Shown: positions 1 through 64,000 of the stretch, one piece after another
How the letters are laid out: each line of letters starts with the position of its first letter
Numbering within the stretch: position 1 is the first letter of the stretch
Virus record (IMG/VR): IMGVR_UViG_3300005512_000004
DNA from: an uncultured virus (IMG/VR IMGVR_UViG_3300005512_000004)
Lineage: Duplodnaviria > Heunggongvirae > Uroviricota > Caudoviricetes
Length of the DNA stretch: 64,000 nt
Direction: 5' to 3' (one strand)
The notes under the pieces: model-generated
Seen by the model: the letters and a program-made list of their open reading frames with translations, nothing else
Databases searched by the model: none
What the model was told of the DNA's origin: nothing
Program-made: the position numbers and the translations under genes

Positions 1-66
1 ATCATCGTAGTTTTTACCGTCGTTGCGGACGTCGTAGTTTTTAACGTCGTTGCGGACGTGGATCAT
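1..66 (-). CDS. 5' part of a small ORF running off the window (MIHVRNDVKNYDVRNDGKNYDD...)
   Basis: ATG at 66-64 overlaps the TGA of the 66..323 ORF (TGATG coupling). Open to the window edge. Confidence 0.4.
   Translation of the reverse strand, partial: MIHVRNDVKNYDVRNDGKNYDD
5..58. repeat. 27-bp tandem repeat, 2 copies, 1 mismatch
   Basis: tcgtagtttttaccgtcgttgcggacg (5-31) and tcgtagtttttaacgtcgttgcggacg (32-58). Gives a 9-aa repeat on the minus strand. Confidence 0.9.
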
Positions 67-323
67 CAGCCAGTGATGTCGCAGAACGCGCTGTACGCGT
101 CTGCGAGCGCGTGCAGCTGTGCTGCTATACACTGGAGGTGAGTAGTGCTCGCGCACTCCTCACCGAGCTGCTCCTCGACAGCGTCAAGGATGGCGTCGAG
201 CGTATGCTCACGGCCCTCGATGAACGCTACGGCGTTCACGCGGCCAGCTGCGCCAAGGCGATGCTCCTCCGAGAAGCGCGCCGCCAACTGGCGGGCGAAC
301 TTGGTCTTCAACTCTGTGCTCAT
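66..323 (-). CDS. hypothetical protein (85 aa), leftward cassette gene
   Basis: AGGAG RBS (AGGAGCTCGCTATG), with an upstream promoter motif and leader hairpin. Confidence 0.75.
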   Translation of the reverse strand: MSTELKTKFARQLAARFSEEHRLGAAGRVNAVAFIEGREHTLDAILDAVEEQLGEECASTTHLQCIAAQLHALADAYSAFCDITG

Positions 324-372
324 AGCGAGCTCCTATTCTGCGCGAATCGCGCGGTGTGTTCTAGGACTGCTT

Positions 373-402
373 ACTTATGACGTAATATGCGCGTTTTTTG
401 CG
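373..402 (-). promoter_or_regulatory. leftward promoter-like motif copy
   Basis: Minus strand CGCAAAAAAC-GCGCATATTA-CGTCATAAGT; same spacing as the other copies; near-identical to 5542-5571. Confidence 0.7.
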
Positions 403-489
403 CTCGCGTCGTGCTTTGTGAGACTCGATAGCGCAGACACATCAGTCCGTGGTAATGTGGTGGGTCAGTGACGTACGAGGAAATATGTA

Positions 490-1539
490 ATGCGAGACTA
501 CAAACGCGAGTACCAAAACTATCATGCGCAGCCCGAGCAGAAGCGTAATAGGGCAGCGCGTAACTTGTGGAATCGTCGCCTTAAGGGCAAGGTGCCTCCA
601 GGTAAGGAGATCGATCACCGACGCCCGCTAGGGAACGGAGGCAGCAACGATCGTAACAACATTCGTTTCCGGAGCATCTCCGCAAATCGCGCAGACAAGT
701 CCGCTGTAAAGACGGCAATGTGGTCTGCGTTTGAGGACGAGATGGCCAAGATCGCGGGGGAGATTGACGAGGACGCCTTCAAGCGTATGAGTCAGCAAGT
801 TCGAAGAGGCGATATTGTTAGTTACATGCAACACGGCGCCGACAAAGAGAACTTGAAAGATCTTGCGATGACGAGCCTCGTCTCCAAGCCGATCTCAAAA
901 GTAACAGGTTCCCCGTACTCACACACGGGTATCGTGTCCCAAGTCCTCCCAGATGGGCGGATCGAGGTCTTCGATAACTTCGAGGGCGCTGAAGGCCGAG
1001 GCGTACGTAGGTCATATCTCAACGACACGGCTACCTCTACGTCTTTCAATATCAAGCGTCCGCGCGTAGCTCCATACGTGGCAAGCGCCGCGGCGGATGC
1101 CGCAGAAGGCGCTATCGGAAACAGCGATTACAGCAAAGCTGATCTCCTCAGCATGGCTCCTCAAGAGCTTTCACGGAACGTCACAGGAAGTGATAGTAAG
1201 GTCTCGAGGGCTGCGCGTCGTGTAACGGGCCTAGGGTCGAAGATACGTGGCGCGGTCCAGAACTGTGATCCTGCAACGGGCGTATGTTCGTACCTACCCA
1301 TACACGCCTACGGAGAAGCTATGGGAGGTAAACAAAAAGCTACGACCACACTGCTCGGATCGGGGCTAAAATATGAGGGCCCGACCACCGCATCTCCCGC
1401 CATGTTACAAGCGAGCGACGCGATGGATAGTATCTTCGACTACTCGCCGAAGAACCGGAACACCTCCGCTGTCACTCAGGGAGTGAAACTCCTGCGCGAC
1501 GAAGGAGTCTCTCGATTAAAGAAACTCCTTCGTCGATAA
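490..1539 (+). CDS. HNH-type nuclease domain fused to permuted papain-like (YiiX/YebB-type NlpC/P60) hydrolase, K-x-A tagged
   Basis: N-term GKEIDHRRPLGNGGSNDRNNIR..SANR (HNH-like). Linker KTA-MWSAFEDEMA-KIA. Then RRGDIV...YSHTGIV...VCS (His before Cys, i.e. permuted order). Confidence 0.65.
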   Translation: MRDYKREYQNYHAQPEQKRNRAARNLWNRRLKGKVPPGKEIDHRRPLGNGGSNDRNNIRFRSISANRADKSAVKTAMWSAFEDEMAKIAGEIDEDAFKRMSQQVRRGDIVSYMQHGADKENLKDLAMTSLVSKPISKVTGSPYSHTGIVSQVLPDGRIEVFDNFEGAEGRGVRRSYLNDTATSTSFNIKRPRVAPYVASAAADAAEGAIGNSDYSKADLLSMAPQELSRNVTGSDSKVSRAARRVTGLGSKIRGAVQNCDPATGVCSYLPIHAYGEAMGGKQKATTTLLGSGLKYEGPTTASPAMLQASDAMDSIFDYSPKNRNTSAVTQGVKLLRDEGVSRLKKLLRR

Positions 1540-1642
1540 GAGCGGCGAGCGCGTCTAACGGAAGGTACTCCGCGACCACACGCAGCAACGGAAGTATGAT
1601 GGCGACGAGGCTATACACCCTGCCGATAAGTAGCAGTATCAT
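1472..1642 (-). CDS. small hydrophobic protein (56 aa)
   Basis: AGGAG RBS before ATG at 1642, directly after the stop of 1645..2301. Hydrophobic N-terminus MILLLIGRVYSLVAIILPLL. Confidence 0.55.
   Translation of the reverse strand: MILLLIGRVYSLVAIILPLLRVVAEYLPLDALAALIDEGVSLIERLLRRAGVSLPE
1497..1535. terminator. 16-bp-stem inverted repeat in the overlap of two convergent genes
   Basis: cgacgaaggagtctct-cgattaa-agaaactccttcgtcg (one mismatch). No clear U-tract. Confidence 0.45.
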
Positions 1643-1644
1643 GT

Positions 1645-2301
1645 TCACTCCTGCGAGAGCAGTTGTGGGATAGGCGAGCTCGCGCGCCATGGGTACGTCT
1701 CCGTGAAAATTTTCTCGGCCTCGCGTTTTGTAAGGCCTTCCAGCGTGAGGCACCCGAGGCCGAGCGCGAGGCACTCGACCACGATGGAGCCCTTCACCTC
1801 CTGTAGACTTCCGTAGGTGTCTGCTCGGCTGACCCACTTGGGGGGAAGATCGCTGACCTCCACGTGGATTTTTCCGGAGTCATCCCCTTCGGGAGGGCGC
1901 AGGCCCGCGCGGGTCACGAGGGATAGGGCGATGCGGAAGGCCTCTGCCTCTGGCGCGCGAAGGCAGCTGCCCGCAGCCAGGCAGAGTGCGGCGTACGCCT
2001 CCTGCTGACTGAACCGCCCAGCGTAGACGCCGTAGGCGGCACCCTTGATGATGGCCTTCGCCCACGTTGTGAGCGGGAGATCCGTGGCCGCCTCCAAGCC
2101 CACCGCGAAGCGGAAGCCGAGATCCGCCGCGCTCGCGTCCTTCGCGAACGCGACAAGCGACGCGACGGTCTCGATGTTCTGGTGGAGCTTGCGCAGCGAC
2201 ACGTCGGTCAAGGGGCGTGTGTGCTCGAGGAGCGCGCCGAGCCTAGGGTCGAGGTTGAGTGTGCTGATGCGCTCGTCGAGGTTGAATTTTTGCTTACGCA
2301 T
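1645..2301 (-). CDS. hypothetical protein (218 aa)
   Basis: AAAGG RBS, promoter motif at 2351-2380 and leader hairpin at 2317-2329. Confidence 0.8.
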   Translation of the reverse strand: MRKQKFNLDERISTLNLDPRLGALLEHTRPLTDVSLRKLHQNIETVASLVAFAKDASAADLGFRFAVGLEAATDLPLTTWAKAIIKGAAYGVYAGRFSQQEAYAALCLAAGSCLRAPEAEAFRIALSLVTRAGLRPPEGDDSGKIHVEVSDLPPKWVSRADTYGSLQEVKGSIVVECLALGLGCLTLEGLTKREAEKIFTETYPWRASSPIPQLLSQE

Positions 2302-2350
2302 ATTAGATACCTTTCACCGCAGGTCGCGGGGGTGTGAGTGGAAGGTACTG

Positions 2351-2380
2351 TATTATCACAAGCGCGCGCGCTATTTTGCG
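2351..2380 (-). promoter_or_regulatory. leftward promoter-like motif copy
   Basis: Minus strand CGCAAAATAG-CGCGCGCGCT-TGTGATAATA followed by CAGTAC. Confidence 0.75.
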
Positions 2381-2596
2381 CTATTCATCGTCCTCGTCGT
2401 CCTCGTCATCGTAACACTCTAGGAGCTCTTCGAGAGAGATACGGTGTACGATAATCTCCTTACCTGTTAAGATGTCGCCCATCGTCTCTACGTACTGTAC
2501 GAGGATGTCAAGCAGCCCACGGTACCATGCAACGATGGCAACAATGCATACCGCACTGCCGATAGTGGTTAAGAGGGAAACTAGGGTGACTAACAT
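2381..2596 (-). CDS. small membrane protein with acidic tail (71 aa)
   Basis: GGAGG RBS before ATG 2596. N-terminal TM segment; C-terminus YDDEDDEDDE. Confidence 0.6.
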   Translation of the reverse strand: MLVTLVSLLTTIGSAVCIVAIVAWYRGLLDILVQYVETMGDILTGKEIIVHRISLEELLECYDDEDDEDDE

Positions 2597-3104
2597 AGGG
2601 CCTCCAAACAAGCACGTCGTTTCTCGACTGAAGCACGCTACACTATTACACGAGCTCTCGCCATGTCCTAGAGGGAAAGTGGGGGCGGTGATCTACGACC
2701 CTGAGTCGTATGCTATCGTGTCCGACGGGTACAATGGGCCACCTCGTAAGGGCGGGCAACTTTGCGGAGGAGACTGTTGCACACGTGACGAGCAGAAGAT
2801 CGCGTCTGGTACACACGGCGAGATTGGGTGTCATCACGCGGAGATGAACGCGCTGCTTAACGCGTTACGTCTAGGCCACAGCACGTTAGGTAAGCACATG
2901 ATTATCACATGTGAGCCCTGCTTAATGTGTGCTAAGATGATCCACCACGCAGGCATTTCCTCCGTGTTGTACTACGCTAGAGGGTATGCTACGTTTGACG
3001 GTGTTCAGTATTTGCGAGAACACATAAACGAGGAGAATGTACGTGTTTTACAGAGTGTTGATGCAGAAGAAGGCAGAGGCGAATTACCACAGCAGGTACC
3101 TTAG
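2586..3104 (+). CDS. dCMP deaminase (ComEB/T4 cd-like)
   Basis: S.C.R.KVGAVI, GYNG.P, HAEMNAL and PCLMC zinc-deaminase motifs. Start uncertain (GTG 2586 chosen). Confidence 0.9.
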   Translation: MTNIGPPNKHVVSRLKHATLLHELSPCPRGKVGAVIYDPESYAIVSDGYNGPPRKGGQLCGGDCCTRDEQKIASGTHGEIGCHHAEMNALLNALRLGHSTLGKHMIITCEPCLMCAKMIHHAGISSVLYYARGYATFDGVQYLREHINEENVRVLQSVDAEEGRGELPQQVP

Positions 3105-3522
3105 TAAGCAGGAGCGTGAGCGCGCATTTGACCAAGCCAACGCACGTCGCGCGTCTCGTAGCTTAGGCGGTAGCGAATCGCGAAACTTTGGTGGCGTCGC
3201 GGGGGCGGTAATGGGCGGTCTTGGCGGGCTTGCTACAGGAGGCACAGGCGCAGCTGGCCTCGGAGGCGCACTTATCGGTGGAGGGCTTGGGTACGGTATT
3301 GGTTATTTAGGAGATAAGGCGCGCGACAACCGCACTTTAGAGGCGAAACGTATCGCGGAGATGTCGCCCGAGAGTCGTGCACGTTTACTTGATCATAAGA
3401 GAGCACGTCGCCTCGAAAGAGAGGACTATGATCGCCAGTTCGAAGAACGCTTTGATAGGGCCTATACACACGAGCAGCTTCGTCAAATCAGAAGAGCGCA
3501 GCAGGGAGGCTATCGTGCCTAA
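3037..3522 (+). CDS. glycine-zipper protein, putative virion-internal
   Basis: GGVAGAVMGGLGGLATGG..GGALIGGGLGYGIG. N-terminal leader ends in LMQKKA. Confidence 0.65.
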   Translation: MYVFYRVLMQKKAEANYHSRYLSKQERERAFDQANARRASRSLGGSESRNFGGVAGAVMGGLGGLATGGTGAAGLGGALIGGGLGYGIGYLGDKARDNRTLEAKRIAEMSPESRARLLDHKRARRLEREDYDRQFEERFDRAYTHEQLRQIRRAQQGGYRA

Positions 3523-4126
3523 AATCAACCCACGCCGAACAACGGCATTCGATAACCACCCGGCACTAAAAGGCGGGCAGTCGCGTTTACCGGACGCGCT
3601 GCAAGCTAAGATCATCGGAAGCAAGCTCAAGAAGACTGCGGCACGTGACGAGCGCCCACGTGGTCAGCGTAGGGTAAGTATCGCGATGAATCAACGCCCC
3701 GTACGAGGCGCTGTGGCGCGGAGTATCATCGGTGCAGGCCTTGGGGCGAGTCTCGCGAAGGCTCGCGGGTCTAAGCAAGTAGGCAAGCACGCGCTTGTCG
3801 GCGCAGTAGTTATGCCGGCAGCACGAGAGCTTGAGCGTCGTGCGCGTAATAGGTACTACGGACTAGACGGTTCTGAGAAACTAAGCTCATTCGCTAAGAT
3901 TGCAGGCGACCTAGAGGGCCGTATGGCACGCAGACAGCTCACTGAGATCTGCGAAATGGCACAAGAGCTCCTCATGTATATGGGCGATGAAGAAGACCTG
4001 CACGAGTGGGTACAGAATAAGCTGACTACGATTCATGATCGTTTAAGTAGCGTCCACTCTTACGTCTCGTACGAGAAAAAGAACCCGCCCGTTATGCAGC
4101 CGCAAATGCTCGGAGCCGGTATATGA
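3515..4126 (+). CDS. multi-module putative virion-internal protein (K-x-A tagged)
   Basis: GGAGG + GTG 3515. Modules separated by LKKTAA and SSFAKIAG. C-terminal EGRMA..QL..I...A.EL..EWVQ.K module recalled from T4-like marine phage hypothetical proteins. Confidence 0.65.
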   Translation: MPKINPRRTTAFDNHPALKGGQSRLPDALQAKIIGSKLKKTAARDERPRGQRRVSIAMNQRPVRGAVARSIIGAGLGASLAKARGSKQVGKHALVGAVVMPAARELERRARNRYYGLDGSEKLSSFAKIAGDLEGRMARRQLTEICEMAQELLMYMGDEEDLHEWVQNKLTTIHDRLSSVHSYVSYEKKNPPVMQPQMLGAGI

Positions 4127-4506
4127 GCATAGAGTATCGAGGTCATACGTTCCCGGGCTATAACCAGCCTATACGTAACACGAGCTCGAGCAAGCACAAA
4201 AAGATGGTACTCGCGAAGAAGGGTGACCAGGTGAAGCTTGTGCGCTTCGGGCATCGTGACTACGGACACAATATTAGCCCAGAGCGCAAGGCGAACTACC
4301 TCAAACGCAGCGCTGGTATCCGCGATAAGAACGGTAACCTAACGAAAGATGACAAGTTCAGCGCGAACTATTGGGCTCGTAAAAAGCTTTGGCCTGCAGG
4401 GAAGCCTACACTGGCGGAGAAGACGTCCATGCTGCACAGCGAGTCTAACCTGCGTCTCCTTCAGGAGAAGATAGCGCACGCGCGTGGCTCCTTCGGCTAT
4501 CGCTGA
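4123..4506 (+). CDS. basic viral protein, DUF5754-like
   Basis: GYNQP..KKMVLAKKGDQVKLVRFG...KFSANYWARKKLW pattern. C-terminal EKTS..LQEKIA tag. Confidence 0.6.
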   Translation: MSIEYRGHTFPGYNQPIRNTSSSKHKKMVLAKKGDQVKLVRFGHRDYGHNISPERKANYLKRSAGIRDKNGNLTKDDKFSANYWARKKLWPAGKPTLAEKTSMLHSESNLRLLQEKIAHARGSFGYR

Positions 4507-5080
4507 ACGTACGCGTACGACGCGTGAGCTTGGGTCCGACTGCACAGACGTACTCAAGCGTATCATCACGTGGACGCAGTCTCAGAACCTCTACTATCTC
4601 GTGAAGGGCCATGTAGAGGCGACGATCGGGGCGCTAGATGATGTGCGTGTCGTTGACGTACAGCTTGTCATGTGTGATGGGAGACAGCGACGCGGGTACA
4701 CGACCAATAACGTGCGTTCTGTGATCGTGAAGCTCTCTAATGAGGGCGTCATCACCGTAGGCGTCGAGGTGATGTATGTCACGAGCGAGGTAATACACTT
4801 GGCAGGACACAAGAAAGCTAAAGAAAAAGATGATGAGCCCTGGTATGTTTACGTTGTGCGTTGCGCTGATGCTAGCCTATATTGTGGTGTCTCTAAGAAC
4901 GTAGAGAACCGCGTCAAAGAGCATAACGGGAACTGCCGTGGCGCGAAATACACGCGCTCACGCAGGCCCGTAACGCTCGTAAAGCAGTGGCGCGCTAAAG
5001 ATAAGTCGGACGCCTTCAAAGCGGAGAAGCGCTTTAAGAAGCTCACAAAGGCACGTAAAGAAGAGATCTGCTCGTCTTAA
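4484..5080 (+). CDS. GIY-YIG nuclease (UPF0213/YhbQ-like) with N-terminal extension
   Basis: WYVYVVRCADASLYCGVSKNVENRVKEHN..GAKYTRSRRPV. Start uncertain. Confidence 0.8.
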   Translation: MAPSAIAERTRTTRELGSDCTDVLKRIITWTQSQNLYYLVKGHVEATIGALDDVRVVDVQLVMCDGRQRRGYTTNNVRSVIVKLSNEGVITVGVEVMYVTSEVIHLAGHKKAKEKDDEPWYVYVVRCADASLYCGVSKNVENRVKEHNGNCRGAKYTRSRRPVTLVKQWRAKDKSDAFKAEKRFKKLTKARKEEICSS

Positions 5081-5118
5081 CTATCATCGAGCCGATGGTG
5101 CCCAATCACCGACTCTAT

Positions 5119-5140
5119 GCGCCCCTTGCCCAAGGGGGCG
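5119..5140. terminator. GC-rich hairpin between convergent genes
   Basis: gcgccccttg-c-caagggggcgc followed by ttaactctt. Confidence 0.55.
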
Positions 5141-5148
5141 CTTAACTC

Positions 5149-5463
5149 TTAGCCTTGCGCGCGGAGCTCTGCGAGCTCACGCTCCAGCTCTTGGATGCGG
5201 CGCTCCTTCTTCACCTCCTCGAGCTTGGCGAGGGTGGCCTTGCTGTAGGGCGCGGGATCCGCGCTACGGGGAGCGAAGAAGACGTAGCCGTCTTTGCCCT
5301 GATGGCGGAAGGAGAACCCCGCGTGAACAATGTGCTCGATCTCGTCAGCATGATTGCTGACGAACAAGTTGACGTCGATGGTCATGGGCGCCGAGTCCTT
5401 GTACTGAACGAAGGCCACGAGCTTCCCTTGGGCGGCTTTGATGATGTTGCTGTCAATGCTCAT
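5149..5463 (-). CDS. hypothetical protein (104 aa) with C-terminal coiled coil
   Basis: AGGAGCTCGCTATG start context identical to that of 66..323. Confidence 0.75.
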   Translation of the reverse strand: MSIDSNIIKAAQGKLVAFVQYKDSAPMTIDVNLFVSNHADEIEHIVHAGFSFRHQGKDGYVFFAPRSADPAPYSKATLAKLEEVKKERRIQELERELAELRAQG

Positions 5464-5541
5464 AGCGAGCTCCTTTGTCTGCGCGGTTCGCGCTGTGAAG
5501 TAGTCCGTATGCGAGGTAGTACGCACTGTCTTGGACTACTT

Positions 5542-5571
5542 ACTTATGACGTAATATGGGCGTTTTTTGCG
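5542..5571 (-). promoter_or_regulatory. leftward promoter-like motif copy
   Basis: CGCAAAAAAC-GCCCATATTA-CGTCATAAGT; 29/30 identical to 373-402. Confidence 0.7.
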
Positions 5572-5603
5572 CTTACGTAGCAGTACGCGTACTATCATCG
5601 AAA

Positions 5604-5677
5604 TGGGCCCGTTGGGGATTGAACCCAAGACCACCCGTTTATGAGACGGGGGCTCTAACCAACTGAGCTACAGGCCC
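5604..5677 (-). tRNA. tRNA with CAT anticodon, most likely tRNA-Ile2 (lysidine type); CCA not encoded
   Basis: GGGCCTG/CGGGCCC acceptor stem, AGCTCAGTTGGTTAGAGC D-arm, CCCGT-CTCATAA-ACGGG anticodon arm, GGTTCAATCC T-loop. A73 and C4:G69/C5:G68 pairs are typical of TilS substrates. Confidence 0.9.
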
Positions 5678-5722
5678 ATATCCGTCAAGGAAGGTCTGTC
5701 TCACGACAGTCCATACACTTAC

Positions 5723-6100
5723 TTACGCGGTAAAGCGCGCGGCGCGCTCGGCGCGCTCCTGCTCACGCTCAGCGCGCTCCGCGGCACGCGCGGCACGATC
5801 CTGCTCACGCTCAGCGCGCTCCTGATCACGCTCGGCGCGCTCAGCCTTGCGCTCCTCACGATCCGCCTTGCGCTCCTCACGCTCCAAGCCGTGGTCCTCG
5901 ATTTGCGACTCGAGCTCCATGATGCGGAGCTTTCGCTCGAGGGGGGCGATGAGCATGCGCTCGGTCTCCTGCTCACGCATCTCTGCGCGCAGCGCCTTGA
6001 GGGCATCATGAAGGAGGCCAAGGGCCTCCACGACACATGGCGTTGCTGCGGCCACAAAAGCGTTGCGCATCGCTACGCGGGGGTCGGTGTAGTTGTCCAT
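5723..6100 (-). CDS. coiled-coil protein with heptad E/R/A repeats
   Basis: AAAGGAG RBS. ERAERDQ/ERAEREQ/DRAARAA repeats from ~21-bp DNA repeats. Confidence 0.75.
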   Translation of the reverse strand: MDNYTDPRVAMRNAFVAAATPCVVEALGLLHDALKALRAEMREQETERMLIAPLERKLRIMELESQIEDHGLEREERKADREERKAERAERDQERAEREQDRAARAAERAEREQERAERAARFTA

Positions 6101-6150
6101 AGGGACTCCTTTATTGGTGTGCACAAATCGTGCGTTGTTTGTGGGTACCG

Positions 6151-6180
6151 TATTATCACAGCAATACGCTGTTTTTTGCG
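6151..6180 (-). promoter_or_regulatory. leftward promoter-like motif copy
   Basis: CGCAAAAAAC-AGCGTATTGC-TGTGATAATA then CGGTAC. Confidence 0.75.
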
Positions 6181-6183
6181 TTT

Positions 6184-6723
6184 TCAGAAGCCGAAGTTAG
6201 CCCCCGATGTAGCCTTCTTACGTTGCTCTTCCTCGAGGAAGTCGCAATCGATGCGAATGTCGATGTCGGGGGTATCATCGCTCGCCTTTAGTTGGAGCGT
6301 CGCGATGGAGGGCTGTGCCCAGATGACCGCTGCGTCGGTGTCATTCTGGTCGACACGGTCGTGCGTGCCGTATTTTTCCGTGAGCTTCTTGACAATTACC
6401 TTCAAGAAGTCGCCGCCTCCGCCGAACTGACGTACGAACTTCGAGTCGTACGTGTAGAGGATGCGTGTGACGCGACCGCCGGTTGTCAGGACCAGCATCT
6501 TTTTTATGTTCGCGACGGGCTTCCGAAATGTTGTTAAAAGAACACCATCACGCTCGATGACGTGGCCGTGCTTGCCAAGGGCGCGTTTAGCACTCTTCAG
6601 TGAGTCACCGAACTTGACGATATCGGTGAGTCGCTTGAACTTACTGCCTTTGCAGGAACTGTCCTGCGCGTGTGCTGTAAAGGCTGTGAGGGAGATGAGG
6701 GCTGTCAGAAGAAGTCGTTTCAT
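6184..6723 (-). CDS. secreted/periplasmic protein
   Basis: AAAGGA RBS; Sec signal MKRLLLTALISLTAFTAHA-QD. Confidence 0.8.
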   Translation of the reverse strand: MKRLLLTALISLTAFTAHAQDSSCKGSKFKRLTDIVKFGDSLKSAKRALGKHGHVIERDGVLLTTFRKPVANIKKMLVLTTGGRVTRILYTYDSKFVRQFGGGGDFLKVIVKKLTEKYGTHDRVDQNDTDAAVIWAQPSIATLQLKASDDTPDIDIRIDCDFLEEEQRKKATSGANFGF

Positions 6724-6791
6724 ACGATTCCTTTGTGCGTGTGTGTGCATGTGCACGGTTAAATGCCACAACTCGTGGCGCTTGGGTACAT

Positions 6792-6821
6792 TATTATCGC
6801 GGAATTGCTCCGCGTTTTGAG
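6792..6821 (-). promoter_or_regulatory. leftward promoter-like motif copy
   Basis: CTCAAAACGC-GGAGCAATTC-CGCGATAATA then ATGTAC. Confidence 0.7.
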
Positions 6822-6826
6822 ACGTC

Positions 6827-7192
6827 TCAGTAGTAGAGCGCCCAGCGCGTGTCGCTCTCTGGCGTACACGTCGCGATTTGCGCAAACCGCGCTCTTGTCT
6901 CCTGCGGGATACCTTGCTCCCGCATGGCTTGTAGTGTAAAGGCGAGCTGCTCCGCAGAGCTGAGCCCCTCCTCTATGTTTGGACGTCGAAACCCAAGAGC
7001 GTCAAGCTCTTGAGTAATGGATTCGCGCATGCGAGAGTCCATACCTCGAGGATCAACTCGACCCTCGCGGACTCTCCCGACAAACTGGTTCTCCACGTCC
7101 TGTGGAGAGGGCAACCACTGTGTGACACGATGGTCGCCGTCAAAGCCCGCATAGCGGACTTTGTTATATAGGTCGGATCTCTTTACCTGCAT
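6827..7192 (-). CDS. hypothetical protein (121 aa)
   Basis: AGGAGG RBS; promoter motif upstream. Confidence 0.75.
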   Translation of the reverse strand: MQVKRSDLYNKVRYAGFDGDHRVTQWLPSPQDVENQFVGRVREGRVDPRGMDSRMRESITQELDALGFRRPNIEEGLSSAEQLAFTLQAMREQGIPQETRARFAQIATCTPESDTRWALYY

Positions 7193-7224
7193 AGTACCTC
7201 CTTGTGTACGTGTGAAAGGTACTT

Positions 7225-7254
7225 CGTTATCACAAGATTAGCGCATTATTTACC
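7225..7254 (-). promoter_or_regulatory. leftward promoter-like motif copy
   Basis: GGTAAATAAT-GCGCTAATCT-TGTGATAACG then AAGTAC. Confidence 0.7.
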
Positions 7255-7452
7255 GAGCAGTCCGGTGAGTCCCCTCTCGCCATCACTGAGCAGCATCTCG
7301 AGCTCGATAATCTCTTCGGTGAGGATGCGGATAAGGTCTGTGTTACCACCGTTCGCCTCAGACGCGGTAGACTTCGCGCGAGCGCGCTCGATCACGAGAC
7401 GCTTATAGACCTCGCTTAACATTTTGCGCTCCATCGCGTTCATACGTGGCAT
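7246..7452 (-). CDS. hypothetical protein (68 aa)
   Basis: AGGAG RBS; amphipathic helical sequence. Confidence 0.65.
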   Translation of the reverse strand: MPRMNAMERKMLSEVYKRLVIERARAKSTASEANGGNTDLIRILTEEIIELEMLLSDGERGLTGLLGK

Positions 7453-7480
7453 GGGTACTCCTAACTATCATCGGGTAAAT

Positions 7481-7589
7481 GAGCTAAACATAGCCTACTT
7501 GGACTTGCAAGGTCCATCCATCCTCCGAACCTCGGCTCGTTTGACGTTCCCTTGCGGGGCGTCAATCTATTATACCAAAGTTCGGAGGA
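7481..7589 (-). ncRNA. candidate structured RNA / leader
   Basis: Minus-strand hairpin TTGACGCCCC-GCAA-GGGAACGTCAA, second hairpin TGGAC..GTCCA, and a 10-bp inverted repeat at 7521-7530/7580-7589. Confidence 0.35.
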
Positions 7590-7597
7590 GAATTGTC
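7568..7597 (-). promoter_or_regulatory. leftward promoter with TGnTATAAT extended -10
   Basis: GACAATTCTC-CTCCGAACTT-TGGTATAATA aligns with the motif spacing. Confidence 0.6.
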
Positions 7598-8075
7598 ATC
7601 TTCGCGCGAGACGCATGTAGCGCTGCACGTCTGACCCGTACTCCCTCGCTGCCCGCTTACACTGCCACCCGCCATTATAGTGACAGATGCGGCCCTTCTT
7701 CTTCATCCAATACCGGATGGAGATGAGGCTCCGGTGCGCCGCGTAATATAAATCACGCAGGTCCGCACAACTCTCGTTGTGCGTCGTGCGGGTTGCTGGG
7801 TCGTACATGATTGGCTTAACCTGCCATATTCCGCATGCCCCTTGTCGGGACACCGGGAAATAGTCAGTGTACGGGATCCCGAAACGAGACTCTCTCATCC
7901 CGATAGCGACGAGCATCCTCACCTCTGATGACGTCGCTCCATGGTCGTGTGCCACCTCTGCGATAGCCCGCGCTACCGCTTCGAGATGTGGTCGGTGCGT
8001 TTTTGCGAGGCTCTCGCCCCCTGGGTCGGTAGCGAGGAGGGCGAAGATCATACGCAAAATAATGTAAAACGACAT
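7596..8075 (-). CDS. SLT/lysozyme-like lytic transglycosylase with N-terminal hydrophobic segment
   Basis: LVAIGMRESRFG (catalytic E-S), SRQGACGIWQV, HYNGG motifs. Confidence 0.8.
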   Translation of the reverse strand: MSFYIILRMIFALLATDPGGESLAKTHRPHLEAVARAIAEVAHDHGATSSEVRMLVAIGMRESRFGIPYTDYFPVSRQGACGIWQVKPIMYDPATRTTHNESCADLRDLYYAAHRSLISIRYWMKKKGRICHYNGGWQCKRAAREYGSDVQRYMRLARR

Positions 8076-8115
8076 AACGTCTCCTTCTGCACAAGTCGTG
8101 CGTGATGTGATACTT

Positions 8116-8145
8116 TCTTATCACAGAATCTATCGAAAATAGGAC
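8116..8145 (-). promoter_or_regulatory. leftward promoter-like motif copy (weaker upstream box)
   Basis: GTCCTATTTT-CGATAGATTC-TGTGATAAGA then AAGTAT. Confidence 0.6.
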
Positions 8146-8150
8146 TTAGT

Positions 8151-8792
8151 ATGAGAGAGCACGTGTATAGAGCGTTTCACGATGAGCTGCAGAAGATCGC
8201 GACGTTTAACGCGCAGCAAATACAGCAGCAGGGTCAGCAGATGATCGCGCAAGGCCAGCTGATGGTACAGAACCCGCTCGGCGCGGCTACGCAGATACGG
8301 CAACAGAGCATGGTGGCCGCGCGAAACCCTCACACGAGTCCACAGCAAGCTGCACAACTAACGGGGCTCGCGGCCGCGACCATGCCAAAGACCGCGAGCA
8401 TTGTGCTTGTTGACGCGTTCCTTGATGAGTTCGAGAAGTGTGCGGGGCGCCAGCTAACCTACGACGAGTACGAGTACCTTCTTAAGCAGGCAAACTTTAT
8501 GTCCTCGTTATCAAATCTCGCGGCCAAGGCAAGTACCGCAGTAAAGGCGCCAATGGCGACGGCACAAAATGCGGCTGCCTCCTTTATGACGTCCGCAGGA
8601 GGTCAGATGATGATGCACAACCCCGCCGCAGCAACTATGGCTATGGGTCAGCAGCTCGCTGGGGGTGTCGGACAAGCGCTCGCAGGTAAGGCCGCGGGCG
8701 GACTTGTCGGTGCGGGCGCTAAGATGCTCCCCCAAGGGTTCGCTCAGACAGCCGCGCAATACGGGTCACAGATGGTCAACGCTGTGGTGTAA
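8151..8792 (+). CDS. Gln/Ala/Gly-rich putative virion-internal protein with four K-x-A sites
   Basis: AFHDELQKIA, PKTAS, AFLDEFEKCAG, LLKQANF. Confidence 0.7.
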   Translation: MREHVYRAFHDELQKIATFNAQQIQQQGQQMIAQGQLMVQNPLGAATQIRQQSMVAARNPHTSPQQAAQLTGLAAATMPKTASIVLVDAFLDEFEKCAGRQLTYDEYEYLLKQANFMSSLSNLAAKASTAVKAPMATAQNAAASFMTSAGGQMMMHNPAAATMAMGQQLAGGVGQALAGKAAGGLVGAGAKMLPQGFAQTAAQYGSQMVNAVV

Positions 8793-10836
8793 ACTCGCAC
8801 GCGCCCCCAACACAGCTCGCTTCCTGCAAGAGCTGTGTCGTGTCTGACCCCTCTTTTAGTAGGGTGTAGTCAGGAGAAACCCACGCATCGCGGAGCTCCT
8901 GCCACTGCTTTGCCGCGGCGCGCTTCTTATCTGCGAGCGGGTCATTTTCGTCGATGTTCTCTACGATCTCTTGGAAGGGAGGCTGTTCGTACACGTAGTC
9001 GCCGAACATACTGAGCAGAGAGACTCCAGTAAGATGCTCGCGCTCCTGCCAGAGCTTCTCGCACACGCCTTCCCACTCGCCTTCTTGGACGAGGATTGTG
9101 TTCGAGACGTTGTGGCGTAGCCCCTCGACGCCGCGATCAAGGTGCGTTCCGCACTCGATCCAGTTTGTTTGCGTGAGCGTAATCATATCGATGAAGCTCT
9201 CGGCGGTGAGGTCTTTACGGTAAAGGGTGTCGTTACCTGTCGCGTCTACAGGAAAGGAGATCACGAGGTCCTCTGTGCCAGGAGCAGACCACACGCTCTT
9301 GCTTACGGCGGCGGGCATGTGTTCTTTAAAGAACTGCCCGACGGGGTTCTGCGCAGACACTTGCACGTTCCGTATATAGCGACGCGCATACTCCGCGTGA
9401 ATACCTGACGTACAACCAAGTAAGACGGCCGCGTTGCCCGAAGGCTTAACGCACGTGGTGCGCGTGGCCGCATTGATGCCTAGCTCGGAGGCGAAGCGCT
9501 TATTTGTCTTCCGAACGAGCTTAGCGGCCTCACGTTGCCATGTGGGGTCGAAGGCGATCTCTGGGCAGTTCGCCATGCCTGTCAGCGACACGCCGATGAG
9601 CGACTCGCGCTCGAGGATATGCCGCGACACGCTGGGTAGATAGTCCGAGTGCGTGTACCCGGCCTGCGCTGTCGCGAGTATGGTAGCTTGCTGTACAGCG
9701 TCAAAGGCGTCCTCTTTACTCTTAAAAAGTGCGCAGTTAACCTCGACAAGGTTACACGCCTGCCACCCGCTTACGTACTCGTACCCGATCCCTTCGTAGT
9801 ATTCGCGGTCTTCGAGCATATCGACCGTGTACTCGGAGACGACATCGCCACACTCATCTGTGATCAAGACGGGCGCCATACCAATTTCTACGCAGGGGTT
9901 ATATAAAAACTCCTTACTTTTCGAGAAGATAAAACCTGGCTCCCCGTATTGCTTAGTAGCAGAGAAGATCGCCTCATAGACACTCTTCTCTGTGTCGTCT
10001 GTGATGACCGCGCTGATATTCGCTCGCGCGCGCTGCGGGTTATCCTGCCACCACGTTCCGGTCTTAGCGCTGATCATACCCTCATCGTCAGGGCTAAAGA
10101 GCGCAATCGAGGCCGCGCGACGTACACCGCCGCTCAGAACCGCATCAGACGCGTACATAACGAGGTCGAAGCAGTCCACACTCGTGAGACGTCCGTCTCG
10201 AGAAGATAGCAACGCTTCTACCTTATCAAGGCAGACGCGTAGAGGCTCGGGCCCAGGCGCCTTACCACCCACGCTTAGAGGTGCGCCCTTAGCTCGGATA
10301 GACGTATAGACGAATGTCGGGCGCGTGGCATAGAGGCCCATGCGTGCGTTGACCAAATGACGTAGCGCCTCTGCCCACCCCTCGATGGTATCCTCGATTA
10401 TGTGCTCAGTGCGCGGTAGCGTCGCCCACTCATCTTGTGAGATGAGCGAGGGCATACGTGCGATATGATGCGTCTGCACGCTGAAGCCAACACCGCAGCC
10501 ACAGAGCAGTAACCAAAACGCCTCAGAGAAGAAGCTCGGACGATCACAGTACGAGGTAACGCAGTTGTAAATACGCCAGTTTTTCTTGAGCGTCGGCTCT
10601 CCGCCGAACTGACGTGCGCGCTGAGATGATAGTACACGCTTCTCTTTCTCCGCTTTAGATGCGGCCTCTAATAAGCCAGCGACGACAGGGCCCCTGTCTG
10701 CGTATTTACGGAGGTGCATGTCGAGCACGCGATCACACGCCTCATTCCATGTTTCACGGCGACCTAAGTCGCTGTTATAGCGTGCATATTTCTGAGTAAA
10801 GTTGAACTCAGCAAGACTCTTTCGTACGATATCCAC
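8776..10836 (-). CDS. nrdJ: class II (adenosylcobalamin-dependent) ribonucleotide reductase, monomeric RTPR-like
   Basis: KYARY..RRETW, YNC, SGGVRRAA, QRARANIS, GEPG, NPCVEI, ACNL.E, TCVKPSG and C-terminal CVGGAC. Confidence 0.85.
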   Translation of the reverse strand: MDIVRKSLAEFNFTQKYARYNSDLGRRETWNEACDRVLDMHLRKYADRGPVVAGLLEAASKAEKEKRVLSSQRARQFGGEPTLKKNWRIYNCVTSYCDRPSFFSEAFWLLLCGCGVGFSVQTHHIARMPSLISQDEWATLPRTEHIIEDTIEGWAEALRHLVNARMGLYATRPTFVYTSIRAKGAPLSVGGKAPGPEPLRVCLDKVEALLSSRDGRLTSVDCFDLVMYASDAVLSGGVRRAASIALFSPDDEGMISAKTGTWWQDNPQRARANISAVITDDTEKSVYEAIFSATKQYGEPGFIFSKSKEFLYNPCVEIGMAPVLITDECGDVVSEYTVDMLEDREYYEGIGYEYVSGWQACNLVEVNCALFKSKEDAFDAVQQATILATAQAGYTHSDYLPSVSRHILERESLIGVSLTGMANCPEIAFDPTWQREAAKLVRKTNKRFASELGINAATRTTCVKPSGNAAVLLGCTSGIHAEYARRYIRNVQVSAQNPVGQFFKEHMPAAVSKSVWSAPGTEDLVISFPVDATGNDTLYRKDLTAESFIDMITLTQTNWIECGTHLDRGVEGLRHNVSNTILVQEGEWEGVCEKLWQEREHLTGVSLLSMFGDYVYEQPPFQEIVENIDENDPLADKKRAAAKQWQELRDAWVSPDYTLLKEGSDTTQLLQEASCVGGACEFTPQR

Positions 10837-10873
10837 AATCGTTTCCTTCCTAGATATGAGAGCTAAACAAAAG

Positions 10874-10910
10874 AACAGAGGATCGACAACTCGTCAATCC
10901 CGATCCTGTT
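10874..10910 (-). promoter_or_regulatory. leader hairpin upstream of nrdJ with GAGTT pentaloop and downstream T-rich run
   Basis: Minus strand GGATTGAC-GAGTT-GTCGATCC, extended by AACAG/CTGTT, followed by CTTTTGTTT. Confidence 0.55.
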
Positions 10911-10940
10911 ACGCCCAGTAGATCCGGTTAGGTGTTAGGT

Positions 10941-11162
10941 TTAGTTAGATGAAGGTTTCGTGAATGCGTTGTAGATGACGGCACCTGCGGCGCCAGCCAC
11001 CAAGACCTTCAGTCCGATGTTTGCCGCGTCAGCGACTGAGAAGCCGGGGGCGGCGGGATCCACCGTCGCGGTGACGCGGGCGGCAGTTTGCGCGGAGAAC
11101 GCAGAGGTGGCGGTGGTGGTGGCGGTAGTGTGAGTAGCGGTAGTGGTAGGTTTCGTGTTCAT
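10941..11162 (-). CDS. small Thr-rich protein with C-terminal TM segment
   Basis: GGAG RBS; TTTATHTTATTTAT; IGLKVLVAGAAGAVIY. Confidence 0.7.
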   Translation of the reverse strand: MNTKPTTTATHTTATTTATSAFSAQTAARVTATVDPAAPGFSVADAANIGLKVLVAGAAGAVIYNAFTKPSSN

Positions 11163-11208
11163 GGTGTCTGTACTCCGAGGAAGGTTGCAATGTGTGGTGG
11201 GCGTACTG

Positions 11209-11238
11209 TATTATCACAGCTAACCTCTAGTTTTTGAC
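11209..11238 (-). promoter_or_regulatory. leftward promoter-like motif copy
   Basis: GTCAAAAACT-AGAGGTTAGC-TGTGATAATA then CAGTAC. Confidence 0.75.
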
Positions 11239-11249
11239 ATGGTGGGCCG

Positions 11250-12521
11250 ATGAATACCTTAGATCATTTCTTGCTGAAGCAGCCCTCGCGCGAAAAGCTC
11301 GCGTTCGACCAATCAATCCGTAACTTCGGTGTGGACGCACTTATGTATGGCGGAAACGCGCTTCGGAATTTCGAAAAGAATCCTATGGTTTCTAGTGCCG
11401 TTCTCGGGGCGGGTATCGGCGCTACCCACGGCGCTATGACTGCGGAGCCTGGAGAGAGTCGTACGCGCAAGGGCCTACGAAATGCTATCGCGGGAGGTCT
11501 TGCGGGAGGAGCCGTAGGTGGGCTGATGTCGGGGAGCGTGCGCAACCTGGGTCGGTACGGTGGCGACATTGCTGACGATGCCACCGCGATCCGTGGCGCA
11601 GACGGTTTGCGGGACGCTCGAGTAGGCGACTTTGCACAGATTATGCGAGACAACGTGTTTAGCTCTAGTAGCGCTCGTGGTGGGAAGCGTCTCCAAGGGC
11701 TTCGAGAGGCTCACGACGCTGCAGAGGCGGCGGCGGCGGCCTCTGGCACCCCGGAGGCGGCACAGCGTGTCCGAGAAGCACGTAAGGCGCTTAATGATGC
11801 AGGCGGAGGCCTCGGTACACGCTTCAGCCCTCTGATTGCTGCAGGAAGTGTGGCGGGCGCTAGCGTTGCTGGCGCTAAGATACAGGACTACCGAGAGAAG
11901 AATTCATCTCTGCGTATCCGTGAGGTACTCGACAAGCAGGCGAACTTCGGCGCACTCGCAGCCAAGGCGGTCGGCTTCGGAGCGCAAGGCGCGGGTAAAG
12001 CGATTCAAATGGGCGCTGCGAATCCCGCACTCGCGGGCGCCGCTATTGGTGCTGCGGGCGGTGCGATTGCGGGCGGTGAGGGCAATCGACTTAAGGGTGC
12101 TCTTGGCGGAGCTGCCTTGGGTGCTGGTGCCGGAGCAGGTCTTGCGAAGTTAGCCCCACAGGCTACCGCGAATATGCAGCAGTTCGGTAAGACCTTGTCT
12201 GCTACAGGAAAGGGCGCTGTCGGTAAGGCGGGCAAAGATGGGGCGACTTTCGCGTCATCCATGAAGCCCTTTGATGCGCTCAAGAATACCCGTGCGCAGT
12301 TCGCTAAGGAGAACATAACGCACAGCATTGCAGACCAAGGGAAGACGCTTCTCGGAAACGGCATGTCCGGTGGCGCTGCGGCAGGTACTGCGCTTGCAGG
12401 CGTAGGCGCTGCGGGTCTTGCGGGAGGTGCGTTAGGGGGCTCGCTAGGACAAAATACGCCGGCGAACCAAGCGAGCGCGAATGCGGCACGTCAGCGTTTC
12501 TCGAACGTCGCTATGGTGTGA
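11250..12521 (+). CDS. multi-glycine-zipper putative virion-internal/ejection protein
   Basis: Repeated GAxxGAxxG hairpin segments; tags EKLAF and EKNSS..LDKQANF. Confidence 0.7.
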   Translation: MNTLDHFLLKQPSREKLAFDQSIRNFGVDALMYGGNALRNFEKNPMVSSAVLGAGIGATHGAMTAEPGESRTRKGLRNAIAGGLAGGAVGGLMSGSVRNLGRYGGDIADDATAIRGADGLRDARVGDFAQIMRDNVFSSSSARGGKRLQGLREAHDAAEAAAAASGTPEAAQRVREARKALNDAGGGLGTRFSPLIAAGSVAGASVAGAKIQDYREKNSSLRIREVLDKQANFGALAAKAVGFGAQGAGKAIQMGAANPALAGAAIGAAGGAIAGGEGNRLKGALGGAALGAGAGAGLAKLAPQATANMQQFGKTLSATGKGAVGKAGKDGATFASSMKPFDALKNTRAQFAKENITHSIADQGKTLLGNGMSGGAAAGTALAGVGAAGLAGGALGGSLGQNTPANQASANAARQRFSNVAMV

Positions 12522-12991
12522 CGTATCACGTCGCGATAGCGTAGCGTCTGTTTAACGTACTTCTTGCGACCGATATCGTCACACGCGCCCCATCCGTATG
12601 CGCAGAGCGCGGACTCTGTCGTACGGTAGCGCTTGAGGTAGTACTTAAGCGCGAACACGCCACGTTCAAAAACGTCGCACCCGGGCAGTACACCGTCGCT
12701 ACGTGTAGCGGCCCACACGCCCTGCTCGTTGGGGCACCAGTACTTGATCTTAATCTGCATGGGACCTGTGCAGCCTGACGAGTTTGTGCCTGCGTCGGTC
12801 ATATCCGTCTCTTGCCATGTCACCGCAAGCGCAAGGTCAACGGGCACGTCTTGATAACGTGCTTCTTCGGCGATGAGCGTGCAGATCATCACGCGCTCGT
12901 CAAATAGTGGATCGTATTTCGGGGGCGTAGCTGTCCCTAGTAGAGCGGTGACGATGAGTGTACATTGTTTTATCGTGGTTAAGATGTCCAC
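12491..12991 (-). CDS. second SLT-like lytic transglycosylase, Cys-rich, with N-terminal hydrophobic segment
   Basis: LALAVTWQET (catalytic E), SSGCTGPMQI, ALCAYGWG; AAAGGAG RBS. Confidence 0.75.
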   Translation of the reverse strand: MDILTTIKQCTLIVTALLGTATPPKYDPLFDERVMICTLIAEEARYQDVPVDLALAVTWQETDMTDAGTNSSGCTGPMQIKIKYWCPNEQGVWAATRSDGVLPGCDVFERGVFALKYYLKRYRTTESALCAYGWGACDDIGRKKYVKQTLRYRDVIRHTIATFEKR

Positions 12992-13013
12992 GTGAATCTC
13001 CTTTGGAGGATGT

Positions 13014-13436
13014 ATGAGTATAGGGATCGAATCATTAGCGCTCGCTAGTATCGTAAAGACGGCAACGTTTCAATACTCTGACGGTCCGCATGGGCCTCAG
13101 AACCGTACACAGCCGATAGGCAAAACACAGCCCGCGACGTACTCCGCGGTGCCACGTAAAGGACAGAAAGTTATCGGCGTTAAGCACTCAGACGTACCCG
13201 TAGAGTTGCGCGCACAGCTAAGACGTAAGAGCAGCAGCGCTCTTGCCAGGCTTATGCACAAAGCGGGCGGACCGACGGCGCAACACGGAGACGCATACGC
13301 TGCGGTGCTCGAGGAGCGCGGAGTGAATCCTAACCTCGCGGCGACAAATATGAATATGGCGCGTACTACGCCTAACGATACGTACTTTCCGCAGAACAAG
13401 ACGGCCTCGCTTCGGCTGCGTAAACTTTTAGGTTGA
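13014..13436 (+). CDS. basic putative virion-internal protein (K-T-A tags at both ends)
   Basis: GGAGG RBS; IVKTAT near the N-term and NKTASLRLRKLLG at the C-term. Confidence 0.65.
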   Translation: MSIGIESLALASIVKTATFQYSDGPHGPQNRTQPIGKTQPATYSAVPRKGQKVIGVKHSDVPVELRAQLRRKSSSALARLMHKAGGPTAQHGDAYAAVLEERGVNPNLAATNMNMARTTPNDTYFPQNKTASLRLRKLLG

Positions 13437-13477
13437 CGTACAGGAGGTATATACCTATATAGGTAGTACTTCCACTT

Positions 13478-13507
13478 CGTTATCACAAAGGTTGCAGATG
13501 TCTACGC
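13478..13507 (-). promoter_or_regulatory. possible leftward promoter copy pointing through 13014..13436 toward the SLT gene
   Basis: GCGTAGACAT-CTGCAACCTT-TGTGATAACG then AAGT. Upstream box poor. Confidence 0.4.
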
Positions 13508-14154
13508 ACCACAAAGTACAGAAAGCTGGCCCCACACTAGATACGGGCAAGGTCGGCGGTATCAGCTTTACGCCCTCAGAGAGCACACAACAAGCTCTCA
13601 GTGAGATCGCTGAGCAGATGCAGAACCCGAGCGCGGACCACGTAGGTCCGAGTGCGATTGACGAGGCCACCATCCTCGACGACGCCTTTGCGAACATGAC
13701 CTCGCCGCCCTCTGTTAAGATCGCAAACAAGGCGTTTAGAAAGAAGCTCGAGGCGCAGCTTAAGCCGATCGACGTCTCTACATTGTTTCTTAAGGGAGAG
13801 ATCACGCAACGCGTGCCTGTCCTGAACGGGCTCACGGTAGAGTTTCGCACGCTCTCCTCTGCGGAAGATCTGTTCATCAAGCAGCGTCTTACAGAGGTAA
13901 AGACAGAAGTCGTGCGTTATGTGGAGGATCGTTTCATGATCATGCAGCTCGCGGCACATATCTTTTCGATCAATGACGAGAAGCTGCCACCCTGCCTTAT
14001 CGACGGTAAGGTCGATCAAGCGAAGTTTGACGAGCGTTTTGACAGAATTGTGAACCTGCCTGTCTCTGTTGTCGAGCGCCTTTGGGTGCATTGGGTTTGG
14101 TTCCAGACCCGCGTGAACAATGTGCTCGATGATGATTTTTTAACCGTTGGCTAG
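13498..14154 (+). CDS. tail assembly chaperone (lambda gpG-like)
   Basis: Ends in slippery T TTT TTA with a -1 frame ORF following; helical composition with a VEFRTLS motif; lies upstream of the tape measure. Confidence 0.6.
   Translation: MSTHHKVQKAGPTLDTGKVGGISFTPSESTQQALSEIAEQMQNPSADHVGPSAIDEATILDDAFANMTSPPSVKIANKAFRKKLEAQLKPIDVSTLFLKGEITQRVPVLNGLTVEFRTLSSAEDLFIKQRLTEVKTEVVRYVEDRFMIMQLAAHIFSINDEKLPPCLIDGKVDQAKFDERFDRIVNLPVSVVERLWVHWVWFQTRVNNVLDDDFLTVG
14136..14142 (+). other. -1 ribosomal frameshift heptamer TTTTTTA
   Basis: In-frame GAT TTT TTA ACC GTT GGC TAG. The -1 frame reads open ...NRWLETP into 14163..14468. Confidence 0.7.
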
Positions 14155-14162
14155 AGACACCT

Positions 14163-14468
14163 ATGGGCTGGGCGCGAGCGAACGTCATCTATGACACGCT
14201 CGGCCATGTGCCCGAAATAGGCTCACCGCTAGAGTCGCTGTGTTTACGCATCTTTATGCGTCGGCAGAAGCTGAAATACATGGAGGCTCTCGTAACTCTA
14301 GCCGCATCAGCAGACGGAGAACAGCGTAAGAAAATCATGGACAGCTACTTCGAGGCGCTGTTCCCACACGCGGAGAATATGAAATGGAAAGACAGTCAAC
14401 AGATCAAGGATGTGCTGGAGCGCGAGATGCAGCGCGGGCCGATGTTGGTACAGAAGCAAGAGATGTGA
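14163..14468 (+). CDS. frameshift extension of tail assembly chaperone (gpT-like part)
   Basis: -1 frame relative to 13498..14154, no obvious RBS of its own, open back to the slippery site. Confidence 0.6.
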   Translation: MGWARANVIYDTLGHVPEIGSPLESLCLRIFMRRQKLKYMEALVTLAASADGEQRKKIMDSYFEALFPHAENMKWKDSQQIKDVLEREMQRGPMLVQKQEM

Positions 14469-14587
14469 ACATCGCAGACATTCACAAAGAGCTCGTACAG
14501 CTCCGTACTCACGTTACCGAGATCCGAAACATCATCAAGCAACTCACGAAAGAGCGGGGTCTGAAGATCCCGGGGATTAACTCATGA
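14465..14587 (+). CDS. small coiled-coil protein (40 aa)
   Basis: GTGA overlap with the upstream stop; IHKELVQLRTHVTEIRNIIKQL heptads. Confidence 0.5.
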   Translation: MNIADIHKELVQLRTHVTEIRNIIKQLTKERGLKIPGINS

Positions 14588-14859
14588 ACTTATCTTTTAC
14601 GCTAAAGGCCGTACAGTCTCTGCAGAGCTTCTCTCGAGACATCGACGACAACGTTACGCTGTACGGGGAGATTTTAGGCGTACCCGTCACCATCTCAAGC
14701 CCGAGCGGTGAGCTTCTCGCGAAGATTGATGAGCTGCTTTATAGCGGTGTTCCGCAAAGATCTCAGGAGCCGCCCGCCGCTGAGGCCCGCAAAGACAACG
14801 CGTATGCCGACTACATGGCGAGCGCAGACTATCACGTAGGCGACCTAGACGATGACTGA
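14584..14859 (+). CDS. hypothetical protein
   Basis: ATGA-coupled ORF in the operon. Confidence 0.65.
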   Translation: MNLSFTLKAVQSLQSFSRDIDDNVTLYGEILGVPVTISSPSGELLAKIDELLYSGVPQRSQEPPAAEARKDNAYADYMASADYHVGDLDDD

Positions 14860-15160
14860 AGAAGCTCTGTTGCGCATCGAGCACAAGCTCGATGTTTTAA
14901 TAGCGTACCTGCATGGCATGACCAATGTCCCTCCACAAGACATACCGAAGCCGTTACCGGGCTTTGGTGGAGAGACAGATGGACGCTGCCCGATTACGGG
15001 TACCAAGATCCATTATCAATACTCGCCCCAGACGGGTGCGATTATGCGCGCGGACGGGTTACTCACAGGTATACCTAAATCACTCCCAGTACCTGAGCCT
15101 CCTGCGTGGCTTAAACGCGATACCGCAGGCGACACAACGGAGAACGCAGATGAGCAATAA
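14852..15160 (+). CDS. hypothetical protein
   Basis: Overlapping operon ORF; LLRIEHKLDVL coiled coil and CPITG. Confidence 0.65.
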   Translation: MTEEALLRIEHKLDVLIAYLHGMTNVPPQDIPKPLPGFGGETDGRCPITGTKIHYQYSPQTGAIMRADGLLTGIPKSLPVPEPPAWLKRDTAGDTTENADEQ

Positions 15161-15467
15161 TTTACTGCCTGTAGGCGGATGGGTACTCATTCGGCCTGAC
15201 GCGCGTGTTGCGCGTACGGCGTCGGGTATCATTATCCCAGAGAGCGTGACTGAGTACGGACACACGGCAGGAACGGTGATCTCGGCGAGCGAAACGTACA
15301 CGCTACGCGATAAGAACGTTACAGCTAGAGTACCTGTCTCGGCAGGGCAACGCGTGATGTACCGAGATTACTTGAAAGAGCTCGAAACAGTCGACGTAGA
15401 CGGGGAGCCCTGCTGTTTTATCTACGTGGAGGATATTGTCCTTATCTTGGAGGACGATCATGTCTGA
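15150..15467 (+). CDS. groES: co-chaperonin GroES (Cpn10)-like protein
   Basis: LLPVGGWVLIRP, mobile loop RTASGIIIPES, GTVIS, V.AG.RVMY, DGE..FI..EDIV. Confidence 0.85.
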   Translation: MSNNLLPVGGWVLIRPDARVARTASGIIIPESVTEYGHTAGTVISASETYTLRDKNVTARVPVSAGQRVMYRDYLKELETVDVDGEPCCFIYVEDIVLILEDDHV

Positions 15468-15654
15468 GACCAAGACTAAAAAGATGATCATCAGCACGAC
15501 GCCAGCGATGCACGCGCGTATTCAGGCCAGCGCTGAGCGTGAGAAGGTCAGTATGGCTGAATACGTACGAGAGGCCGTACAGCAACGACTCGATCTACAA
15601 AGAAGTCTATACGCAGATGAGCTCGTATCAAAGGTGGTTGAGAGTGAGTACTAG
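15460..15654 (+). CDS. ribbon-helix-helix DNA-binding protein (CopG/Arc-like)
   Basis: KKMIISTTPAMHARIQASAEREKVSMAEYVREAV pattern. Confidence 0.75.
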   Translation: MSETKTKKMIISTTPAMHARIQASAEREKVSMAEYVREAVQQRLDLQRSLYADELVSKVVESEY

Positions 15655-16084
15655 AGAGCCGCTTATTTACCCAATGCCTGATGGGTATGAGCTTGGCGTG
15701 CTCGTGCAGCAGATCGCGGAGCAAGACTCGCCTCGCGCGATCATACTCGATTTCCTGCAACGCACGATCCTCGTACACCCGCCAGCAGAGGACGGGATAG
15801 AGCGCTCCGAGTTCACTGTAGACTCTCTTGCGTTCTTGCTGACGTCCGTAGAGCTCGAACACACGGATTTGTCACTAGAGGATGCTCTTACCGAGTTCGC
15901 AACAGACACTAACCAACTTTGGGTGTGTGCGCATCCGGACCTAAAAGACGTGCTGATGCACGATGGAGAGATACTATGGACCAAGATCGTAGAAAGAGAC
16001 TACCTGCTCCTGGTAACGCGCTCATCCGACCAGACGTGGCGAGTCATAGGCATGTCACACAACCTACTCAAGCAAGACACCTGA
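15644..16084 (+). CDS. hypothetical protein
   Basis: Operon ORF; start uncertain. Confidence 0.6.
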   Translation: MSTREPLIYPMPDGYELGVLVQQIAEQDSPRAIILDFLQRTILVHPPAEDGIERSEFTVDSLAFLLTSVELEHTDLSLEDALTEFATDTNQLWVCAHPDLKDVLMHDGEILWTKIVERDYLLLVTRSSDQTWRVIGMSHNLLKQDT

Positions 16085-16190
16085 TACGCGTACATATCGG
16101 AGAAGATACCTCATCGCTTGGGTACCGCTACAACGATGACCTCGAGATCGGTGTCTCGATCGACACCAACACTTTGTTAGGATTTTTTAA

Positions 16191-16613
16191 ATGAAGAATA
16201 CCGTTTTAAGTAAGCTCACCGACCTCTCTGTCGAGGCGTACGCTGTCCCTGTAGAGACAGACGACACGCTCGTCGTGCTCGGTCGCATTAAAGCCTCCAC
16301 CGACCCCGAGTTTAAGAACGTCGAGAACAGGCTGATCTCTTTCATCGAGAAGGCGCTCGTGCGCGCGGAGCTCCCGGAGTTCAAAGATGACGACAAGCTA
16401 CGCTTACGTTTCTCTCGCCTCTGGCTTTTGAAAGACAGCTCACTGCGTTACACGTGGGACTTCACATTTAAGGGCGATCTCACTCTCCTAGACGCGTTGT
16501 TAGACGGCATCAAGGTACCGCCTCTTACACTGACGCGTACAGAGGAAGTCAGTACGCAAACCGTTAAGCCTAAGAAGGGCGCTGTGCGTCCTGTACGTGT
16601 AGGGTCGTTATGA
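16191..16613 (+). CDS. hypothetical protein
   Basis: AGGA RBS; coupled to the next gene. Confidence 0.7.
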   Translation: MKNTVLSKLTDLSVEAYAVPVETDDTLVVLGRIKASTDPEFKNVENRLISFIEKALVRAELPEFKDDDKLRLRFSRLWLLKDSSLRYTWDFTFKGDLTLLDALLDGIKVPPLTLTRTEEVSTQTVKPKKGAVRPVRVGSL

Positions 16614-17185
16614 GCACTGCGCACACGCCAGCGAAGTACAAAATTGAGATACACTTCAATAAGAACCGTACTACGTCAGGCCCAAACACAGCTGCGGTCA
16701 GCATCTTCGAGTCGGGCGCGCGCCTTAACGGAGAGGGTGATGAGCTTGTGTACCTGTGTAACGAGCGAGATAAGGGGCTCGCGCTCGGTATGCCTGGCGT
16801 AAAAGATCAACAGGTGATTCGCGGCTACGGCGGTTGTGGCGGTATCATCCCCGGGAACAACCTACGTGGGGGTGTGGCGCTCTGCCCTAACTGCAAGGCC
16901 ACGATCAGCAGCGAAGGTCTCACGTCTACCTTGCTTGTAAATCTCACGACTAAAAAGCTCGCGCTTTTGGTGACGGACATCTTCCGCAAGCTCAACTCGG
17001 ACGCAGACGTGTACATCAAGTACCACCCTACCGACATACGCAGTGTTGCGCTGAATAACCCTAACAGCCTGGATAAAGGTCGTATGTCTCGTGGGCTCAC
17101 GATCTACCCCATCTTCAACATCATCAAAGACACCTCGGGCGGCGCAACGCTCGAAGGGCGATTTGAGGCTTTATTTTCCGCATGA
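16610..17185 (+). CDS. hypothetical protein with probable Zn-binding cysteines
   Basis: YLC...GCGG...CPNC. Confidence 0.7.
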   Translation: MSTAHTPAKYKIEIHFNKNRTTSGPNTAAVSIFESGARLNGEGDELVYLCNERDKGLALGMPGVKDQQVIRGYGGCGGIIPGNNLRGGVALCPNCKATISSEGLTSTLLVNLTTKKLALLVTDIFRKLNSDADVYIKYHPTDIRSVALNNPNSLDKGRMSRGLTIYPIFNIIKDTSGGATLEGRFEALFSA

Positions 17186-17439
17186 AGAGCATTAAAGAGA
17201 TCATGATCAGGCACGCCGATCTAGAGATCCAACGTGCCGCGGTAGAAGAGTGTATTGCGTTAATACGCTCAGAGTTCTCATCAAGAGACGGGATACCGCC
17301 CAACAAAATCGTGCTTACAGAAGACGGTAAGCGCATCCCCTCTAACACTTTCACAACCGTCATTGACGACATCACACAACGTATCTTAGGGCCGATTCTC
17401 ACCGAGATGTCTTCCCTAGAGGAGAAAAAGATCAAATGA
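17182..17439 (+). CDS. hypothetical protein
   Basis: ATGA-coupled ORF. Confidence 0.65.
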   Translation: MKSIKEIMIRHADLEIQRAAVEECIALIRSEFSSRDGIPPNKIVLTEDGKRIPSNTFTTVIDDITQRILGPILTEMSSLEEKKIK

Positions 17440-17744
17440 GCGACAAGACAACACAGCCACAAGAGCTCACCATCGAGATGCTTGCTTCGGATATTCGCCA
17501 GCTCGCGTACGAGGTCAACAACATCGCCATCACAACCAGCGCGCTCGTTGAGCTGTTAAGCGTCGACAAGGAAAAGCTAAAAAATGTCGCGCAGCAGATC
17601 TTCGAGACCGCTGTCGCTAACGCGGCAAAGCAGTCTGACGAGCCCGAGGAGACTGCGGAGAAGAGCAACCCGCTCTCTCCCGAGAACGTCAACGCCTCAG
17701 GCCCAGCGTCTCATCCCGAGAACGCTGTCATCTTCGGTGGCTAA
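17436..17744 (+). CDS. hypothetical protein (coiled coil, acidic tail)
   Basis: GGAG RBS, ATGA coupling, ends HPENAVIFGG. Confidence 0.65.
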   Translation: MSDKTTQPQELTIEMLASDIRQLAYEVNNIAITTSALVELLSVDKEKLKNVAQQIFETAVANAAKQSDEPEETAEKSNPLSPENVNASGPASHPENAVIFGG

Positions 17745-18922
17745 AGCCCTCGCGTACGCGCCCATACACTGTCAGGCAGCGTCATGATCTCCGACGCCTG
17801 TAACTCGAGCTTATCGAGCGCGAACTTCGACGTGTTGGTCGTCTGTCCCTCACGAGCGTAGCGCGTAATACCATTGACCAGGTCGGCTACGGTATCGCCC
17901 GGCTCCTCTACCCACGACGCGGCGAGCGAGAGCGCGAAGACGTCTTTGTCTCCTATGGGAGATAGGTAGTTCTTGAGGAGCATACCGTACGCTGTCGCAG
18001 CGTGCTCCATCGTAGGATCGCTTGTCCACTTCGTAGATCGAGCGTTAGACCATGCAGATGAGAAGTGCTGTACGAAGCCGCCCGTCTGTTTGAAGAGCTC
18101 GCCTACGCGCGTAATCACGCTGCTGACCTCTCCGCGATGGCGAACGCGCTTCAGGTAGCTGTCTGCTGCGAGCATCTGCATATTGGCGCAGAGTTGTCTG
18201 AACATCAGCAGGTTCATTGCGATCGACGTAGAGCCGTCATCGCGCAAGCTCCAACCGCGCCCAACTTGGAACGTGTCGTCCTTCCCCCACTTGTAGTCCG
18301 ACGGGTTAATCTCTTGTCGGAGTAACTCGCGAAAAGACAGCTGCGTGGTGTTGGGGTCGTAGATGTACGTACCTTTTGCGTCGGGTGCAGTCTGGCGTGC
18401 GATCGTGCGTAGCACATCGTTAGCGTACACATCGGGGTACGTCTCCGGGACGATGCCGAAGATAACACGCTCTCCCTCTGTGCCCGTCCTTGTGCGTACT
18501 TTCACCTTACCATCTTGCTGTAGAAGGGCGCGAGTGTTGTGTGCGCGAAGATCTACAGCTACGCCTGTAAGATAAGAATACGCGCCTCTAGGAGCGATAC
18601 CGCGCAGGAGCGCTCTATACGCGTCTTGTGTGGCTTTGTGATCAACGTCACCAAAGGTGATTGTCATGTCCTCGTCCACTTTAATATCGCGAATATTAAT
18701 CGTCGTGCTCTCTCGATCTTCGGCCTCAATCAGCCCTGCCAAACTAGCAGCAAGCTCTGGGGCGGAGGGGAGTGCGTTAAAATCTTCGATCTGTTTACGA
18801 AGTAGAGACTGTTGTCCTGGGCTGATGGTATAGTTCCCGCTCCCTAGTACAGATTGAGACGCGGCAAACCCGCGTATGGTGGGCGGCGCCTTAATCGCCA
18901 TAACATTGTTAACTGCGTTCAT
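17741..18922 (-). CDS. DUF932/DUF945-like protein
   Basis: DDGSTSI..FRQLCAN..RVRHRG motif and a C-terminal TVADLVNGIT helix; GAAAGGA RBS before ATG 18922. Confidence 0.7.
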   Translation of the reverse strand: MNAVNNVMAIKAPPTIRGFAASQSVLGSGNYTISPGQQSLLRKQIEDFNALPSAPELAASLAGLIEAEDRESTTINIRDIKVDEDMTITFGDVDHKATQDAYRALLRGIAPRGAYSYLTGVAVDLRAHNTRALLQQDGKVKVRTRTGTEGERVIFGIVPETYPDVYANDVLRTIARQTAPDAKGTYIYDPNTTQLSFRELLRQEINPSDYKWGKDDTFQVGRGWSLRDDGSTSIAMNLLMFRQLCANMQMLAADSYLKRVRHRGEVSSVITRVGELFKQTGGFVQHFSSAWSNARSTKWTSDPTMEHAATAYGMLLKNYLSPIGDKDVFALSLAASWVEEPGDTVADLVNGITRYAREGQTTNTSKFALDKLELQASEIMTLPDSVWARTRGL

Positions 18923-18977
18923 GGTTATTCCTTTCGCAGTAAAGCAGTTTAGAGTAGCGTAACTCACGCGAACACTC

Positions 18978-19007
18978 TTTTATCACCTCGGAGACGAGAT
19001 TATGCAC
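18978..19007 (-). promoter_or_regulatory. leftward promoter-like motif copy
   Basis: GTGCATAATC-TCGTCTCCGA-GGTGATAAAA then GAGT. Confidence 0.55.
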
Positions 19008-19211
19008 ACCCCCAAAGACGAAGATTTCTCAACTATCATCAAAGAGTTCAACAAGGCGCTCTCGCGCATGGGTCCTGGGATGGGCGACCCTGTTACTAGG
19101 GCCGAGAAAGCCCTTTTAAAAACCTTCTATTACTTCATTCTTCGAGAAGGATATGGAGAGCCTGGAGCATCTGCCGATCCTCAGCTGGGAGACCATAAAA
19201 AGTCGACGTAA
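19002..19211 (+). CDS. small hypothetical protein
   Basis: GGAG RBS; PVTRAEKALLKTFYYF helix. Overlaps the convergent gene. Confidence 0.55.
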   Translation: MHTPKDEDFSTIIKEFNKALSRMGPGMGDPVTRAEKALLKTFYYFILREGYGEPGASADPQLGDHKKST

Positions 19212-19584
19212 TTACGGCCCCGACTTTCTGCTTCATCGCCACGTCATCAATGTTGCGGAGAACGGCTGCGCGTACATCAGTACCGGCTGCCCCCCAAGAC
19301 AGTATCCCGTCAACGAGGAATACTGCGATGATGTGTGCGTCAGCATTAGGCAGTGACGCTCTTACCACGGTTTCCTGTGCAAGTGTGTCAATTAGGACTG
19401 CACAGCGCTCCATGAGCGCAAAGTCTGCGTTTGTATTGCAGACGAACTTGCGTCCGTAGAGGACATGGTTGCTTGTTCGGGGATAATTTTCCGCGTACTC
19501 CAGTACGGAGTCTGCGAGATGAGTCCACGATCTACCTGCGATTGCGCCGAGCGCTGCGACACCGAGTATACCGATCATATCCAC
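19135..19584 (-). CDS. hypothetical protein with N-terminal hydrophobic segment
   Basis: GAAAGGA RBS; promoter motif upstream. Confidence 0.65.
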   Translation of the reverse strand: MDMIGILGVAALGAIAGRSWTHLADSVLEYAENYPRTSNHVLYGRKFVCNTNADFALMERCAVLIDTLAQETVVRASLPNADAHIIAVFLVDGILSWGAAGTDVRAAVLRNIDDVAMKQKVGAVITSTFYGLPAEDRQMLQALHILLEE

Positions 19585-19613
19585 GTTCCTTTCATAGTGT
19601 GCGTGTGGTAGTC

Positions 19614-19643
19614 TGTTATCACCCGATTTATAGAGGAATTGAC
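19614..19643 (-). promoter_or_regulatory. leftward promoter-like motif copy
   Basis: GTCAATTCCT-CTATAAATCG-GGTGATAACA then GACTAC. Confidence 0.65.
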
Positions 19644-19644
19644 T

Positions 19645-22600
19645 ATGGGTCCTAACTTATACTCTCAGACGCCTGGCGCACTGCACATGGGTGGCGGGCA
19701 CGCTAATCCTTTCGCGGTAAATGACCCTCTTATGGGGAACATATACGGCCATACATCTCGAGGGGATGCGTTTGCGCGATTTGGTGCGTCTCTTCCGGGG
19801 CACGCGTTGACGCTGGGAGGTGTCGCGAGCCTAGCGAGCGGGTTCGGTATTGGCGGGAGGCTGACTGCGGGTATCGGGAACACGCTTGGGTTAGGTACAA
19901 TGAGTCTAGGCCCGCAGATGATAGCGACTGCTGCGCTGCAGTACGCTGCCGGTCAATTCTCTCGCGGACAAGAGCAAAATCAGATCGCTCAGAATCTCTC
20001 GCGGCGAGTCTTCGGAGAGAGAAACATCGGAGGTCGCACGGGTATGGGTGCGTCGCGAGACGCGATTGCAGGCTTCTCTAGTGCGTTTCGAGAGCTCGCT
20101 AACTCGTCCGAGATGTTAACGAACGACCAAGAGCTTAAGAATGTTTTGAACAAGTTTACAGACATGAAGCTCTTGGATACCTCTAAGAACCTCTCGGAGA
20201 TGGGCGCGCGCGTCAAGAAGATGTCGATGACGTTACGTGACATTTCGATGGATCTTGGAACGACGCTCGAGGGCGCGTTGCCGGCGTTTCAGCGACACGC
20301 GCAGATGGGCTTCATGGATCCCGAGCAGATGAAGCAGTCTATTCGCACCAACCGCGCTCTCCGAGGCGTCGGCATCTCTATGAACGACGCGACGATAACA
20401 TCATTCGAGATGGCGCAGGCGGCGACAAACTTCGCGATGGGAGGTGACCGCCGAATAGGCGCGCTTGGGGCGCAGCGCACACTCGGAAACATGAGCGTAG
20501 CGACGTCTATGGGCTTGCTGACAGATGAAGACCTGATGGCGGCTACAGGTAAGCGTGGCGAGGATGCTGTCGCGGATCTCTCTCAGCAATCTATGCAGGC
20601 GTCGTCGGCGATTATGCAGAGCGCGCATGGGAGACTTCTCGCTGCTGCGCTCGGCGACGTGGGGGAGGATGGTCGTTATACGGGAGGGATCGACCAAAGC
20701 GTGAAACGTCGTCTCAAGACAATGTCGATGGATGAGATTAGCCAGATCGCAAATAAAAAGCTTGGTGCTAAAGGAGGCGCCGCCTCTTTCGAGCGTCGTA
20801 TGAAGAGCGGTATGGGTGCTAATATGGGCGCGTCTCTCGACATGTCAGAGTTCTCATCCGTGCTAAATAAGGTCTTTGATAATGAAGACACGATGGCGAT
20901 CGTACTAGAGCAGCTTACCGGTATGCGCGGCCAGACCCTAGACGTATTGCTTAAGGTGCAAAAGGACGGAGATCGTATCGTCAAAGAGACCGAGCGTCGT
21001 ACAAAGGAGCTCTCACAAAGGAACCGCCTTAACGCCATCATACAGCGAGAGTTTACGATTGGCGGCCGACTCGATAAAGCATACCGAAACTACATAGCTG
21101 AGCCTATCAGTCAGCCTCTTCAGACGATGGGCTCGGAGTTCGGTACCGCACTCGGTAAGTACGTAGACAACTTCGGTACGCAGATTATGGAGAATGGCGT
21201 GGGTTCGGGCATAGGACGCGCGCTTTTCGGCCTCGGTATAAACGATGACGGGGCGGAGCAGTCTTATGACGACCGCCTGCGTAATCGAAAGAGCGCGGTT
21301 GCGGATATGTTCGGTGCGGGGACTAACACGGTACGGGGGCCCGAGTTGTCACTAGGTGAAGTGGGGCGTAATGTCGCTGTCGGTTTGGGAGGCGTCGCGA
21401 CCGGGAATGTCTACGCAATGGGCGCCGGCCTGGCGGGTATTGCAGATAACATCCACACGTATCACGCTTCGCAGCGAAGCAAAGACCTCTTCTCTACCGG
21501 CCGCGCGCGTGATAGGGAGCTACTCGCAGCAAGTAGCGCTTTGCAAGAGCGTGAGTTTGAGAGTGGACGCAACAGTACGTCTTTCGGTGAGACTGACGAG
21601 GGTTTCTTGGCCGCATACAAGGGTAATCGGCAGGACATCGAGTTCAATAAGCAACAGAAACGGTCCCTGCTGCGTGGCTTAGTCGCCGCGAGTGAGCAGG
21701 GTGGTGATATTGAGAACATGACAGAGGAGTTTGCGAAGGCGGCGTTTGGTATAGGCGATGGGTTTACGAAGTTTCAGCGAGACCAGATGGAGAAGCGTGG
21801 CGGGCAGTACGGTCTCATGAAGCAGCTCGCGAACGACAAGACGCTCACAGAAGGAGAGCGTGCGATGGCAAAGAGGTTCGTAGAGCAGTTCGAGACGCAG
21901 CTACGGAGCAAAGCGACGTTAGGTACGGCTGAGGACGTCGAGGCGAACCTCAAGAGCGCGAATTCTACGCTCGCTGATCTCTTTGACACAGGAACAGACG
22001 GCTTCGAAGAGAACTGGCTAGACAGTGACATTAACCACATCGAGAACGACTACTTCGCGAGTCTTCGTGAGGGAGGTCAGTTGAGCACGCTCGAGTCCTA
22101 CATGAAGGGTCTCTCAGATGAGACCACAGTACGTAAGCTCAGCAGACATAAACGTTTTAGCGACGCTATGAGCGCAGAAGACGCAATCGCGGTAGCGAAG
22201 GATGTGTTCGGTGTCGAGATTACGAAGGGCGAGGGTGAGACCGCGAAGGACATGTTTAAGATGCTCTTTAAGCGGATCACGTCCGAAGGCGTAGAGACAT
22301 TTACGCGGCAGATGAAGCCTATGGCGCAGAACGCGCTTAAGGCGATCACTAAGAAGAAGACCGCGGAGGGACAAAATAGGAAGCTCGCGCTCCTTAAGAG
22401 CTTCGATCAATCTACGGGGCTTGATTCCAAAAAGCGTAAAGATATACGAGAGGCGTATACCGAGGCCCTATCTGGCGGAGATGGGTCTAAGCTGTTCGAT
22501 ATGGTTTCCGGGCTCTCCAAAGAGGAGCTCGGTCAGCTAGACGGCCAAACGGGCAGGATATTTACGGAGCTCAAAGGGCTTGAGGGCAAGACCTCGGAGG

Positions 22601-22914
22601 AGCTCGCAAGTATGCTACAGGAGCAATTTGATACAGATACGGTAGCCGGACAGAAGCTCTCGGATATGACACTTGAGGAGCTTAAAACGCTTGCTGTGCA
22701 GAATAATTTGGTGGGACAGACGCCTGTAGCAACAGGGAACACCGCTGCTGGGCGCGCGGCAAAAAACCTAAGCCCCGAAACGTCCGCTAAGCTTACACAA
22801 GAGCTAAGCGATAACGTAGCATCGAACATAGAGATTATTACGTCTGCGGCGATGCGCTACCAAGCCGCCTCGACGCAAAAGATTAAAGAGCTCGAGAAGA
22901 AGACAGGAGGCTGA
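19645..22914 (+). CDS. tail tape measure protein
   Basis: ~1090 aa, Ala/Gly/Met-rich helical, hydrophobic Gly-rich patches; first gene of the tail/baseplate run. Confidence 0.7.
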   Translation: MGPNLYSQTPGALHMGGGHANPFAVNDPLMGNIYGHTSRGDAFARFGASLPGHALTLGGVASLASGFGIGGRLTAGIGNTLGLGTMSLGPQMIATAALQYAAGQFSRGQEQNQIAQNLSRRVFGERNIGGRTGMGASRDAIAGFSSAFRELANSSEMLTNDQELKNVLNKFTDMKLLDTSKNLSEMGARVKKMSMTLRDISMDLGTTLEGALPAFQRHAQMGFMDPEQMKQSIRTNRALRGVGISMNDATITSFEMAQAATNFAMGGDRRIGALGAQRTLGNMSVATSMGLLTDEDLMAATGKRGEDAVADLSQQSMQASSAIMQSAHGRLLAAALGDVGEDGRYTGGIDQSVKRRLKTMSMDEISQIANKKLGAKGGAASFERRMKSGMGANMGASLDMSEFSSVLNKVFDNEDTMAIVLEQLTGMRGQTLDVLLKVQKDGDRIVKETERRTKELSQRNRLNAIIQREFTIGGRLDKAYRNYIAEPISQPLQTMGSEFGTALGKYVDNFGTQIMENGVGSGIGRALFGLGINDDGAEQSYDDRLRNRKSAVADMFGAGTNTVRGPELSLGEVGRNVAVGLGGVATGNVYAMGAGLAGIADNIHTYHASQRSKDLFSTGRARDRELLAASSALQEREFESGRNSTSFGETDEGFLAAYKGNRQDIEFNKQQKRSLLRGLVAASEQGGDIENMTEEFAKAAFGIGDGFTKFQRDQMEKRGGQYGLMKQLANDKTLTEGERAMAKRFVEQFETQLRSKATLGTAEDVEANLKSANSTLADLFDTGTDGFEENWLDSDINHIENDYFASLREGGQLSTLESYMKGLSDETTVRKLSRHKRFSDAMSAEDAIAVAKDVFGVEITKGEGETAKDMFKMLFKRITSEGVETFTRQMKPMAQNALKAITKKKTAEGQNRKLALLKSFDQSTGLDSKKRKDIREAYTEALSGGDGSKLFDMVSGLSKEELGQLDGQTGRIFTELKGLEGKTSEELASMLQEQFDTDTVAGQKLSDMTLEELKTLAVQNNLVGQTPVATGNTAAGRAAKNLSPETSAKLTQELSDNVASNIEIITSAAMRYQAASTQKIKELEKKTGG

Positions 22915-22916
22915 GT

Positions 22917-23129
22917 ATGGCGTTCATCGACCCGACCACACAGATTATACAGCTAGACACTAGGGCGCGCGCGCCGTCAGTTTATGTAAAAGATACGGTC
23001 ACGGTTGAGGACATCGTCTTCATGTACGCGCGCACGAGCGCCGTGAACAAGCTCGGGACAAAGAACATTGTTCCGCAAGTACCTGCCAACATACGTCACC
23101 AGATTACACGCGTGCCTTATGTCCGATAA
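22917..23129 (+). CDS. small hypothetical tail-region protein
   Basis: AGGAGG RBS. Confidence 0.6.
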   Translation: MAFIDPTTQIIQLDTRARAPSVYVKDTVTVEDIVFMYARTSAVNKLGTKNIVPQVPANIRHQITRVPYVR

Positions 23130-24246
23130 GTTCGTCATGTTCATCCCCACCGTTCCTGCTCGCGAGACGACAGCTACGTATACCGCCGCTAAAGGTGATC
23201 TCGCTGCGCGCGGGAGCAACCAAGATATACGCCGACCGCTTGACGCCTTGACGTTAGCCGACGACTCGTACGCGACGATCTCACTGTTATCGGGTGGTAG
23301 CCTCCATAACACCTCTGTCGCGTCTGGTAGATCATCTACGAACGCTAACCTGCTCATACAGTCGCTCAGCTACAGTATCGCGGAGAAGCACCAACGCGCC
23401 CAGACATTTGATCGAGATAGGCTGTTCTTCTTCGGGCAGACATTGGCGACGCTACGAATAGACGCGAGGACACTCGACACGCTTACATTTCAGTGGCTAC
23501 AGGAGCTTCACGAGAACTACGCTACGCGGATAGGGGGCTCGATTGCGGCAGAGCGTGGCGCAAAAGTACAGATCACGAGCGATGGACGTGTCTATACAGG
23601 GTATATCCTCGATATGAGCTTCGCCAAAAACGCAGCGGATCGCTATACTGCGAATGTAAACTTCTCCATGGCGCTCACGAGCCTTAAGCACCTTAAGCGC
23701 CTGCGGAGTACGGTAGACGAGAAGGACCTGGGCCAGCTTAGTGTAGAACAGGCCTTTCCTGAGATCTCAGCGCTGCTCGCTAGCAGCGGTGGCGGGAGCG
23801 CGGATACGGGTGCCCCCCTAGCGTCGCAGGTAGATGCCCTTATATACTCGGAGCTTAAACCCGTCACAGAAGGTACGTACGCGTTTAAGGACATTTATCT
23901 AAACGAGTACCCGAACCGATCATACGGCTTCTTGACAGGGAATAGTTTTGTTTCAAAAGAAGAGACGGTCGAGCGCGTGAAGATGCCTAACGAGCTCGCG
24001 GAACAGCTCGACGGGAGCTTCGATGATGTATTTGATTACTACGTCGATTACGGGGCAGGCGTTACTACTGCGCCTATAGGCACAGACGGTGCAGACGTAT
24101 CGACCCTCGAGAGCACCTATACTGATCCTATACCTGCCCTCCAGCGAGACTTGACCGGCGAGCAACTCCCTACGGGAGATGATAGTGTATCTCTCGCCGC
24201 GAGCGTAGGAGGTAACCTATCCCCCATAACGTCCTTCGGCATTTAA
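23119..24246 (+). CDS. tail tube initiator / baseplate-associated protein (putative)
   Basis: Directly after the TMP. EKHQ..QTF..FFFG and YTGYILDMSF beta pattern typical of tube-fold proteins. Confidence 0.45.
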   Translation: MSDKFVMFIPTVPARETTATYTAAKGDLAARGSNQDIRRPLDALTLADDSYATISLLSGGSLHNTSVASGRSSTNANLLIQSLSYSIAEKHQRAQTFDRDRLFFFGQTLATLRIDARTLDTLTFQWLQELHENYATRIGGSIAAERGAKVQITSDGRVYTGYILDMSFAKNAADRYTANVNFSMALTSLKHLKRLRSTVDEKDLGQLSVEQAFPEISALLASSGGGSADTGAPLASQVDALIYSELKPVTEGTYAFKDIYLNEYPNRSYGFLTGNSFVSKEETVERVKMPNELAEQLDGSFDDVFDYYVDYGAGVTTAPIGTDGADVSTLESTYTDPIPALQRDLTGEQLPTGDDSVSLAASVGGNLSPITSFGI

Positions 24247-24255
24247 GGAGTCCTT

Positions 24256-27200
24256 GTGCTCATTGATCCTCGTTGCGACCTCAAGCTTTTTATGGAGGGG
24301 TACTCGTGTTCAGTCATGTCTGCGAGTATCAACACAGCTGTCACGCTCACCGCCACAGTCGAGGTACTGCCTACGAAGCAAGTGCGTGATATTAAGCCCA
24401 TGACGAACGTGGTGATTGGGTACCGAGATGTCGCAGGCGCAAAGCCCGTGCTTGCCGACGAAGCAGGCGTGACATACTCCGTACTATTCGTGGGGATGGT
24501 GACGGGTGTGGCGATTAACAAATCGGGGACGTCTAGGAGCGCGACGCTCTCCTGCGCGGGCCACCAGACGTTACTGCAGAGACACTACACGTACGTTTCT
24601 AATGTGGCGACGCAGTCCTTTAGTCATCAAAAGAACTTCTCAGGCGCTTCTTCTTTTCTGAGAACAGACACGGGGAAGGGCGGACTAGCAGCGCAGGTGG
24701 AGGCCGTCTTCCAAGACCCCGCGCCTCCGTTTACGCCAGGCCTCGGGCAGCTAACAGGCCCGCCTAAAGGTGCGGTCAAGTTGATCGAGAAGTGTGTGGG
24801 CGTGACTCTCCCTGCAGGATCCGCCTACGAGGGTAAGGTGCATGGTGCGCAGCATGAGTTCTTTGCGCACGCGTCACACCAATGCCGCCTCTTATTTCAA
24901 ATCGACGGCGTCTCTGTTGATGACGGACTAAACAGCATCATCGACAAGAACACTACGGGAGCCGCCCTAAGCGGTGCAGCATCTCAGCTCAACGATTTGA
25001 CGGATTTGGGGACGATGCTCGACATACTCCTAAAGCAGCTCTATTACTGCTTCACGCCGATCGGTGCGCCACGAACGATGATCGGTACGGATACGGATGT
25101 GGTCCAACGAGGCAATACGCTTACTGAGCTGCGACAGAAATACGTGTCGGAGGTGATCTCGGAGGGAGACGTAGTACCTGACACGCTCGGCTCGCCTACA
25201 GCGGTTGATGTGAGCGCCGCAGTAGAGGCCGTGTACAAGGACATCGGCGAAGAGACGGACGCCACCGTGGAGTCTAAGCTGCGTACAGTACTCGAAAAAA
25301 CCCCGCAGGTAGTTTTCCCGCAGCTCTACGACGATATTACGGCATCCGTCCCCAAAGACCGCGTCGAGGCGCTCCTTAATCGCTGCGCGCCCTTCCTCTA
25401 TACTGCTGTCAAGCTGAAGAAGTCTGGGAAGAAGCTCACAGCGCAGGAGGCCGACCATATAAGCCGTGCCACCGCGGCCATTCTACGCAACATTGCCGCC
25501 GTCTCGAAGGTAGAATCTGGCGTACAAGGTAACTCGTTCGCGCGTGTTATCTCGTACAGCCTTATGCCAGACTTAACTTTCTGCACGCCTCCCACGTGTA
25601 ACGTAATCTTTCCGAATCAAATCGCGACGTTCAACTATGCCAAAGACGCGTTTAACATGCCTACGCGTCTGCTGCTTCATGGCTCGCTTGTCCCGAACGC
25701 CGACGAGAAGAAGGGCGGGGCAGCTGGTTACTACGCACCCTCTACGTCAGCCTTTGCTCATCAAGGAGCCGTCGCCAATGAAGAGGAGGAGATCCCTCTG
25801 CTTCCACACGAGAAGTTTACTGGGATTGTGCCCTCGTACGCCTCGATTAGTTTCTTCGAGAAGTACAAGACAATGGATCCTTCGAACAGCACGGAGATCA
25901 TGCTGCGTATCGCGAACTTCAACCTCATGCTCCAGCGATACGCCTCTACCGGAATTACATGTACGGGCCCTTTCAATCCCTTCGCGGCTGTAGGCTTTCC
26001 AATCGCGTTTATTGACGTAGACGATATCTCAGCAGAGAGCCCTACGACCTATGTCGGGATACTCTCGTCCTGTTCGCACTCGTATAGTGGAGCAGGTAAC
26101 GCGTCTACGACATACACGGTGAAGTCTGTTCGCGAGGTAGGTGAGGTCGACGAGATTTTTGGTGACGCGCTTCTACGTGCTACAAGCGGCGGGCCTACAG
26201 CGACCGCGCTCACCTACACAGACACGGCTACCGAGGGAGGCAACTTTGTACAGTCAGCGCTCACCCGCGCGCTTTCTCCACTAGCGGATATGCCTGCTTT
26301 TCTCGCAGCCTACGACCTTCGCCGTGATGTAGAGCTTGTAGTGAACGGCGCAAAAAAACAGTTCAGGCGTGCGTTCCTAAGGCCCGCGGTGCGGGAAATT
26401 CTACAGAAGCACGTGCCTCCAGAGCTTAAAGGACGCACGGTGATCGGTGTAGAGTGGGAGGGTACAAGCATCGCGACACCACTCGTTATGCTAAACGGGA
26501 TAGGGACGGAGTTTAAGTCGACTAAAGCGCTCATAGAGTATATCGAGCGTCAGCCTCTCGTAAACAACGTCGAATACGCGCTCGAGCGCATAGCGGAAAA
26601 CCTCGCGAAGTATTTTGTCCCGACACCCGAGATCGTGCAGGCAATCGTAGACATACAAGGTGTCTTACGCAGTGGTGCCCCTCAGGGCGCGTTCTCGTAT
26701 ACTGCACTGAATAGGGTATCCGGTACCAAGACTGCACTTCAGCTGCTAAACACGAAAGTCAAGGTGCAACTCCAGCGAGGTATTCATGATGAGGATGCGA
26801 GCGCTGCCTTGAAAGGAGAACACGAGATCACCTTGCTCGCTCTTCTGCCATTAGACGTTGAAAGGATCATCGCATCGATTGTAGCGGGTACCGCGTCCTT
26901 CTTTAACGACGCGATGAGCTTCCCGAGTAACGCATTCACGTCCGTCTCGGTGTTTTTCGATGCCGGAGAGCAAGGGACAACACCTGTCGCCTCAGAAAAG
27001 GTTGCTGTCGAGGAGCTCTACAGGCCACCGTGGTTTTCTGATATTTTCTCTATCGCCAATATCGGTAAAGCGGTTTACCAGCGCGCGCTCGGCTGCGGCT
27101 CTGTGCAAGACGCAGTACCAGCATCTGTGCCGAGAGACACTACGGTAAACACGGTGAATGGCGGTCTCCTTACCCACACTACGCAGACGAGCCTACTGCA

Positions 27201-27504
27201 GGCATACAGAGCGTACAAGGAGGCGCCCGCATACTCTAAGGGGGAGTTCGTAAATGCCTTCGTACGACGTCCTATCGCCAACGTACAGGACGTGCTGGGC
27301 ACAAACGGGTTACTTACGACGCCTATCGCAGACGCATGCGTTGTCGATCTAGGGCAGATATGTAATAAATCGAAGGTGAGAGACTTGGCGGCTACGGATG
27401 CCACAAGTACGAGCCTTACGTTCGACCCAAACGAGTTAGTGTCTGAGAAGCGAGCGGGCGTAAATGCCTATATTGCAAGCATAAAAGGAGATGCGTTCCG
27501 ATGA
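24256..27504 (+). CDS. baseplate hub / tail tip protein (putative)
   Basis: 1082 aa. VLFVGMVTGV, PPTCNVIFP, GPFNPFAAVGFP..YVG.L.S.SHS patterns; position after the TMP. Confidence 0.55.
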   Translation: MLIDPRCDLKLFMEGYSCSVMSASINTAVTLTATVEVLPTKQVRDIKPMTNVVIGYRDVAGAKPVLADEAGVTYSVLFVGMVTGVAINKSGTSRSATLSCAGHQTLLQRHYTYVSNVATQSFSHQKNFSGASSFLRTDTGKGGLAAQVEAVFQDPAPPFTPGLGQLTGPPKGAVKLIEKCVGVTLPAGSAYEGKVHGAQHEFFAHASHQCRLLFQIDGVSVDDGLNSIIDKNTTGAALSGAASQLNDLTDLGTMLDILLKQLYYCFTPIGAPRTMIGTDTDVVQRGNTLTELRQKYVSEVISEGDVVPDTLGSPTAVDVSAAVEAVYKDIGEETDATVESKLRTVLEKTPQVVFPQLYDDITASVPKDRVEALLNRCAPFLYTAVKLKKSGKKLTAQEADHISRATAAILRNIAAVSKVESGVQGNSFARVISYSLMPDLTFCTPPTCNVIFPNQIATFNYAKDAFNMPTRLLLHGSLVPNADEKKGGAAGYYAPSTSAFAHQGAVANEEEEIPLLPHEKFTGIVPSYASISFFEKYKTMDPSNSTEIMLRIANFNLMLQRYASTGITCTGPFNPFAAVGFPIAFIDVDDISAESPTTYVGILSSCSHSYSGAGNASTTYTVKSVREVGEVDEIFGDALLRATSGGPTATALTYTDTATEGGNFVQSALTRALSPLADMPAFLAAYDLRRDVELVVNGAKKQFRRAFLRPAVREILQKHVPPELKGRTVIGVEWEGTSIATPLVMLNGIGTEFKSTKALIEYIERQPLVNNVEYALERIAENLAKYFVPTPEIVQAIVDIQGVLRSGAPQGAFSYTALNRVSGTKTALQLLNTKVKVQLQRGIHDEDASAALKGEHEITLLALLPLDVERIIASIVAGTASFFNDAMSFPSNAFTSVSVFFDAGEQGTTPVASEKVAVEELYRPPWFSDIFSIANIGKAVYQRALGCGSVQDAVPASVPRDTTVNTVNGGLLTHTTQTSLLQAYRAYKEAPAYSKGEFVNAFVRRPIANVQDVLGTNGLLTTPIADACVVDLGQICNKSKVRDLAATDATSTSLTFDPNELVSEKRAGVNAYIASIKGDAFR

Positions 27505-27827
27505 ACAACGTTGATCGATTTAGATTCTTCCTAAAAGTAGCTGCCTACGAACCCGTACAGGACGATATGTATGCGTCTGGTTCTGCACAACGGCACGTAG
27601 ACAATCAAATGGCGCGCGCGTTCTCTCGGAAGAACTTAGGGACTGCGGCAGCGGGCGCAGCAGGCGCAGCAGCGGCATATAAACTGTCTAAACCGTTCTC
27701 GGATGCGCGCATTCCTTTGGGACAACAGAAACTTAGGGGCGCGGCTATGTTGGGAGCAGGCCTATATGCTGCCAAAAAAGCACGCGATTACTTAAGTGCT
27801 CCTCCGCCGAATAACGGAGCTGTGTGA
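27501..27827 (+). CDS. Ala/Gly-rich putative virion-internal protein
   Basis: Leader FRFFLKVAA; GTAAAGAAGAAAAY and GAAMLGAGLY segments. Confidence 0.6.
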   Translation: MNNVDRFRFFLKVAAYEPVQDDMYASGSAQRHVDNQMARAFSRKNLGTAAAGAAGAAAAYKLSKPFSDARIPLGQQKLRGAAMLGAGLYAAKKARDYLSAPPPNNGAV

Positions 27828-28669
27828 TGGACGACTTAACAACATACCTGCTCGGATCTGTTGGTGTGAAGACCGCGAATGTCGCCGCACCCGCTATGCC
27901 CGCTATGCCTACTATGCCCGATGCGCCGAGCGCGCTCCCAAAGAAGCAGCAGCGCGGACTACAAGAGCTGTCTATGTGGCAGACGTGGAAAGACAGCGGC
28001 TATAAGGAACAGCACCTTGAGCCACTCATGCAGTCTTTAGATCCCGCGATCACATTCCACGTCAACAAGTGGAAAGCTGCGAACGTACCAGAGCATCTTA
28101 TCCGCATACGTGCAAAGCAGATTACCGTAGACTCTCTAAAGAACTATACGCCTACAGCGGGGCACGGCGGGAAGGTAGCGAGCCCAGGCTCGTGGGTGCA
28201 GCAGAACCTCAACCAGCTCCAGCGGTTTATCGTAACGAACCAAAACGTAGGACGTATTCAAGAGAATCGCGCAGGAAAAAATAAGCGTATCTTTGATGAA
28301 GCGCGTCAGTATCTACGTGAGATGTACGGTAGAGAGCCGACCATCAAAGAGATCGCCGAAGACATGACCACCAAGCTCGGTAAATCGATCACGGAGAAAC
28401 AGGTGCGTATGTACGTCCGTGAGGAGCGGAGAGACAACACGGTCTCTGACGAGAACTTTGTCTATACCCCTACCGCGACGCGTATGCTACTAAAGCTACT
28501 GCCCGAAGAGCTCACACCGCTAGAAAACCAAGTATTCGAGCGCCTATACGGGCTCAACGGGATTCGGCAGATGAAGCCTGGGGAGATAGCGCGCGATCTT
28601 CGTATCGACGGATCACGCGTGAGCCGTATCAGCAATAAGATACGCGAAAAGGCAAGCGAGTACTTATGA
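27824..28669 (+). CDS. phage RNA polymerase sigma factor (sigma70 family, group 3/FliA-SigF-like)
   Basis: Region 2-like segment (LKNYTP..G.KVAS..SWV), region 3 LREMYGREPTIKEIAE, region 4 LTPLENQVFERLYGLNG..KPGEIARDLRIDGSRVSRI. N-terminal VKTAN + PAMPAMPTMP linker. Confidence 0.85.
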   Translation: MMDDLTTYLLGSVGVKTANVAAPAMPAMPTMPDAPSALPKKQQRGLQELSMWQTWKDSGYKEQHLEPLMQSLDPAITFHVNKWKAANVPEHLIRIRAKQITVDSLKNYTPTAGHGGKVASPGSWVQQNLNQLQRFIVTNQNVGRIQENRAGKNKRIFDEARQYLREMYGREPTIKEIAEDMTTKLGKSITEKQVRMYVREERRDNTVSDENFVYTPTATRMLLKLLPEELTPLENQVFERLYGLNGIRQMKPGEIARDLRIDGSRVSRISNKIREKASEYL

Positions 28670-30222
28670 CCTGCACCGTTAGTCCGATTACGAATACGAG
28701 CACCGCTGAGCTGCAACGGCTTCGTGGTGGCCTGACTGATCTCTACGGAGGCCTACGTTCTAGGACTAGCGTAAGTACAAGCATGCGTCGCTCCGTGGCG
28801 CTCGCGTCTGCAGCCATCACGAGGAACATACAGCTTACGTGCCCGTTGGTCTTAACAGAGAAAGCAGATAAGCTCGACCTATCTGGGAACGTGATGCTCT
28901 ATACGCTTAAGGCAGATCAATCTTTTAAGCTCGTCGCGCACTTACCGTTAGAGTACATCAGCGTAACGAACACGCTAGACACGCTCGTCTTGTACTCGAA
29001 GGAGCAACAAGAGAATAAGACAACCGTGCGGTATGCCGCTGTGATTCGTACAGACGTCTCAAGTGTAGATATACCGCTGCCGAAAACAGCTACACGGCCA
29101 GAGAAGATACCGCTGTGCCCGCAGGACGCGGATTTTAACAAGAGTATACTTCCAACCGCCCTCGGGTTAGTTCTCGGTAAAGCGGGCACAGATCACCGCA
29201 CGGTGACTCTGAGCTTCTTTAAGTCCGTAAAAGGCGAGGCTTTCGTTCCACATACGGTGAGCAGGTACGGGTGGACGGTAGCCTCCGGCACGGACACAGA
29301 CAAGCTACTGCTTGGCGCAGATCTTAGCTCCGATCAAAATATGTCCTACCCTGTAAATGAGCTGCAGCCCTACGGTAGTTTTTTTAAAGACTGTCGTCCC
29401 CCAGGCTATAAGCCCGAATGGGGGCGCGTCGCGACAAAGGAATACAGCCTAGCGCTCATGGAGGCAGAGGCGCCACGCGCTGTCGATACATGCGCTCAGG
29501 TAAAGGGGCTAGTGGGGTACGATAACCTTAAAGATGCACTCGTAAACGGTTCCCTCGTAACCTTACGGTACGAGAGCGGCGGACTACTCTACTTGCCGGT
29601 TAACTTGTTCGAAATTCGCCCGCAAGTCGGATCGACCGTAGCGCGCGTCAATGTTGTGGACGAGGGTCCTCCTAGAAAAACGCCTAAAGGGAAGGACATC
29701 TCTAACGGATACCGTCCGGCAGGCACGACGTATTATAGCGCGGGCGGCAACTACCAATACGTGCAGGGTACGTGGGAGACTTACGCGAAGCGTTACTCGC
29801 AGATGTTTGGCGTCACTACAGGCCTACAGTGGCTGTGGGAGGCACCCCCGCAAGCGCAAGTGTGGTACCAGATAGCCTATATGACGGAGAACTTCTATAA
29901 GAACACCGCGGGCGTTACTGATATCTTCCCACCATTCTACTACGCGATCATGGTACACGCTAACAACATTGGTAACTCGATGTCGTATAAGTTTTTACGT
30001 GCAGCCAGAACCGCGATACAACGCGAGCGTGCGCAGACACCGGGATACAATACGCACTCAGCGCACCTCACGTGTAAGCGTATCTACGAACAAAAAACGT
30101 GGCTTATCTCCAAGCACGCAGATTATATGAACAGGATACTAGACGTACTTAAGCGAGAGCTCCCGCTTATCAACCCGACGCTCTACCCAAATAATATGTC
30201 TCTCTACCCAGGACATGTATGA
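28666..30222 (+). CDS. tail-associated protein with C-terminal lysozyme/transglycosylase-like domain (putative)
   Basis: SAGGNYQYVQGTW...APPQAQ resembles Rpf/SLT-type GxYQF..TW..Q motifs. Confidence 0.5.
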   Translation: MTCTVSPITNTSTAELQRLRGGLTDLYGGLRSRTSVSTSMRRSVALASAAITRNIQLTCPLVLTEKADKLDLSGNVMLYTLKADQSFKLVAHLPLEYISVTNTLDTLVLYSKEQQENKTTVRYAAVIRTDVSSVDIPLPKTATRPEKIPLCPQDADFNKSILPTALGLVLGKAGTDHRTVTLSFFKSVKGEAFVPHTVSRYGWTVASGTDTDKLLLGADLSSDQNMSYPVNELQPYGSFFKDCRPPGYKPEWGRVATKEYSLALMEAEAPRAVDTCAQVKGLVGYDNLKDALVNGSLVTLRYESGGLLYLPVNLFEIRPQVGSTVARVNVVDEGPPRKTPKGKDISNGYRPAGTTYYSAGGNYQYVQGTWETYAKRYSQMFGVTTGLQWLWEAPPQAQVWYQIAYMTENFYKNTAGVTDIFPPFYYAIMVHANNIGNSMSYKFLRAARTAIQRERAQTPGYNTHSAHLTCKRIYEQKTWLISKHADYMNRILDVLKRELPLINPTLYPNNMSLYPGHV

Positions 30223-30497
30223 AGACTACGACAACCGATTTGATGTACGCCGCCTTCTTGATTGTTCTCGGCTGTACGATCGACGAGATAGAAAACACCG
30301 GCAGGTACAGCAAGATACATATCTTCGTGCCCGAGCGAGCAACAGAGCTGCTTCAGCAGAAAGCGGGCAGACTTGTGCGGCTTGCTGAGCGAGCAGACAC
30401 GTTGGCTGAGATCGGCGTGGTATACGATATGTCTATGATGAAGGACATCGCAGACCAGTATTTCCTACTCAAGAAGAAGATCGCGAGGCTTAAATGA
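30219..30497 (+). CDS. DUF5659-like small phage protein
   Basis: TTDLMYAAFLIVLG N-terminal pattern. Confidence 0.5.
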   Translation: MKTTTTDLMYAAFLIVLGCTIDEIENTGRYSKIHIFVPERATELLQQKAGRLVRLAERADTLAEIGVVYDMSMMKDIADQYFLLKKKIARLK

Positions 30498-30961
30498 CCG
30501 CAGAAGAGCTTAACGAATTTATCACGTCTGAGGGCGTTGATCGCGTCGCAGCAGACCTGATTAAACGAGGCTACTACGTGAAGCAGCTCGCGACGGAGAC
30601 ACCTCTGCCAGACGAGCTCGTCGTTCACGGTACGATACGTCTTATGGATGCTACGGGACTTCCCCTAGCAGGCCACGCTGTTACGATAGAGACGCTCCGT
30701 ACAGCTGTCCCTGTAGTTGACGCGGAAGGTAACACATTCTATATCGGGGACTCTCTATCAAGGAGATATTTCGCGCTCAATGCCGATGGCGTATTGAGCG
30801 TTAAGCTCGTAAAAGGCAGCCACGTCATTATCCACATAGAGGGTGGATTTTCACGAGAGATCGTTGTGCCTACGGAGGACTTTGACATCCTCGCGCAGAA
30901 GGCTGACGACAGGTTCATTAACCCTGCACCTCCTATCACGATCCCGATTCGGAGGGTATGA
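30494..30961 (+). CDS. structural protein, beta-sandwich (putative)
   Basis: VHGTIRLMDATGLPL..NADGVLSVKLVKG. Confidence 0.55.
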   Translation: MTAEELNEFITSEGVDRVAADLIKRGYYVKQLATETPLPDELVVHGTIRLMDATGLPLAGHAVTIETLRTAVPVVDAEGNTFYIGDSLSRRYFALNADGVLSVKLVKGSHVIIHIEGGFSREIVVPTEDFDILAQKADDRFINPAPPITIPIRRV

Positions 30962-31824
30962 TGTTCTCTCTCACAGTCTTTCTTCAAAAAAGCGATGGCA
31001 CGTCCGCCGAGGGCGTAGTCTCTCTCTACGATCAAAACCACGCTTTGGTGGCGCGTGAGTCTTCGATCGATGGCGCAGCTCGCGTAGATGTCCTCGCCGC
31101 GGGAAGGGCGCGAATTACAGTCGCTAGTGAAGGGAGAGTGTTCCTCTCCTCTACGGTAGAGATACCAGATGACGGCGAAGGTGAGATTACGCTTACCGCG
31201 CTACCCGTACCGACACGAACACCGCTAGGACCAGATTGGTGTAGTGTGTCTAGCGCAATCCGTAACCCTATTGGCGAGCCTACAAAGATACAGCTCCACG
31301 CTACCCTCACGAGCGGTGACTACCGCACGCATGAGAGCCTTATCTATAATCAGCCTAAAGCGATCAGCGCTGAGCAAGACGGGAGTCTTCATGTTAATTT
31401 GCTCAAGGGACGTACGTACGAGCTCTCTTACATAGAGGCTCCGTACGGAGAGCCTGAGACGTACGTCGTGTCTGTACCTCGACGAGAGCACGCGGATCTA
31501 TATGACCTACTCTACCCATACGCCGTGGCAGGTTTTGTCGATCAGCCCTTTACAGGGAACGGCACGTACACACTCACGATTCTTTTAAGTGACGGTCGCG
31601 AGCTGACAACTTATAAAGAGGTGCAGCAATATATCTATTCCGTGGAGGCAGACAATGCGGAAGTCACTTTCACAGAAGCGGAAGATCGCACAGCCCAACT
31701 CAGCGTCACAGGACAGCCAGGAGCTGTCGTCCGAGTCGCGGGTAATCGACGAGGAGATCTTGACGCAGGGCCCGCAGATACGTTGCGAGTCTATGGTAGT
31801 GTGTTCCTCACTCTCGTCTCGTAA
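30958..31824 (+). CDS. structural protein, beta-sandwich repeats (putative)
   Basis: Contains a segment similar to the preceding gene (QDGSLHVNLLKG..VSVP). Confidence 0.55.
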   Translation: MMFSLTVFLQKSDGTSAEGVVSLYDQNHALVARESSIDGAARVDVLAAGRARITVASEGRVFLSSTVEIPDDGEGEITLTALPVPTRTPLGPDWCSVSSAIRNPIGEPTKIQLHATLTSGDYRTHESLIYNQPKAISAEQDGSLHVNLLKGRTYELSYIEAPYGEPETYVVSVPRREHADLYDLLYPYAVAGFVDQPFTGNGTYTLTILLSDGRELTTYKEVQQYIYSVEADNAEVTFTEAEDRTAQLSVTGQPGAVVRVAGNRRGDLDAGPADTLRVYGSVFLTLVS

Positions 31825-32068
31825 TGAGAAGGATACACCATATCACAAGCTCCTAACTGCCGTGCTCAAGTCTGCTATGCAGGATATTGCCTCTCAAGAG
31901 AAGGGTTCCGCCCTATATCAAGACGCCTACCGCTGGATTTATGAGCTCCCGCCTTATACGGGAATGTACGCACAGTATATCTTCTCGATCACCTCGATTT
32001 GCGAGCACCTAGACGTAGATAAACAACGCATACAGCGTCACGTAAAGGAGCACTATGTTGCTCGATAG
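31793..32068 (+). CDS. small helical phage protein
   Basis: LLTAVLKSAMQD..AYRWI..FSITSICEHLDVD pattern common in phages. Start uncertain. Confidence 0.55.
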   Translation: MVVCSSLSSRNEKDTPYHKLLTAVLKSAMQDIASQEKGSALYQDAYRWIYELPPYTGMYAQYIFSITSICEHLDVDKQRIQRHVKEHYVAR

Positions 32069-33275
32069 AACGACTTTTGTGGATGTACGCGCAGACACGC
32101 ATGCGCTCTTTCTATACGATCTGGGGCTCTACTATCATTACACCCGTGCGCTCCTCTCCGAGTTCATCACAGAAGCAGATACGCTAAGCGCGGCAGATCT
32201 CGGTGCAGAGACGGAACACGTCAACACGATGCTTAGGCGTATACGACGGACACACTCGAATAGAGGCGGTCTTATTGTCGCTGAAGCGTCTGGTATCCTA
32301 CAAGAGCAGGGCCTAGATGCTTCAGCACTCGAGCATACCTTCCGTACCGGCAAGGCGTACATCACAGGGCACTCTCAGACAGATCGGACGCAGACGTGTC
32401 CGCTGACGGTAGATAGCGTCGCACGTAGCAGAGTCAGCAGCACACGAGAGGCAACAAACGTCCGCGCAGATCTCCGTAAAACCTCTCCTAGCGCGCCAGC
32501 GTATGTCTCCGCGGATCTTGTAGCGCGTCTCTTAGGCGGACAGGTTCAAGGACGCACGTTGGTGGCGAGCGGTACCGACATGGGAGGGTTACAGGCATAT
32601 CTAGGAAGCTTCACCGATACGCAGCCCGTACAGCTCGACGTCACGTACCCAGATCGAACGGAGAGCTTCGCCCTAGACGCCACAGGCGGTGCGCTTCTCG
32701 ATGAGCCTATAGAAGCGTGGTGCGCTTTCCGAGCACATGTACAGCTCACGCAACAGGGTATAGGCACCTCTGGGCCGATGTTCGAGTACCCGCTAACAAC
32801 ACGTATGGTGGACACTACGCTACGACTGAGGCAGGGTATGTGCCTCGAGAGCGATACATCAAGTATGGTAACGCGCGTAGCAGGAGAACGTGTTACCCTA
32901 AGCGCACCCAACTCTTTTTTCGGAGAGAGGGTGTTCGTTTATAAAGCGTGCTTGCTGTGGGCCGCCTATCTGCCGTCTCTAGCAGACATACACGTCGTAG
33001 GAGACACTGATGAGCAACGAGAGGCGAGCTTCCTCGCACAGACGAGAGCGCGTATGAAAACGTGCAGTACGCTTTTAGCGAGCATACCCGTGACAACAAA
33101 CCCGTTACGGTTCGACATTCGTGCGGCGCATCACGCTGTTGGCGCTGACTACGCGTACAATCTGCTAGAACGCGGGCGGCTGATCGAGTACCATCAGCTA
33201 AGCGAGCAGGAAGCGAGCAGAGCGAACGTCATGTCTATGGCGGCGAGCCACATACGAGCGGGCACGAGGTTATGA
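32055..33275 (+). CDS. hypothetical baseplate-region protein
   Basis: AAGGAG RBS; 406 aa ORF in the operon. Confidence 0.7.
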   Translation: MLLDRTTFVDVRADTHALFLYDLGLYYHYTRALLSEFITEADTLSAADLGAETEHVNTMLRRIRRTHSNRGGLIVAEASGILQEQGLDASALEHTFRTGKAYITGHSQTDRTQTCPLTVDSVARSRVSSTREATNVRADLRKTSPSAPAYVSADLVARLLGGQVQGRTLVASGTDMGGLQAYLGSFTDTQPVQLDVTYPDRTESFALDATGGALLDEPIEAWCAFRAHVQLTQQGIGTSGPMFEYPLTTRMVDTTLRLRQGMCLESDTSSMVTRVAGERVTLSAPNSFFGERVFVYKACLLWAAYLPSLADIHVVGDTDEQREASFLAQTRARMKTCSTLLASIPVTTNPLRFDIRAAHHAVGADYAYNLLERGRLIEYHQLSEQEASRANVMSMAASHIRAGTRL

Positions 33276-33469
33276 AGAACAATGAAAAGGCTGCACGAAT
33301 TATCGAGAGGTTGCGCGAGATAGAGATCCTGGCACAGCCTAGACCTTTTGCTCAGCAACTATCGTCGTGGGATAATGCGGACACGTGGACGCAGGACACG
33401 AAGTCAGAGATCGCCGAGCTGATAGCCATGCTCGACGCGCTGATACGAGAGGTGGAAAGTGGATCTTAG
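33272..33469 (+). CDS. small hypothetical protein
   Basis: GAGG RBS, ATGA coupling. Confidence 0.6.
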   Translation: MKNNEKAARIIERLREIEILAQPRPFAQQLSSWDNADTWTQDTKSEIAELIAMLDALIREVESGS

Positions 33470-34094
33470 CATTTCAAAATACTCGTACGCGCTCTCTGTG
33501 AACAACGTTCGGGTAGTCTCTGTGACGCCGCCGATCATTATGATCTCTGCTAACGGGCTTGACCAAGCGCGCAGCATTTTCATCAACGACATACCCTGCC
33601 GTTTCGAGATCAGCTCGACATCAACAGCCTTGGTAGAGGTGCCCGCTAATGTAGCGCAGTCTGGGATCGAGCGTATTACCGCAGAGGCTACAGGGCCTGT
33701 AGCAGTCGCGGGAGACGTCGCGGTGTCGTTTTCCTTTGAAGAACTAGCCACAAGGGTGACGGGCATCTCGGCGCTCGTACAGCGCTTCTTAAAAGTGCTA
33801 CTCACGAATCAAGGCACCAGCTATCAGGCCCCTAATGAGGGTGGCGGAGTACTTAATATGGTAGCGCTCTCTGATGGAGATCGGCTTGCGGAGGGTGTAC
33901 TTGTAGACGCAGTGACAAACGCAGAGACGTACTTCAAAGACGACCCTAAGTACGTGGAGCTGGACCCGTCAGAGCGTCTGCTGAGTGCGGAGATTCTGTC
34001 ATCTTCGTGGGATAGGGCGAGCCAAACCGTCGCCATCTCGATACGTATAACGAACCAGCTCGGTGAGACGGTAGATTCAGGAGTGTCCTTATGA
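33459..34094 (+). CDS. baseplate wedge / sheath initiator (gp25-like) with N-terminal Ig-like domain
   Basis: VTGISALVQRFLKVLLT..G.S..P..GGG and ERLLSAEI..VAISIRITN; directly before the baseplate J-like gene. Confidence 0.65.
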   Translation: MDLSISKYSYALSVNNVRVVSVTPPIIMISANGLDQARSIFINDIPCRFEISSTSTALVEVPANVAQSGIERITAEATGPVAVAGDVAVSFSFEELATRVTGISALVQRFLKVLLTNQGTSYQAPNEGGGVLNMVALSDGDRLAEGVLVDAVTNAETYFKDDPKYVELDPSERLLSAEILSSSWDRASQTVAISIRITNQLGETVDSGVSL

Positions 34095-37000
34095 GCCTTA
34101 AAGCGTTACTAGAGTCCAAGATACGTGAGTACGACGCCTCGATTGACCTCACAGAGGGCAGTCGTATTCAGAGAACGGTCATTGCACCTGTCGTAGACTC
34201 GCTCAGCACAGACCCTCTGAGCGTTAGTACTAGGGATTATCTGTACGCGCGGTTCAGCGAAGCGTTCCCAGATGCTCCCATTACACGCGGTAACGCGCTC
34301 GACGACATCTTAATCACGGCCTGCGAGTATTTCCTCGAGGGGTACCGCGCGGAGCTCTCTCGGCTAAGAAACGCTACATCACTCGATAATCTCAACCTGT
34401 TGTCTGACGACGAGGCTGACGCGCTCGCGAGCAACTGGTTTGTGACACGAGATGCAGGTGCTCGCGCGACAGGCACAGTGACCGTGACTGTCGATCGTCC
34501 TTCGGCGATCAGCATCACGACGACAGGTGTACGCTTTTTTAACGACACGGCAGAGTACGCGCCTACGATCAACACAACGATAACGACGGACGCGTTGCTC
34601 GCTAACGCTATCGGGAGCGGGCAGTATCAGTTTACGCTGAGCGTACAAGCTGTCGCGGTTGGCGCAGAGTTTAACGCAGCGGCGAGCCGCGTTACGCGAG
34701 TACGCGGTATTCCCAATGTAGTCTCGGTTAACAACACCGCACCTATTCTTGGCGGACTCAGTCGCGATACGACAGAGTACTTGTTGAGCAATAAGCTCCC
34801 TCGTGCGATCTCTGAGCGATCTCTTGTCACAGCACGCGGTATTGGCGCGCGTATCGTGACAGACGTCCCAGGTATCCTACGTTACCAAGTCGTAGGACAC
34901 GGTGATGTTGAGATGTTGCGAGATCGTGTCGAGGTGCAGTCCTTCACAGAGCTCGTCGCGGCCGGACACATCTTCTACATGTCTAGCTTCGCATTGATCA
35001 GCGCGTTCCCTTACACCTCGAGCACGCTCAGTGTGGGCGACTACTTGCAGACCTTCGGTGCGGCTGCCGCACCAGGTACACTTAAGGTCGCCCGTGTTAT
35101 CAGCAGCTTACCGCTGAGTGTCCTAAGTGCGAATGAGTTAGGGTTTACGACGCTGGTCGAGCTCGAGTCGCCTCCGCCGAACGGCGCTATTGCGGGTGCG
35201 CTCTCAGTCCTACGCCCAGGTACGGCTCTGTTAGGTGACACTAGTGTGTCGTCTGGTGTCGGGCTCGGAGGCAGAACGGACGTATACATCAAGGGAGATT
35301 CCGAGCAAAAGATTGTGGGTACAGCCGCGCTAGATCTTTCTGAGGTCATCTATCGCGGAAGTGCATGGAGTATGCAGGGTAATGTCGTCACGGTGGCTCT
35401 CGATATCACCGTTGAGCAGAATCAGCTGAAGCGGTACCAGCACATCATTCTCAAAGAGACCGCGTACACAATCTCTGCGGTAGAGTTAGCGAATAACTCA
35501 CCACAAGCCACCATTTATGTATTCGACGCAGACGTGACGGACAGCGGAGATGAGTACTACATCGTAGATCGACTCCACTACAGCACCGCCGCAGATTTTA
35601 GAGTCTTATCTCCTCGAGGAGGAGGCGAGCTGCGTCTCTCCTGTATCATCGGATCGGCAGAAGCAACGCTGTTAGGCGCAGATCTCACGAAAGACGGTGT
35701 ACGTCAGGGGGACATTGTCGAGGTCCCTTCTCTTGGGATACGTAGGTCTATCTTCTCTGTGGAGAGCTCTACGAAGGTTTTTGTAGACAACGCCTTCCAA
35801 CAAACGCTCTCTGACGTCGGTGCGCGCGTCATACGATTTATCGCAAAAGCGGTAAGCCCGATGCTCGAGTTTGATGTGCCGTCCTTCTTACCACAGCACC
35901 CTCTCTCGGTTGACGTCGAGGCTGTCCGCGCTGAGATAGGCGAGGTAGGGGCGGGCACAGGGAATATCCTTCTCCCGTTAGGCGACGCGGTAGCACGCAG
36001 CATGGCCGCGACACAGATACATACGATCTTTGCAGATCGCTATAACTCCTTAGATTACCACGCTTTTAGTGCTGCGTCTGAGACCGAACGTGCAGGTAAC
36101 CGTCTCGCACCTGCGTCTCGCGGCTATCTTAACGAGACGCCCGACGACCTGGGGCTGTGTAGTGTTCTCGTCGCTGAGCCTGTTGAGTCTAATGACGTGG
36201 GGATTGTTCCTAATGGCGTGTACGAGATGCGGACGTGGTGCGACCTGTTTACACGTAACGCGAACAACATCTTTGTGTTGCGTGGGGACACACGTACGAG
36301 CGCGCGTATGCTAGACTTCCCTGGCGGGAAGGTGATGTCGGGCGACGTCCTGCGTATCACCTCAGGCTATATGGCCGGTGACTACGTGATCGAGTCGGTA
36401 TTACATAATACGCTCGTGCGTGCGGGCAGAACCCCTAAGCCTCTAAGGCGGGATGGTTTTATCAACGAGCTCGAGGGCGAGTTTACCTACGCGGACATTA
36501 CGACGGAGACACTAGACGACGATATTTGGTACCAAAAGGTGTCCTTCGTCCGCATCTATGGGGAGTTCCCAAAGAACCCTATGGCGGCACTCGCTGGAGA
36601 CCTAGCGGTAGAGCTGCATACACGTCACACAGAAACGAACCCCCTCTTCAACGCCGATTACCCGCTCCCTGAATGGTCCATCGGTTCTGTCAGCTCCGCT
36701 TTCTTGAATGCGTTTATTAATGGCAGGGCTACGATGCTCGACCCTAACGCGTCTGCACGGATCTTGTCGGAGTTTAGGGAGGCGCTCACACACGCGGCGT
36801 TGCCTGCGCAGGTGACGAACGACGTGACCTACCTCGGAGATCTCTTCGAGCAAGGGCTTAACGCGACCTATAAGGTCATACGGCCTTCAAGTAGCCTAGG
36901 GCGCGTTAAGACACGTATGGCGGGAAGCCAAGTTGTTCTGGCGCGTCCTGCCGCACCTAGAATAGACGTAGATAATCTCATTGAAGAGCTCTACACCAAC

Positions 37001-39367
37001 TCTGTGAGAGAGATTACTCATAGAGGACACACAGAGCTTACAGGGAGCGTCGGCACGTACCACCTCTCTCCACGAGAACGTTATTACACGGGCGGGAAAG
37101 ACCTCACACAGTGGCAGAGTGAGACGTCACCCGCGCTGTACTCCGACAGGACTATTGTGGATACGTTCGTGCCGAGTCTCGAGTCCGAGTACGTTCTCTT
37201 CGATTCTCTGATTGATGCTCCTGCCGGGGGACAGCGCCCCGTAATACTGCGAGGACCTTCCTCTGTCACAACCCCTTACATGAGGTACGACGGGACAAGA
37301 CTGATCCGTTACCCCGAGCAGCGTATCGCGTCGAGTCATTTGACACTCTCCAGACAAATGACCGCGCTCACCCAAGTGTACTTCGCATGTCCCGCGTTCT
37401 CTGTTCCTGATTTACAAGAAATCTACATACGCGCTGTGGGGGCAAACGAAAACGGTCAACTGCTGCAGTATCTACTAGCAGGCACGGATGCGTTCGAGGC
37501 TGTGATCGCCGAGCTCGGGGACGCTGTAGACGGCACAGGTACGCCCTTAGAGACCATTTATCGCCAACAAAGCGCGATTATTCGGTTTGATGACCAGATC
37601 CCTGACGAGAACGCACGGCTAGTAGCTCTGTACGGGCAGCTCGTGGAGGCTGTGTTTGACACGGGGGAGGTGTCCGACGAGTTTGTTATGGGCTCTATGT
37701 TACCTACGCAGGGATTTACGTTAACAGGCTCGTCCGATACGTGTATCCCTATAGCAGTCGCGACTGTGTCCCAGCGAGCGGATCGTATAGAGATCGTGCC
37801 GTCAACTACACAGGAGAGCTTCCACAATATTGAGGGCTCGCGCCTACGCATTGACTACAGAGACACTGTATATTGGCGTCGCGCGGCAGGTGTTGACGGC
37901 TCGTATGTTTACCTTGACGAGCCCCTCCCTTTCGGAACACCTGCATACGAGGCCTACGGGATCTGCATGGTTGATCTCGAGCTAGGCAGTGTCGTTCTCG
38001 TCTCGGACCCGATCTTTGCAGGAGGAGATCTCGCATTAGACGCATGGGAGCAACAGTACACCACACATCTCAACACCGGAGGCGTCAGTAGACTGCTCAC
38101 CAGCAACGATATTGGCAAGCACATCACGCTGTGGGGATACCGTACAAATCAGCTCGACTATACTCGTGTTCTGCTCGACCCAGCTCTGCCAGAGCTGAAC
38201 TCAGAGAGCGATTTTTTCGAGAGCCTCATGCTTCCAGAGCGTGAGACCTTCGGGCAGTTCTTGGTCACAGATGTCGTGCCTACCTTCGGGCAGGTCATGC
38301 CGGGGGCCACGGCTGTACCTATTCGTATCGATGTTGAGGTCGCGGGCGCGATTTCTATCGAGACCCCACGCGTACTCGAGACACAGCCCACGAAGCTGTT
38401 ATGTGCGTTTGTCATTACTTCGGCGGCCAATACGCTCGAAGAAGATAGGATTAACAACGTCGTGCAGGTAACCGCCTTCGCGCAAGAGCCCTATGAGTAC
38501 AACATCGTAGGTATCAGTAAGAGCGTACCGAACGAGTATCTCGCGCAGCCTATCTTCGGTTCGTACGCACATGGCTACGCTCTGATCACAGACCAGCTTA
38601 CGTCGGAAGTCGATGTGAGTACGTATTGCCTCACGCAAGATCACACGCTAGAGCCTACGACCATCGAAACAGACCACCTCGTTGTCCTCACAGACGCAGA
38701 CGATATAGTGATTCGTACAACAAACGCGCCCTCTTCGGTCTCGGCAGAATCCATGCACGCTGACGGGGAAGCAGCCTTCGGGTATACGTGTGCCCCTAGA
38801 GACGTAGGCACGAGCAAGTCTGTGGACGAGGATATCGTGGTGTCCGTTCCATGCACCCCTGGTCCGATAGCTGACACATTGGCCGTAAGTGGCTATTTCG
38901 ACCCGAGCATCGGACAAGCGCAGTCGCTCGTAGATTCAACAAACGAGCGTCCGGTATGCGCAGACATCCTCATAAAGACGCTGCACCAGGCTTATATTGG
39001 TTTGACCCTCACCTACGTAGGGGGGCCTTCACAAGCCGAAGTACGCGACGCGCTCTCTGAGTTTATTAAGAGCCGTGTTCTTACGGACACAGCGATCACA
39101 CGCAGTAAGATCATAAGCCTCGTCATGAATATGGGGGCGTCCACGGTAGATCAACCGATCGACTTGTATGTCTGCTTCGAGGATAACCTTAGAAGGATAC
39201 ACAAGAGGACGATCGCGGACGGCCTTAAGGCAAGCACGCTCTTTAGCGCAGATGTTACATTGCGTACAATGTACCCAACCATCGCGGTCGACGATAGGCT
39301 CGGCGCGAGCATAGATGTCACTCGATTATCACAGGCGACAGCCACAGTCGGCAACGGAGGTTCATGA
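34091..39367 (+). CDS. large baseplate J-like (gp6-like) wedge protein
   Basis: DALASNWFVTR..GARATG.V, VQAVAVGAEFN, VSVNNTAPILGG..DT motifs at the N-term. Confidence 0.75.
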   Translation: MSLKALLESKIREYDASIDLTEGSRIQRTVIAPVVDSLSTDPLSVSTRDYLYARFSEAFPDAPITRGNALDDILITACEYFLEGYRAELSRLRNATSLDNLNLLSDDEADALASNWFVTRDAGARATGTVTVTVDRPSAISITTTGVRFFNDTAEYAPTINTTITTDALLANAIGSGQYQFTLSVQAVAVGAEFNAAASRVTRVRGIPNVVSVNNTAPILGGLSRDTTEYLLSNKLPRAISERSLVTARGIGARIVTDVPGILRYQVVGHGDVEMLRDRVEVQSFTELVAAGHIFYMSSFALISAFPYTSSTLSVGDYLQTFGAAAAPGTLKVARVISSLPLSVLSANELGFTTLVELESPPPNGAIAGALSVLRPGTALLGDTSVSSGVGLGGRTDVYIKGDSEQKIVGTAALDLSEVIYRGSAWSMQGNVVTVALDITVEQNQLKRYQHIILKETAYTISAVELANNSPQATIYVFDADVTDSGDEYYIVDRLHYSTAADFRVLSPRGGGELRLSCIIGSAEATLLGADLTKDGVRQGDIVEVPSLGIRRSIFSVESSTKVFVDNAFQQTLSDVGARVIRFIAKAVSPMLEFDVPSFLPQHPLSVDVEAVRAEIGEVGAGTGNILLPLGDAVARSMAATQIHTIFADRYNSLDYHAFSAASETERAGNRLAPASRGYLNETPDDLGLCSVLVAEPVESNDVGIVPNGVYEMRTWCDLFTRNANNIFVLRGDTRTSARMLDFPGGKVMSGDVLRITSGYMAGDYVIESVLHNTLVRAGRTPKPLRRDGFINELEGEFTYADITTETLDDDIWYQKVSFVRIYGEFPKNPMAALAGDLAVELHTRHTETNPLFNADYPLPEWSIGSVSSAFLNAFINGRATMLDPNASARILSEFREALTHAALPAQVTNDVTYLGDLFEQGLNATYKVIRPSSSLGRVKTRMAGSQVVLARPAAPRIDVDNLIEELYTNSVREITHRGHTELTGSVGTYHLSPRERYYTGGKDLTQWQSETSPALYSDRTIVDTFVPSLESEYVLFDSLIDAPAGGQRPVILRGPSSVTTPYMRYDGTRLIRYPEQRIASSHLTLSRQMTALTQVYFACPAFSVPDLQEIYIRAVGANENGQLLQYLLAGTDAFEAVIAELGDAVDGTGTPLETIYRQQSAIIRFDDQIPDENARLVALYGQLVEAVFDTGEVSDEFVMGSMLPTQGFTLTGSSDTCIPIAVATVSQRADRIEIVPSTTQESFHNIEGSRLRIDYRDTVYWRRAAGVDGSYVYLDEPLPFGTPAYEAYGICMVDLELGSVVLVSDPIFAGGDLALDAWEQQYTTHLNTGGVSRLLTSNDIGKHITLWGYRTNQLDYTRVLLDPALPELNSESDFFESLMLPERETFGQFLVTDVVPTFGQVMPGATAVPIRIDVEVAGAISIETPRVLETQPTKLLCAFVITSAANTLEEDRINNVVQVTAFAQEPYEYNIVGISKSVPNEYLAQPIFGSYAHGYALITDQLTSEVDVSTYCLTQDHTLEPTTIETDHLVVLTDADDIVIRTTNAPSSVSAESMHADGEAAFGYTCAPRDVGTSKSVDEDIVVSVPCTPGPIADTLAVSGYFDPSIGQAQSLVDSTNERPVCADILIKTLHQAYIGLTLTYVGGPSQAEVRDALSEFIKSRVLTDTAITRSKIISLVMNMGASTVDQPIDLYVCFEDNLRRIHKRTIADGLKASTLFSADVTLRTMYPTIAVDDRLGASIDVTRLSQATATVGNGGS

Positions 39368-40386
39368 TGGCTAGGTACCACAGCGGCGGGTTTATCAATA
39401 GAGAGTTCTACTTCAATATCGGGACAGAGGAGCAGCGCGGCCGAGACGGCGATACCGCGCGCATAGCGGCGCAGAAGTACAACGACCACCGACATAGCGC
39501 GTACGTGGCGGTCAGCGCGTCAGATATGCGTAACTGGAAGAACGAGATACAAGTCGCATCCACCGACCCCTTGTCCGGTAACCGTGGTGGGCTCCTTGCC
39601 GATGCGGACAGCTACTTACGCCTCCCTGGTGATCTCGCGGAGCTTAACTCTGTCTTGTACGCGTCGACAAGCAGCGGGCTGCGCTCTATCTCGTCTGGCT
39701 TCGGGGTTCATATCGACATGGCGCCAGAGTTCCCTGAGATTGTCGAAGACTACGTAACGTCTAGCGTTTCAATGCTCAAAGGAGCACGTCCCCCGCAAGG
39801 CACGGCCTGCCTCTTCGCGTTGAACGGAGACAATCACAAGGTGCCCTTCCGCTATACCGTCGCAGACTGCGTCGTCTACCCTACGGTGCGCGCAGGTAGC
39901 GGGCAGGTAAATACGCAGATCGCTATTACAGCGGGGCTGAAGATCACAGGTGCTCCTGAGCGCCCTGACGGCAGCGCGTTCTCTCAACCGCCGAGGGTAG
40001 GTATCCTGCTCGTACCCAAGCGGCATGAGTACGACACGCAGACAAACCGTATCGGGTCTGTGCCCACTGTCGAGTCTAATCCTGTCACGGTTACGACAGT
40101 CGTCGGCGGGCCCGCAGACGGGGTCGCGAACAGCCTCGATGATGTCGGGCATATCATCGAGGGTGTACTCTCGCTTCCTGGCAACTTTGTGGGTCTCTTG
40201 GAGCTCGAGCTACAGTTCGACATTGACGGGTGCTATACGGCTGATGACTACACGGCTGTCGCGGCGGCAGCAGGCGTCTCTGTAGATCAGCTCAAGTCTG
40301 ACCTGTGTACGTGGGCGGAGACGGCAGTCAGCCTCGACCTCGTCGATGCGTCCGCCCGTATAGTTTGTACTTTTAAGGGACAGTAG
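39364..40386 (+). CDS. hypothetical structural protein
   Basis: GGAGG RBS; coupled ORF. Confidence 0.7.
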   Translation: MMARYHSGGFINREFYFNIGTEEQRGRDGDTARIAAQKYNDHRHSAYVAVSASDMRNWKNEIQVASTDPLSGNRGGLLADADSYLRLPGDLAELNSVLYASTSSGLRSISSGFGVHIDMAPEFPEIVEDYVTSSVSMLKGARPPQGTACLFALNGDNHKVPFRYTVADCVVYPTVRAGSGQVNTQIAITAGLKITGAPERPDGSAFSQPPRVGILLVPKRHEYDTQTNRIGSVPTVESNPVTVTTVVGGPADGVANSLDDVGHIIEGVLSLPGNFVGLLELELQFDIDGCYTADDYTAVAAAAGVSVDQLKSDLCTWAETAVSLDLVDASARIVCTFKGQ

Positions 40387-40388
40387 CG

Positions 40389-40739
40389 ATGTTAGTGTAT
40401 GTCACCGCGAGCGCGTCGGGCCATGCCCCCGTAAGTTGGGTATCTTCTAACCCACTAAACCCCTACCTCGACTATATCTCTTTCGGGTCGCTCCCTGACG
40501 TGTCCCTTTTGGGGTCGTACTCAATCGTACCCTTGTCGATCGAAGACATTTGGGCAGTGTCGTTGTCCGGAGGCACGCTTTCGCTGTCTCCTCGCGTTGG
40601 CGCACCTCTATTCGTCGCACCGTGGAGGCGTTCCGTTGACGTTAGCACCGACATAATCTTATCATTGAATGAGACTAATCTCAGTCCGAGTTGGGTGAGG
40701 CTCAACGACACCGACATTGCCCCACGGAGCAAGATATGA
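40389..40739 (+). CDS. hypothetical protein
   Basis: AGGGA RBS; fills the gap before the fibre gene. Confidence 0.55.
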   Translation: MLVYVTASASGHAPVSWVSSNPLNPYLDYISFGSLPDVSLLGSYSIVPLSIEDIWAVSLSGGTLSLSPRVGAPLFVAPWRRSVDVSTDIILSLNETNLSPSWVRLNDTDIAPRSKI

Positions 40740-43700
40740 CAGTTAACGTAGTACCAAACCCTAGTGTAAACGAGCCACAAAATCTCGGCGCAGAGACCAA
40801 CCCATGGAGCAGCGCTCACGCAGAGAACCTCCACACCGACTATATTCGTCTCTACTCGTTTAATGAGCCCGTTGGTGGTGTGCCTGCCGAAGTGCTGGCC
40901 TTACAGGAGCAGTATGCCGCCTCCGCGGTGGGAGGCCCCGAAGGCATTCCCGAGTGGGCGAATATACTCCATATGCGCCAGAGCGGGCTGTATATCGGCC
41001 CTGCGCGCATCGTCACGGCGATCGACATTGACGTCGTCAACGCTAAGCTAAATGCATTTTTCGGCCCGGCCACGGACATACACCTTGGCCTTAGGGCGTA
41101 CTACCCTCACCTAGAGGACGGGTGGGATTCTCTTGTCGAGATTGTAGCGCGCATTAAACAGCTCCACGCACTGCCCGCTTCCGTAGCGAGCATTGATGCA
41201 CGCCTCGTTGCCCTAGAGAGTGCCCCAACAGGCGTATCGGTCCTCGCAGATGTAGGCGACGTTATTATCGACACAGACGTGGCAGAGGGCGAGGTACTTA
41301 CGTATTCGGGTGGTAGCTGGGTAAACGCTCCGGTGCTTACAGAGCTCCACGGGGGCACGCTGATTAGTATAACGGGCGCGACGATTTCGTTTACAGGAGA
41401 TCTCGATCAGTACGCGACCGTAGAGGCACTCGACGCGTACGCGCTTAGTACGCACCAGCACGATGAGTATGCTACCGCGGCTACGTTGGCGAACTACGCG
41501 CCAAAGAATCACGAGCATGGAGCGTACATCACGCTTGTGCAGTTTGCTGATTTTATCGATACGACAGAAGACCGTCTCGACGATACCGTGAGCGCTACCA
41601 CGTTAAGTAACTACGCGCACGTAGAGCACCAGCATACAGAGTACGTAACGTACGAAGTGTTAGCGCTTACACTACAGAATTTTGAGACGGGCGACCATAC
41701 GCACACCGAGTACGTTCTAGCCGAGACGCTTGATAACTACGTAACGTCCGACAACCTAGCGAGTACGCTGGAGGGCTATGTAACGGACGCGCAACTTAAC
41801 ACAACGCTCGAGGACTTCGCCACAGTCGCGCAGCTCTCCTCCACAGCCCTCACGCTCACGAACAACCTCAACGCGGCTGTCTTGGCCATCGCCGCAGAGG
41901 AGACGCGCGCGCTAGCGGCGGAAGACGCGCTTGAGGTACGCCTCGATGCACTAGAGGCGGAAGATACGTCTATGATGATCGCGGGCCTCACTATAGACCA
42001 TGGCGGCTTAATAGGCGCGTCTACGCTCGCTGGCGCAGTGGGTGTCGTTAAGACGTTGGAGGCGTTAGAGGACACCGATTTCGTGAAGAGCGACCTGCAG
42101 CTAGGCGACCTCCTTCAGTACAAAGAAGAAGGGTGGGCGGTCAGCGACGTGTATCTTCAGCCCGCGAGTACACAGGCAGTAAGCTACACGCTCCTCGGCA
42201 CAAACGCGTTCAACTATCTCTCCAACTCTGCGACAGCTATCCAAAAGCAGTACGAGGCCGTGTGGGTATACGAGACCGAGATAAGCAACATATTTTGGTG
42301 TCCCGACGCTACAGGAGAGAATGACTACTTCAAGCTAGATATGCGCGCGCTTCAGAAAGACGTTGTCACGCTTGTCCCTGCAACAGGCTCAGGTGATTTC
42401 ATCGCGCCCGCATCTACACCTAGCGCGCCTACAACCGAGCTAGTCCTCCTCTCCGATGTCTACTACTTCTGGTCGGAGGACGGAAGCACGTGGTTGTACA
42501 GCACGACAGGCTTCCCGTCGTCACAGACGGGCACTGTGCCCGCGCTCGTGCCACGTGTAGACTTGGGGGTCGACTTAGGATCGCCTAGCCTACGCTTCCG
42601 TGATCTGCACCTGTCTGGGAACACGGTGTACCTCGGCGGTACACCGATCGGCGTCGATGATAGTGGCGCGCTTATCGACCCGAATGGGGAGACCTACGTC
42701 ATCTCATCAGAGCTGACCGCGGCCACACTTGCGCTCAATACGCGTATCACCAGCGAAGTAAGCACGCTCAGTAGCGAGATCGACTCGTCTATCAGCGCGG
42801 CTACGCTCGCGTTAAACACACGTATCACCGCTGAGGTAGATACGCTGAGTACACGAGCTTCTAACATCGAGCAAAACGTCGCACAGATCGTAAGCAACAC
42901 GGATCCCGCAGCGCTGGATTCACTGACAGAGCTCGTCGCAGCCTTCCAAGGGGCGGACAGCGACCTCAGCGCCGCAATCACAGCGGCGCTCGGCACACAT
43001 ACGTCAGAGCTCAGCGCGGAGGAGACGCGCGCGCAAGCGGCGGAAAGCGCGCTTGGAGCACGCATCGATACGACTGAGTCAGCTATCGCGGCTGCCACAC
43101 TCAGTATATCGTCTGCTGTTGCGCGGCTCGATAGCCATGATTCGGACATCACCACGCTCACGGGGCGTATCGATGCGCACGATGTGACGCTCGGTACTCT
43201 CTCTGCGACCGTAGCGACGCTCAATACGAACCTCGACACCGTAAATGGTACTGTCACTGCACATACGGGCGGCATAAGCACGCTACAGAGTGATCTCTTA
43301 GCAGAGGCGGAGACGCGCGCTGACGAAGATGCGAAGCTGCAGGCGCAGATCAACGATACCGTAGCGAGCACCGCCGCGAACAGCAACGCTATCAATACGC
43401 TACAAACCGCGCTGTCTGAGGTCGAGTCGGGCGCAAATGCGGAGGTGGCATCTGTCACTGCAGAGCTAAACGAGCTCGGGCTATCTACGATAGGCACCGA
43501 GGAGGGCGCCTACGTACAGGCGGCTAACGCAACCTATATCGCCGACGCCACTCATATCCACGAGGCCACAATTCTGCTAGATACCGCGCTCGCGGGTATT
43601 GTAGGCGAGTTCACAAACGCATTATCGGGTAAGCAGGAGAGCTTCGCTGTTGGGGACGGGCTCGAGTTAGCGAACGGTACCCTCTCTGTGAAGAGCGGTG

Positions 43701-45580
43701 TGTACGCTGATGCCTCCGCACTTACTTCGCTCTCTAGCGATGTGACTACGATAGCGGGGCGCGTAACAACGCTAGAAGACGCGCAGCTAGATCTCACGAC
43801 GAGCGGTACAGGGCTCACGTTTGACCCCACAACGGAGACCTTGTCGCTTGACGCGTCCATACTTGACGTCAGCACGGCGGGGAGCCTCGCAGCACCCGTG
43901 CAGATTACGGTCGATGGCGTAGTCGCAGGCACGATGTCCTTCTCTTCGGGAGGCTCGTACACGCTAAGCACGTCCTTTACCCAGGACATGGCGACACAGA
44001 CCGAGCTAACCAATACGCAGACGACGTTGTTCTCTTCGCTCGCGGCGGTTGATCACCGAGTTACTGCGGTAGAGAACGACTACGTTACTTCATCTGAGCT
44101 AGCGCTATACGCCACAACGACCGACCTAAATACGGGGTTAGGCACGAAGCAGGACGCGCTGACATTCGGTACGGGGCTATCGCTTGTAGGTAGTACGCTT
44201 AGCGCGACTGCCGACCTTACGGGGTATGCGACCGAGAGCTACGTAGACACAGCCGTATCTGGCCTCGTTGACGCGGCACCAAGCACGCTCGATACGCTCA
44301 ACGAGCTCGCGGCCGCGCTCGGAGATGATCCTAACTTTGCAACAACTGTGGCGAACAGCATAGGGGAGATCCACGCTATTGTCGCCGCGCGCCAAGACGT
44401 TAAGGCGTTCTCCGCTGATCTCGAGCTTACAGGGGCAGGCACACTAGGTCTCGTACACGACTACGCGACCACCTCCGCGCTCGGCACGCTCGACGCTATC
44501 GTGTCCACGCTGTCTACCACGGTAAGCGAGCGTGAACATATTGTCGATCTTTCGGACGACTTCACGCTGTCTACCGCGGGCACACTCTCATTAAGCAACG
44601 CGTACGCGCTTAGCACCGATGTGACGACGCTGAGCAGCACCGTCTCGGGTATCAACACGCGCGTTACGGCGCTCGAGGGAGCAGCGCTCACGGCAGCGAG
44701 CACTTTGAGCGCTAGTAAGCTCGACCACAACACGATCACGCTCGCAGGACAATCCGTTGATCTCGGTGGTAGCGTGAGCGCGGCTACCCTTTCGGCAGCC
44801 ATCTCCTCCGACATGGCAGTAGATCTAGGTATCAGCGAACTTGCGACAGCCGCGACGCTTAGTAACTACGTGACCGCGAGCTCATTGACGGCCAACTACT
44901 CCACGAGCTCGCAGGTAAGCGAACTTTTAGATAACAAGCAAAACACGCTCAGCGCGAGTGGCCCGTTGAGCATCGAAAGCGACACACTTAGTATCGATTT
45001 ATCGGACTACGTCACCTCCGCCACGCTCGCCTCCTGGAGCGGCTCGAGCGCCTTGACGACGCTTGGGACAATCAGCGCAGGCACGTGGCAGGGTGCGCAG
45101 ATCGCAGACGAGTATATTGCATCCGCGAGTGTGTGGGACGCGAAACAAGACGCTATCAGCGCAGGCACACATATCGCGATCAGTGGGACTTCGATCGCGG
45201 TGGCGCCTGAGCTTATCAGCGCTGTTGAGGCGAATACGGCCAAGACGGGCATTACAGCAGAGCAAGCAAGCGCGATTACGGCGAATACCGCGAAGGTCGG
45301 GTTCACGGACACGCTTGCACGTAATGCCTTGTCTGCCAGCGGTGACCTCTCTTATAACAGCACCACAGGTGAGATGTCGTACAGCTCCGCGTGGTCTGTC
45401 TCAGGCAGCGTGGCAAGCACAGATGCGCAGATTACCGTCTCTGGGCACGTGCTTGAGGTATTCGATATGGGGGCGGATATGGTAAGCTCTCCGAGTATGA
45501 CTCTCGATGCGGGGTCGCTCACATCTCTGTTAAGCCGACAAGTCGACATGGGCACGCTTAATCAAGAAAGGCTCTTCTAA
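40736..45580 (+). CDS. long tail fibre protein
   Basis: HxH repeats (THQHDEY, NHEHGAY, EHQHTEY, DHTHTEY), AEETRA..AE coiled coils, APSTLDTLNELAAALGDDPNFATT, KQD.L..G.G. and DLGS..RFRDL.LS fibre motifs. Confidence 0.85.
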   Translation: MTVNVVPNPSVNEPQNLGAETNPWSSAHAENLHTDYIRLYSFNEPVGGVPAEVLALQEQYAASAVGGPEGIPEWANILHMRQSGLYIGPARIVTAIDIDVVNAKLNAFFGPATDIHLGLRAYYPHLEDGWDSLVEIVARIKQLHALPASVASIDARLVALESAPTGVSVLADVGDVIIDTDVAEGEVLTYSGGSWVNAPVLTELHGGTLISITGATISFTGDLDQYATVEALDAYALSTHQHDEYATAATLANYAPKNHEHGAYITLVQFADFIDTTEDRLDDTVSATTLSNYAHVEHQHTEYVTYEVLALTLQNFETGDHTHTEYVLAETLDNYVTSDNLASTLEGYVTDAQLNTTLEDFATVAQLSSTALTLTNNLNAAVLAIAAEETRALAAEDALEVRLDALEAEDTSMMIAGLTIDHGGLIGASTLAGAVGVVKTLEALEDTDFVKSDLQLGDLLQYKEEGWAVSDVYLQPASTQAVSYTLLGTNAFNYLSNSATAIQKQYEAVWVYETEISNIFWCPDATGENDYFKLDMRALQKDVVTLVPATGSGDFIAPASTPSAPTTELVLLSDVYYFWSEDGSTWLYSTTGFPSSQTGTVPALVPRVDLGVDLGSPSLRFRDLHLSGNTVYLGGTPIGVDDSGALIDPNGETYVISSELTAATLALNTRITSEVSTLSSEIDSSISAATLALNTRITAEVDTLSTRASNIEQNVAQIVSNTDPAALDSLTELVAAFQGADSDLSAAITAALGTHTSELSAEETRAQAAESALGARIDTTESAIAAATLSISSAVARLDSHDSDITTLTGRIDAHDVTLGTLSATVATLNTNLDTVNGTVTAHTGGISTLQSDLLAEAETRADEDAKLQAQINDTVASTAANSNAINTLQTALSEVESGANAEVASVTAELNELGLSTIGTEEGAYVQAANATYIADATHIHEATILLDTALAGIVGEFTNALSGKQESFAVGDGLELANGTLSVKSGVYADASALTSLSSDVTTIAGRVTTLEDAQLDLTTSGTGLTFDPTTETLSLDASILDVSTAGSLAAPVQITVDGVVAGTMSFSSGGSYTLSTSFTQDMATQTELTNTQTTLFSSLAAVDHRVTAVENDYVTSSELALYATTTDLNTGLGTKQDALTFGTGLSLVGSTLSATADLTGYATESYVDTAVSGLVDAAPSTLDTLNELAAALGDDPNFATTVANSIGEIHAIVAARQDVKAFSADLELTGAGTLGLVHDYATTSALGTLDAIVSTLSTTVSEREHIVDLSDDFTLSTAGTLSLSNAYALSTDVTTLSSTVSGINTRVTALEGAALTAASTLSASKLDHNTITLAGQSVDLGGSVSAATLSAAISSDMAVDLGISELATAATLSNYVTASSLTANYSTSSQVSELLDNKQNTLSASGPLSIESDTLSIDLSDYVTSATLASWSGSSALTTLGTISAGTWQGAQIADEYIASASVWDAKQDAISAGTHIAISGTSIAVAPELISAVEANTAKTGITAEQASAITANTAKVGFTDTLARNALSASGDLSYNSTTGEMSYSSAWSVSGSVASTDAQITVSGHVLEVFDMGADMVSSPSMTLDAGSLTSLLSRQVDMGTLNQERLF

Positions 45581-48500
45581 TGGCAAATAAGCAGTTACAA
45601 CTTCGCCGCGGTGACGCTTCCGCACATAATAGCTTTATAGGGGCTGAGGGCGAGGTCACGGTCAACACGACCAACACGTCTATCCACGTCCACGATGGCT
45701 CAAGCGCCCGCGGCACAGAGCTAGCGCGCGCAGATCTCGGCAACATGGCGCTGACTGGTGATCTCAGCCTACAGTCGCGGAAAATTACGAACCTGGCCGA
45801 TCCTGTCGGCGCCCAAGACGCGGCCAATAAGCGCTACGTGGACGCGCAGATCAGCGGCGGTGCGGTTGCGTTTGAGTACATCACGGGGGTGAGTCTCAGT
45901 GAGGGCGTACTCGCCGATATTGCCGATGGCAATATGCTGATGTTTATCGACGGGAAGGTCCAAGACATCACCGTCGGCGGTAACGTCACAATCGATACCA
46001 ACGGCGCGGTCACCATCGGCAACGAGCAAGTCACGAACGGTATGCTCGTGAACAGCGGTGTGAGCGTAAACGCTAATACCTTGTCTTTGGGTGGCAGCCT
46101 AACAGTACAGGGCACCTCGAATGAGGTCGAGGTGAGCACGGTCGGCGGCACGATCACGGTCGGGTTACCAGACAGCGTAGTTGTTGCTAGCCAGGTAAGC
46201 GCTGCGTCCCTTAGCCTATCAGGTAACGCGAGCGTGGGCGGCGACATGGTGGTCTCGGGCAACCTCACCGTCAGCGGTACAACAACGACCGTAAACTCTA
46301 CCGAGGTGCTTCTCGCAGACAGCATCTTAACGCTAAACAGCGATATTAACCCCGCTGACGCGCCTACAGAGAACGCGGGTCTTGAGGTAGCGCGTGGCGC
46401 AGACGCGAAGGCGAGCCTGCTCTGGAATGAAACGACGGACGCGTGGGGCGTCCAGCTCACCGGTTCAACATTCTACAATCTACGTCACAAGGGTGTTGAG
46501 ATCGTAGAGGCTGACATCGCTGACGCTGCCATTACCACAGACAAGCTCGCAGACGACAGCGTCGTAACCGTGAAAATCCAAGACGCTGCCATTACCAACG
46601 CGAAGCTCGCGGGTGGTATCGTGGCGGATAAGCTCGATGGCGGTATCGGTTCTGATAAGCTCTCGGACTTCACAGACACGCTTGCTAAGACGAGCGGCAA
46701 CCTCATGGCTGCCAACGGGAGTACGTTTACGTCTCTGCCGACAGGCGGCGATGTGACCGCATCTATTAGTGGCGCCACGTTGTCCTTCGCGATCACGTCT
46801 GGCGTGATTGTTGATGCAGACATCAGCGCGTCTGCTGCTATCGAAGGTAGTAAGCTCGCGGACACGAGTATCCAGTCGGGCAAGCTCGCGGACTCTGCCG
46901 TCGTAACAGCGAAAATCGCGGACGGGAATGTTACCGCGCAGAAGCTCGCCAGCGACGCCCTCAGCAACTTCGACACCGACGGCCTCGCCGAAGGCACGAA
47001 CCTGTACTTCACCGATGCGCGCGCTGTGAGCGCTGTGACCGCGTCGGCAGGCAGCGTGCATGGCTTGTTCGCCGCAGGTAACGGGCTCTCGCTCAGCAAC
47101 GGCACGTTCGCGCTCACAGACAGCTTCACAGTAGCGGGTAACATCACCGCAGGTACCTTCACAGGCGCGCTGACGGGCGACGTCACGGGTACAGTATCTG
47201 ACATCTCGAACCACGATACGGGTGATCTCGCGGAAGGCTCGAATCTGTACTTCACCGACGCTCGCGCTCGCGCTAGCGTGTCCGTGGTCGATAACGAGGG
47301 TGATGGTTCGTTAAGCTACAACAGCACGTCGGGCGTGTTTAGCTTTACGGGTCCAAGCGCCGCTGAGGTACGCGCGCACTTTAGCGCAGGTACGGGTGTA
47401 GATCTTACGGGCGGCACACTCAGTATCGGCCAAGCTGTGGGTAGCGCAGATGACGTGACCTTTAACACCGTCACCGCAGGTACCTTCACAGGTGCGCTCG
47501 CAGGTGACGTCACGGGTACAGTATCTGACATCTCGAACCACGACACTGATGATCTTGGCGAAGGTGCTACTAACCTGTACTACACCGACGCACGGGCGCG
47601 CGGCAGCCTGTCTGTGAGCGATCTAGGTGGTGATGGGTCGCTGAGCTACGACAGCGCGACAGGCGTGTTTACCTTTACGGGCCCTAGCGCTGCTGAGGTG
47701 CGCGCGCACTTTAGTGCAGGTACGGGTGTAGATATTACATCTGGCGCAGTCAGTATTGGCCAGGCTGTTGAGACAAGCTCTGACGTGACGTTCAACACCG
47801 TCACCGCGGACACCTTCATAGGTGTGCATGTTGGCAACGTGATCGGTAACCTCACGGGTGACGTCACAGGTAACTTGAGCGGCGCGACCGCTACGCTGAC
47901 GGGCACGCTGAGCGCGCTCAACGCTACGCTCTCTGGTGACCTCGCTGTGGATGGTGGCGGTATTACGAGCACCGCAGCTACGCTTTCGATTTCGAGCTCT
48001 ACCGGCAACGTACAGGTGGAGAGCGTCGTGTTTAACGGCGCAGACGTATCAGGCGTCGCTGACTTGACCGCCTCGGGTACCGTTACGGCGAACACCTTCG
48101 TGGGCGCGTTCAGCGGCGCGGTGAGCTCAGACGTGTTGAGCGCGAGTACACTGACCGTAAACGACACGTTCGCGCTCAGCGGAGCCGACTTTACCATTGA
48201 TGGCACATCCATGACAGCGAGCGCGGCAGAGCTGAACGTGCTAGACGGCGTGGTGGGCGGCACCGCATCGGCGGATAAAGCTGTCGTGCTAGACAGCAAC
48301 CTTGATGTTGGCGGTATACGTCGTGTCGTGCTCAACAATACGGTTGCAGACGCGGACGCGCTGACGGTTCTCGACGGTAACGTTACGATCAGCGCAGGCG
48401 ACCTGGTCCTCTCACAGGGTAACCTAACCGTTAACTCTAAGCTCTTGGTGGGGCCTGGTAGCGCGATCACATCGCAAACAGATGAGATGCGCTTCGAGGA

Positions 48501-49038
48501 CTCGTTACTTCAGCTCAACTACTCAAGTGGGAAGTCGTTGTCGGACAACGCACTGAGCGGTCGACATGGTGGTGTGTGGTTACGTAACGACTCCGAGACA
48601 TCAGGTACGGCTACGGGCCTCTTCGCGGATGAGTCTGCAGATTGGTACTTAACGAAGGAGCACGCGGACCCGATCGCCAACTTTATGGCGAACCTCAGCA
48701 CGCTCTCTCGCGCTGATCTCTACGTAGGTACTGTGAGCGGTTCAATCGCGTCTAGCGGCGTCACGCGTACTGTAGAGACTTTTGCGACAAGCGGTGAGAC
48801 CCTAGACGCGACACACCACATCGTCTTTATTGACGGCAGTATAGATGATGGTGCCGTGATCAACCTCCCTGCTGCAGGTGACCACACGGGGCGCGAGTAC
48901 AAGATTAAGAACACCAGCTTGACTGCCGTCACGATCAACGCGCAGTCAGGCGAGCAGGTTAACGGTAACTCGTCCGACAGTGTCTACAGCGACGGTAAAA
49001 CGTACATCTCCAACGGAACCGCTTGGTTCAGCATCTAA
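45580..49038 (+). CDS. tail fibre protein with Mtd_N-like N-terminus
   Basis: LQLRRG..FIGAEGEVTV..HVHDG..G, KITNLADP..QDAANKRYVD, TD.L.EG.NLYFTDARA repeats, C-terminal LP.A..G..YKIK..W domain. Confidence 0.85.
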   Translation: MANKQLQLRRGDASAHNSFIGAEGEVTVNTTNTSIHVHDGSSARGTELARADLGNMALTGDLSLQSRKITNLADPVGAQDAANKRYVDAQISGGAVAFEYITGVSLSEGVLADIADGNMLMFIDGKVQDITVGGNVTIDTNGAVTIGNEQVTNGMLVNSGVSVNANTLSLGGSLTVQGTSNEVEVSTVGGTITVGLPDSVVVASQVSAASLSLSGNASVGGDMVVSGNLTVSGTTTTVNSTEVLLADSILTLNSDINPADAPTENAGLEVARGADAKASLLWNETTDAWGVQLTGSTFYNLRHKGVEIVEADIADAAITTDKLADDSVVTVKIQDAAITNAKLAGGIVADKLDGGIGSDKLSDFTDTLAKTSGNLMAANGSTFTSLPTGGDVTASISGATLSFAITSGVIVDADISASAAIEGSKLADTSIQSGKLADSAVVTAKIADGNVTAQKLASDALSNFDTDGLAEGTNLYFTDARAVSAVTASAGSVHGLFAAGNGLSLSNGTFALTDSFTVAGNITAGTFTGALTGDVTGTVSDISNHDTGDLAEGSNLYFTDARARASVSVVDNEGDGSLSYNSTSGVFSFTGPSAAEVRAHFSAGTGVDLTGGTLSIGQAVGSADDVTFNTVTAGTFTGALAGDVTGTVSDISNHDTDDLGEGATNLYYTDARARGSLSVSDLGGDGSLSYDSATGVFTFTGPSAAEVRAHFSAGTGVDITSGAVSIGQAVETSSDVTFNTVTADTFIGVHVGNVIGNLTGDVTGNLSGATATLTGTLSALNATLSGDLAVDGGGITSTAATLSISSSTGNVQVESVVFNGADVSGVADLTASGTVTANTFVGAFSGAVSSDVLSASTLTVNDTFALSGADFTIDGTSMTASAAELNVLDGVVGGTASADKAVVLDSNLDVGGIRRVVLNNTVADADALTVLDGNVTISAGDLVLSQGNLTVNSKLLVGPGSAITSQTDEMRFEDSLLQLNYSSGKSLSDNALSGRHGGVWLRNDSETSGTATGLFADESADWYLTKEHADPIANFMANLSTLSRADLYVGTVSGSIASSGVTRTVETFATSGETLDATHHIVFIDGSIDDGAVINLPAAGDHTGREYKIKNTSLTAVTINAQSGEQVNGNSSDSVYSDGKTYISNGTAWFSI
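47144..47800 (+). repeat. ~327-330 bp imperfect tandem duplication inside the fibre gene
   Basis: tcaccgcaggtaccttcacagg...gacgtcacgggtacagtatctgacatctcgaaccacga starts at 47144 and at 47471; third partial start at 47801. Confidence 0.85.
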
Positions 49039-49053
49039 TAAGAAGAGGGTATC

Positions 49054-49551
49054 ATGGCTGATATTATCCCATCGCAACGAACGCCGCTACCTCGTATGTC
49101 GCATGACACCTGGGGGCGTCTAAAAGACATTGTAACCATCCTCGTTATCCCAGCGCTTGGCTGGGTTATGATGCAGGTGGGCGCCATGTCGAAGCTCGAA
49201 ACCGAGGTCGCGAGCTTGAAGGTGTCTCTCGAAGAGTCACGCGCAACGATTCGTTATCTGCAAGACCGCGACAGCAACGTGTCTGCGCAGATCGCACGTC
49301 TTGAGGCGCGCTTCGAAGCAACAGAGACGCTGCTGATTCGACTCGAGAAATCGATCGACAAGCTGAACGCGCGCGTGGAAAAACTCGATGAGCGCTTAGA
49401 TAAGATGTCCCAGAGACTAAGCGCTCCGTCGTTCTGGGCGAGCTCGCCTTCTATCCCGTCCTTGTCGAACAACGCTGTCGGCCTCTTTCCACAAACACCA
49501 CAGCAGTTTAGCGCGGGTGTGCCTGCCACGACTGCGACCGTAACGCCATGA
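49054..49551 (+). CDS. membrane-anchored coiled-coil protein (lysis-cassette associated)
   Basis: TM IVTILVIPALGWVM followed by heptads. Confidence 0.55.
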   Translation: MADIIPSQRTPLPRMSHDTWGRLKDIVTILVIPALGWVMMQVGAMSKLETEVASLKVSLEESRATIRYLQDRDSNVSAQIARLEARFEATETLLIRLEKSIDKLNARVEKLDERLDKMSQRLSAPSFWASSPSIPSLSNNAVGLFPQTPQQFSAGVPATTATVTP

Positions 49552-49799
49552 ATCAGCGCTTCGCCTCTAAGAAGTTCGTCGCCTATCTGATAGGTGAGCT
49601 GACGTGGAAGTTTTTGATTTTCTACGTGGTATGGCAGTACAAAGAGCGTATAGATCACTACGCGTTCCTGGTGCTGCTCGCGATGATTATCACAGCGGGC
49701 TTCTTGCAGGTGGGCTACATTCTAGGACAAGCGGCGCTCGACAAGTACGCGCATATCGCTGAAAACGCCGTAGATCACAAAAGCGACAAGGACAACTGA
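49548..49799 (+). CDS. putative holin (2 TM)
   Basis: SKKF start, two hydrophobic helices, YILGQAALD, charged C-terminus. Confidence 0.6.
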   Translation: MNQRFASKKFVAYLIGELTWKFLIFYVVWQYKERIDHYAFLVLLAMIITAGFLQVGYILGQAALDKYAHIAENAVDHKSDKDN

Positions 49800-49801
49800 T
49801 C

Positions 49802-50125
49802 ATGCTTCTTCCGACGATCCCAAGTATCTCCGACATTAAGACCGTAGCGATAGGCGGCGTCGTCCTGTTGTTGGTCAGCCTCTGCGTGTTCGCAGGCTAC
49901 AATATGCGTGAGGCCGATCCTGCGATTTTGTGTGCGCCCCACATCTCACGTGCGGGCGTGCTCGCGCAGCAGATGAGCGATCTTCAGAAGTCGGTCGCTG
50001 CAGATCGCGCACGTTATATGGAGGAGTGCGAGAAGCGTGAGGAGGCGATGTGCCTTGAGCGGATTACGGAGGTGAAGAAGCGCATCACCGACCTGCGTTG
50101 TCGTATCTGTAAGGTGGCGCCATGA
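49802..50125 (+). CDS. putative inner-membrane spanin-like protein
   Basis: N-terminal TM plus Cys-containing coiled coil. Confidence 0.4.
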   Translation: MLLPTIPSISDIKTVAIGGVVLLLVSLCVFAGYNMREADPAILCAPHISRAGVLAQQMSDLQKSVAADRARYMEECEKREEAMCLERITEVKKRITDLRCRICKVAP

Positions 50126-50568
50126 GCTGGATGCTAGCGCTCCTGCCGCTCCTCTCACCGGTTATGCTTGTAGAGCCGATCTACGAGGAGATACGTCTCG
50201 CGGACGACCTCACGCTGCGCGCGGAGTACATCGGTGTCGAATGGCCTGCCCCGCACGAGGGTATGCTCGTTACGGTAGAGGACTTCGCGCTTATCGGCGC
50301 GGAGCTCGAGATGCGCACCAGCGTGTGCGATAGTCGTCTTAAGGCCTCACGCGAGCAGTGTATCGACCAGATCGGTAACATCATGTCGGACTGCCAAGCT
50401 CAGTTCTACGAGCTGACACACAAGCTCGAGCTCGCTACACACGAAAACAGCGCCTTAGATGCGAAGCTCGACCAAGCGCTCCTGTGGCAGAGTGTGTATA
50501 AGTGGACGAGTATTGGGCTCGTAGCTACGCTTGTCGGTACGGGCACTTACATCTTAATCAACCGCTGA
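50122..50568 (+). CDS. putative spanin-like membrane protein (signal peptide + C-terminal TM)
   Basis: MSWMLALLPLLSP.., coiled coil with Cys, C-terminal IGLVATLVGTGTYILI. Confidence 0.4.
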   Translation: MSWMLALLPLLSPVMLVEPIYEEIRLADDLTLRAEYIGVEWPAPHEGMLVTVEDFALIGAELEMRTSVCDSRLKASREQCIDQIGNIMSDCQAQFYELTHKLELATHENSALDAKLDQALLWQSVYKWTSIGLVATLVGTGTYILINR

Positions 50569-50573
50569 GGGCG

Positions 50574-50582
50574 TGCTATACT
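50574..50582 (+). promoter_or_regulatory. possible extended -10 (TGCTATACT)
   Basis: In the only sizeable gap of the late region, ahead of an AGGAGG RBS. Confidence 0.3.
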
Positions 50583-50605
50583 CGCCGCCGTAGCAGGAGG
50601 CAAGT

Positions 50606-53600
50606 ATGGCAGATATCGGAAACAGCACAGTCTATATAGGGTCGCCTGATTGGTATATCGGGGATCCGGAGTCTTACGCGGCGGAAGCAGACTACCTAGA
50701 CCCGCGCTCTGCGCAGTTCGGACTGAATGCGAGGGCCCGCTTTGTTGTTATGGGGGCGTACTCGCCAGACCCTGATGGGGACATGCTGTTCTATGATTGG
50801 GAGATTACACGGGCGCCTCCTAAGTCATTGTCGTCGCTGTACTCGATAGAAGACAACGCGACGTTCGAGGTAGACGCGATAGGTGTGTACGTAATCTCGG
50901 TGCTCGTCTCGGGCGCGAATGGTGGCGCACGTCAGCCTCTCGTGAGCTTCATCGCAGGCCAACCCGCGTCTGTCGCGTATAACAGCGGTATTGAGTACGA
51001 TGTGAGCTGGATATGGAGAACGTTGCCCGACTTTTGGTCTACGCTCGAGCAGGCAGACCGCGTAAAGATCGAGGCGATTTGGGCAAGCTTCCAGGCGCTT
51101 GCGTCCGCTGAGCTCATGGACGTCTTTAACACGAAGGACTCGATCGCGCTCGGCTCCCTCCAAGCGGACGTATTCAGGAAGTGGCAGTCGTTCGACCTCA
51201 CCATCGACATCTCACCGGCGCGCGTCTTATTCGGAGCAGATACTGCTTCTATAGAGGCGGTGTCTCCTACAGAGGCGCGTATCAGGCTCGTAAAAGCTCA
51301 GCAGCGGTATGACGCGAAGCTGATTAAAGCAGACGCGCTGCTCGTACAAGGTGTCACCCCTCAGACGTTTGACATTGGTCGGCCCGCGCGTGTCACCAAC
51401 GTAAGTACGGGCTTTATCGCGGACACGCGCATTACAGGTGTCGGTAAGACATCCGCGGGCGTATCGGTCTTCGCTATACCTCCGCAAGATATATCTCCCG
51501 CCGACCTCCCTGCGGCGTACGACCTCCGCCTCTTTGTCCCAGGTTACCTGTCTGACGTGGTAGTTCGTGTGGACGGGGAGTACTATCTCTCCTCTAGCGG
51601 AGGTGAGGGTTATCTGGATGTTACGGTGCCTCAAACAGAGCATCTCACGGAGGCAACGATCCCACCGCAGGTGTGGGTGACGGACGCAGAGCTGCTCGGC
51701 GTCTCTGTGGGAGACCTGCTTGAAGCAGAGGTGGTAGATCTCACGTCATCAAAACGGATCACGTTGTATGCGACGGCCGTCGCGGTCTTCGGCTCTATCG
51801 TAGCCGTAAACGTAGACGCGTCATTGAGAGATTACCTCTCGATGCTGTACGACGCAGATACGGTAAACGTGCTTCTTGAAGATATGCACAGCGTCGGGTG
51901 GGGAGCGCGCCACAAGGGATCGTGGCTAGACGGGCAGAGTATCTACCAAGTAGGCGTTGGGGGGCTATACGCGAAGAACATCGCGCTACGCGGTGTAAAG
52001 CTCTACAGGCGTAAAAGGGTACTGCTCGCGGACGACATACGTACGCTCTTCAGACTCACGACCGCGACAACGCGTATGACGCTCACAGATGAGGGCGCGA
52101 CCACGTCCACAGGTAATGTCGTCGCGGAGCTTCCACTCGAGCTATACGAGAATCTCGACTTCTACGTACGACGCGTTGCGGATTACGGCTACCGTCTCCG
52201 ATCGGAGACGCGTAATACGTTTGTGGCGGAGGGGTACGACTTCGAGCTCGCTGGGATTGAGCCCGGCCAAGTCCTATCTGTGACAACGGGGCTTGCTACA
52301 GGTACGTACACGATCTTGTCTATAGAGGGCGCGTCGGTGCTTGTGGAGCCCTTAGCGCCTACTGACTTCGCAGACGCGGAGTTCTACATACGCTCAGACA
52401 ACGCCTATCTCGAGCTACGTGTCCCCGCGTTGTATGAGCGCCGTACTGAGAAGCTCTGGGCAGAGTACGCTGTGTACGATAACGGCCCGCGTATCGAACA
52501 GACCTTCGGCTCCGCGATAGGGCTCAGTCGAGATTTTTGGGAAGCGCTCAACAATAAGAGCACGTATCGCGACGCGGTCGCGACGATTATTAAATCTCGC
52601 GTAAGCGCCTCTACGATCGAAGCTCTGGACGACGTAGTCTCGCTCTCACTCGGCATACCGGTAGCCCCGTTCAGATCTATCGTGAGAGACATAGATAACG
52701 AGTACCGCGTCTCTGACACGGGAGAGCCACTAGAGGCACACGTTGTCCTCGAAGAAGTGACAACGGGAGGTGCGCTCACAGGCAGGATATCGACACACAA
52801 CGTATCAGCGTCGAGCGGTACTCGACTAGGAAGCACGTCGGGGCTCGCGATAAACCCGAGCACAGGCGCACCTTATAGGGTAGGGGACGTGATCGAGCAG
52901 TACGCTTCTATTGGTGAAGGCGTACGTATTATTGACCTATACACCGCCAACAGGACGTTCGTGCTCAACGACGTGATTGACCGTCATCGGTTCGCTGTGT
53001 TGATCGACGTAGACTCTACCGCGTCTCTCGCGTCTAACCCAAGTAAGTTGACGCTCATGCAGTCTCTTATTTCGGAGACCAAGCCCTCGTATACGACATT
53101 CTTCGTAAGACTGCTCAAGTTTTTGGTCGATGAGATACACATCGAGGACGATGTGTTCTTTAAGCTACGCACGCGCTTCATCGACAACCCCTACCACCAT
53201 AGAGGCCCCGCTAACGTCTTTGATGACCAGATACCTGGCACCTCAAATCGAGACGAAGCGCCCATGCTTCCTTTGACGACATGGTTCCCTCGAGACGGGC
53301 TGTTCTCAGACGTCGACCTAGAGACGGGAGAGATCACGCTGACGTCGACGCGGGGCGGGTTTCTCGACCCGACAGACAACAGCATGGGCGCGGAGTTCGA
53401 GAGTACGGGCGTCTTCCCGTGGCTCGAGGCAGGAGATGGCGTAGAGGTTGTCTCCATGAGTCAGGTTAACTTCGACATCGTCTCTGTCGTAAGCGACACA
53501 GAGCTGCGTATAAAGACACGTTACATCGAAGATCGACTCTCTCTTATCGATCTCCCGACCACGCCTCAGCGGTTCTTTGCTTACAGGCTACTGTCGGACG

Positions 53601-54463
53601 GACACGTACGCGCGGGCATAGATGTTCCTCTTGAAGGGGCGCGTATTAAGATCGACTGCCTCGGGCAGAGTTCGACGAACTTCGGGCACGGCGACGTCCT
53701 GACCTTGGCTATGGATGACGGTACGCGATCTGGGAGGCTACGTATCCTCGAGACTGACCGCGATCCTGTTTCGGGCGTCGTTACGATAACAACCTACCCG
53801 CGCGTGCAGGGTATTGTGAGCGGTGTAGGCACGGTGCGCGTTTTCCGCGAGCTCATCAGAGATCGACGGATTACAGTGCCCGTAGGCGCTACGACTCTGG
53901 CGGTTAGCACCTTCTTAGAGTTAACCGATCACGCCTACACGCTCGGGCTAGATGTTGGTGACATCGTAGAGGTTGAGGGTACGACAGGGGCACGTATCGT
54001 CGGCATCAGCGATACGCGTGTCTTTACAGACGCACCACTACCGCCGCTCGCAGAAGGAACGTTGGTTACGTGCTCCCGTCCGAATACCAACGAGGGCGCT
54101 GACGACTTAGACGAGCAAGAGCTGGCTGTGGGGAGCTCAGTCTATCTCATAAGGCACGGCATCCAGGTCGATATGACGGTCGGAGTAATCACGACAGACT
54201 TCGAATTTAAGCCTGGAGACATCGTCTACTTCCCTAGCGTAAGTATCGATCTCGGTGAAGGGCAAGGCGTACTGCGTGTCTGCAGTAAAAATGCGCTCGG
54301 GCAGTACGAGACGAACTCTGTAAAGCATCCGCAGAGATTATTCGGCCACTTTACCAAAAGTGATCGATGTAGCGTGATACGCCAGGATGCGTTACACTCA
54401 GATTACTTTGTACGCAGCACGTCAAATACCATAACGTGGGGCGAACTTGGCCGAGGTCTTTAG
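50606..54463 (+). CDS. baseplate wedge / tail protein (putative gp7-like)
   Basis: N-terminal SPDPDGD.L.YDW..P PKD-like domain; LPDFW, LSLGIP.A and LISETKPSYT motifs. Confidence 0.55.
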   Translation: MADIGNSTVYIGSPDWYIGDPESYAAEADYLDPRSAQFGLNARARFVVMGAYSPDPDGDMLFYDWEITRAPPKSLSSLYSIEDNATFEVDAIGVYVISVLVSGANGGARQPLVSFIAGQPASVAYNSGIEYDVSWIWRTLPDFWSTLEQADRVKIEAIWASFQALASAELMDVFNTKDSIALGSLQADVFRKWQSFDLTIDISPARVLFGADTASIEAVSPTEARIRLVKAQQRYDAKLIKADALLVQGVTPQTFDIGRPARVTNVSTGFIADTRITGVGKTSAGVSVFAIPPQDISPADLPAAYDLRLFVPGYLSDVVVRVDGEYYLSSSGGEGYLDVTVPQTEHLTEATIPPQVWVTDAELLGVSVGDLLEAEVVDLTSSKRITLYATAVAVFGSIVAVNVDASLRDYLSMLYDADTVNVLLEDMHSVGWGARHKGSWLDGQSIYQVGVGGLYAKNIALRGVKLYRRKRVLLADDIRTLFRLTTATTRMTLTDEGATTSTGNVVAELPLELYENLDFYVRRVADYGYRLRSETRNTFVAEGYDFELAGIEPGQVLSVTTGLATGTYTILSIEGASVLVEPLAPTDFADAEFYIRSDNAYLELRVPALYERRTEKLWAEYAVYDNGPRIEQTFGSAIGLSRDFWEALNNKSTYRDAVATIIKSRVSASTIEALDDVVSLSLGIPVAPFRSIVRDIDNEYRVSDTGEPLEAHVVLEEVTTGGALTGRISTHNVSASSGTRLGSTSGLAINPSTGAPYRVGDVIEQYASIGEGVRIIDLYTANRTFVLNDVIDRHRFAVLIDVDSTASLASNPSKLTLMQSLISETKPSYTTFFVRLLKFLVDEIHIEDDVFFKLRTRFIDNPYHHRGPANVFDDQIPGTSNRDEAPMLPLTTWFPRDGLFSDVDLETGEITLTSTRGGFLDPTDNSMGAEFESTGVFPWLEAGDGVEVVSMSQVNFDIVSVVSDTELRIKTRYIEDRLSLIDLPTTPQRFFAYRLLSDGHVRAGIDVPLEGARIKIDCLGQSSTNFGHGDVLTLAMDDGTRSGRLRILETDRDPVSGVVTITTYPRVQGIVSGVGTVRVFRELIRDRRITVPVGATTLAVSTFLELTDHAYTLGLDVGDIVEVEGTTGARIVGISDTRVFTDAPLPPLAEGTLVTCSRPNTNEGADDLDEQELAVGSSVYLIRHGIQVDMTVGVITTDFEFKPGDIVYFPSVSIDLGEGQGVLRVCSKNALGQYETNSVKHPQRLFGHFTKSDRCSVIRQDALHSDYFVRSTSNTITWGELGRGL

Positions 54464-54477
54464 TAGAGAGGTGTTCT

Positions 54478-55044
54478 ATGTTTGACCGCATTAGCGAGTC
54501 GTGTAACGTGTTAGTCAGGGCTGTGAGTAAAAGCACACGCGAGGTGCTTCACGAGCGTGTTGGGCATAACGTGTGGACCAATACGGGGAGGGAGTACTCA
54601 TGTCTGCTAAAGACTATGACACCCGAGGGTGCGCCTTACCGCAGTGACCTTATCGCGTACATGGGCGTCGGGAGCGGCTCGCAGCCCGAGACGGTCAACG
54701 TGACCAGCCTCGTGACGCCCATCGCGTTCCAACAGGGCAGCTTCCTCAAGCCTATAGCGCACGCACGCACGTCGTTTCAGAGCGTCTCGAGCGGGGTACG
54801 CACTGCCGTACGTTACACGTGTGTGTATACCGAGGAAGAGTTTATCTTCTCAGGAAACTCATCCGTCTTGATCTCTGAGTGCGGCCTCTTTACGAACGGC
54901 AACCAAGACACGTTTGTGCGCGGAGGTCGTAATACGAACATTGACGTCGCGCGAGCACAGTCGCCCGTCGCGTACCACTCCTTTGACCCGATACCTAAAA
55001 CAAGCGGTATCGAACTCGAGATCATCTGGGAGCTTCGTCACTAA
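54478..55044 (+). CDS. tail collar / fibre attachment protein (putative)
   Basis: HNVWTNTGRE, YMGVGSG, ISECGLF, FDPIPKT..LEIIWEL pattern. Confidence 0.65.
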   Translation: MFDRISESCNVLVRAVSKSTREVLHERVGHNVWTNTGREYSCLLKTMTPEGAPYRSDLIAYMGVGSGSQPETVNVTSLVTPIAFQQGSFLKPIAHARTSFQSVSSGVRTAVRYTCVYTEEEFIFSGNSSVLISECGLFTNGNQDTFVRGGRNTNIDVARAQSPVAYHSFDPIPKTSGIELEIIWELRH

Positions 55045-58000
55045 TGAGCATTCATACACCTAAAGCACAGTTTATCGGCGGCGGCGATGTCGTTTACGTA
55101 GATCGCGCATATGTACAGTCTTACGGTGAGGCGCAGACGGAGTACCCGCAGGAGATCATCAACACCGTACTGACGCTCCGCGTGAGCAACTCCCACACAA
55201 ATAACACCCTCGTAAAGTCGATTATCGTCGATAGCCGCTCGATTACACGTATCCTGTCGGACATCTCACAGATTGTCGACGATCCAAACGCGGGCTCTCC
55301 AAAGCGTCTCGTCGAGGCTAGGATTGACGACTCTCGAATCACAATCACGCTGCTCCACGACGAGTACGACACTTTAGAGATTCTATCGAACACGGAGTCC
55401 GACGCAGCTGACGCGATCAACCTGCTTCAGTTCCACCCAACACCGCACCCAGCGGGGTTCTGTCGCGTTGGGCAGATCCGCATGGGCGGGAGCAATCGCG
55501 GTAATCGCGCGCTGAACACTGGCGCGATGTTGGTGCGTAATGAGGACAGGACAAGCACAAGCATCAACCGCGCGCTCAGTTTGCTGAGCACGAACACCGA
55601 CCAGGCAGAGGTTACTCTTCGAGACGCGCTCCACACAGATGTTGTACGTGAGCTGACGTGCACAACATCCGCAAACGGTATCGCGAATGTCCGCGTAGAG
55701 CCTCTGGCAGGCGGTGAGCTGTTAGGTCGAGCGCTGCTGCCCGCACAGTCGACTTTCATACTTAGCGACATCGCCTCGCGTCAGTCACTCTTTGAGGATC
55801 TGACCAAGTACGCTCTCGTAAATACACCATACATACCCGTCTCCGAGGGACCGGTAGAGCTGATTGTTGGTGAAGAGAAGCTTAACGGTGGTCACGAATT
55901 CGGACTAGCACACGGACGCACATCCCCTGCATTTAAGGCGACGTACACCTACATAGCTTTAACTGAGGAGGCAGCGGTCGCTGCGCGTGCTGCGCTAAGT
56001 CAGCAAGACCCTGCCACGTACTCATCTGCGGGCTTCATCGAGGGCGAAGATTATTGGGGCGCGGCTGACCTCATCGGCACAGTGCACGGCCCTAAGTACA
56101 ACACATTCGACCCAATCGTCTCGGACAACGAGACCCCCGCGCTCGCTCGTGTCATAGACTACTATACGCTACGCTTTGAGGCTCGACTCCCCAACCTGCA
56201 CCTTGTGCGCCCAGGGGACGTTTTAATCTGCCACAGCGGTATCTTCTCTGTTGATTTTGTAGGACATGACCGTAGGACTGTCGGTGTGAAGCCCTTTAGT
56301 GGCTCGCTCGCGCGCTTATTTCACGCAGATGATGCGCAAGTCGCAGCTATCCCACACAAGGAAACACTCACGCTAGACACCACGACGTCTGTCGCGATTA
56401 TTAAGAGCTCGTACGGTGTGCCGGGGGAGTTCTATGGTGTAGGTCGCTCCGGGTATAGCGTTAACGCGAATACCGAATCGAGGCCGTTCCGACTTCGTAC
56501 AAAGGCGCCGAAGTCACACAGTATCTCCCCCACGGACAACACCTTAGCCCACTACACACGTATTCTCCAAGAGGCGCTCGACCCTTACGCAGGCAGTCCT
56601 ACCGAGAGCAGCGTCAAGTCTCTGCGCGCACTCTACGCGACAGGTGGTATGCTTCGCCTGCCGCGTGTCTACGACATTCCTAAGGATGTAGAGAGCCTTG
56701 GCGCGCTCGACATGATGCAAGGCTCGCATAACTTCGGGCCCCTACGTGTAGGCCCGACGTCTCACAGCAGTTTCGTGGACGACCGATCAATCTTCTTAGG
56801 CGTAGGCGGCTCGCCCGACGCACCCAACAGCGAAGTCGTATCTTTTATGCGCGACGTCTACGCTGTCGCCTTAATGTCGCTGGAGACGCTCGAAGAGCGC
56901 AAACTTGTTGGCGAGCGAGTAGACACATTGGCTATCCACGGAGACGTGAGTGTTGCGGAAGACTTGACAAGTCTCTGCACGCGCGCAGGTGTCGGAGCTT
57001 TATATAACTTTACGCGCTTCGCCCTGCGTACTCTTGGCGAGGAAGATAGAGCGCGGACAGTGCAGTTCCTCCGAGCGATCGTTCAGGCGAGCGGACGCTC
57101 CGTGATAGCGCACGGGACGCCCGTACAAGTCGATGTACGAGACGGTATGACAGTTATGACAGGGACGCCCTGGTCGTTTTCTGAAGATGATGTCGGACGC
57201 GTCTTCCTGCTTACCGTAGATTCTACTGTAGTGCGTATACGTCTCCACACATGGACATCTCCTACCTCCGCGCGTTTTATTCCTCTTGAGGCTGATGCGC
57301 TTTCGGCACAGAAAGCTGTACTAGACGGTACGCTTTCCATGACGGTCGGCTACGGTAACATTGGCTATGGAGCATACTCGAACACATCTGTGCCACGTTT
57401 CGCACCTCTATACACCGCGGAATACCCAGAAGATCAGCTCACGACGGGAACCGCGTACAGGTTTACATCACCCGGAGAGACGACGAGCCTCGGAGTACAT
57501 ACGGCGTACTCTACGAGCCTGCGCGCGTATACACGTCTCTTCTCTGATGGAAGCACGCCCTACCTATGTGCGGAGACGTCCGCGTATATTACGCTGTTGG
57601 ACCAGACTCGCGAATGGAGTGGTGAACCCACAGGCGGACTCATAAACAATGTCGCTATCCCTGAGATCGAGGAGCTCACATTCCTGCCCTTTATGCGCTC
57701 AGATGCGCAGGAGATGACAACGACGACGGGAGATCTCCTCAATTACGTGGTTAGGCGGGGAAGTCATCTCGTCTCGTTTGGGATGTACGCAGCTTTTACG
57801 CCGACGCCTCCCGAGGTCGCGGACGCGTCTACAGATACGCTCGTGACAGCACAACAAGCGAGCTTCACACTCCATACCATCACGCGGTTGATTGACGTGG
57901 AAGGCGAGCCCTTACCCCTAAGCCCTGGTTTCACGTATCTCGTCGAGAAACTATACAAGTACGTACGTCCCGACGACGAACGGCTTTACTTTGATAACAT

Positions 58001-61000
58001 CGAGGAGCTCACGGAGGCGTTTGCGCAAAACGTAACGGTACACGTAAGGCGCTGTGCCGGGAAGGTACGCGCAGAGGATGCGCAGATACACCGCAATATG
58101 CATGCACTCGTGTCGCAGGGACAGAGCGTCCCGCTAAACGCAGAGGACTTGCTTGTACACGAGATCTCCACGGCGTCTGTTGAGCTAGGACACGCTCGCC
58201 GTATGAACACGTTTGAGACGTCCAACTACGCACTATATATGTTCCCCGCGGGCGAAGGCGTCAACTTGGTGAGTACGTTTAATGCATCCACTGAAGCACC
58301 GAGTATTGAGCAGCACGTTGCCGTTATCTCGGAGCTCTCTGGAGAGGGCAGGATCCTTGCGTATCGTTCGTGGTTTACGCTCCATACAACTGACACGCAG
58401 GGTGTGTCTTCGCAGCTCTTATTCACCTTCGATACGGTCGGTATGATCGAGAACGCGCAGGATTACTACGCAGACACGCGTAGCGTCCCCGCATCCTACG
58501 GAGAGTACACAGGATTCAGCTCAGAGGGGCCCACGTACGCAAATGTCAAAACTACTCTACTCGAGACGTTGCCTTGCGTTGTAGAGAGTCGAGACTCCAA
58601 CCTTAAGATTATCCACTGCCGCGGGTACGCAGATGACCTACCTTATGCGCCCACAGTACGCATTAGGACTACCGGTCGCGTAGCTCCCGTCTCGAAAGAG
58701 CTCGCGCACACCCTCGCCGCCGCGCTAGGTGAGGGTCAGCGGATTGTATCAAACTTGGTGCCCGCTAATGTCAAGCACCGCTCGGGTGGCGTAGACCGAA
58801 TCTCCTATGACGCCTTCAGCAATACGGGTACTGACGTCGTGATCTATGACGGCTCGCCTGGGTACGAGTCTGGGTACCGAGAAGACGGTATTAAGATCGA
58901 CACCCTCACTCGCGGGTACACCGACGTTATAGGCGCAGGTAACTACGATCTTCGTCGTAAGTCATCTGTGCACGTCGCCGCGGAGGAGACAACAACGGCA
59001 ATGAAGGTGTCTCACCGAGGCATCAACGCGTCTCCCGTAGACGGCGTCGCCGCGCCTGTACTTGATCAAGATCAACGTGTATTCACGCATCTCGCCCACG
59101 CGGGTCTTCTCGTAGAAGCCACGGGGAGAGGTTGGGGGCAGGAGGGGAAAGCCGTTACTTCGGCGCCCACATCTCTCGTAGGGATCGTGGGTGTCACTCG
59201 CAGCTTTACTTTTACAGCAGGCATACCGACAGTCGCTGCTGCGAAGATTGATGTCGGCGGTACGTCTATAGGGCTGTACGTTCCTTGGCAAGGTGCCTCT
59301 CTGGAGACGGAGGCAGAGATCGACCCACCGACGGACTTACAGTACCCGCCATATAACCTAACACGCGGGTTCCGTAACGCATCTATCCTCGTAGAAGGTG
59401 ACGTAGGGCTCCCTAATCTAAGCGCGTCCGGTACCATAGAGTCTCATGACGCGTCTCGTCGAGCGATCGCGGCGTTCGGCAGTACGTCCGTACAAGGTAC
59501 GCTCGAGGTGTACGGAGATCTGTATACGACACGTTTCGCAGGAGATAATCTTCTCTCAGGGAATCGTATCCATAGTGGTATCGTCGGGCACATTAATCCC
59601 GTAGCGGCACCGCGTACGCAGAACAGTCTCTACACTACCGGGCGCATGAGCGATTATTGGGTGGAGATTACAAGCTCCGGGGTCGTCAGTAACTACGCGC
59701 AGGTGATCCGTATGATCGCCGTTGCTGACGACGACTTCAACCTAGTGTTGAACGGTACGCCTCTCTCCAATGAAGGCCCGCCCGTACCAGCGTCAGATAC
59801 GGAAGCCTATAACCGTAACCCGTTTAGCATATCGCAGCAACAGCTAGGCGAGCGTGTCACCTCGCTGCGGTTCAACCTAACAACCAACCCTATAGGGGAC
59901 GTAACCCGCATTGCGACCACAGCGCCAGCCTACCCCGTAGTCCCTACGCTTGTCAGAGATGTAGCAGGTCCCCAAACAGGGTTTGATTACACAATCATGG
60001 GTCTCGGGTACCACGCTACTACTTACGAGCGCTCTAGTCTGATAGGCCCTGCAGTAGAGTATCTACTGCTTGCGTTCTCGCGACCACTCGCACTTTGGGG
60101 CGACGCCTACCTCGGAAGAACTGTCGCCCTACGACTTCGTGCTTCTGGAAGCGAAGGTGCGATAGACAGCTCTGTCCTTACCGGTGTTATCGTTGAGACA
60201 CAAGACTCGCCTCTAACGGGTCTTACGTTTGTGGCTATTGCGCCTACGCCTAATAGGTTCGATACGTGGGAGGAGATCTCTTCTTTTGGAAGCGTTGAGA
60301 ACGTGGCACCGAACTCTTTTAGCGACGTGGTTGATCGATTTTGGCCGTCTGGGCTGATGTACTACGTTGACGAGACGAGAACATGGGAGGAGCACTTCCA
60401 CCAAAACGACGCCATAGGTCTTCGCCCTTCAAACGACCAGCTTTTCCTATCCAACATTGACACTGTACACGTGGACCTGCGCATACAAGGGCGTGAGTGG
60501 GTGCTTAACGCGTCACAGGCGTTCATCTCCGATAAGCTCTTTGTGTGTAATGACGTCGGCGGTACCGCTGAGATCAAACTGTACAGGGATAACACGCTCG
60601 AGATTGAGTCTCCGGGCGACGTTGTCATACGCGGACGGGAAATACACCTAAATGAGACCGACGGTCTCTTCAATAATGGTCGGCGAATCAACACGCCCAA
60701 CACGATCACAGCGCACGGGTATATCAGTATAGCGGCCCCACGCAATCACCCGCTCCCAGAAGACGGCAATGCATCCGCAGTCTATGCCGCTCTTACGCAT
60801 ACGCCCTTCGTCACAGACGCGGGAGAAGCTACGCCCTTCTACTTAAGAGGCGTACCAATTCCCCTAAACGGTATCGGTATGGCAGATACGGGGGCGGCAT
60901 TTGCGGCAGTTACCGTGATCAACTGGCGCGAAGATAACGCAGCACTTATAACTAGCCTAGCCGGACTACAGTTCCGCATCACCGTTACGCGGGGTGCGCA

Positions 61001-63527
61001 GACAACAGGAAGCACGTTCACTTTTATAGACGCGAGCGCAGCAGATAACGTAGCCTCATGGACACTCGCGGCTTCGAACATAGGCCTCGATGTTACCTAT
61101 GCGGATCGAGTATTTACGTTCACCGCACGAGACTCGAATGCCGCGCTCGAGCTCACTAAAGTACTTACAGCTGATGCACTGGCCCTACTGAAATCACCGG
61201 AGATGGAGAGCAGCGGTACGGCAGAGAACGCAGCGACCACGGATAAGATCCCGAAGAGGTTCGTGGTATATCACGCGACACAGCTTATGGGCTGGCTCCA
61301 CTTGATGTTGGCGATCGATGCTCCGCTCGGAGGGGTGGGTCCGCTCGGTACGATAAAAGAATACGCTGACTATATACAAAGCCAAGGACAAATCGCGCTA
61401 GCCTACGCGGGACAGATTTTCTCGCAGCTGCCTGCCATGCTGGAGTACGGTCTAGATCTCGAGTACCAAGACGTGATCGTGGCGTTCGAAGGATGGCATA
61501 TTTTCCCCGAGGCTACACAGGAGTATATGGCGCTCGTCTTCGTAGATACAGGCCACGGCGGACGTCCGGCCGCCACATACGGTATCGTGGTAGATGCAGA
61601 TATGGACCCCACGTTGCTACGTGCGACCACTAGTTATGTAGAGGAGTACGGGCACCGCATATTCGGTGATGGGCCCATACCTTCGCCCTCCGATGCATTC
61701 CCTGATATCAAAGTATACGCGACGCTCTACGGTACACACACAACCAACGATGTCAGCGATCTTTTCTCGAAAGACTTTTTGGACGGGGATGATCAAATGG
61801 TGAGCGTCGTAGAAACGGGAGACCCGCATGTGAACGATTGGCGCCAGTTCTTAACGTTCGATTTCGCGCGCGCCATCAACCTAGCAAATAGCGACGTGGC
61901 GAATGCGACATTCCGTATACCCACGTTCGCGGATAACAAGCTAGGCCCGCATGTGCGCGAGGAGGATATTCGCTGGATCACGAACACGGGGAATGCGGGC
62001 AGCGAAGAACCTGCTCCACAAGTAGACGCCTATATACCTGTAAGTATGCTGGCGCCAAACTCTTGGACGTTTGTGGGAGACGCGACAAGCCCCGACGAGG
62101 TCACGCAGACGCTCACAGAACTAATACAAAGTCTCCGTCTATCGAGTGATGCGGGTGAAATTGTACGAGATCCAGCAGCACGCTCCGTCGGCGTACTTAA
62201 TTTCACGATCGGCGACGATACATATGAACTGCTCGGTGCAGAGATACACACAACAACGCTGCCGAGTGAGGACAGCGCAGAGATATCTGTGGAGCCCGTT
62301 GGGAACGCCTCTTCCGGCCAGTATGGCGACAATCCCTTCCTGTGGGGTCTCGGTATAAGCATCAGGCCGTTTGCGAGGGACACGATACGTGTAGTAGACA
62401 CGGCCGCGTGGTTCGACGTAGCAAGGGCCCACACGACAGCGATGTACGATTTCCTACGTAATATAGGTGGGCCATTTGTGGAGGGCCCGCTTGCATATAG
62501 ACACCTCATAGGCTCTCCGCTTTGGGGGATCATAAACCCTTTCCCGACACAGCACTACAGCACAGCAGACTCTTTCCGCCTAGATAACGTGCCCACGATT
62601 GCGGGCATCTATAGCGGGGTTAGCACCTACTATAACTCGTTCGATCCTGCAATCGGCTACGGGAGTCGAGGAGATGACGAGTACACGGTCAACTACAGCG
62701 GGACCCCGATACAGCCCAATGTTCTTGGCAAATATGTAGCGCCTCCACCCGCACACGCCACAGACACTGCGCAGGATTGGTCGCTTACGCGAGACGGTCT
62801 GTCATACGCTCCTACAAGTGGTATGATGAGTATAGCAGTGACGCCACTATCCCTGGAAAGTTTTTACGTGTTCAGCACCGACGAGCTTAATGTGAAGTTC
62901 GCGTACACGGTACCTAACCGCTACGCAGGGCTACAGCGAGGTATGCCGCCCGCGCTGATTACGTACTCTGCTGGGTTATTTTCGAACGCCGCGGAAATCC
63001 CCCTTGTCCCAGGATACGGGGCTGTCTACCACAGTATGATACGCGGTGCGCCTTTCACAGACGAGATTGGCGTATCCTACCTCTCGCGGGCTACGTACCA
63101 GAGGTTCTTAGAGGACGCGTCAAGCACAGCAGGGCGAGTGCTCGCAGCGAATACAAGTACCGCATGTAGGGCACCGCTTATACAAGGCCTCCACAGAACA
63201 GGGGTCTACCGTCTCGGAGCGGACATGTTCGGTGCGAAGTCTGCAGTATTCAGCACAAGTAAAAACGGCATCCCGCCGCGCTACCTAAACAAAAGCTCGG
63301 ATACTATCATCGACGTCGCCGAGCTTCGAGGACGCATCTCCCCCGAAGCTGTAACAGCGTGGCTGTCTGCCGTAAGACAGACAAGCCTTGACGCCGAGAA
63401 CCCGTATCGGTGCTATATCACACGCTATACCCCAGCAGACGACCCCACGTGGGGTACGGGCTTCTACGGCAACCGCAGCATCGCGATCCCGTTCACCGTC
63501 AAACTTCGGATTGGCGTCAAGCCTTAG
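55044..63527 (+). CDS. giant structural protein (2827 aa), probably fibre/receptor-binding
   Basis: Uninterrupted ORF after the collar-like gene; EDRTSTSINRAL..LS.NTD N-terminal motif; beta-rich. Confidence 0.6.
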   Translation: MSIHTPKAQFIGGGDVVYVDRAYVQSYGEAQTEYPQEIINTVLTLRVSNSHTNNTLVKSIIVDSRSITRILSDISQIVDDPNAGSPKRLVEARIDDSRITITLLHDEYDTLEILSNTESDAADAINLLQFHPTPHPAGFCRVGQIRMGGSNRGNRALNTGAMLVRNEDRTSTSINRALSLLSTNTDQAEVTLRDALHTDVVRELTCTTSANGIANVRVEPLAGGELLGRALLPAQSTFILSDIASRQSLFEDLTKYALVNTPYIPVSEGPVELIVGEEKLNGGHEFGLAHGRTSPAFKATYTYIALTEEAAVAARAALSQQDPATYSSAGFIEGEDYWGAADLIGTVHGPKYNTFDPIVSDNETPALARVIDYYTLRFEARLPNLHLVRPGDVLICHSGIFSVDFVGHDRRTVGVKPFSGSLARLFHADDAQVAAIPHKETLTLDTTTSVAIIKSSYGVPGEFYGVGRSGYSVNANTESRPFRLRTKAPKSHSISPTDNTLAHYTRILQEALDPYAGSPTESSVKSLRALYATGGMLRLPRVYDIPKDVESLGALDMMQGSHNFGPLRVGPTSHSSFVDDRSIFLGVGGSPDAPNSEVVSFMRDVYAVALMSLETLEERKLVGERVDTLAIHGDVSVAEDLTSLCTRAGVGALYNFTRFALRTLGEEDRARTVQFLRAIVQASGRSVIAHGTPVQVDVRDGMTVMTGTPWSFSEDDVGRVFLLTVDSTVVRIRLHTWTSPTSARFIPLEADALSAQKAVLDGTLSMTVGYGNIGYGAYSNTSVPRFAPLYTAEYPEDQLTTGTAYRFTSPGETTSLGVHTAYSTSLRAYTRLFSDGSTPYLCAETSAYITLLDQTREWSGEPTGGLINNVAIPEIEELTFLPFMRSDAQEMTTTTGDLLNYVVRRGSHLVSFGMYAAFTPTPPEVADASTDTLVTAQQASFTLHTITRLIDVEGEPLPLSPGFTYLVEKLYKYVRPDDERLYFDNIEELTEAFAQNVTVHVRRCAGKVRAEDAQIHRNMHALVSQGQSVPLNAEDLLVHEISTASVELGHARRMNTFETSNYALYMFPAGEGVNLVSTFNASTEAPSIEQHVAVISELSGEGRILAYRSWFTLHTTDTQGVSSQLLFTFDTVGMIENAQDYYADTRSVPASYGEYTGFSSEGPTYANVKTTLLETLPCVVESRDSNLKIIHCRGYADDLPYAPTVRIRTTGRVAPVSKELAHTLAAALGEGQRIVSNLVPANVKHRSGGVDRISYDAFSNTGTDVVIYDGSPGYESGYREDGIKIDTLTRGYTDVIGAGNYDLRRKSSVHVAAEETTTAMKVSHRGINASPVDGVAAPVLDQDQRVFTHLAHAGLLVEATGRGWGQEGKAVTSAPTSLVGIVGVTRSFTFTAGIPTVAAAKIDVGGTSIGLYVPWQGASLETEAEIDPPTDLQYPPYNLTRGFRNASILVEGDVGLPNLSASGTIESHDASRRAIAAFGSTSVQGTLEVYGDLYTTRFAGDNLLSGNRIHSGIVGHINPVAAPRTQNSLYTTGRMSDYWVEITSSGVVSNYAQVIRMIAVADDDFNLVLNGTPLSNEGPPVPASDTEAYNRNPFSISQQQLGERVTSLRFNLTTNPIGDVTRIATTAPAYPVVPTLVRDVAGPQTGFDYTIMGLGYHATTYERSSLIGPAVEYLLLAFSRPLALWGDAYLGRTVALRLRASGSEGAIDSSVLTGVIVETQDSPLTGLTFVAIAPTPNRFDTWEEISSFGSVENVAPNSFSDVVDRFWPSGLMYYVDETRTWEEHFHQNDAIGLRPSNDQLFLSNIDTVHVDLRIQGREWVLNASQAFISDKLFVCNDVGGTAEIKLYRDNTLEIESPGDVVIRGREIHLNETDGLFNNGRRINTPNTITAHGYISIAAPRNHPLPEDGNASAVYAALTHTPFVTDAGEATPFYLRGVPIPLNGIGMADTGAAFAAVTVINWREDNAALITSLAGLQFRITVTRGAQTTGSTFTFIDASAADNVASWTLAASNIGLDVTYADRVFTFTARDSNAALELTKVLTADALALLKSPEMESSGTAENAATTDKIPKRFVVYHATQLMGWLHLMLAIDAPLGGVGPLGTIKEYADYIQSQGQIALAYAGQIFSQLPAMLEYGLDLEYQDVIVAFEGWHIFPEATQEYMALVFVDTGHGGRPAATYGIVVDADMDPTLLRATTSYVEEYGHRIFGDGPIPSPSDAFPDIKVYATLYGTHTTNDVSDLFSKDFLDGDDQMVSVVETGDPHVNDWRQFLTFDFARAINLANSDVANATFRIPTFADNKLGPHVREEDIRWITNTGNAGSEEPAPQVDAYIPVSMLAPNSWTFVGDATSPDEVTQTLTELIQSLRLSSDAGEIVRDPAARSVGVLNFTIGDDTYELLGAEIHTTTLPSEDSAEISVEPVGNASSGQYGDNPFLWGLGISIRPFARDTIRVVDTAAWFDVARAHTTAMYDFLRNIGGPFVEGPLAYRHLIGSPLWGIINPFPTQHYSTADSFRLDNVPTIAGIYSGVSTYYNSFDPAIGYGSRGDDEYTVNYSGTPIQPNVLGKYVAPPPAHATDTAQDWSLTRDGLSYAPTSGMMSIAVTPLSLESFYVFSTDELNVKFAYTVPNRYAGLQRGMPPALITYSAGLFSNAAEIPLVPGYGAVYHSMIRGAPFTDEIGVSYLSRATYQRFLEDASSTAGRVLAANTSTACRAPLIQGLHRTGVYRLGADMFGAKSAVFSTSKNGIPPRYLNKSSDTIIDVAELRGRISPEAVTAWLSAVRQTSLDAENPYRCYITRYTPADDPTWGTGFYGNRSIAIPFTVKLRIGVKP

Positions 63528-64000
63528 CTCTCGAAGCAGTCGCTCACTGCGGGCTCGAGGACCATACCGGTGGTCATGAGCTGCTGCTCGAGAGCGATGA
63601 GCGCGCTGCTGAGACGAGCCACGCGGTCTACGAGCTCCTCGTGACGGGTGGCCGCCTCACGCGCCTCTGCCTTAGCCAGCTTGAGCGCGCTCTCGAGAGC
63701 AGCCGTGTGAGCGCTCTGTGACTCCGCGATAGCAGACAGGATGTCGTTGAAGGCGCGATCAAAGTCCACGTTAAGCGCAGGAGCGTGCACAGGAGCAGGA
63801 GCATCCTCTGCGGTCTTAGCCTCATCTGCCGCATCCGCCTCATCCGCCTCAATCTCTGCCTTAGTGCGGCGCTTACGACGCTTCTTAGGTGCCTCCTCGG
63901 GCTCGTCCTGCACGACAACCTCTGCGGGCTCAGCGACATCTGCCCCGTTGGTAGCGGTCTCGTTGCTGATTGTGACAAGCAGGTTGATGAGCGCTGCGCG
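63524..64000 (-). CDS. 3' part of a leftward protein (acidic linker, KKRRKRRTKAEIEA motif, coiled coil)
   Basis: Frame open to the window end; 4-nt convergent overlap. Confidence 0.7.
   Translation of the reverse strand, partial: RAALINLLVTISNETATNGADVAEPAEVVVQDEPEEAPKKRRKRRTKAEIEADEADAADEAKTAEDAPAPVHAPALNVDFDRAFNDILSAIAESQSAHTAALESALKLAKAEAREAATRHEELVDRVARLSSALIALEQQLMTTGMVLEPAVSDCFES

Follow-up and report, generated by a model that had tools for sequence, protein, structure and literature searches.

Eight hairpins in the untranslated starts of leftward genes

The window analysed here is a 64,000-nt stretch of DNA from an uncultured marine-type phage, and small hairpins are situated in the untranslated starts of eight of its leftward genes. 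All eight hairpin sequences given in the preliminary description are present on the minus strand (8/8). Each consists of a 4–9 bp stem and a five-base loop, in which G1, A2, and pyrimidines at positions 4 and 5 are found at every site; the closing pair is U-A at 18957 and C-G in the other seven. Five of the hairpins are located 2–9 nt from the SD. In two cases, hairpin and SD are 5 nt apart: GCGC-GAUUC-GCGC (340–352, 19.1 bits in the covariance model R1) belongs to ORF 66–323, and GCGC-GAACC-GCGC (5481–5493) to ORF 5149–5463. CCGC-GACCU-GCGG (2317–2329, 16.7 bits) is preceded at 22 nt by a GATAAT hexamer and followed at 3 nt by the SD of ORF 1645–2301. The corresponding distances are 18 nt from GATAAT and 9 nt to the SD of ORF 5723–6100 for GCAC-GAUUU-GUGC (6121–6133, 21.2 bits), and 15 nt from GATAAG and 2 nt to the SD of ORF 7596–8075 for GCAC-GACUU-GUGC (8089–8101). 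The three GAGUU hairpins are separated from the SD by 23–31 nt. Among them, GCCAC-GAGUU-GUGGC (6765–6779) is situated 13 nt past GATAAT, with 31 nt left to the SD of ORF 6184–6723, and GCGU-GAGUU-ACGC (18957–18969) 9 nt past GATAAA, with 23 nt left to the SD of ORF 17741–18922; the third (10880) belongs to the leader of nrdJ. The two groups of SD distances are not reconcilable by one steric mechanism.

When the 110 nt upstream were folded, all eight hairpins appeared in the minimum-free-energy structure, with predicted energies from −3.1 to −6.8 kcal/mol, and −11.5 kcal/mol for the nrdJ hairpin. At 340, 5481, and 18957, RNAfold additionally pairs G1 with Y5, resulting in a 5–6 bp stem with a triloop. 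The flanking leaders are poor in G (16%), and the hairpin thus forms an island of structure. The cassette at 5481 is a paralog of that at 340, and the stems at 6121 and 8089 are identical; hence, both pairs may be duplicates, and the independent cases number fewer than eight.

Promoter-like motifs upstream of the hairpins

A promoter-like motif of the extended −10 type, GTGATAAYANAGTAC, is located upstream of hairpin 2317 on the minus strand (2345–2359), with further minus-strand copies upstream of other hairpins at 6145–6159, 6786–6800, and 8110–8124. The remaining three of the seven copies, at 7219–7233, 11203–11217, and 19608–19622, are not followed by a hairpin. Only 0.5 matches would be expected, all seven observed ones are minus-strand matches, and the motif is conserved in relatives. 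The exact 16-mer form of the promoter pattern was found at 14 IMG/VR loci, none of which resembles the window, so these are probably chance matches. Upstream of hairpin 340, a 19-mer (370–388, minus strand) is repeated exactly at 5539–5557 upstream of hairpin 5481 (two copies, zero expected), and its sequence possibly represents a different type of promoter. The proposal that places seven hairpins between promoter motif and ribosome-binding site is borne out at the level of sequence motifs, four following GTGATAAYANAGTAC, one a weaker GATAAA variant, and two the 19-mer. The hairpins lie 9–22 nt downstream of the −10-like hexamer; if transcription starts about 7 nt after the hexamer, they would be preceded by putative unpaired 5′ tails of approximately 3–16 nt. 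Immediately upstream of the promoter motif there are separate hairpins, and terminator-like hairpins are found between leftward genes.

Enrichment of the hairpins in leaders

A strict scan, requiring at least four Watson–Crick pairs and a GANYY loop, returned 12 matches on the minus strand and three on the plus strand across the 64,000 nt. Seven of the 12 minus-strand matches fall within leftward leaders, and the other five elsewhere on that strand. Only three Watson–Crick pairs stand beside the nrdJ loop, and therefore the scan recovers seven of the eight hairpins. In a leader set of 15 leftward regions delimited by hand (1,465 nt in total), the seven sense-strand hairpins compare with a mean of 0.116 and a maximum of 2 in dinucleotide-shuffled sequence, and none of 500 shuffles reached seven. 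The one antisense match in the leaders is the mirror of 340, a near-perfect palindrome of 13 bp that consequently also scores on the plus strand. When a C-G closing pair was required in addition, eight matches were intergenic, one was antisense within coding sequence, and none was sense within coding sequence. The frequency of the hairpins in leaders is thus far above chance. Furthermore, in a covariance-model scan, the eight sites score 16–21 bits and nothing else exceeds 15.3 bits in 128 kb of searched strand; the scores are circular for the eight sites themselves and do show how rare such hairpins are elsewhere. At Rfam gathering thresholds, the window contains no match to the hairpin, and its sole match is a tRNA at 5604–5677.

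Stem pairing and the long hairpin of the nrdJ leader

The stems differ between sites and are always paired, as had been described (40/40 cells), a figure that is circular by selection of the sites. Between sites, 11 cells are altered on both sides and none on one side only; such differences with pairing kept are mainly evidence against a fixed DNA half-site. Seven short stems are purely Watson–Crick, so their pairing alone reads equally as RNA or DNA and as sense or antisense, and the antisense strand could add terminal G·U pairs in four of them. A role as terminators of rightward transcription was rejected, as a loose filter for plus-strand terminators accepts only 338–354 and 6119–6135 (2/8), at locations senseless for such a role.

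The nrdJ hairpin is present as described, with its extent corrected to 10879–10901 and its stem to nine pairs, including two G·U pairs. It caps a leader hairpin of approximately 25 pairs (10859–10918, minus strand), which has no promoter motif of its own. The long hairpin is kept in three related metagenome contigs (L033, L037, and L040), where the loop is GCGUU. An invariant U·G pair exists in the stem, and G-C pairs of the lower stem change to G·U across the relatives; on the opposite strand, the hairpin collapses to three pairs. These conserved G·U pairs favour an RNA structure on the sense strand. Covariation in the long hairpin is weak, with two pairs changed on both sides and the observed score reached in 63 of 500 shuffles. 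The earlier preference for structure over a DNA operator accordingly finds support in the nrdJ leader, the pairing of the seven Watson–Crick stems being neutral by itself.

Conservation of the loop in relatives

Orthologs were compared for two of the eight hairpins (8089 and nrdJ) in at most three relatives. In both, the stem, G1, and U4U5 of the loop are identical, and the flanking leader has diverged. The 8089 ortholog in L033 has the same stem with the loop GCAUU; position 2 is A in all eight leader hairpins of this phage, and both L033 orthologs carry C there. The GANYY core of the preliminary description is thus valid for the eight sites here, and its GA is specific to this phage rather than conserved, since the relatives' loops read G-C-N-U-U and the wider rule is G-N-N-Y-Y. 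A scan with the wider G-N-N-Y-Y pattern gave no further hairpin with a base other than A at position 2 between a promoter motif and the ribosome-binding site. The change at position 2 is concerted, as would be expected if a tag and its reader co-evolve.

One further contig represents the same phage (99.85% identity), and its hairpins show no difference. Cultured phages gave no megablast match, no tblastn match with two late proteins, and only distant matches to NrdJ (at most 45% identity). In IMG/VR, nothing close to NrdJ was found (at most 43% identity), and nothing with two other proteins, a three-sequence protein alignment, or the conserved nrdJ-leader DNA pattern. Searches of GTDB genomes revealed no relatives.

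Less probable readings: passive structure, a mixed set, or a DNA element

The hairpin might act passively, slowing decay or fixing the leader fold before the ribosome-binding site by its presence alone, with the loop pattern as a by-product of stability or composition. This explanation, which we consider doubtful but worth weighing, accords with the recovery of all eight hairpins in the predicted fold, their modest energies, the possible G1-Y5 pair, and their varying placement relative to promoter and SD. However, a passive hairpin would be expected to drift or to take a standard stable tetraloop, whereas the loop is restricted at four positions in all eight sites and G1, U4, and U5 are kept in the orthologs. 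The putative 5′ tails would exclude most of the hairpins as 5′-terminal stabilisers, and the G-poor leaders need little insulation. In addition, E. coli RNase E bypasses orthogonal stem-loops, according to excerpts of PMC9943677, which also speaks against this explanation.

It is unlikely, in our estimate, that the set is mixed, the GAGUU hairpins (6765, 10880, and 18957) belonging to a GNGUU family and the five SD-proximal ones being a separate type or GC-rich hairpins due in part to coincidence. Such a division would follow the two groups of SD distances, and it is favoured by the C at loop position 4 or 5 in 340, 2317, and 5481, unlike the other hairpins. Long-stem GNGUU hairpins also exist inside coding sequence at 7047–7067, 15199–15215, and 17248–17270; counted within the coding sequence of this window, GNGUU hairpins number four sense and four antisense, without sense bias. 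Against a division, all eight share the four restricted loop positions and their location in leftward leaders, and seven share the C-G closing pair. Moreover, the GCAUU loop of the 8089 ortholog shows the same position-2 change as the nrdJ GAGUU hairpin, linking the two groups.

A function in DNA, either as the operator of a dimeric regulator just 3′ of the promoter or as an extruded hairpin like the promoters that the N4 virion RNA polymerase uses, seems very improbable. Its attraction lies in the seven stems that are perfect inverted repeats, among them the palindrome at 340, in the classic operator position 9–22 bp past a −10-like hexamer, in stems invariant between orthologs, and in a 2,827-aa ORF of unassigned function in the window. 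On the other hand, the half-sites vary by site and always symmetrically, the asymmetric loop has the same orientation at 8/8 sites, and the nrdJ stem requires G·U pairs. In the available portion of PMC4496689, the N4 promoter hairpin has a 3-nt loop with 5′G and 3′A on the template strand, a G:C closing pair, a purine at −11, and +1C, a set of rules that the present sites do not fit. As far as that portion goes, N4 promoters share with the present sites a small hairpin that precedes early genes and keeps its loop and closing pair while the stem bases vary, but their 3-nt loop, fixed template-strand G and A, and fixed distance to +1 are not seen here. The loops have 5 nt, and with a G1-Y5 pair the triloop would read A-N-Y (sense) or R-N-U (template), not G-R-A. 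Neither is there any sign of a virion RNA polymerase in Pfam, PHROG, or PDB sequence searches: the 2,827-aa ORF gave no match in any of the three, nor did three giant ORFs, compared with PDB sequences in search of a phage RNA polymerase, give any.

A proposed loop-read tag on early-type messages

The explanation that we favour, with a probability of roughly 0.4, is that the hairpin is an RNA tag on early-type messages, read through its loop and controlling their translation or stability. Transcripts of the leftward genes, probably early genes served by host-type promoters, would carry the hairpins in their 5′ leaders. Each would present a 4–9 bp stem with a five-base loop, in which the C-G closing pair, G1, and the pyrimidines at positions 4 and 5 are held, and position 2 would be fixed per lineage, as A in this phage and C in its relatives. 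The loop would be read in trans by a factor that is most likely a protein of the phage itself; among the 50 ORFs scanned, none gave an RNA-binding Pfam or PHROG match. The putative reader would control the translation or decay of the tagged messages as a group, an effect that we infer from the location of five of the eight hairpins 2–9 nt from the SD.

A more speculative extension, to which we give clearly less credence, regards the hairpin as a label that assigns messages to a post-transcriptional regulon, in which a phage protein reads the loop and silences or protects the early messages together, and tag and reader co-evolve. Such co-evolution would account for A2 at the eight sites here and C2 at both orthologs in the related phage. 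If this is true, phage-specific loop codes on early leaders would be a widespread form of phage gene control that has so far escaped description. A loop reader, if there is one, would form a new RNA–protein recognition pair, define an early-gene regulon in a lineage without cultured relatives and with almost no annotated genes, and allow co-regulated early genes to be recognised from sequence alone in metagenomic phages. It might also supply an orthogonal hairpin–protein tag comparable to MS2, PP7, or boxB. The loop change, being lineage-specific, offers a handle for finding the reader through co-variation across relatives.

Comparison with known systems

The loops GAGUU, GCGUU, GACUU, and GAUUU do not occur in the main text of PMC9830547 on pentaloop families, as far as it was available, and of the seven family names out of ten given there, none fits G-N-N-Y-Y. 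PeSL elements of T4-type phages, in the part of PMC4122927 at hand, lie between small genes and consist of a terminator stem-loop that precedes an early promoter. The likeness lies in the repeated cassettes of a small stem-loop and an early promoter, and the hairpins that abut the promoter motif here also stand upstream of it; on the same portion of that source, the difference is that the hairpins under study are located downstream of the promoter, inside the leader. The control of early messages by T4 RegA and RegB follows a logic similar to that of the proposed loop-read tag, with the target marked here by structure.

Stabilisers of the ompA type are 5′-terminal stem-loops within a few nucleotides of the mRNA 5′ end. 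Both they and the present hairpins lie in the 5′ untranslated region, but here the putative tails of approximately 3–16 nt, the conserved loop, and the predicted non-terminal position differ. Translational operators adjacent to the ribosome-binding site include the targets of T4 gp43 and RegA, the coat-protein hairpins of MS2 and PP7, and the RNA stem-loops of Aca2. Likewise, a small hairpin is placed directly 5′ of the SD at five of the eight sites, through which early messages could be shut off jointly; unlike these operators, three hairpins are remote from the SD, and the loop rule fits none of them.

Lambdoid boxB sites share with the present hairpins a short GC-rich stem of variable sequence, a five-base loop starting with G-A that is, or here would be, the part read, and a location in early leaders 3′ of promoters. 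The boxB loop is purine-rich and takes a GNRA-like fold closed by a G·A pair, and the boxA consensus is YGCUCUUWA. Antitermination of this kind, in which an N-type protein of the phage, once bound to the hairpin, lets RNA polymerase read through terminators, would suit the flexible placement relative to promoter and gene and the terminator-like hairpins between leftward genes, but it is the least probable of the explanations, as the C or U at loop positions 4 and 5 in 8/8 hairpins and two distinct orthologous loops precludes the G·A-closed fold, none of the 67 boxA matches in the window (at most one mismatch) falls within 30 nt 5′ of any hairpin, no arginine-rich N-like protein was seen by eye among 13 leftward ORFs or matched in Pfam in these 64 kb of a larger genome, and nearly all short transcription units are equipped with a promoter of their own, which leaves no obvious need for long-range read-through. 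The analogy with boxB drawn in the preliminary description consequently fails on loop chemistry and on the absent boxA. Unlike the lambdoid nut system, with two sites for long operons, eight sites serve eight short units here. For the loop-read tag, the lambdoid boxB arrangement nevertheless provides a model of how a loop reader could work.

Leader hairpins and their enrichment

The preliminary description had proposed eight hairpins with a five-base GANYY loop in leftward 5' leaders, and all eight sequences (8/8) are present on the minus strand as described, at sites 340, 2317, 5481, 6121, 6765, 8089, 10880 (the nrdJ leader) and 18957. A strict scan of both strands of the window, requiring at least four Watson–Crick pairs and a GANYY loop, returned 12 matches on the minus strand and three on the plus strand; the 12 include seven of the eight hairpins, the nrdJ hairpin being missed because its fourth pair is U.G. 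Within 15 hand-defined leftward leader regions (1,465 nt in total), seven sense-strand matches are found versus a dinucleotide-shuffle mean of 0.116 and maximum of 2, and none of 500 shuffles reached at least seven. The single antisense match in these leaders is the mirror of the palindromic site 340, and GANYY loops account for 7 of the 15 leader hairpins with a pentaloop of any sequence. With the closing pair limited to C-G, eight matches are intergenic and one falls on the antisense strand of coding sequence; sense-strand matches within coding sequence are absent. At 8/8 sites, the hairpin forms part of the minimum-free-energy fold of the 110-nt region upstream, with predicted hairpin energies of -3.1 to -6.8 kcal/mol, and -11.5 kcal/mol for nrdJ.

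A covariance model built from the eight window hairpins and two orthologs scores the eight sites at 16–21 bits, which is circular for the eight themselves. The next matches score 15.3 (the mirror of 340), 15.2 (6879-6893, on the sense strand within a gene) and 14.7 (plus strand, 15200-15214), and such hairpins are rare in the remaining 126 kb of strand searched with the model. No Rfam family is matched by the hairpins. Pairing among the eight stems is 100%, with 11 double-sided changes, a result that is partly circular, the sites having been chosen as hairpins. The independent cases number fewer than eight; sites 340 and 5481 lie in paralogous cassettes sharing an RBS and an upstream 19-mer (370-388 and 5539-5557, minus strand), and the stem GCAC/GUGC is common to 6121 and 8089. 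In both paralogous cassettes, a second small hairpin, GCUC-GCUAU-GAGC, surrounds the start codon (318-330 and 5458-5470, minus strand).

Promoter-like motifs and leader layout

The motif GTGATAAYANAGTAC, predicted from its sequence to be an extended -10-like promoter, occurs in seven copies at up to two mismatches versus 0.5 expected, all on the minus strand before leftward genes (2345-2359, 6145-6159, 6786-6800, 7219-7233, 8110-8124, 11203-11217 and 19608-19622), and is kept in relatives. The proposed order of promoter motif and then hairpin stands for four of the seven copies, and at 18957 the hairpin follows a weaker GATAAA variant; the remaining three copies have no hairpin. One motif without a hairpin, that in front of ORF 10941-11162, shows the same arrangement in the window phage and in all three relatives. 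The core CTGTGATAATACAG of the motif is an inverted repeat whose opposite strand reads TGTATTAT, so that the motif might fire both ways in the divergent gaps 8076-8150 and 11163-11249.

The hairpin begins 9–22 nt after the GATAAN hexamer, the -10-like part of the motif, and ends 13–41 nt before the start codon. At five sites (340, 2317, 5481, 6121 and 8089) it ends 2–9 nt before the Shine-Dalgarno sequence (SD), and the three GAGUU hairpins end 23–31 nt before it. Leader sequence beyond the hairpins is rich in A and C and poor in G (16% G versus 27% for the strand). If transcripts start about 7 nt after the hexamer, as presumed here, the unpaired 5' tails would be about 3–16 nt long.

Further hairpins directly abut promoter motifs on the upstream side (389-403, 2368-2381, 6166-6181, 6158-6172 and 6798-6814, minus strand), their loops being either A-rich, as in GCGC-AAAAAAC-GCGC, or pentaloops that begin with G. 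In addition, the 9-mer GATGATAGT, a possible second promoter class or other signal, has eight occurrences versus 0.39 expected (minus strand: 5080-5088, 5591-5599, 7464-7472, 19032-19040 and 63303-63311; plus strand: 10625-10633, 24178-24186 and 42656-42664); leftward intergenic regions contain four of the eight. Following a TATAAT hexamer, the 143-nt gap 7453-7595 (minus strand) holds several other hairpins, including UUGACG...CGUCAA around CCC-CGCAA-GGG, and could form a structured leader or belong to a small RNA.

Phage, gene map and related contigs

The 64-kb window (55.5% G+C) is part of a large phage without a cultured relative. Megablast gave no match between the window and GenBank phages, tblastn with two late proteins was likewise empty, and no close relative was found among IMG/VR and GTDB genomes. 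The gene map was made from ORFs in this analysis; its 11–14 kb part is backed by related contigs, in which it is conserved. From 1 to 19.6 kb, genes alternate between leftward and rightward, and beyond 19.6 kb nearly all long ORFs are rightward. Recognisable genes include nrdJ, a class II ribonucleotide reductase (8776-10836, minus strand), a sigma-factor-like protein (27827-28669, plus strand; PHROG 351, with weak Pfam sigma-70 regions 3 and 4), dCMP deaminase, a GIY-YIG nuclease, a GroES-like protein, tail and baseplate proteins, and one recognised tRNA gene, tRNA-Met. A 2,827-residue ORF (55044-63527, plus strand) is unmatched in Pfam, PHROGs and PDB sequences. A 27-nt unit lies in two tandem copies with 96% matches (5-59), immediately downstream of ORF 66-323.

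The metagenome contig L021 represents the same phage (99.85% identity), with no difference in any hairpin. Its differing positions include a cluster at 5578-5591, within a palindromic stretch adjoining the tRNA, and others at 10633-10638 inside nrdJ, differences that misassembly or a local inversion could explain. Three related contigs from the same metagenome scan, L033, L037 and L040, share 72%, 84% and 83% NrdJ identity with the window phage, respectively.

The loop rule and the nrdJ leader

The preliminary description took GA as the conserved loop core, which the orthologs contradict. The nrdJ-leader hairpin is identical in L033, L037 and L040 except for its loop, which is GCGUU there and GAGUU in the window. 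The L033 ortholog of 8089 retains the promoter motif, the GCAC/GUGC stem, the SD distance and the loop bases at positions 1, 4 and 5; its loop is GCAUU in place of GACUU, and its promoter–hairpin spacer has diverged. Position 2 is A in 8/8 leader hairpins of the window phage and C at both L033 sites. A wider G-N-N-Y-Y scan of the window added no hairpin with another base at position 2 in the interval from promoter motif to RBS. The features conserved are the C-G closing pair, G1 and Y4Y5, with U4U5 in five window sites and both orthologous loops. The concerted change at position 2, seen at two sites only, is the outcome expected from a lineage-specific reader.

The reported nrdJ hairpin is the tip of an irregular hairpin of about 25 pairs (10859-10918, minus strand), which is kept in the three related contigs and lacks its own promoter motif. 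Among its pairs, one U.G is invariant across these relatives, two G-C pairs change to G.U, and one compensatory change replaces C-G with U-A; covariation is weak with only four sequences, the observed score being reached in 63 of 500 shuffles. This structure has an RNase III-type length and may be a processing site; alternatively, the leader may regulate the cobalamin-dependent reductase.

Possible function

The reading preferred here, held tentatively at a probability of roughly 0.4, is that the hairpins form an RNA tag controlling translation or decay of early-type messages. A reader would recognise the hairpin loop in the leader of such a message, and this loop reading would control translation or decay of the tagged messages. 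In the available text of PMC9943677, a bare stem-loop at an internal position offers little protection from E. coli RNase E and bound proteins block that enzyme, although E. coli may not be the host. A purely passive hairpin, the strongest competitor though itself unlikely, is opposed by the restricted loop. Somewhat less probable is that the eight hairpins are a mixed set of two kinds: three of the eight loops (GAGUU) fit the pattern GNGUU, and GNGUU hairpins also occur inside genes (four sense and four antisense), including stable sense-strand examples with 6–9 bp stems at 7047-7067 (minus), 15199-15215 (plus) and 17248-17270 (plus).

A DNA-level site is improbable. A single-stranded, sense-strand reading is favoured because stem halves change symmetrically between sites, because the asymmetric loop has one orientation at all sites, and because nrdJ contains G.U pairs; on the opposite strand, the nrdJ tip retains only three pairs. 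The stems at the other seven sites are purely Watson–Crick, and the antisense strand could add terminal G.U pairs in four; therefore, the case for those seven rests on position and loop asymmetry. The hairpins also depart from the rules for N4-type hairpin promoters in the accessible portion of PMC4496689. The suggested analogy with boxB antitermination fares worst and is very improbable, since loop positions 4–5 are pyrimidines, no boxA was found within 30 nt upstream of any hairpin and no N-like protein was seen among 13 leftward ORFs inspected by eye.

Comparison with known systems

Narrow literature searches, leaving out subscription journals, found no account of such leader hairpins. The pentaloop-family survey PMC9830547 does not contain the loop words GAGUU, GCGUU, GACUU and GAUUU in its main text, and the loops fit no family name given in its available text. 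The window hairpins are best classed as a variant of an already-known kind of element, the conserved-loop hairpin that acts in cis within a phage leader. As far as the available text of PMC4122927 describes them, the PeSL cassettes of T4-type phages combine a terminator with a promoter, an arrangement resembled by the hairpins upstream of the window promoter motifs; the likeness covers this terminator-plus-promoter part of the window cassettes, whereas the downstream leader hairpin sets them apart from PeSL cassettes.

Follow-up and report, generated by a model that had tools for sequence, protein, structure and literature searches.

A sigma70-family factor encoded among the virion genes of a large tailed phage, and its probable partnership with a phage-encoded RNA polymerase

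Results

The sigma gene and its genomic setting

The 64-kb window (the whole stretch of DNA analysed here) comes from a large tailed phage, with matches to baseplate wedge, tail fibre, ribonucleotide reductase and GroES proteins. Inside a rightward run of overlapping genes lies an ORF of 281 amino acids (27824..28669, + strand), predicted from profiles, fold and blastp to be a sigma70-family factor and the orthologue of gp10 of Salmonella phage Arash. Its translation likelier begins at ATG 27827 (280 amino acids), since GGAG is found 7 nt upstream of this codon, the homologues begin with MD, and the codon overlaps the TGA of the preceding gene. This small upstream gene (27501..27827, +) was found by ORF and tag scanning to carry a K-x-A near its N-terminus, which recurs in the corresponding genes of L003, L007, L008, L009, L012 and other loci. 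At the other end, the sigma stop codon overlaps the ATG of the gene at 28666, so that both gene ends overlap virion-operon neighbours. Further upstream is a conserved block of tail genes (19639..27504, +); its members include a 1091-aa ORF (putative tape measure), 23068 and 24256 (putative hub), none of which had a family match, the labels being assigned by size and position. The same rightward block contains a baseplate wedge gene (34091..39367, +; phrog_6, E 5e-10).

Homology search retrieved 35 close homologues of the sigma among 706 candidates, and a wider set of 1,440 representatives at E <=0.001, some of which will be ordinary sigma factors. A homologue of 24256 precedes the sigma gene in 26 of the 36 fetched loci, one of which is identical to the window, and the remaining 10 have at most 2.2 kb of upstream sequence. 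Cultured relatives with the same gene order are the Vibrio phages D69, D148 and D181, as well as Arash. The window sigma and Arash gp10 are 25% identical by blastp (E 2e-8), and the L001 sigma bridges the two, with 35% identity to the former and 32% to the latter. The window has 11, 12 and 12 genes in common with the genomes G001, G002 and G006, respectively, with the same order of tail and baseplate genes. A large ORF of 2,827 amino acids in the window (55044..63527, +) had no match in Pfam or PHROG; G001 and G002 have large genes at the same position.

The first-pass annotation had recognised a sigma70-family ORF with regions 3 and 4 in the baseplate operon, and this was borne out by the profiles, the structural comparison and the overlapping neighbours. 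The Pfam matches to region 3 (28298..28429, +; PF04539, E 7e-4) and to the helix-turn-helix of region 4 (28478..28663, +; PF04545, E 2e-4) are weak and both below cut-off, and phrog_351 (sigma) matched the ORF with E 7e-11. When the predicted model was searched with Foldseek, the 41 matches with E <=0.001 were sigma or holoenzyme entries. By VIA-align, regions 1.2 and 2 of the model (residues 41-141; 27947..28249, +) fitted RpoS 5h6x with a Z of 10.5 and an rmsd of 2.6 over 93 aligned residues, and region 4 (residues 218-279) fitted 4g6d with a Z of 9.9 and an rmsd of 1.6 over 62. The whole-chain model is poor (pTM 0.39), as is expected of domains that are flexibly linked. A profile made from the close family alone matched no solved structure, whereas the wider, 101-row family profile aligned regions 2.2-4 to RpoS (E 4e-17), and to FliA only with E 5e-8. 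A specifically FliA/sigma28-like identity was therefore considered and rejected, as the FliA model TIGR02479 also gave no match to the window sigma at E 0.001; across the family, TIGR02479 was weakly matched by 74 of the 101 members and the RpoD/SigA model by 81. The region 2.3 tryptophan pair is absent from the consensus of the 101-row profile. Overall, the ORF encodes a full sigma70-family factor with regions 1.2 through 4.

A K-x-A leader precedes the sigma core

The sigma starts with a leader (27827..27877, +) that is conserved in homologues and ends in K-T-A (K-x-A at 27869..27877), a proposed head-protease site. It is followed by a Pro/Ala/Met-rich, predicted disordered linker (27878..27940, +; pLDDT <50 at residues 12-38), whose length and sequence vary among the homologues. 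The GVKTA-N and the PAMP linker of the sigma, and the FFLKVAA of 27501, are indeed all present as first described.

Retention of the leader in homologues, which the earlier reading had named as a check, is extensive and incomplete. A short hydrophobic helix followed by K-x-A was found in 30 of the 35 close homologues and in 16 of 17 members of a second clade; a 31st match of the regex among the close homologues was discounted, since it lay within the core of a truncated sequence. Among 150 distant representatives, 36 have fewer than 12 residues before the core and thus lack a leader; in the other 114, K-x-A occurs within the first 30 residues of 85, compared with 31.5 +/- 4.6 in shuffled sequences (1,000 shuffles; maximum 50) and 14.7 in control windows taken from the core. 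In the same 114 N-termini, K-x-S, K-x-G, R-x-A and E-x-A were not enriched; K-x-x-A was (56 versus 30.5 expected), which we read as a by-product of K-x-A-A. The K and the A are fixed, and the x varies (L, E, T, F, Q, I, K). The close homologues P0013 and P0014 have kept the N-terminal helix and lost the K-x-A, while the leader is lacking from Arash gp10 and the D69 sigma, gp10 being also without the linker. In the second clade (L015-L036, L056-L063), a basic V-x-x-H-x-R repeat, rather than a Pro-rich linker, comes after the K-x-A; this repeat may possibly bind DNA after trimming.

The head genes of the relatives carry the same motif. Arash gp222 matches a head maturation protease family (E 2e-6), and in all five genomes its orthologue has K-x-A within the first 40 residues; the capsid protein has it there in all three of the five genomes in which it was located, and the scaffold-like genes neighbouring the protease and capsid genes are dense in K-x-A. 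Since the motif is thus present at the N-termini of the relatives' capsid protein and maturation protease, it is plausible as a head-protease site, and we consider it fairly probable that K-x-A is the prohead-protease site and that the sigma is cleaved there, with the cut assumed to fall after the alanine. None of the G001, G002 and G006 polymerases carries K-x-A within its first 50 residues.

It is to be noted that the plain motif does not predict virion detection in Arash, where, in the accessible virion data, 16 of 33 proteins with an N-terminal K-x-A were detected as against 91 of 206 others (p 0.71). A stricter tag, K-x-A-[SAG], fared better at a threshold of at least 5 peptides (7 of 9 versus 58 of 230, p 0.002), and was given little weight because it was picked post hoc and was driven by one head operon. 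Considering that leaderless gp10 was detected in Arash virions, the leader appears not to be needed for packaging of the sigma in that phage. Nor is bare K-x-A significantly enriched in the window alone (6 of 44 rightward ORFs versus 3.4 expected, P 0.10), and its significance therefore rests on the homologues.

The first-pass annotation had listed eight other ORFs of the window with this tag as putative head-internal proteins. Tag-like context was found in all eight, each of them rightward; it lies near the N-terminus in only five, and the location of the eight inside the head stays putative. The five are 3037..3522 (+; K11), 8151..8792 (+; with four further copies), the Gly/Ala-rich 11250..12521 (+; with internal copies), 13014..13436 (+; K15) and the sigma-preceding 27501, whereas in 490, 3377 and 4123 the copies are mainly internal or C-terminal. 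Three of these ORFs (8151..8792, 11250..12521 and 13014..13436) each stand alone as a rightward gene amid leftward ones, and two of the three are directly back to back with a site of the motif described below. PHROG comparison placed the ORF 4123..4506 (+) with phrog_220, annotated as 'minor head protein and DNA pilot' (E 2e-19); G001 encodes a K-x-A-tagged protein of 633 amino acids, part of which shares 56% identity with this ORF.

A promoter-like motif before leftward genes

The leftward genes were earlier said to share CAAA-N14-TGTGATAA, and exactly three copies of it were recovered, all on the minus strand (2353-2378, 6153-6178 and 11211-11236); none was found in 100 shuffles, although the pattern was post hoc. 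The window has nine copies of the TGTGATAA part, all of them on the minus strand (mean 0.7, maximum 4, in 200 shuffles); taken as one 8-mer among all, its p of ~1e-5 is not significant after multiple testing, and the case for the motif therefore rests on position and conservation. Eight defining sites gave a longer version than the earlier one, [C]AA[A/T]-N14-TGTGATAA-N4-GTAC. Seven of them precede leftward ORFs: 2345..2378 (before 1645..2301), 6145..6178 (before 5723..6124), 7219..7252 (before 6827..7192), 8110..8143 (before 7596..8075), 11203..11236 (before 10941..11162 and the ribonucleotide reductase gene 8776..10836), 18972..19005 (before 17741..18967; also in L009) and 19608..19641 (before 19135..19584; L004 has it as well, and L007 has it at the same position). 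The eighth, 13472..13505, is antisense to 13014..13436 and has no close leftward start. The matrix built from these sites had five further matches of at least 10 bits, of which one lies inside a rightward gene, one is on the plus strand, and three precede leftward starts: 5536..5569 (15.3 bits), 6786..6819 (17.7 bits; before a Shine-Dalgarno (SD) sequence and the ATG at 6723) and 7562..7595 (10.2 bits). Altogether, 11 leftward (minus-strand) sites of the wider motif were counted, and 10 of these are followed by a leftward SD sequence and start codon 34-80 nt on. A rightward reading, with TTATCACA before rightward genes, was rejected, as leftward runs contain 6 of the 11 sites and a leftward SD and start follow 10 of them.

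Some features next to these sites deserve mention. The copy at 13472..13505 points leftward over the K-x-A gene 13014..13436, the next leftward gene (12491..12991) lying ~480 nt on, and could make an antisense RNA; the palindrome ACCTATATAGGT is found just downstream of it. The genes 12491..12991 and 7596..8075, both small and leftward, have weak matches to SLT transglycosylases (E 0.005 and 0.04, respectively). The product of 17741..18967 (-), behind another site, is a conserved protein of the clade with 22 homologues and a weak DUF932 match.

Co-occurrence of the motif with the sigma in relatives was another check named in the first-pass annotation, and counterparts of the motif were found across the family. 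By unbiased 8-mer counts, GGTATAAG (30 minus, 1 plus) and GTCATAAG (15 minus, 0 plus) were the top words in Arash and G001, respectively; D69 showed a minus-strand bias of 18:1 for GTTATAAG and G006 one of 11:4 for GGTATAAG. The top 8-mers of G002 did not include the motif, for which the wider pattern gave 20:12, or 11:3 with the downstream element. Among seven close loci scanned, a matrix site was found before a leftward gene in three (L004, L007 and L009). In Arash, the sites precede genes for helicase, RNase H/primase and other non-structural proteins. The architecture is kept over a GC range of 33-64% and in phages of Salmonella and Vibrio hosts. A scan of viral contigs for the promoter pattern returned 12 single matches with one weak family protein match, which were taken as chance.

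The sigma28/FliA promoter consensus is TAAA-N15-GCCGATAA. The leftward motif resembles it in being bipartite and in ending in ATAA; it has N14 as spacer, TGTG, and GTAC downstream. Seven sigma70-consensus matches were found in the window, none on the strand and at the place of a motif site, and by their sequence the leftward sites appear to match host sigma70 promoters poorly. A search for a late promoter motif found nothing consistent, and no late promoter class was identified.

The only plus-strand copy of GGTATAAG in Arash (L038, 11588) lies 12 nt upstream of gp9-gp10 and is conserved in all five Arash-like loci (L113-L117); it is possibly a promoter of the sigma's own gene, or else a conserved stop/start junction. 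Such a copy before the sigma was not found in D69, the window or six of seven close loci, a loose plus-strand match in L009 lying inside the upstream gene.

Sigma-carrying genomes encode an RNA polymerase

The first-pass annotation assigned the sigma to the host core RNA polymerase (RNAP). This part of its proposal found no support, since the testable relatives encode a beta/beta' enzyme of their own, which the accessible Arash data also place in virions. The RNAP beta family PF00562 was matched, far over cut-off, in 3 of 3 and 8 of 8 searched sigma-carrying records (11 of 11 in total). Conversely, the sigma was found in 19 of 37 RNAP records, including all 11 with at least 90% completeness, and all 18 misses are at most 45% complete. 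Many of these records are near-copies, and the counts therefore overstate independence. The polymerase of the relatives is one chain of ~2,070-2,100 amino acids, or two chains in Arash and D69, with one PF00562 match per relative in a frame of 1525-2101 amino acids. No alpha gene was found in five of five relative genomes, a search in which 14 of 14 positive controls were recovered.

No RNAP gene was found in the 64-kb window. In G001, G002 and G006, the start of the polymerase gene is 27-30 kb past the end of the orthologue of 54436..55044, in the same orientation, and a beta-beta' gene is accordingly predicted ~18-21 kb to the right of the window's end. The sigma subclade of the window itself has 24 rows, none of them from a record in which RNAP could be checked; every checkable neighbouring clade has the enzyme. 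The sigma tree used here is a quick version with an open backbone, and served only to mark the RNAP-verified clades. Viral scans with the sigma, 16610 and 17741 families yielded nothing that linked this subclade to a polymerase, and the close-family alignment held one viral record and none among the genome contigs, and hence no such link. Nonetheless, we hold with high confidence that this genome has its own polymerase, and only slightly less firmly that the sigma serves a phage polymerase, the partner being probably phage-encoded rather than the host core; these estimates, and those below for packaging and promoter reading, are our own and concern correlated steps.

The sigma and the polymerase in Arash particles

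By LC-MS/MS of Arash particles (PMC10585845, accessible data), gp10 was detected with 24 unique peptides and 467 spectra, and the polymerase with 128 and 3,516 (gp206) and 40 and 1,210 (gp216), respectively. When the 239 CDS were ranked by unique peptides per 100 amino acids, gp10 came first, above the capsid protein; gp240-251 and gp225.1 were left out, as their numbering could not be matched clearly to GenBank. No entry for gp196, the second sigma, is present in the accessible virion list of the same paper. The preparation reported there was a single sucrose gradient with pelleting, 62 of the 180 minus-strand genes were detected, and the authors themselves allowed for carry-over; overall, the preparation looks impure. 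The first-pass annotation knew of no description of the system it proposed; presence of such a sigma in virions is in print for gp10, as a table entry and one sentence, and the accessible text of PMC10585845, which gives gp10 in a list, treats neither promoters nor leader nor mechanism.

No second sigma of the gp196 type was found in G002, G003, G004, G006 or G018. A weak match in G006 (E 0.003) was rejected, as the 273-aa protein has no sigma family match. As G002 and G006, the two of these genomes scanned for it, keep the leftward motif without a second sigma, the motif is tied to the gp10 family. In G027 and G028 (L129, L130), a second and highly divergent match to the sigma profile was seen (E 1e-11, 515-aa frame).

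The earlier proposal that the sigma is made late, packaged and used at leftward promoters thus has indirect support from its operon position, the Arash virions and the family-wide leftward motif. A sigma made from a late operon can act on early promoters of the opposite strand only if it is carried in the particle. We regard packaging of the sigma in the virion as quite likely, and recognition of the leftward motif by it as likely to a somewhat lesser degree.

Discussion

Comparison with known systems

The T4 capsid-targeting leader is cut by gp21 at the motif (L/I)-x-E. The leader described here is likewise a short N-terminal peptide with an end motif common to head scaffold, protease and capsid (in this case, in the genes of relatives); it differs in the motif being K-x-A, and in that cutting and targeting, known for T4, are putative here. 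Phage sigma factors such as T4 gp55 and SPO1 gp28 also serve a private class of promoters; they use the host core and are made during infection, in phages that are not known to encode an RNAP. The N4 virion RNAP, a packaged and injected enzyme for early genes, is single-subunit.

Arash (OQ632216.1) and the Vibrio phages D69, D148 and D181 have the orthologous sigma after the same tail-gene block, a beta/beta' polymerase of their own, a K-x-A-rich head operon and a leftward ATAA-type motif; Arash differs in the leaderless and linkerless gp10 and, like D69, in having a second sigma of the gp196 type. In phages of the phiKZ/AR9 type, as described in the accessible parts of PMC7598289 and PMC7824862, the polymerase is, as proposed here, made late, packaged and injected for the early genes, has no alpha, and is served by an AT-rich motif before the early operons. 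There, the enzymes are split into 4-5 chains in two sets, and PMC7824862 states that this group has no sigma factor; here, the enzyme is one fused or two-chain protein accompanied by a sigma. In keeping with this difference, the relatives do not show two split beta/beta' sets without a sigma70 homologue, and have instead one PF00562 match each, plus the sigma. The group 2 jumbo phages of PMC7824862 resemble the present family in having a sigma-type factor with a private class of promoters, although, as far as the accessible text goes, they have no RNAP of their own and make the sigma during infection, whereas here an RNAP co-occurs and the sigma gene is in the virion operon. The mReC phages (PMC7481178, accessible text) are also tailed and have an alignable bacterial-type beta/beta' RNAP; their capsid proteins match PF07068, while the Arash capsid protein gp226 matches only PF05065, and weakly. 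The accessible main text of PMC7481178 does not contain the words 'sigma', 'promoter' or 'virion', and in its accessible supplements five of six record identifiers are absent, the sixth appearing only for other contigs at the two of three places shown. The lineage in the accessible part of PMC12619734 is unrelated and without RNAP.

Proposed mechanism and its alternatives

The sigma fold, its operon position, conservation of the leader, the leftward motif and the co-occurrence of RNAP in relatives are established in this analysis. For the presence of an RNAP in this genome, sigma-RNAP binding, cleavage, ejection, promoter recognition and timing, we infer the following. The sigma would be the promoter-specificity subunit of a phage-encoded bacterial-type RNAP (fused or split beta-beta', with no alpha gene found), the gene for which would lie outside the 64-kb window in this genome. 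Late (virion-gene) operons would supply both proteins for loading into the head, where, in this clade, the prohead protease probably trims the sigma leader at K-x-A. At infection, the two would be delivered with the DNA, and the pair would transcribe the opposite-strand non-structural genes from promoters of the CAAA-N14-TGTGATAA-N4-GTAC type. As a whole, this model of a packaged sigma and phage polymerase reading the leftward motif has, in our estimation, slightly better than an even chance of being correct.

The alternatives differ in where the sigma acts, and with which partner. If it served the phage polymerase only within the infected cell, in middle or late transcription, its detection in Arash particles would be carry-over on the polymerase or contamination, for which the impure look of that preparation leaves room; in addition, no late promoter reader was identified in the single-sigma genomes, and the plus-strand motif before gp9-gp10, present in Arash and in five of five Arash-like loci, could give earlier expression. 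We nevertheless consider such a purely intracellular role unlikely, since gp10 is the most densely covered protein of the accessible virion table while gp196 is absent from it, the gene overlaps virion-operon neighbours at both ends, and the plus-strand copy is missing from D69, the window and six of seven close loci. An injected sigma that redirected the host core RNAP to the leftward promoters after packaging and maturation, as initially proposed, would agree with its complete regions 2-4, as in bacterial sigmas, and with the lack of an RNAP gene within the window, and host subunits might be borrowed, as no alpha gene was found in five relatives; set against the joint occurrence of sigma and phage RNAP in every testable record, and of gp10 and the phage polymerase in the accessible particle data of Arash, it appears very improbable.

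The extended -10 consensus is TGnTATAAT, which the TG-T-GATAA-T of the leftward motif resembles. The packaged pair might accordingly read other promoters, with the leftward motif being read by the phage core alone or by the host housekeeping sigma, for which it would be a variant extended -10. When the window sites are placed in the extended -10 register, only 1 of 11 has T at -12 and 5 of 11 have T at -7, while 30 of 40 minus-strand GGTATAA sites of Arash have G at -7; moreover, none of the seven sigma70-consensus matches falls on the strand and place of a site, and the architecture is kept over 33-64% GC and in both Salmonella and Vibrio hosts. Such a division of labour thus seems decidedly unlikely. 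It is also conceivable that a packaged holoenzyme exists in which the K-x-A leader is vestigial or a docking peptide, the sigma entering the head on the polymerase, as might be read from leaderless gp10 in the accessible Arash virion data and from P0013 and P0014, which kept the helix and lost the K-x-A. The fixed K and A around a variable x, the lack of enrichment of K-x-S, K-x-G, R-x-A and E-x-A, and the same pattern in the virion helicase gp217, which carries the tag in G002 and G006 and lacks it in Arash, speak against this, and we give it as little credence as the use of host core.

Novelty and significance

Virion polymerases of the phiKZ/AR9 and N4 kinds are known already, as are sigmas with which phages use the host core, and detection of the gp10 orthologue in virions has been published; the sigma system is shared with relatives and so is not unique to the window. 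Beyond the Arash table, a search mostly confined to literature outside subscription journals found no virion-packaged sigma and no paper on K-x-A cleavage. On balance, we lean narrowly towards regarding the system as a variant of virion-delivered transcription machinery that is new in form. In the accessible text of the reviews PMC7598289 and PMC7824862, a polymerase of one's own without sigma and a sigma for host core are separate strategies; the Arash-like family has both polymerase and sigma, and a cultured member has both in the particles. A broader and more tentative version, to which we assign less than an even chance, is that a widespread family of myoviruses of 160-200 kb injects a minimal, alpha-less holoenzyme, consisting of one fused beta-beta' chain and a true sigma70-family subunit that is loaded and matured through K-x-A, which reads family-wide promoters with no host subunit; if true, this would join two strategies that the reviews treat as exclusive. 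If the pair works alone, it would be a very small sigma-dependent polymerase of the multi-subunit type, usable as an orthogonal transcription system, and would bear on the question of how the bacterial enzyme acquired its alpha subunits and sigma. K-x-A, if it acts as proposed, would be a sequence tag that predicts head cargo in uncultured phages. With its predicted promoters, its two sigmas and the predicted K-x-A cut sites, Arash makes these steps testable.

Finally, the Arash virion helicase gp217 has a counterpart with a leader in G002 (142799..144580) and in G006 (87394..89163; both in sigma-oriented coordinates), the Arash protein having none; this helicase is a candidate for a further part of the injected transcription kit.
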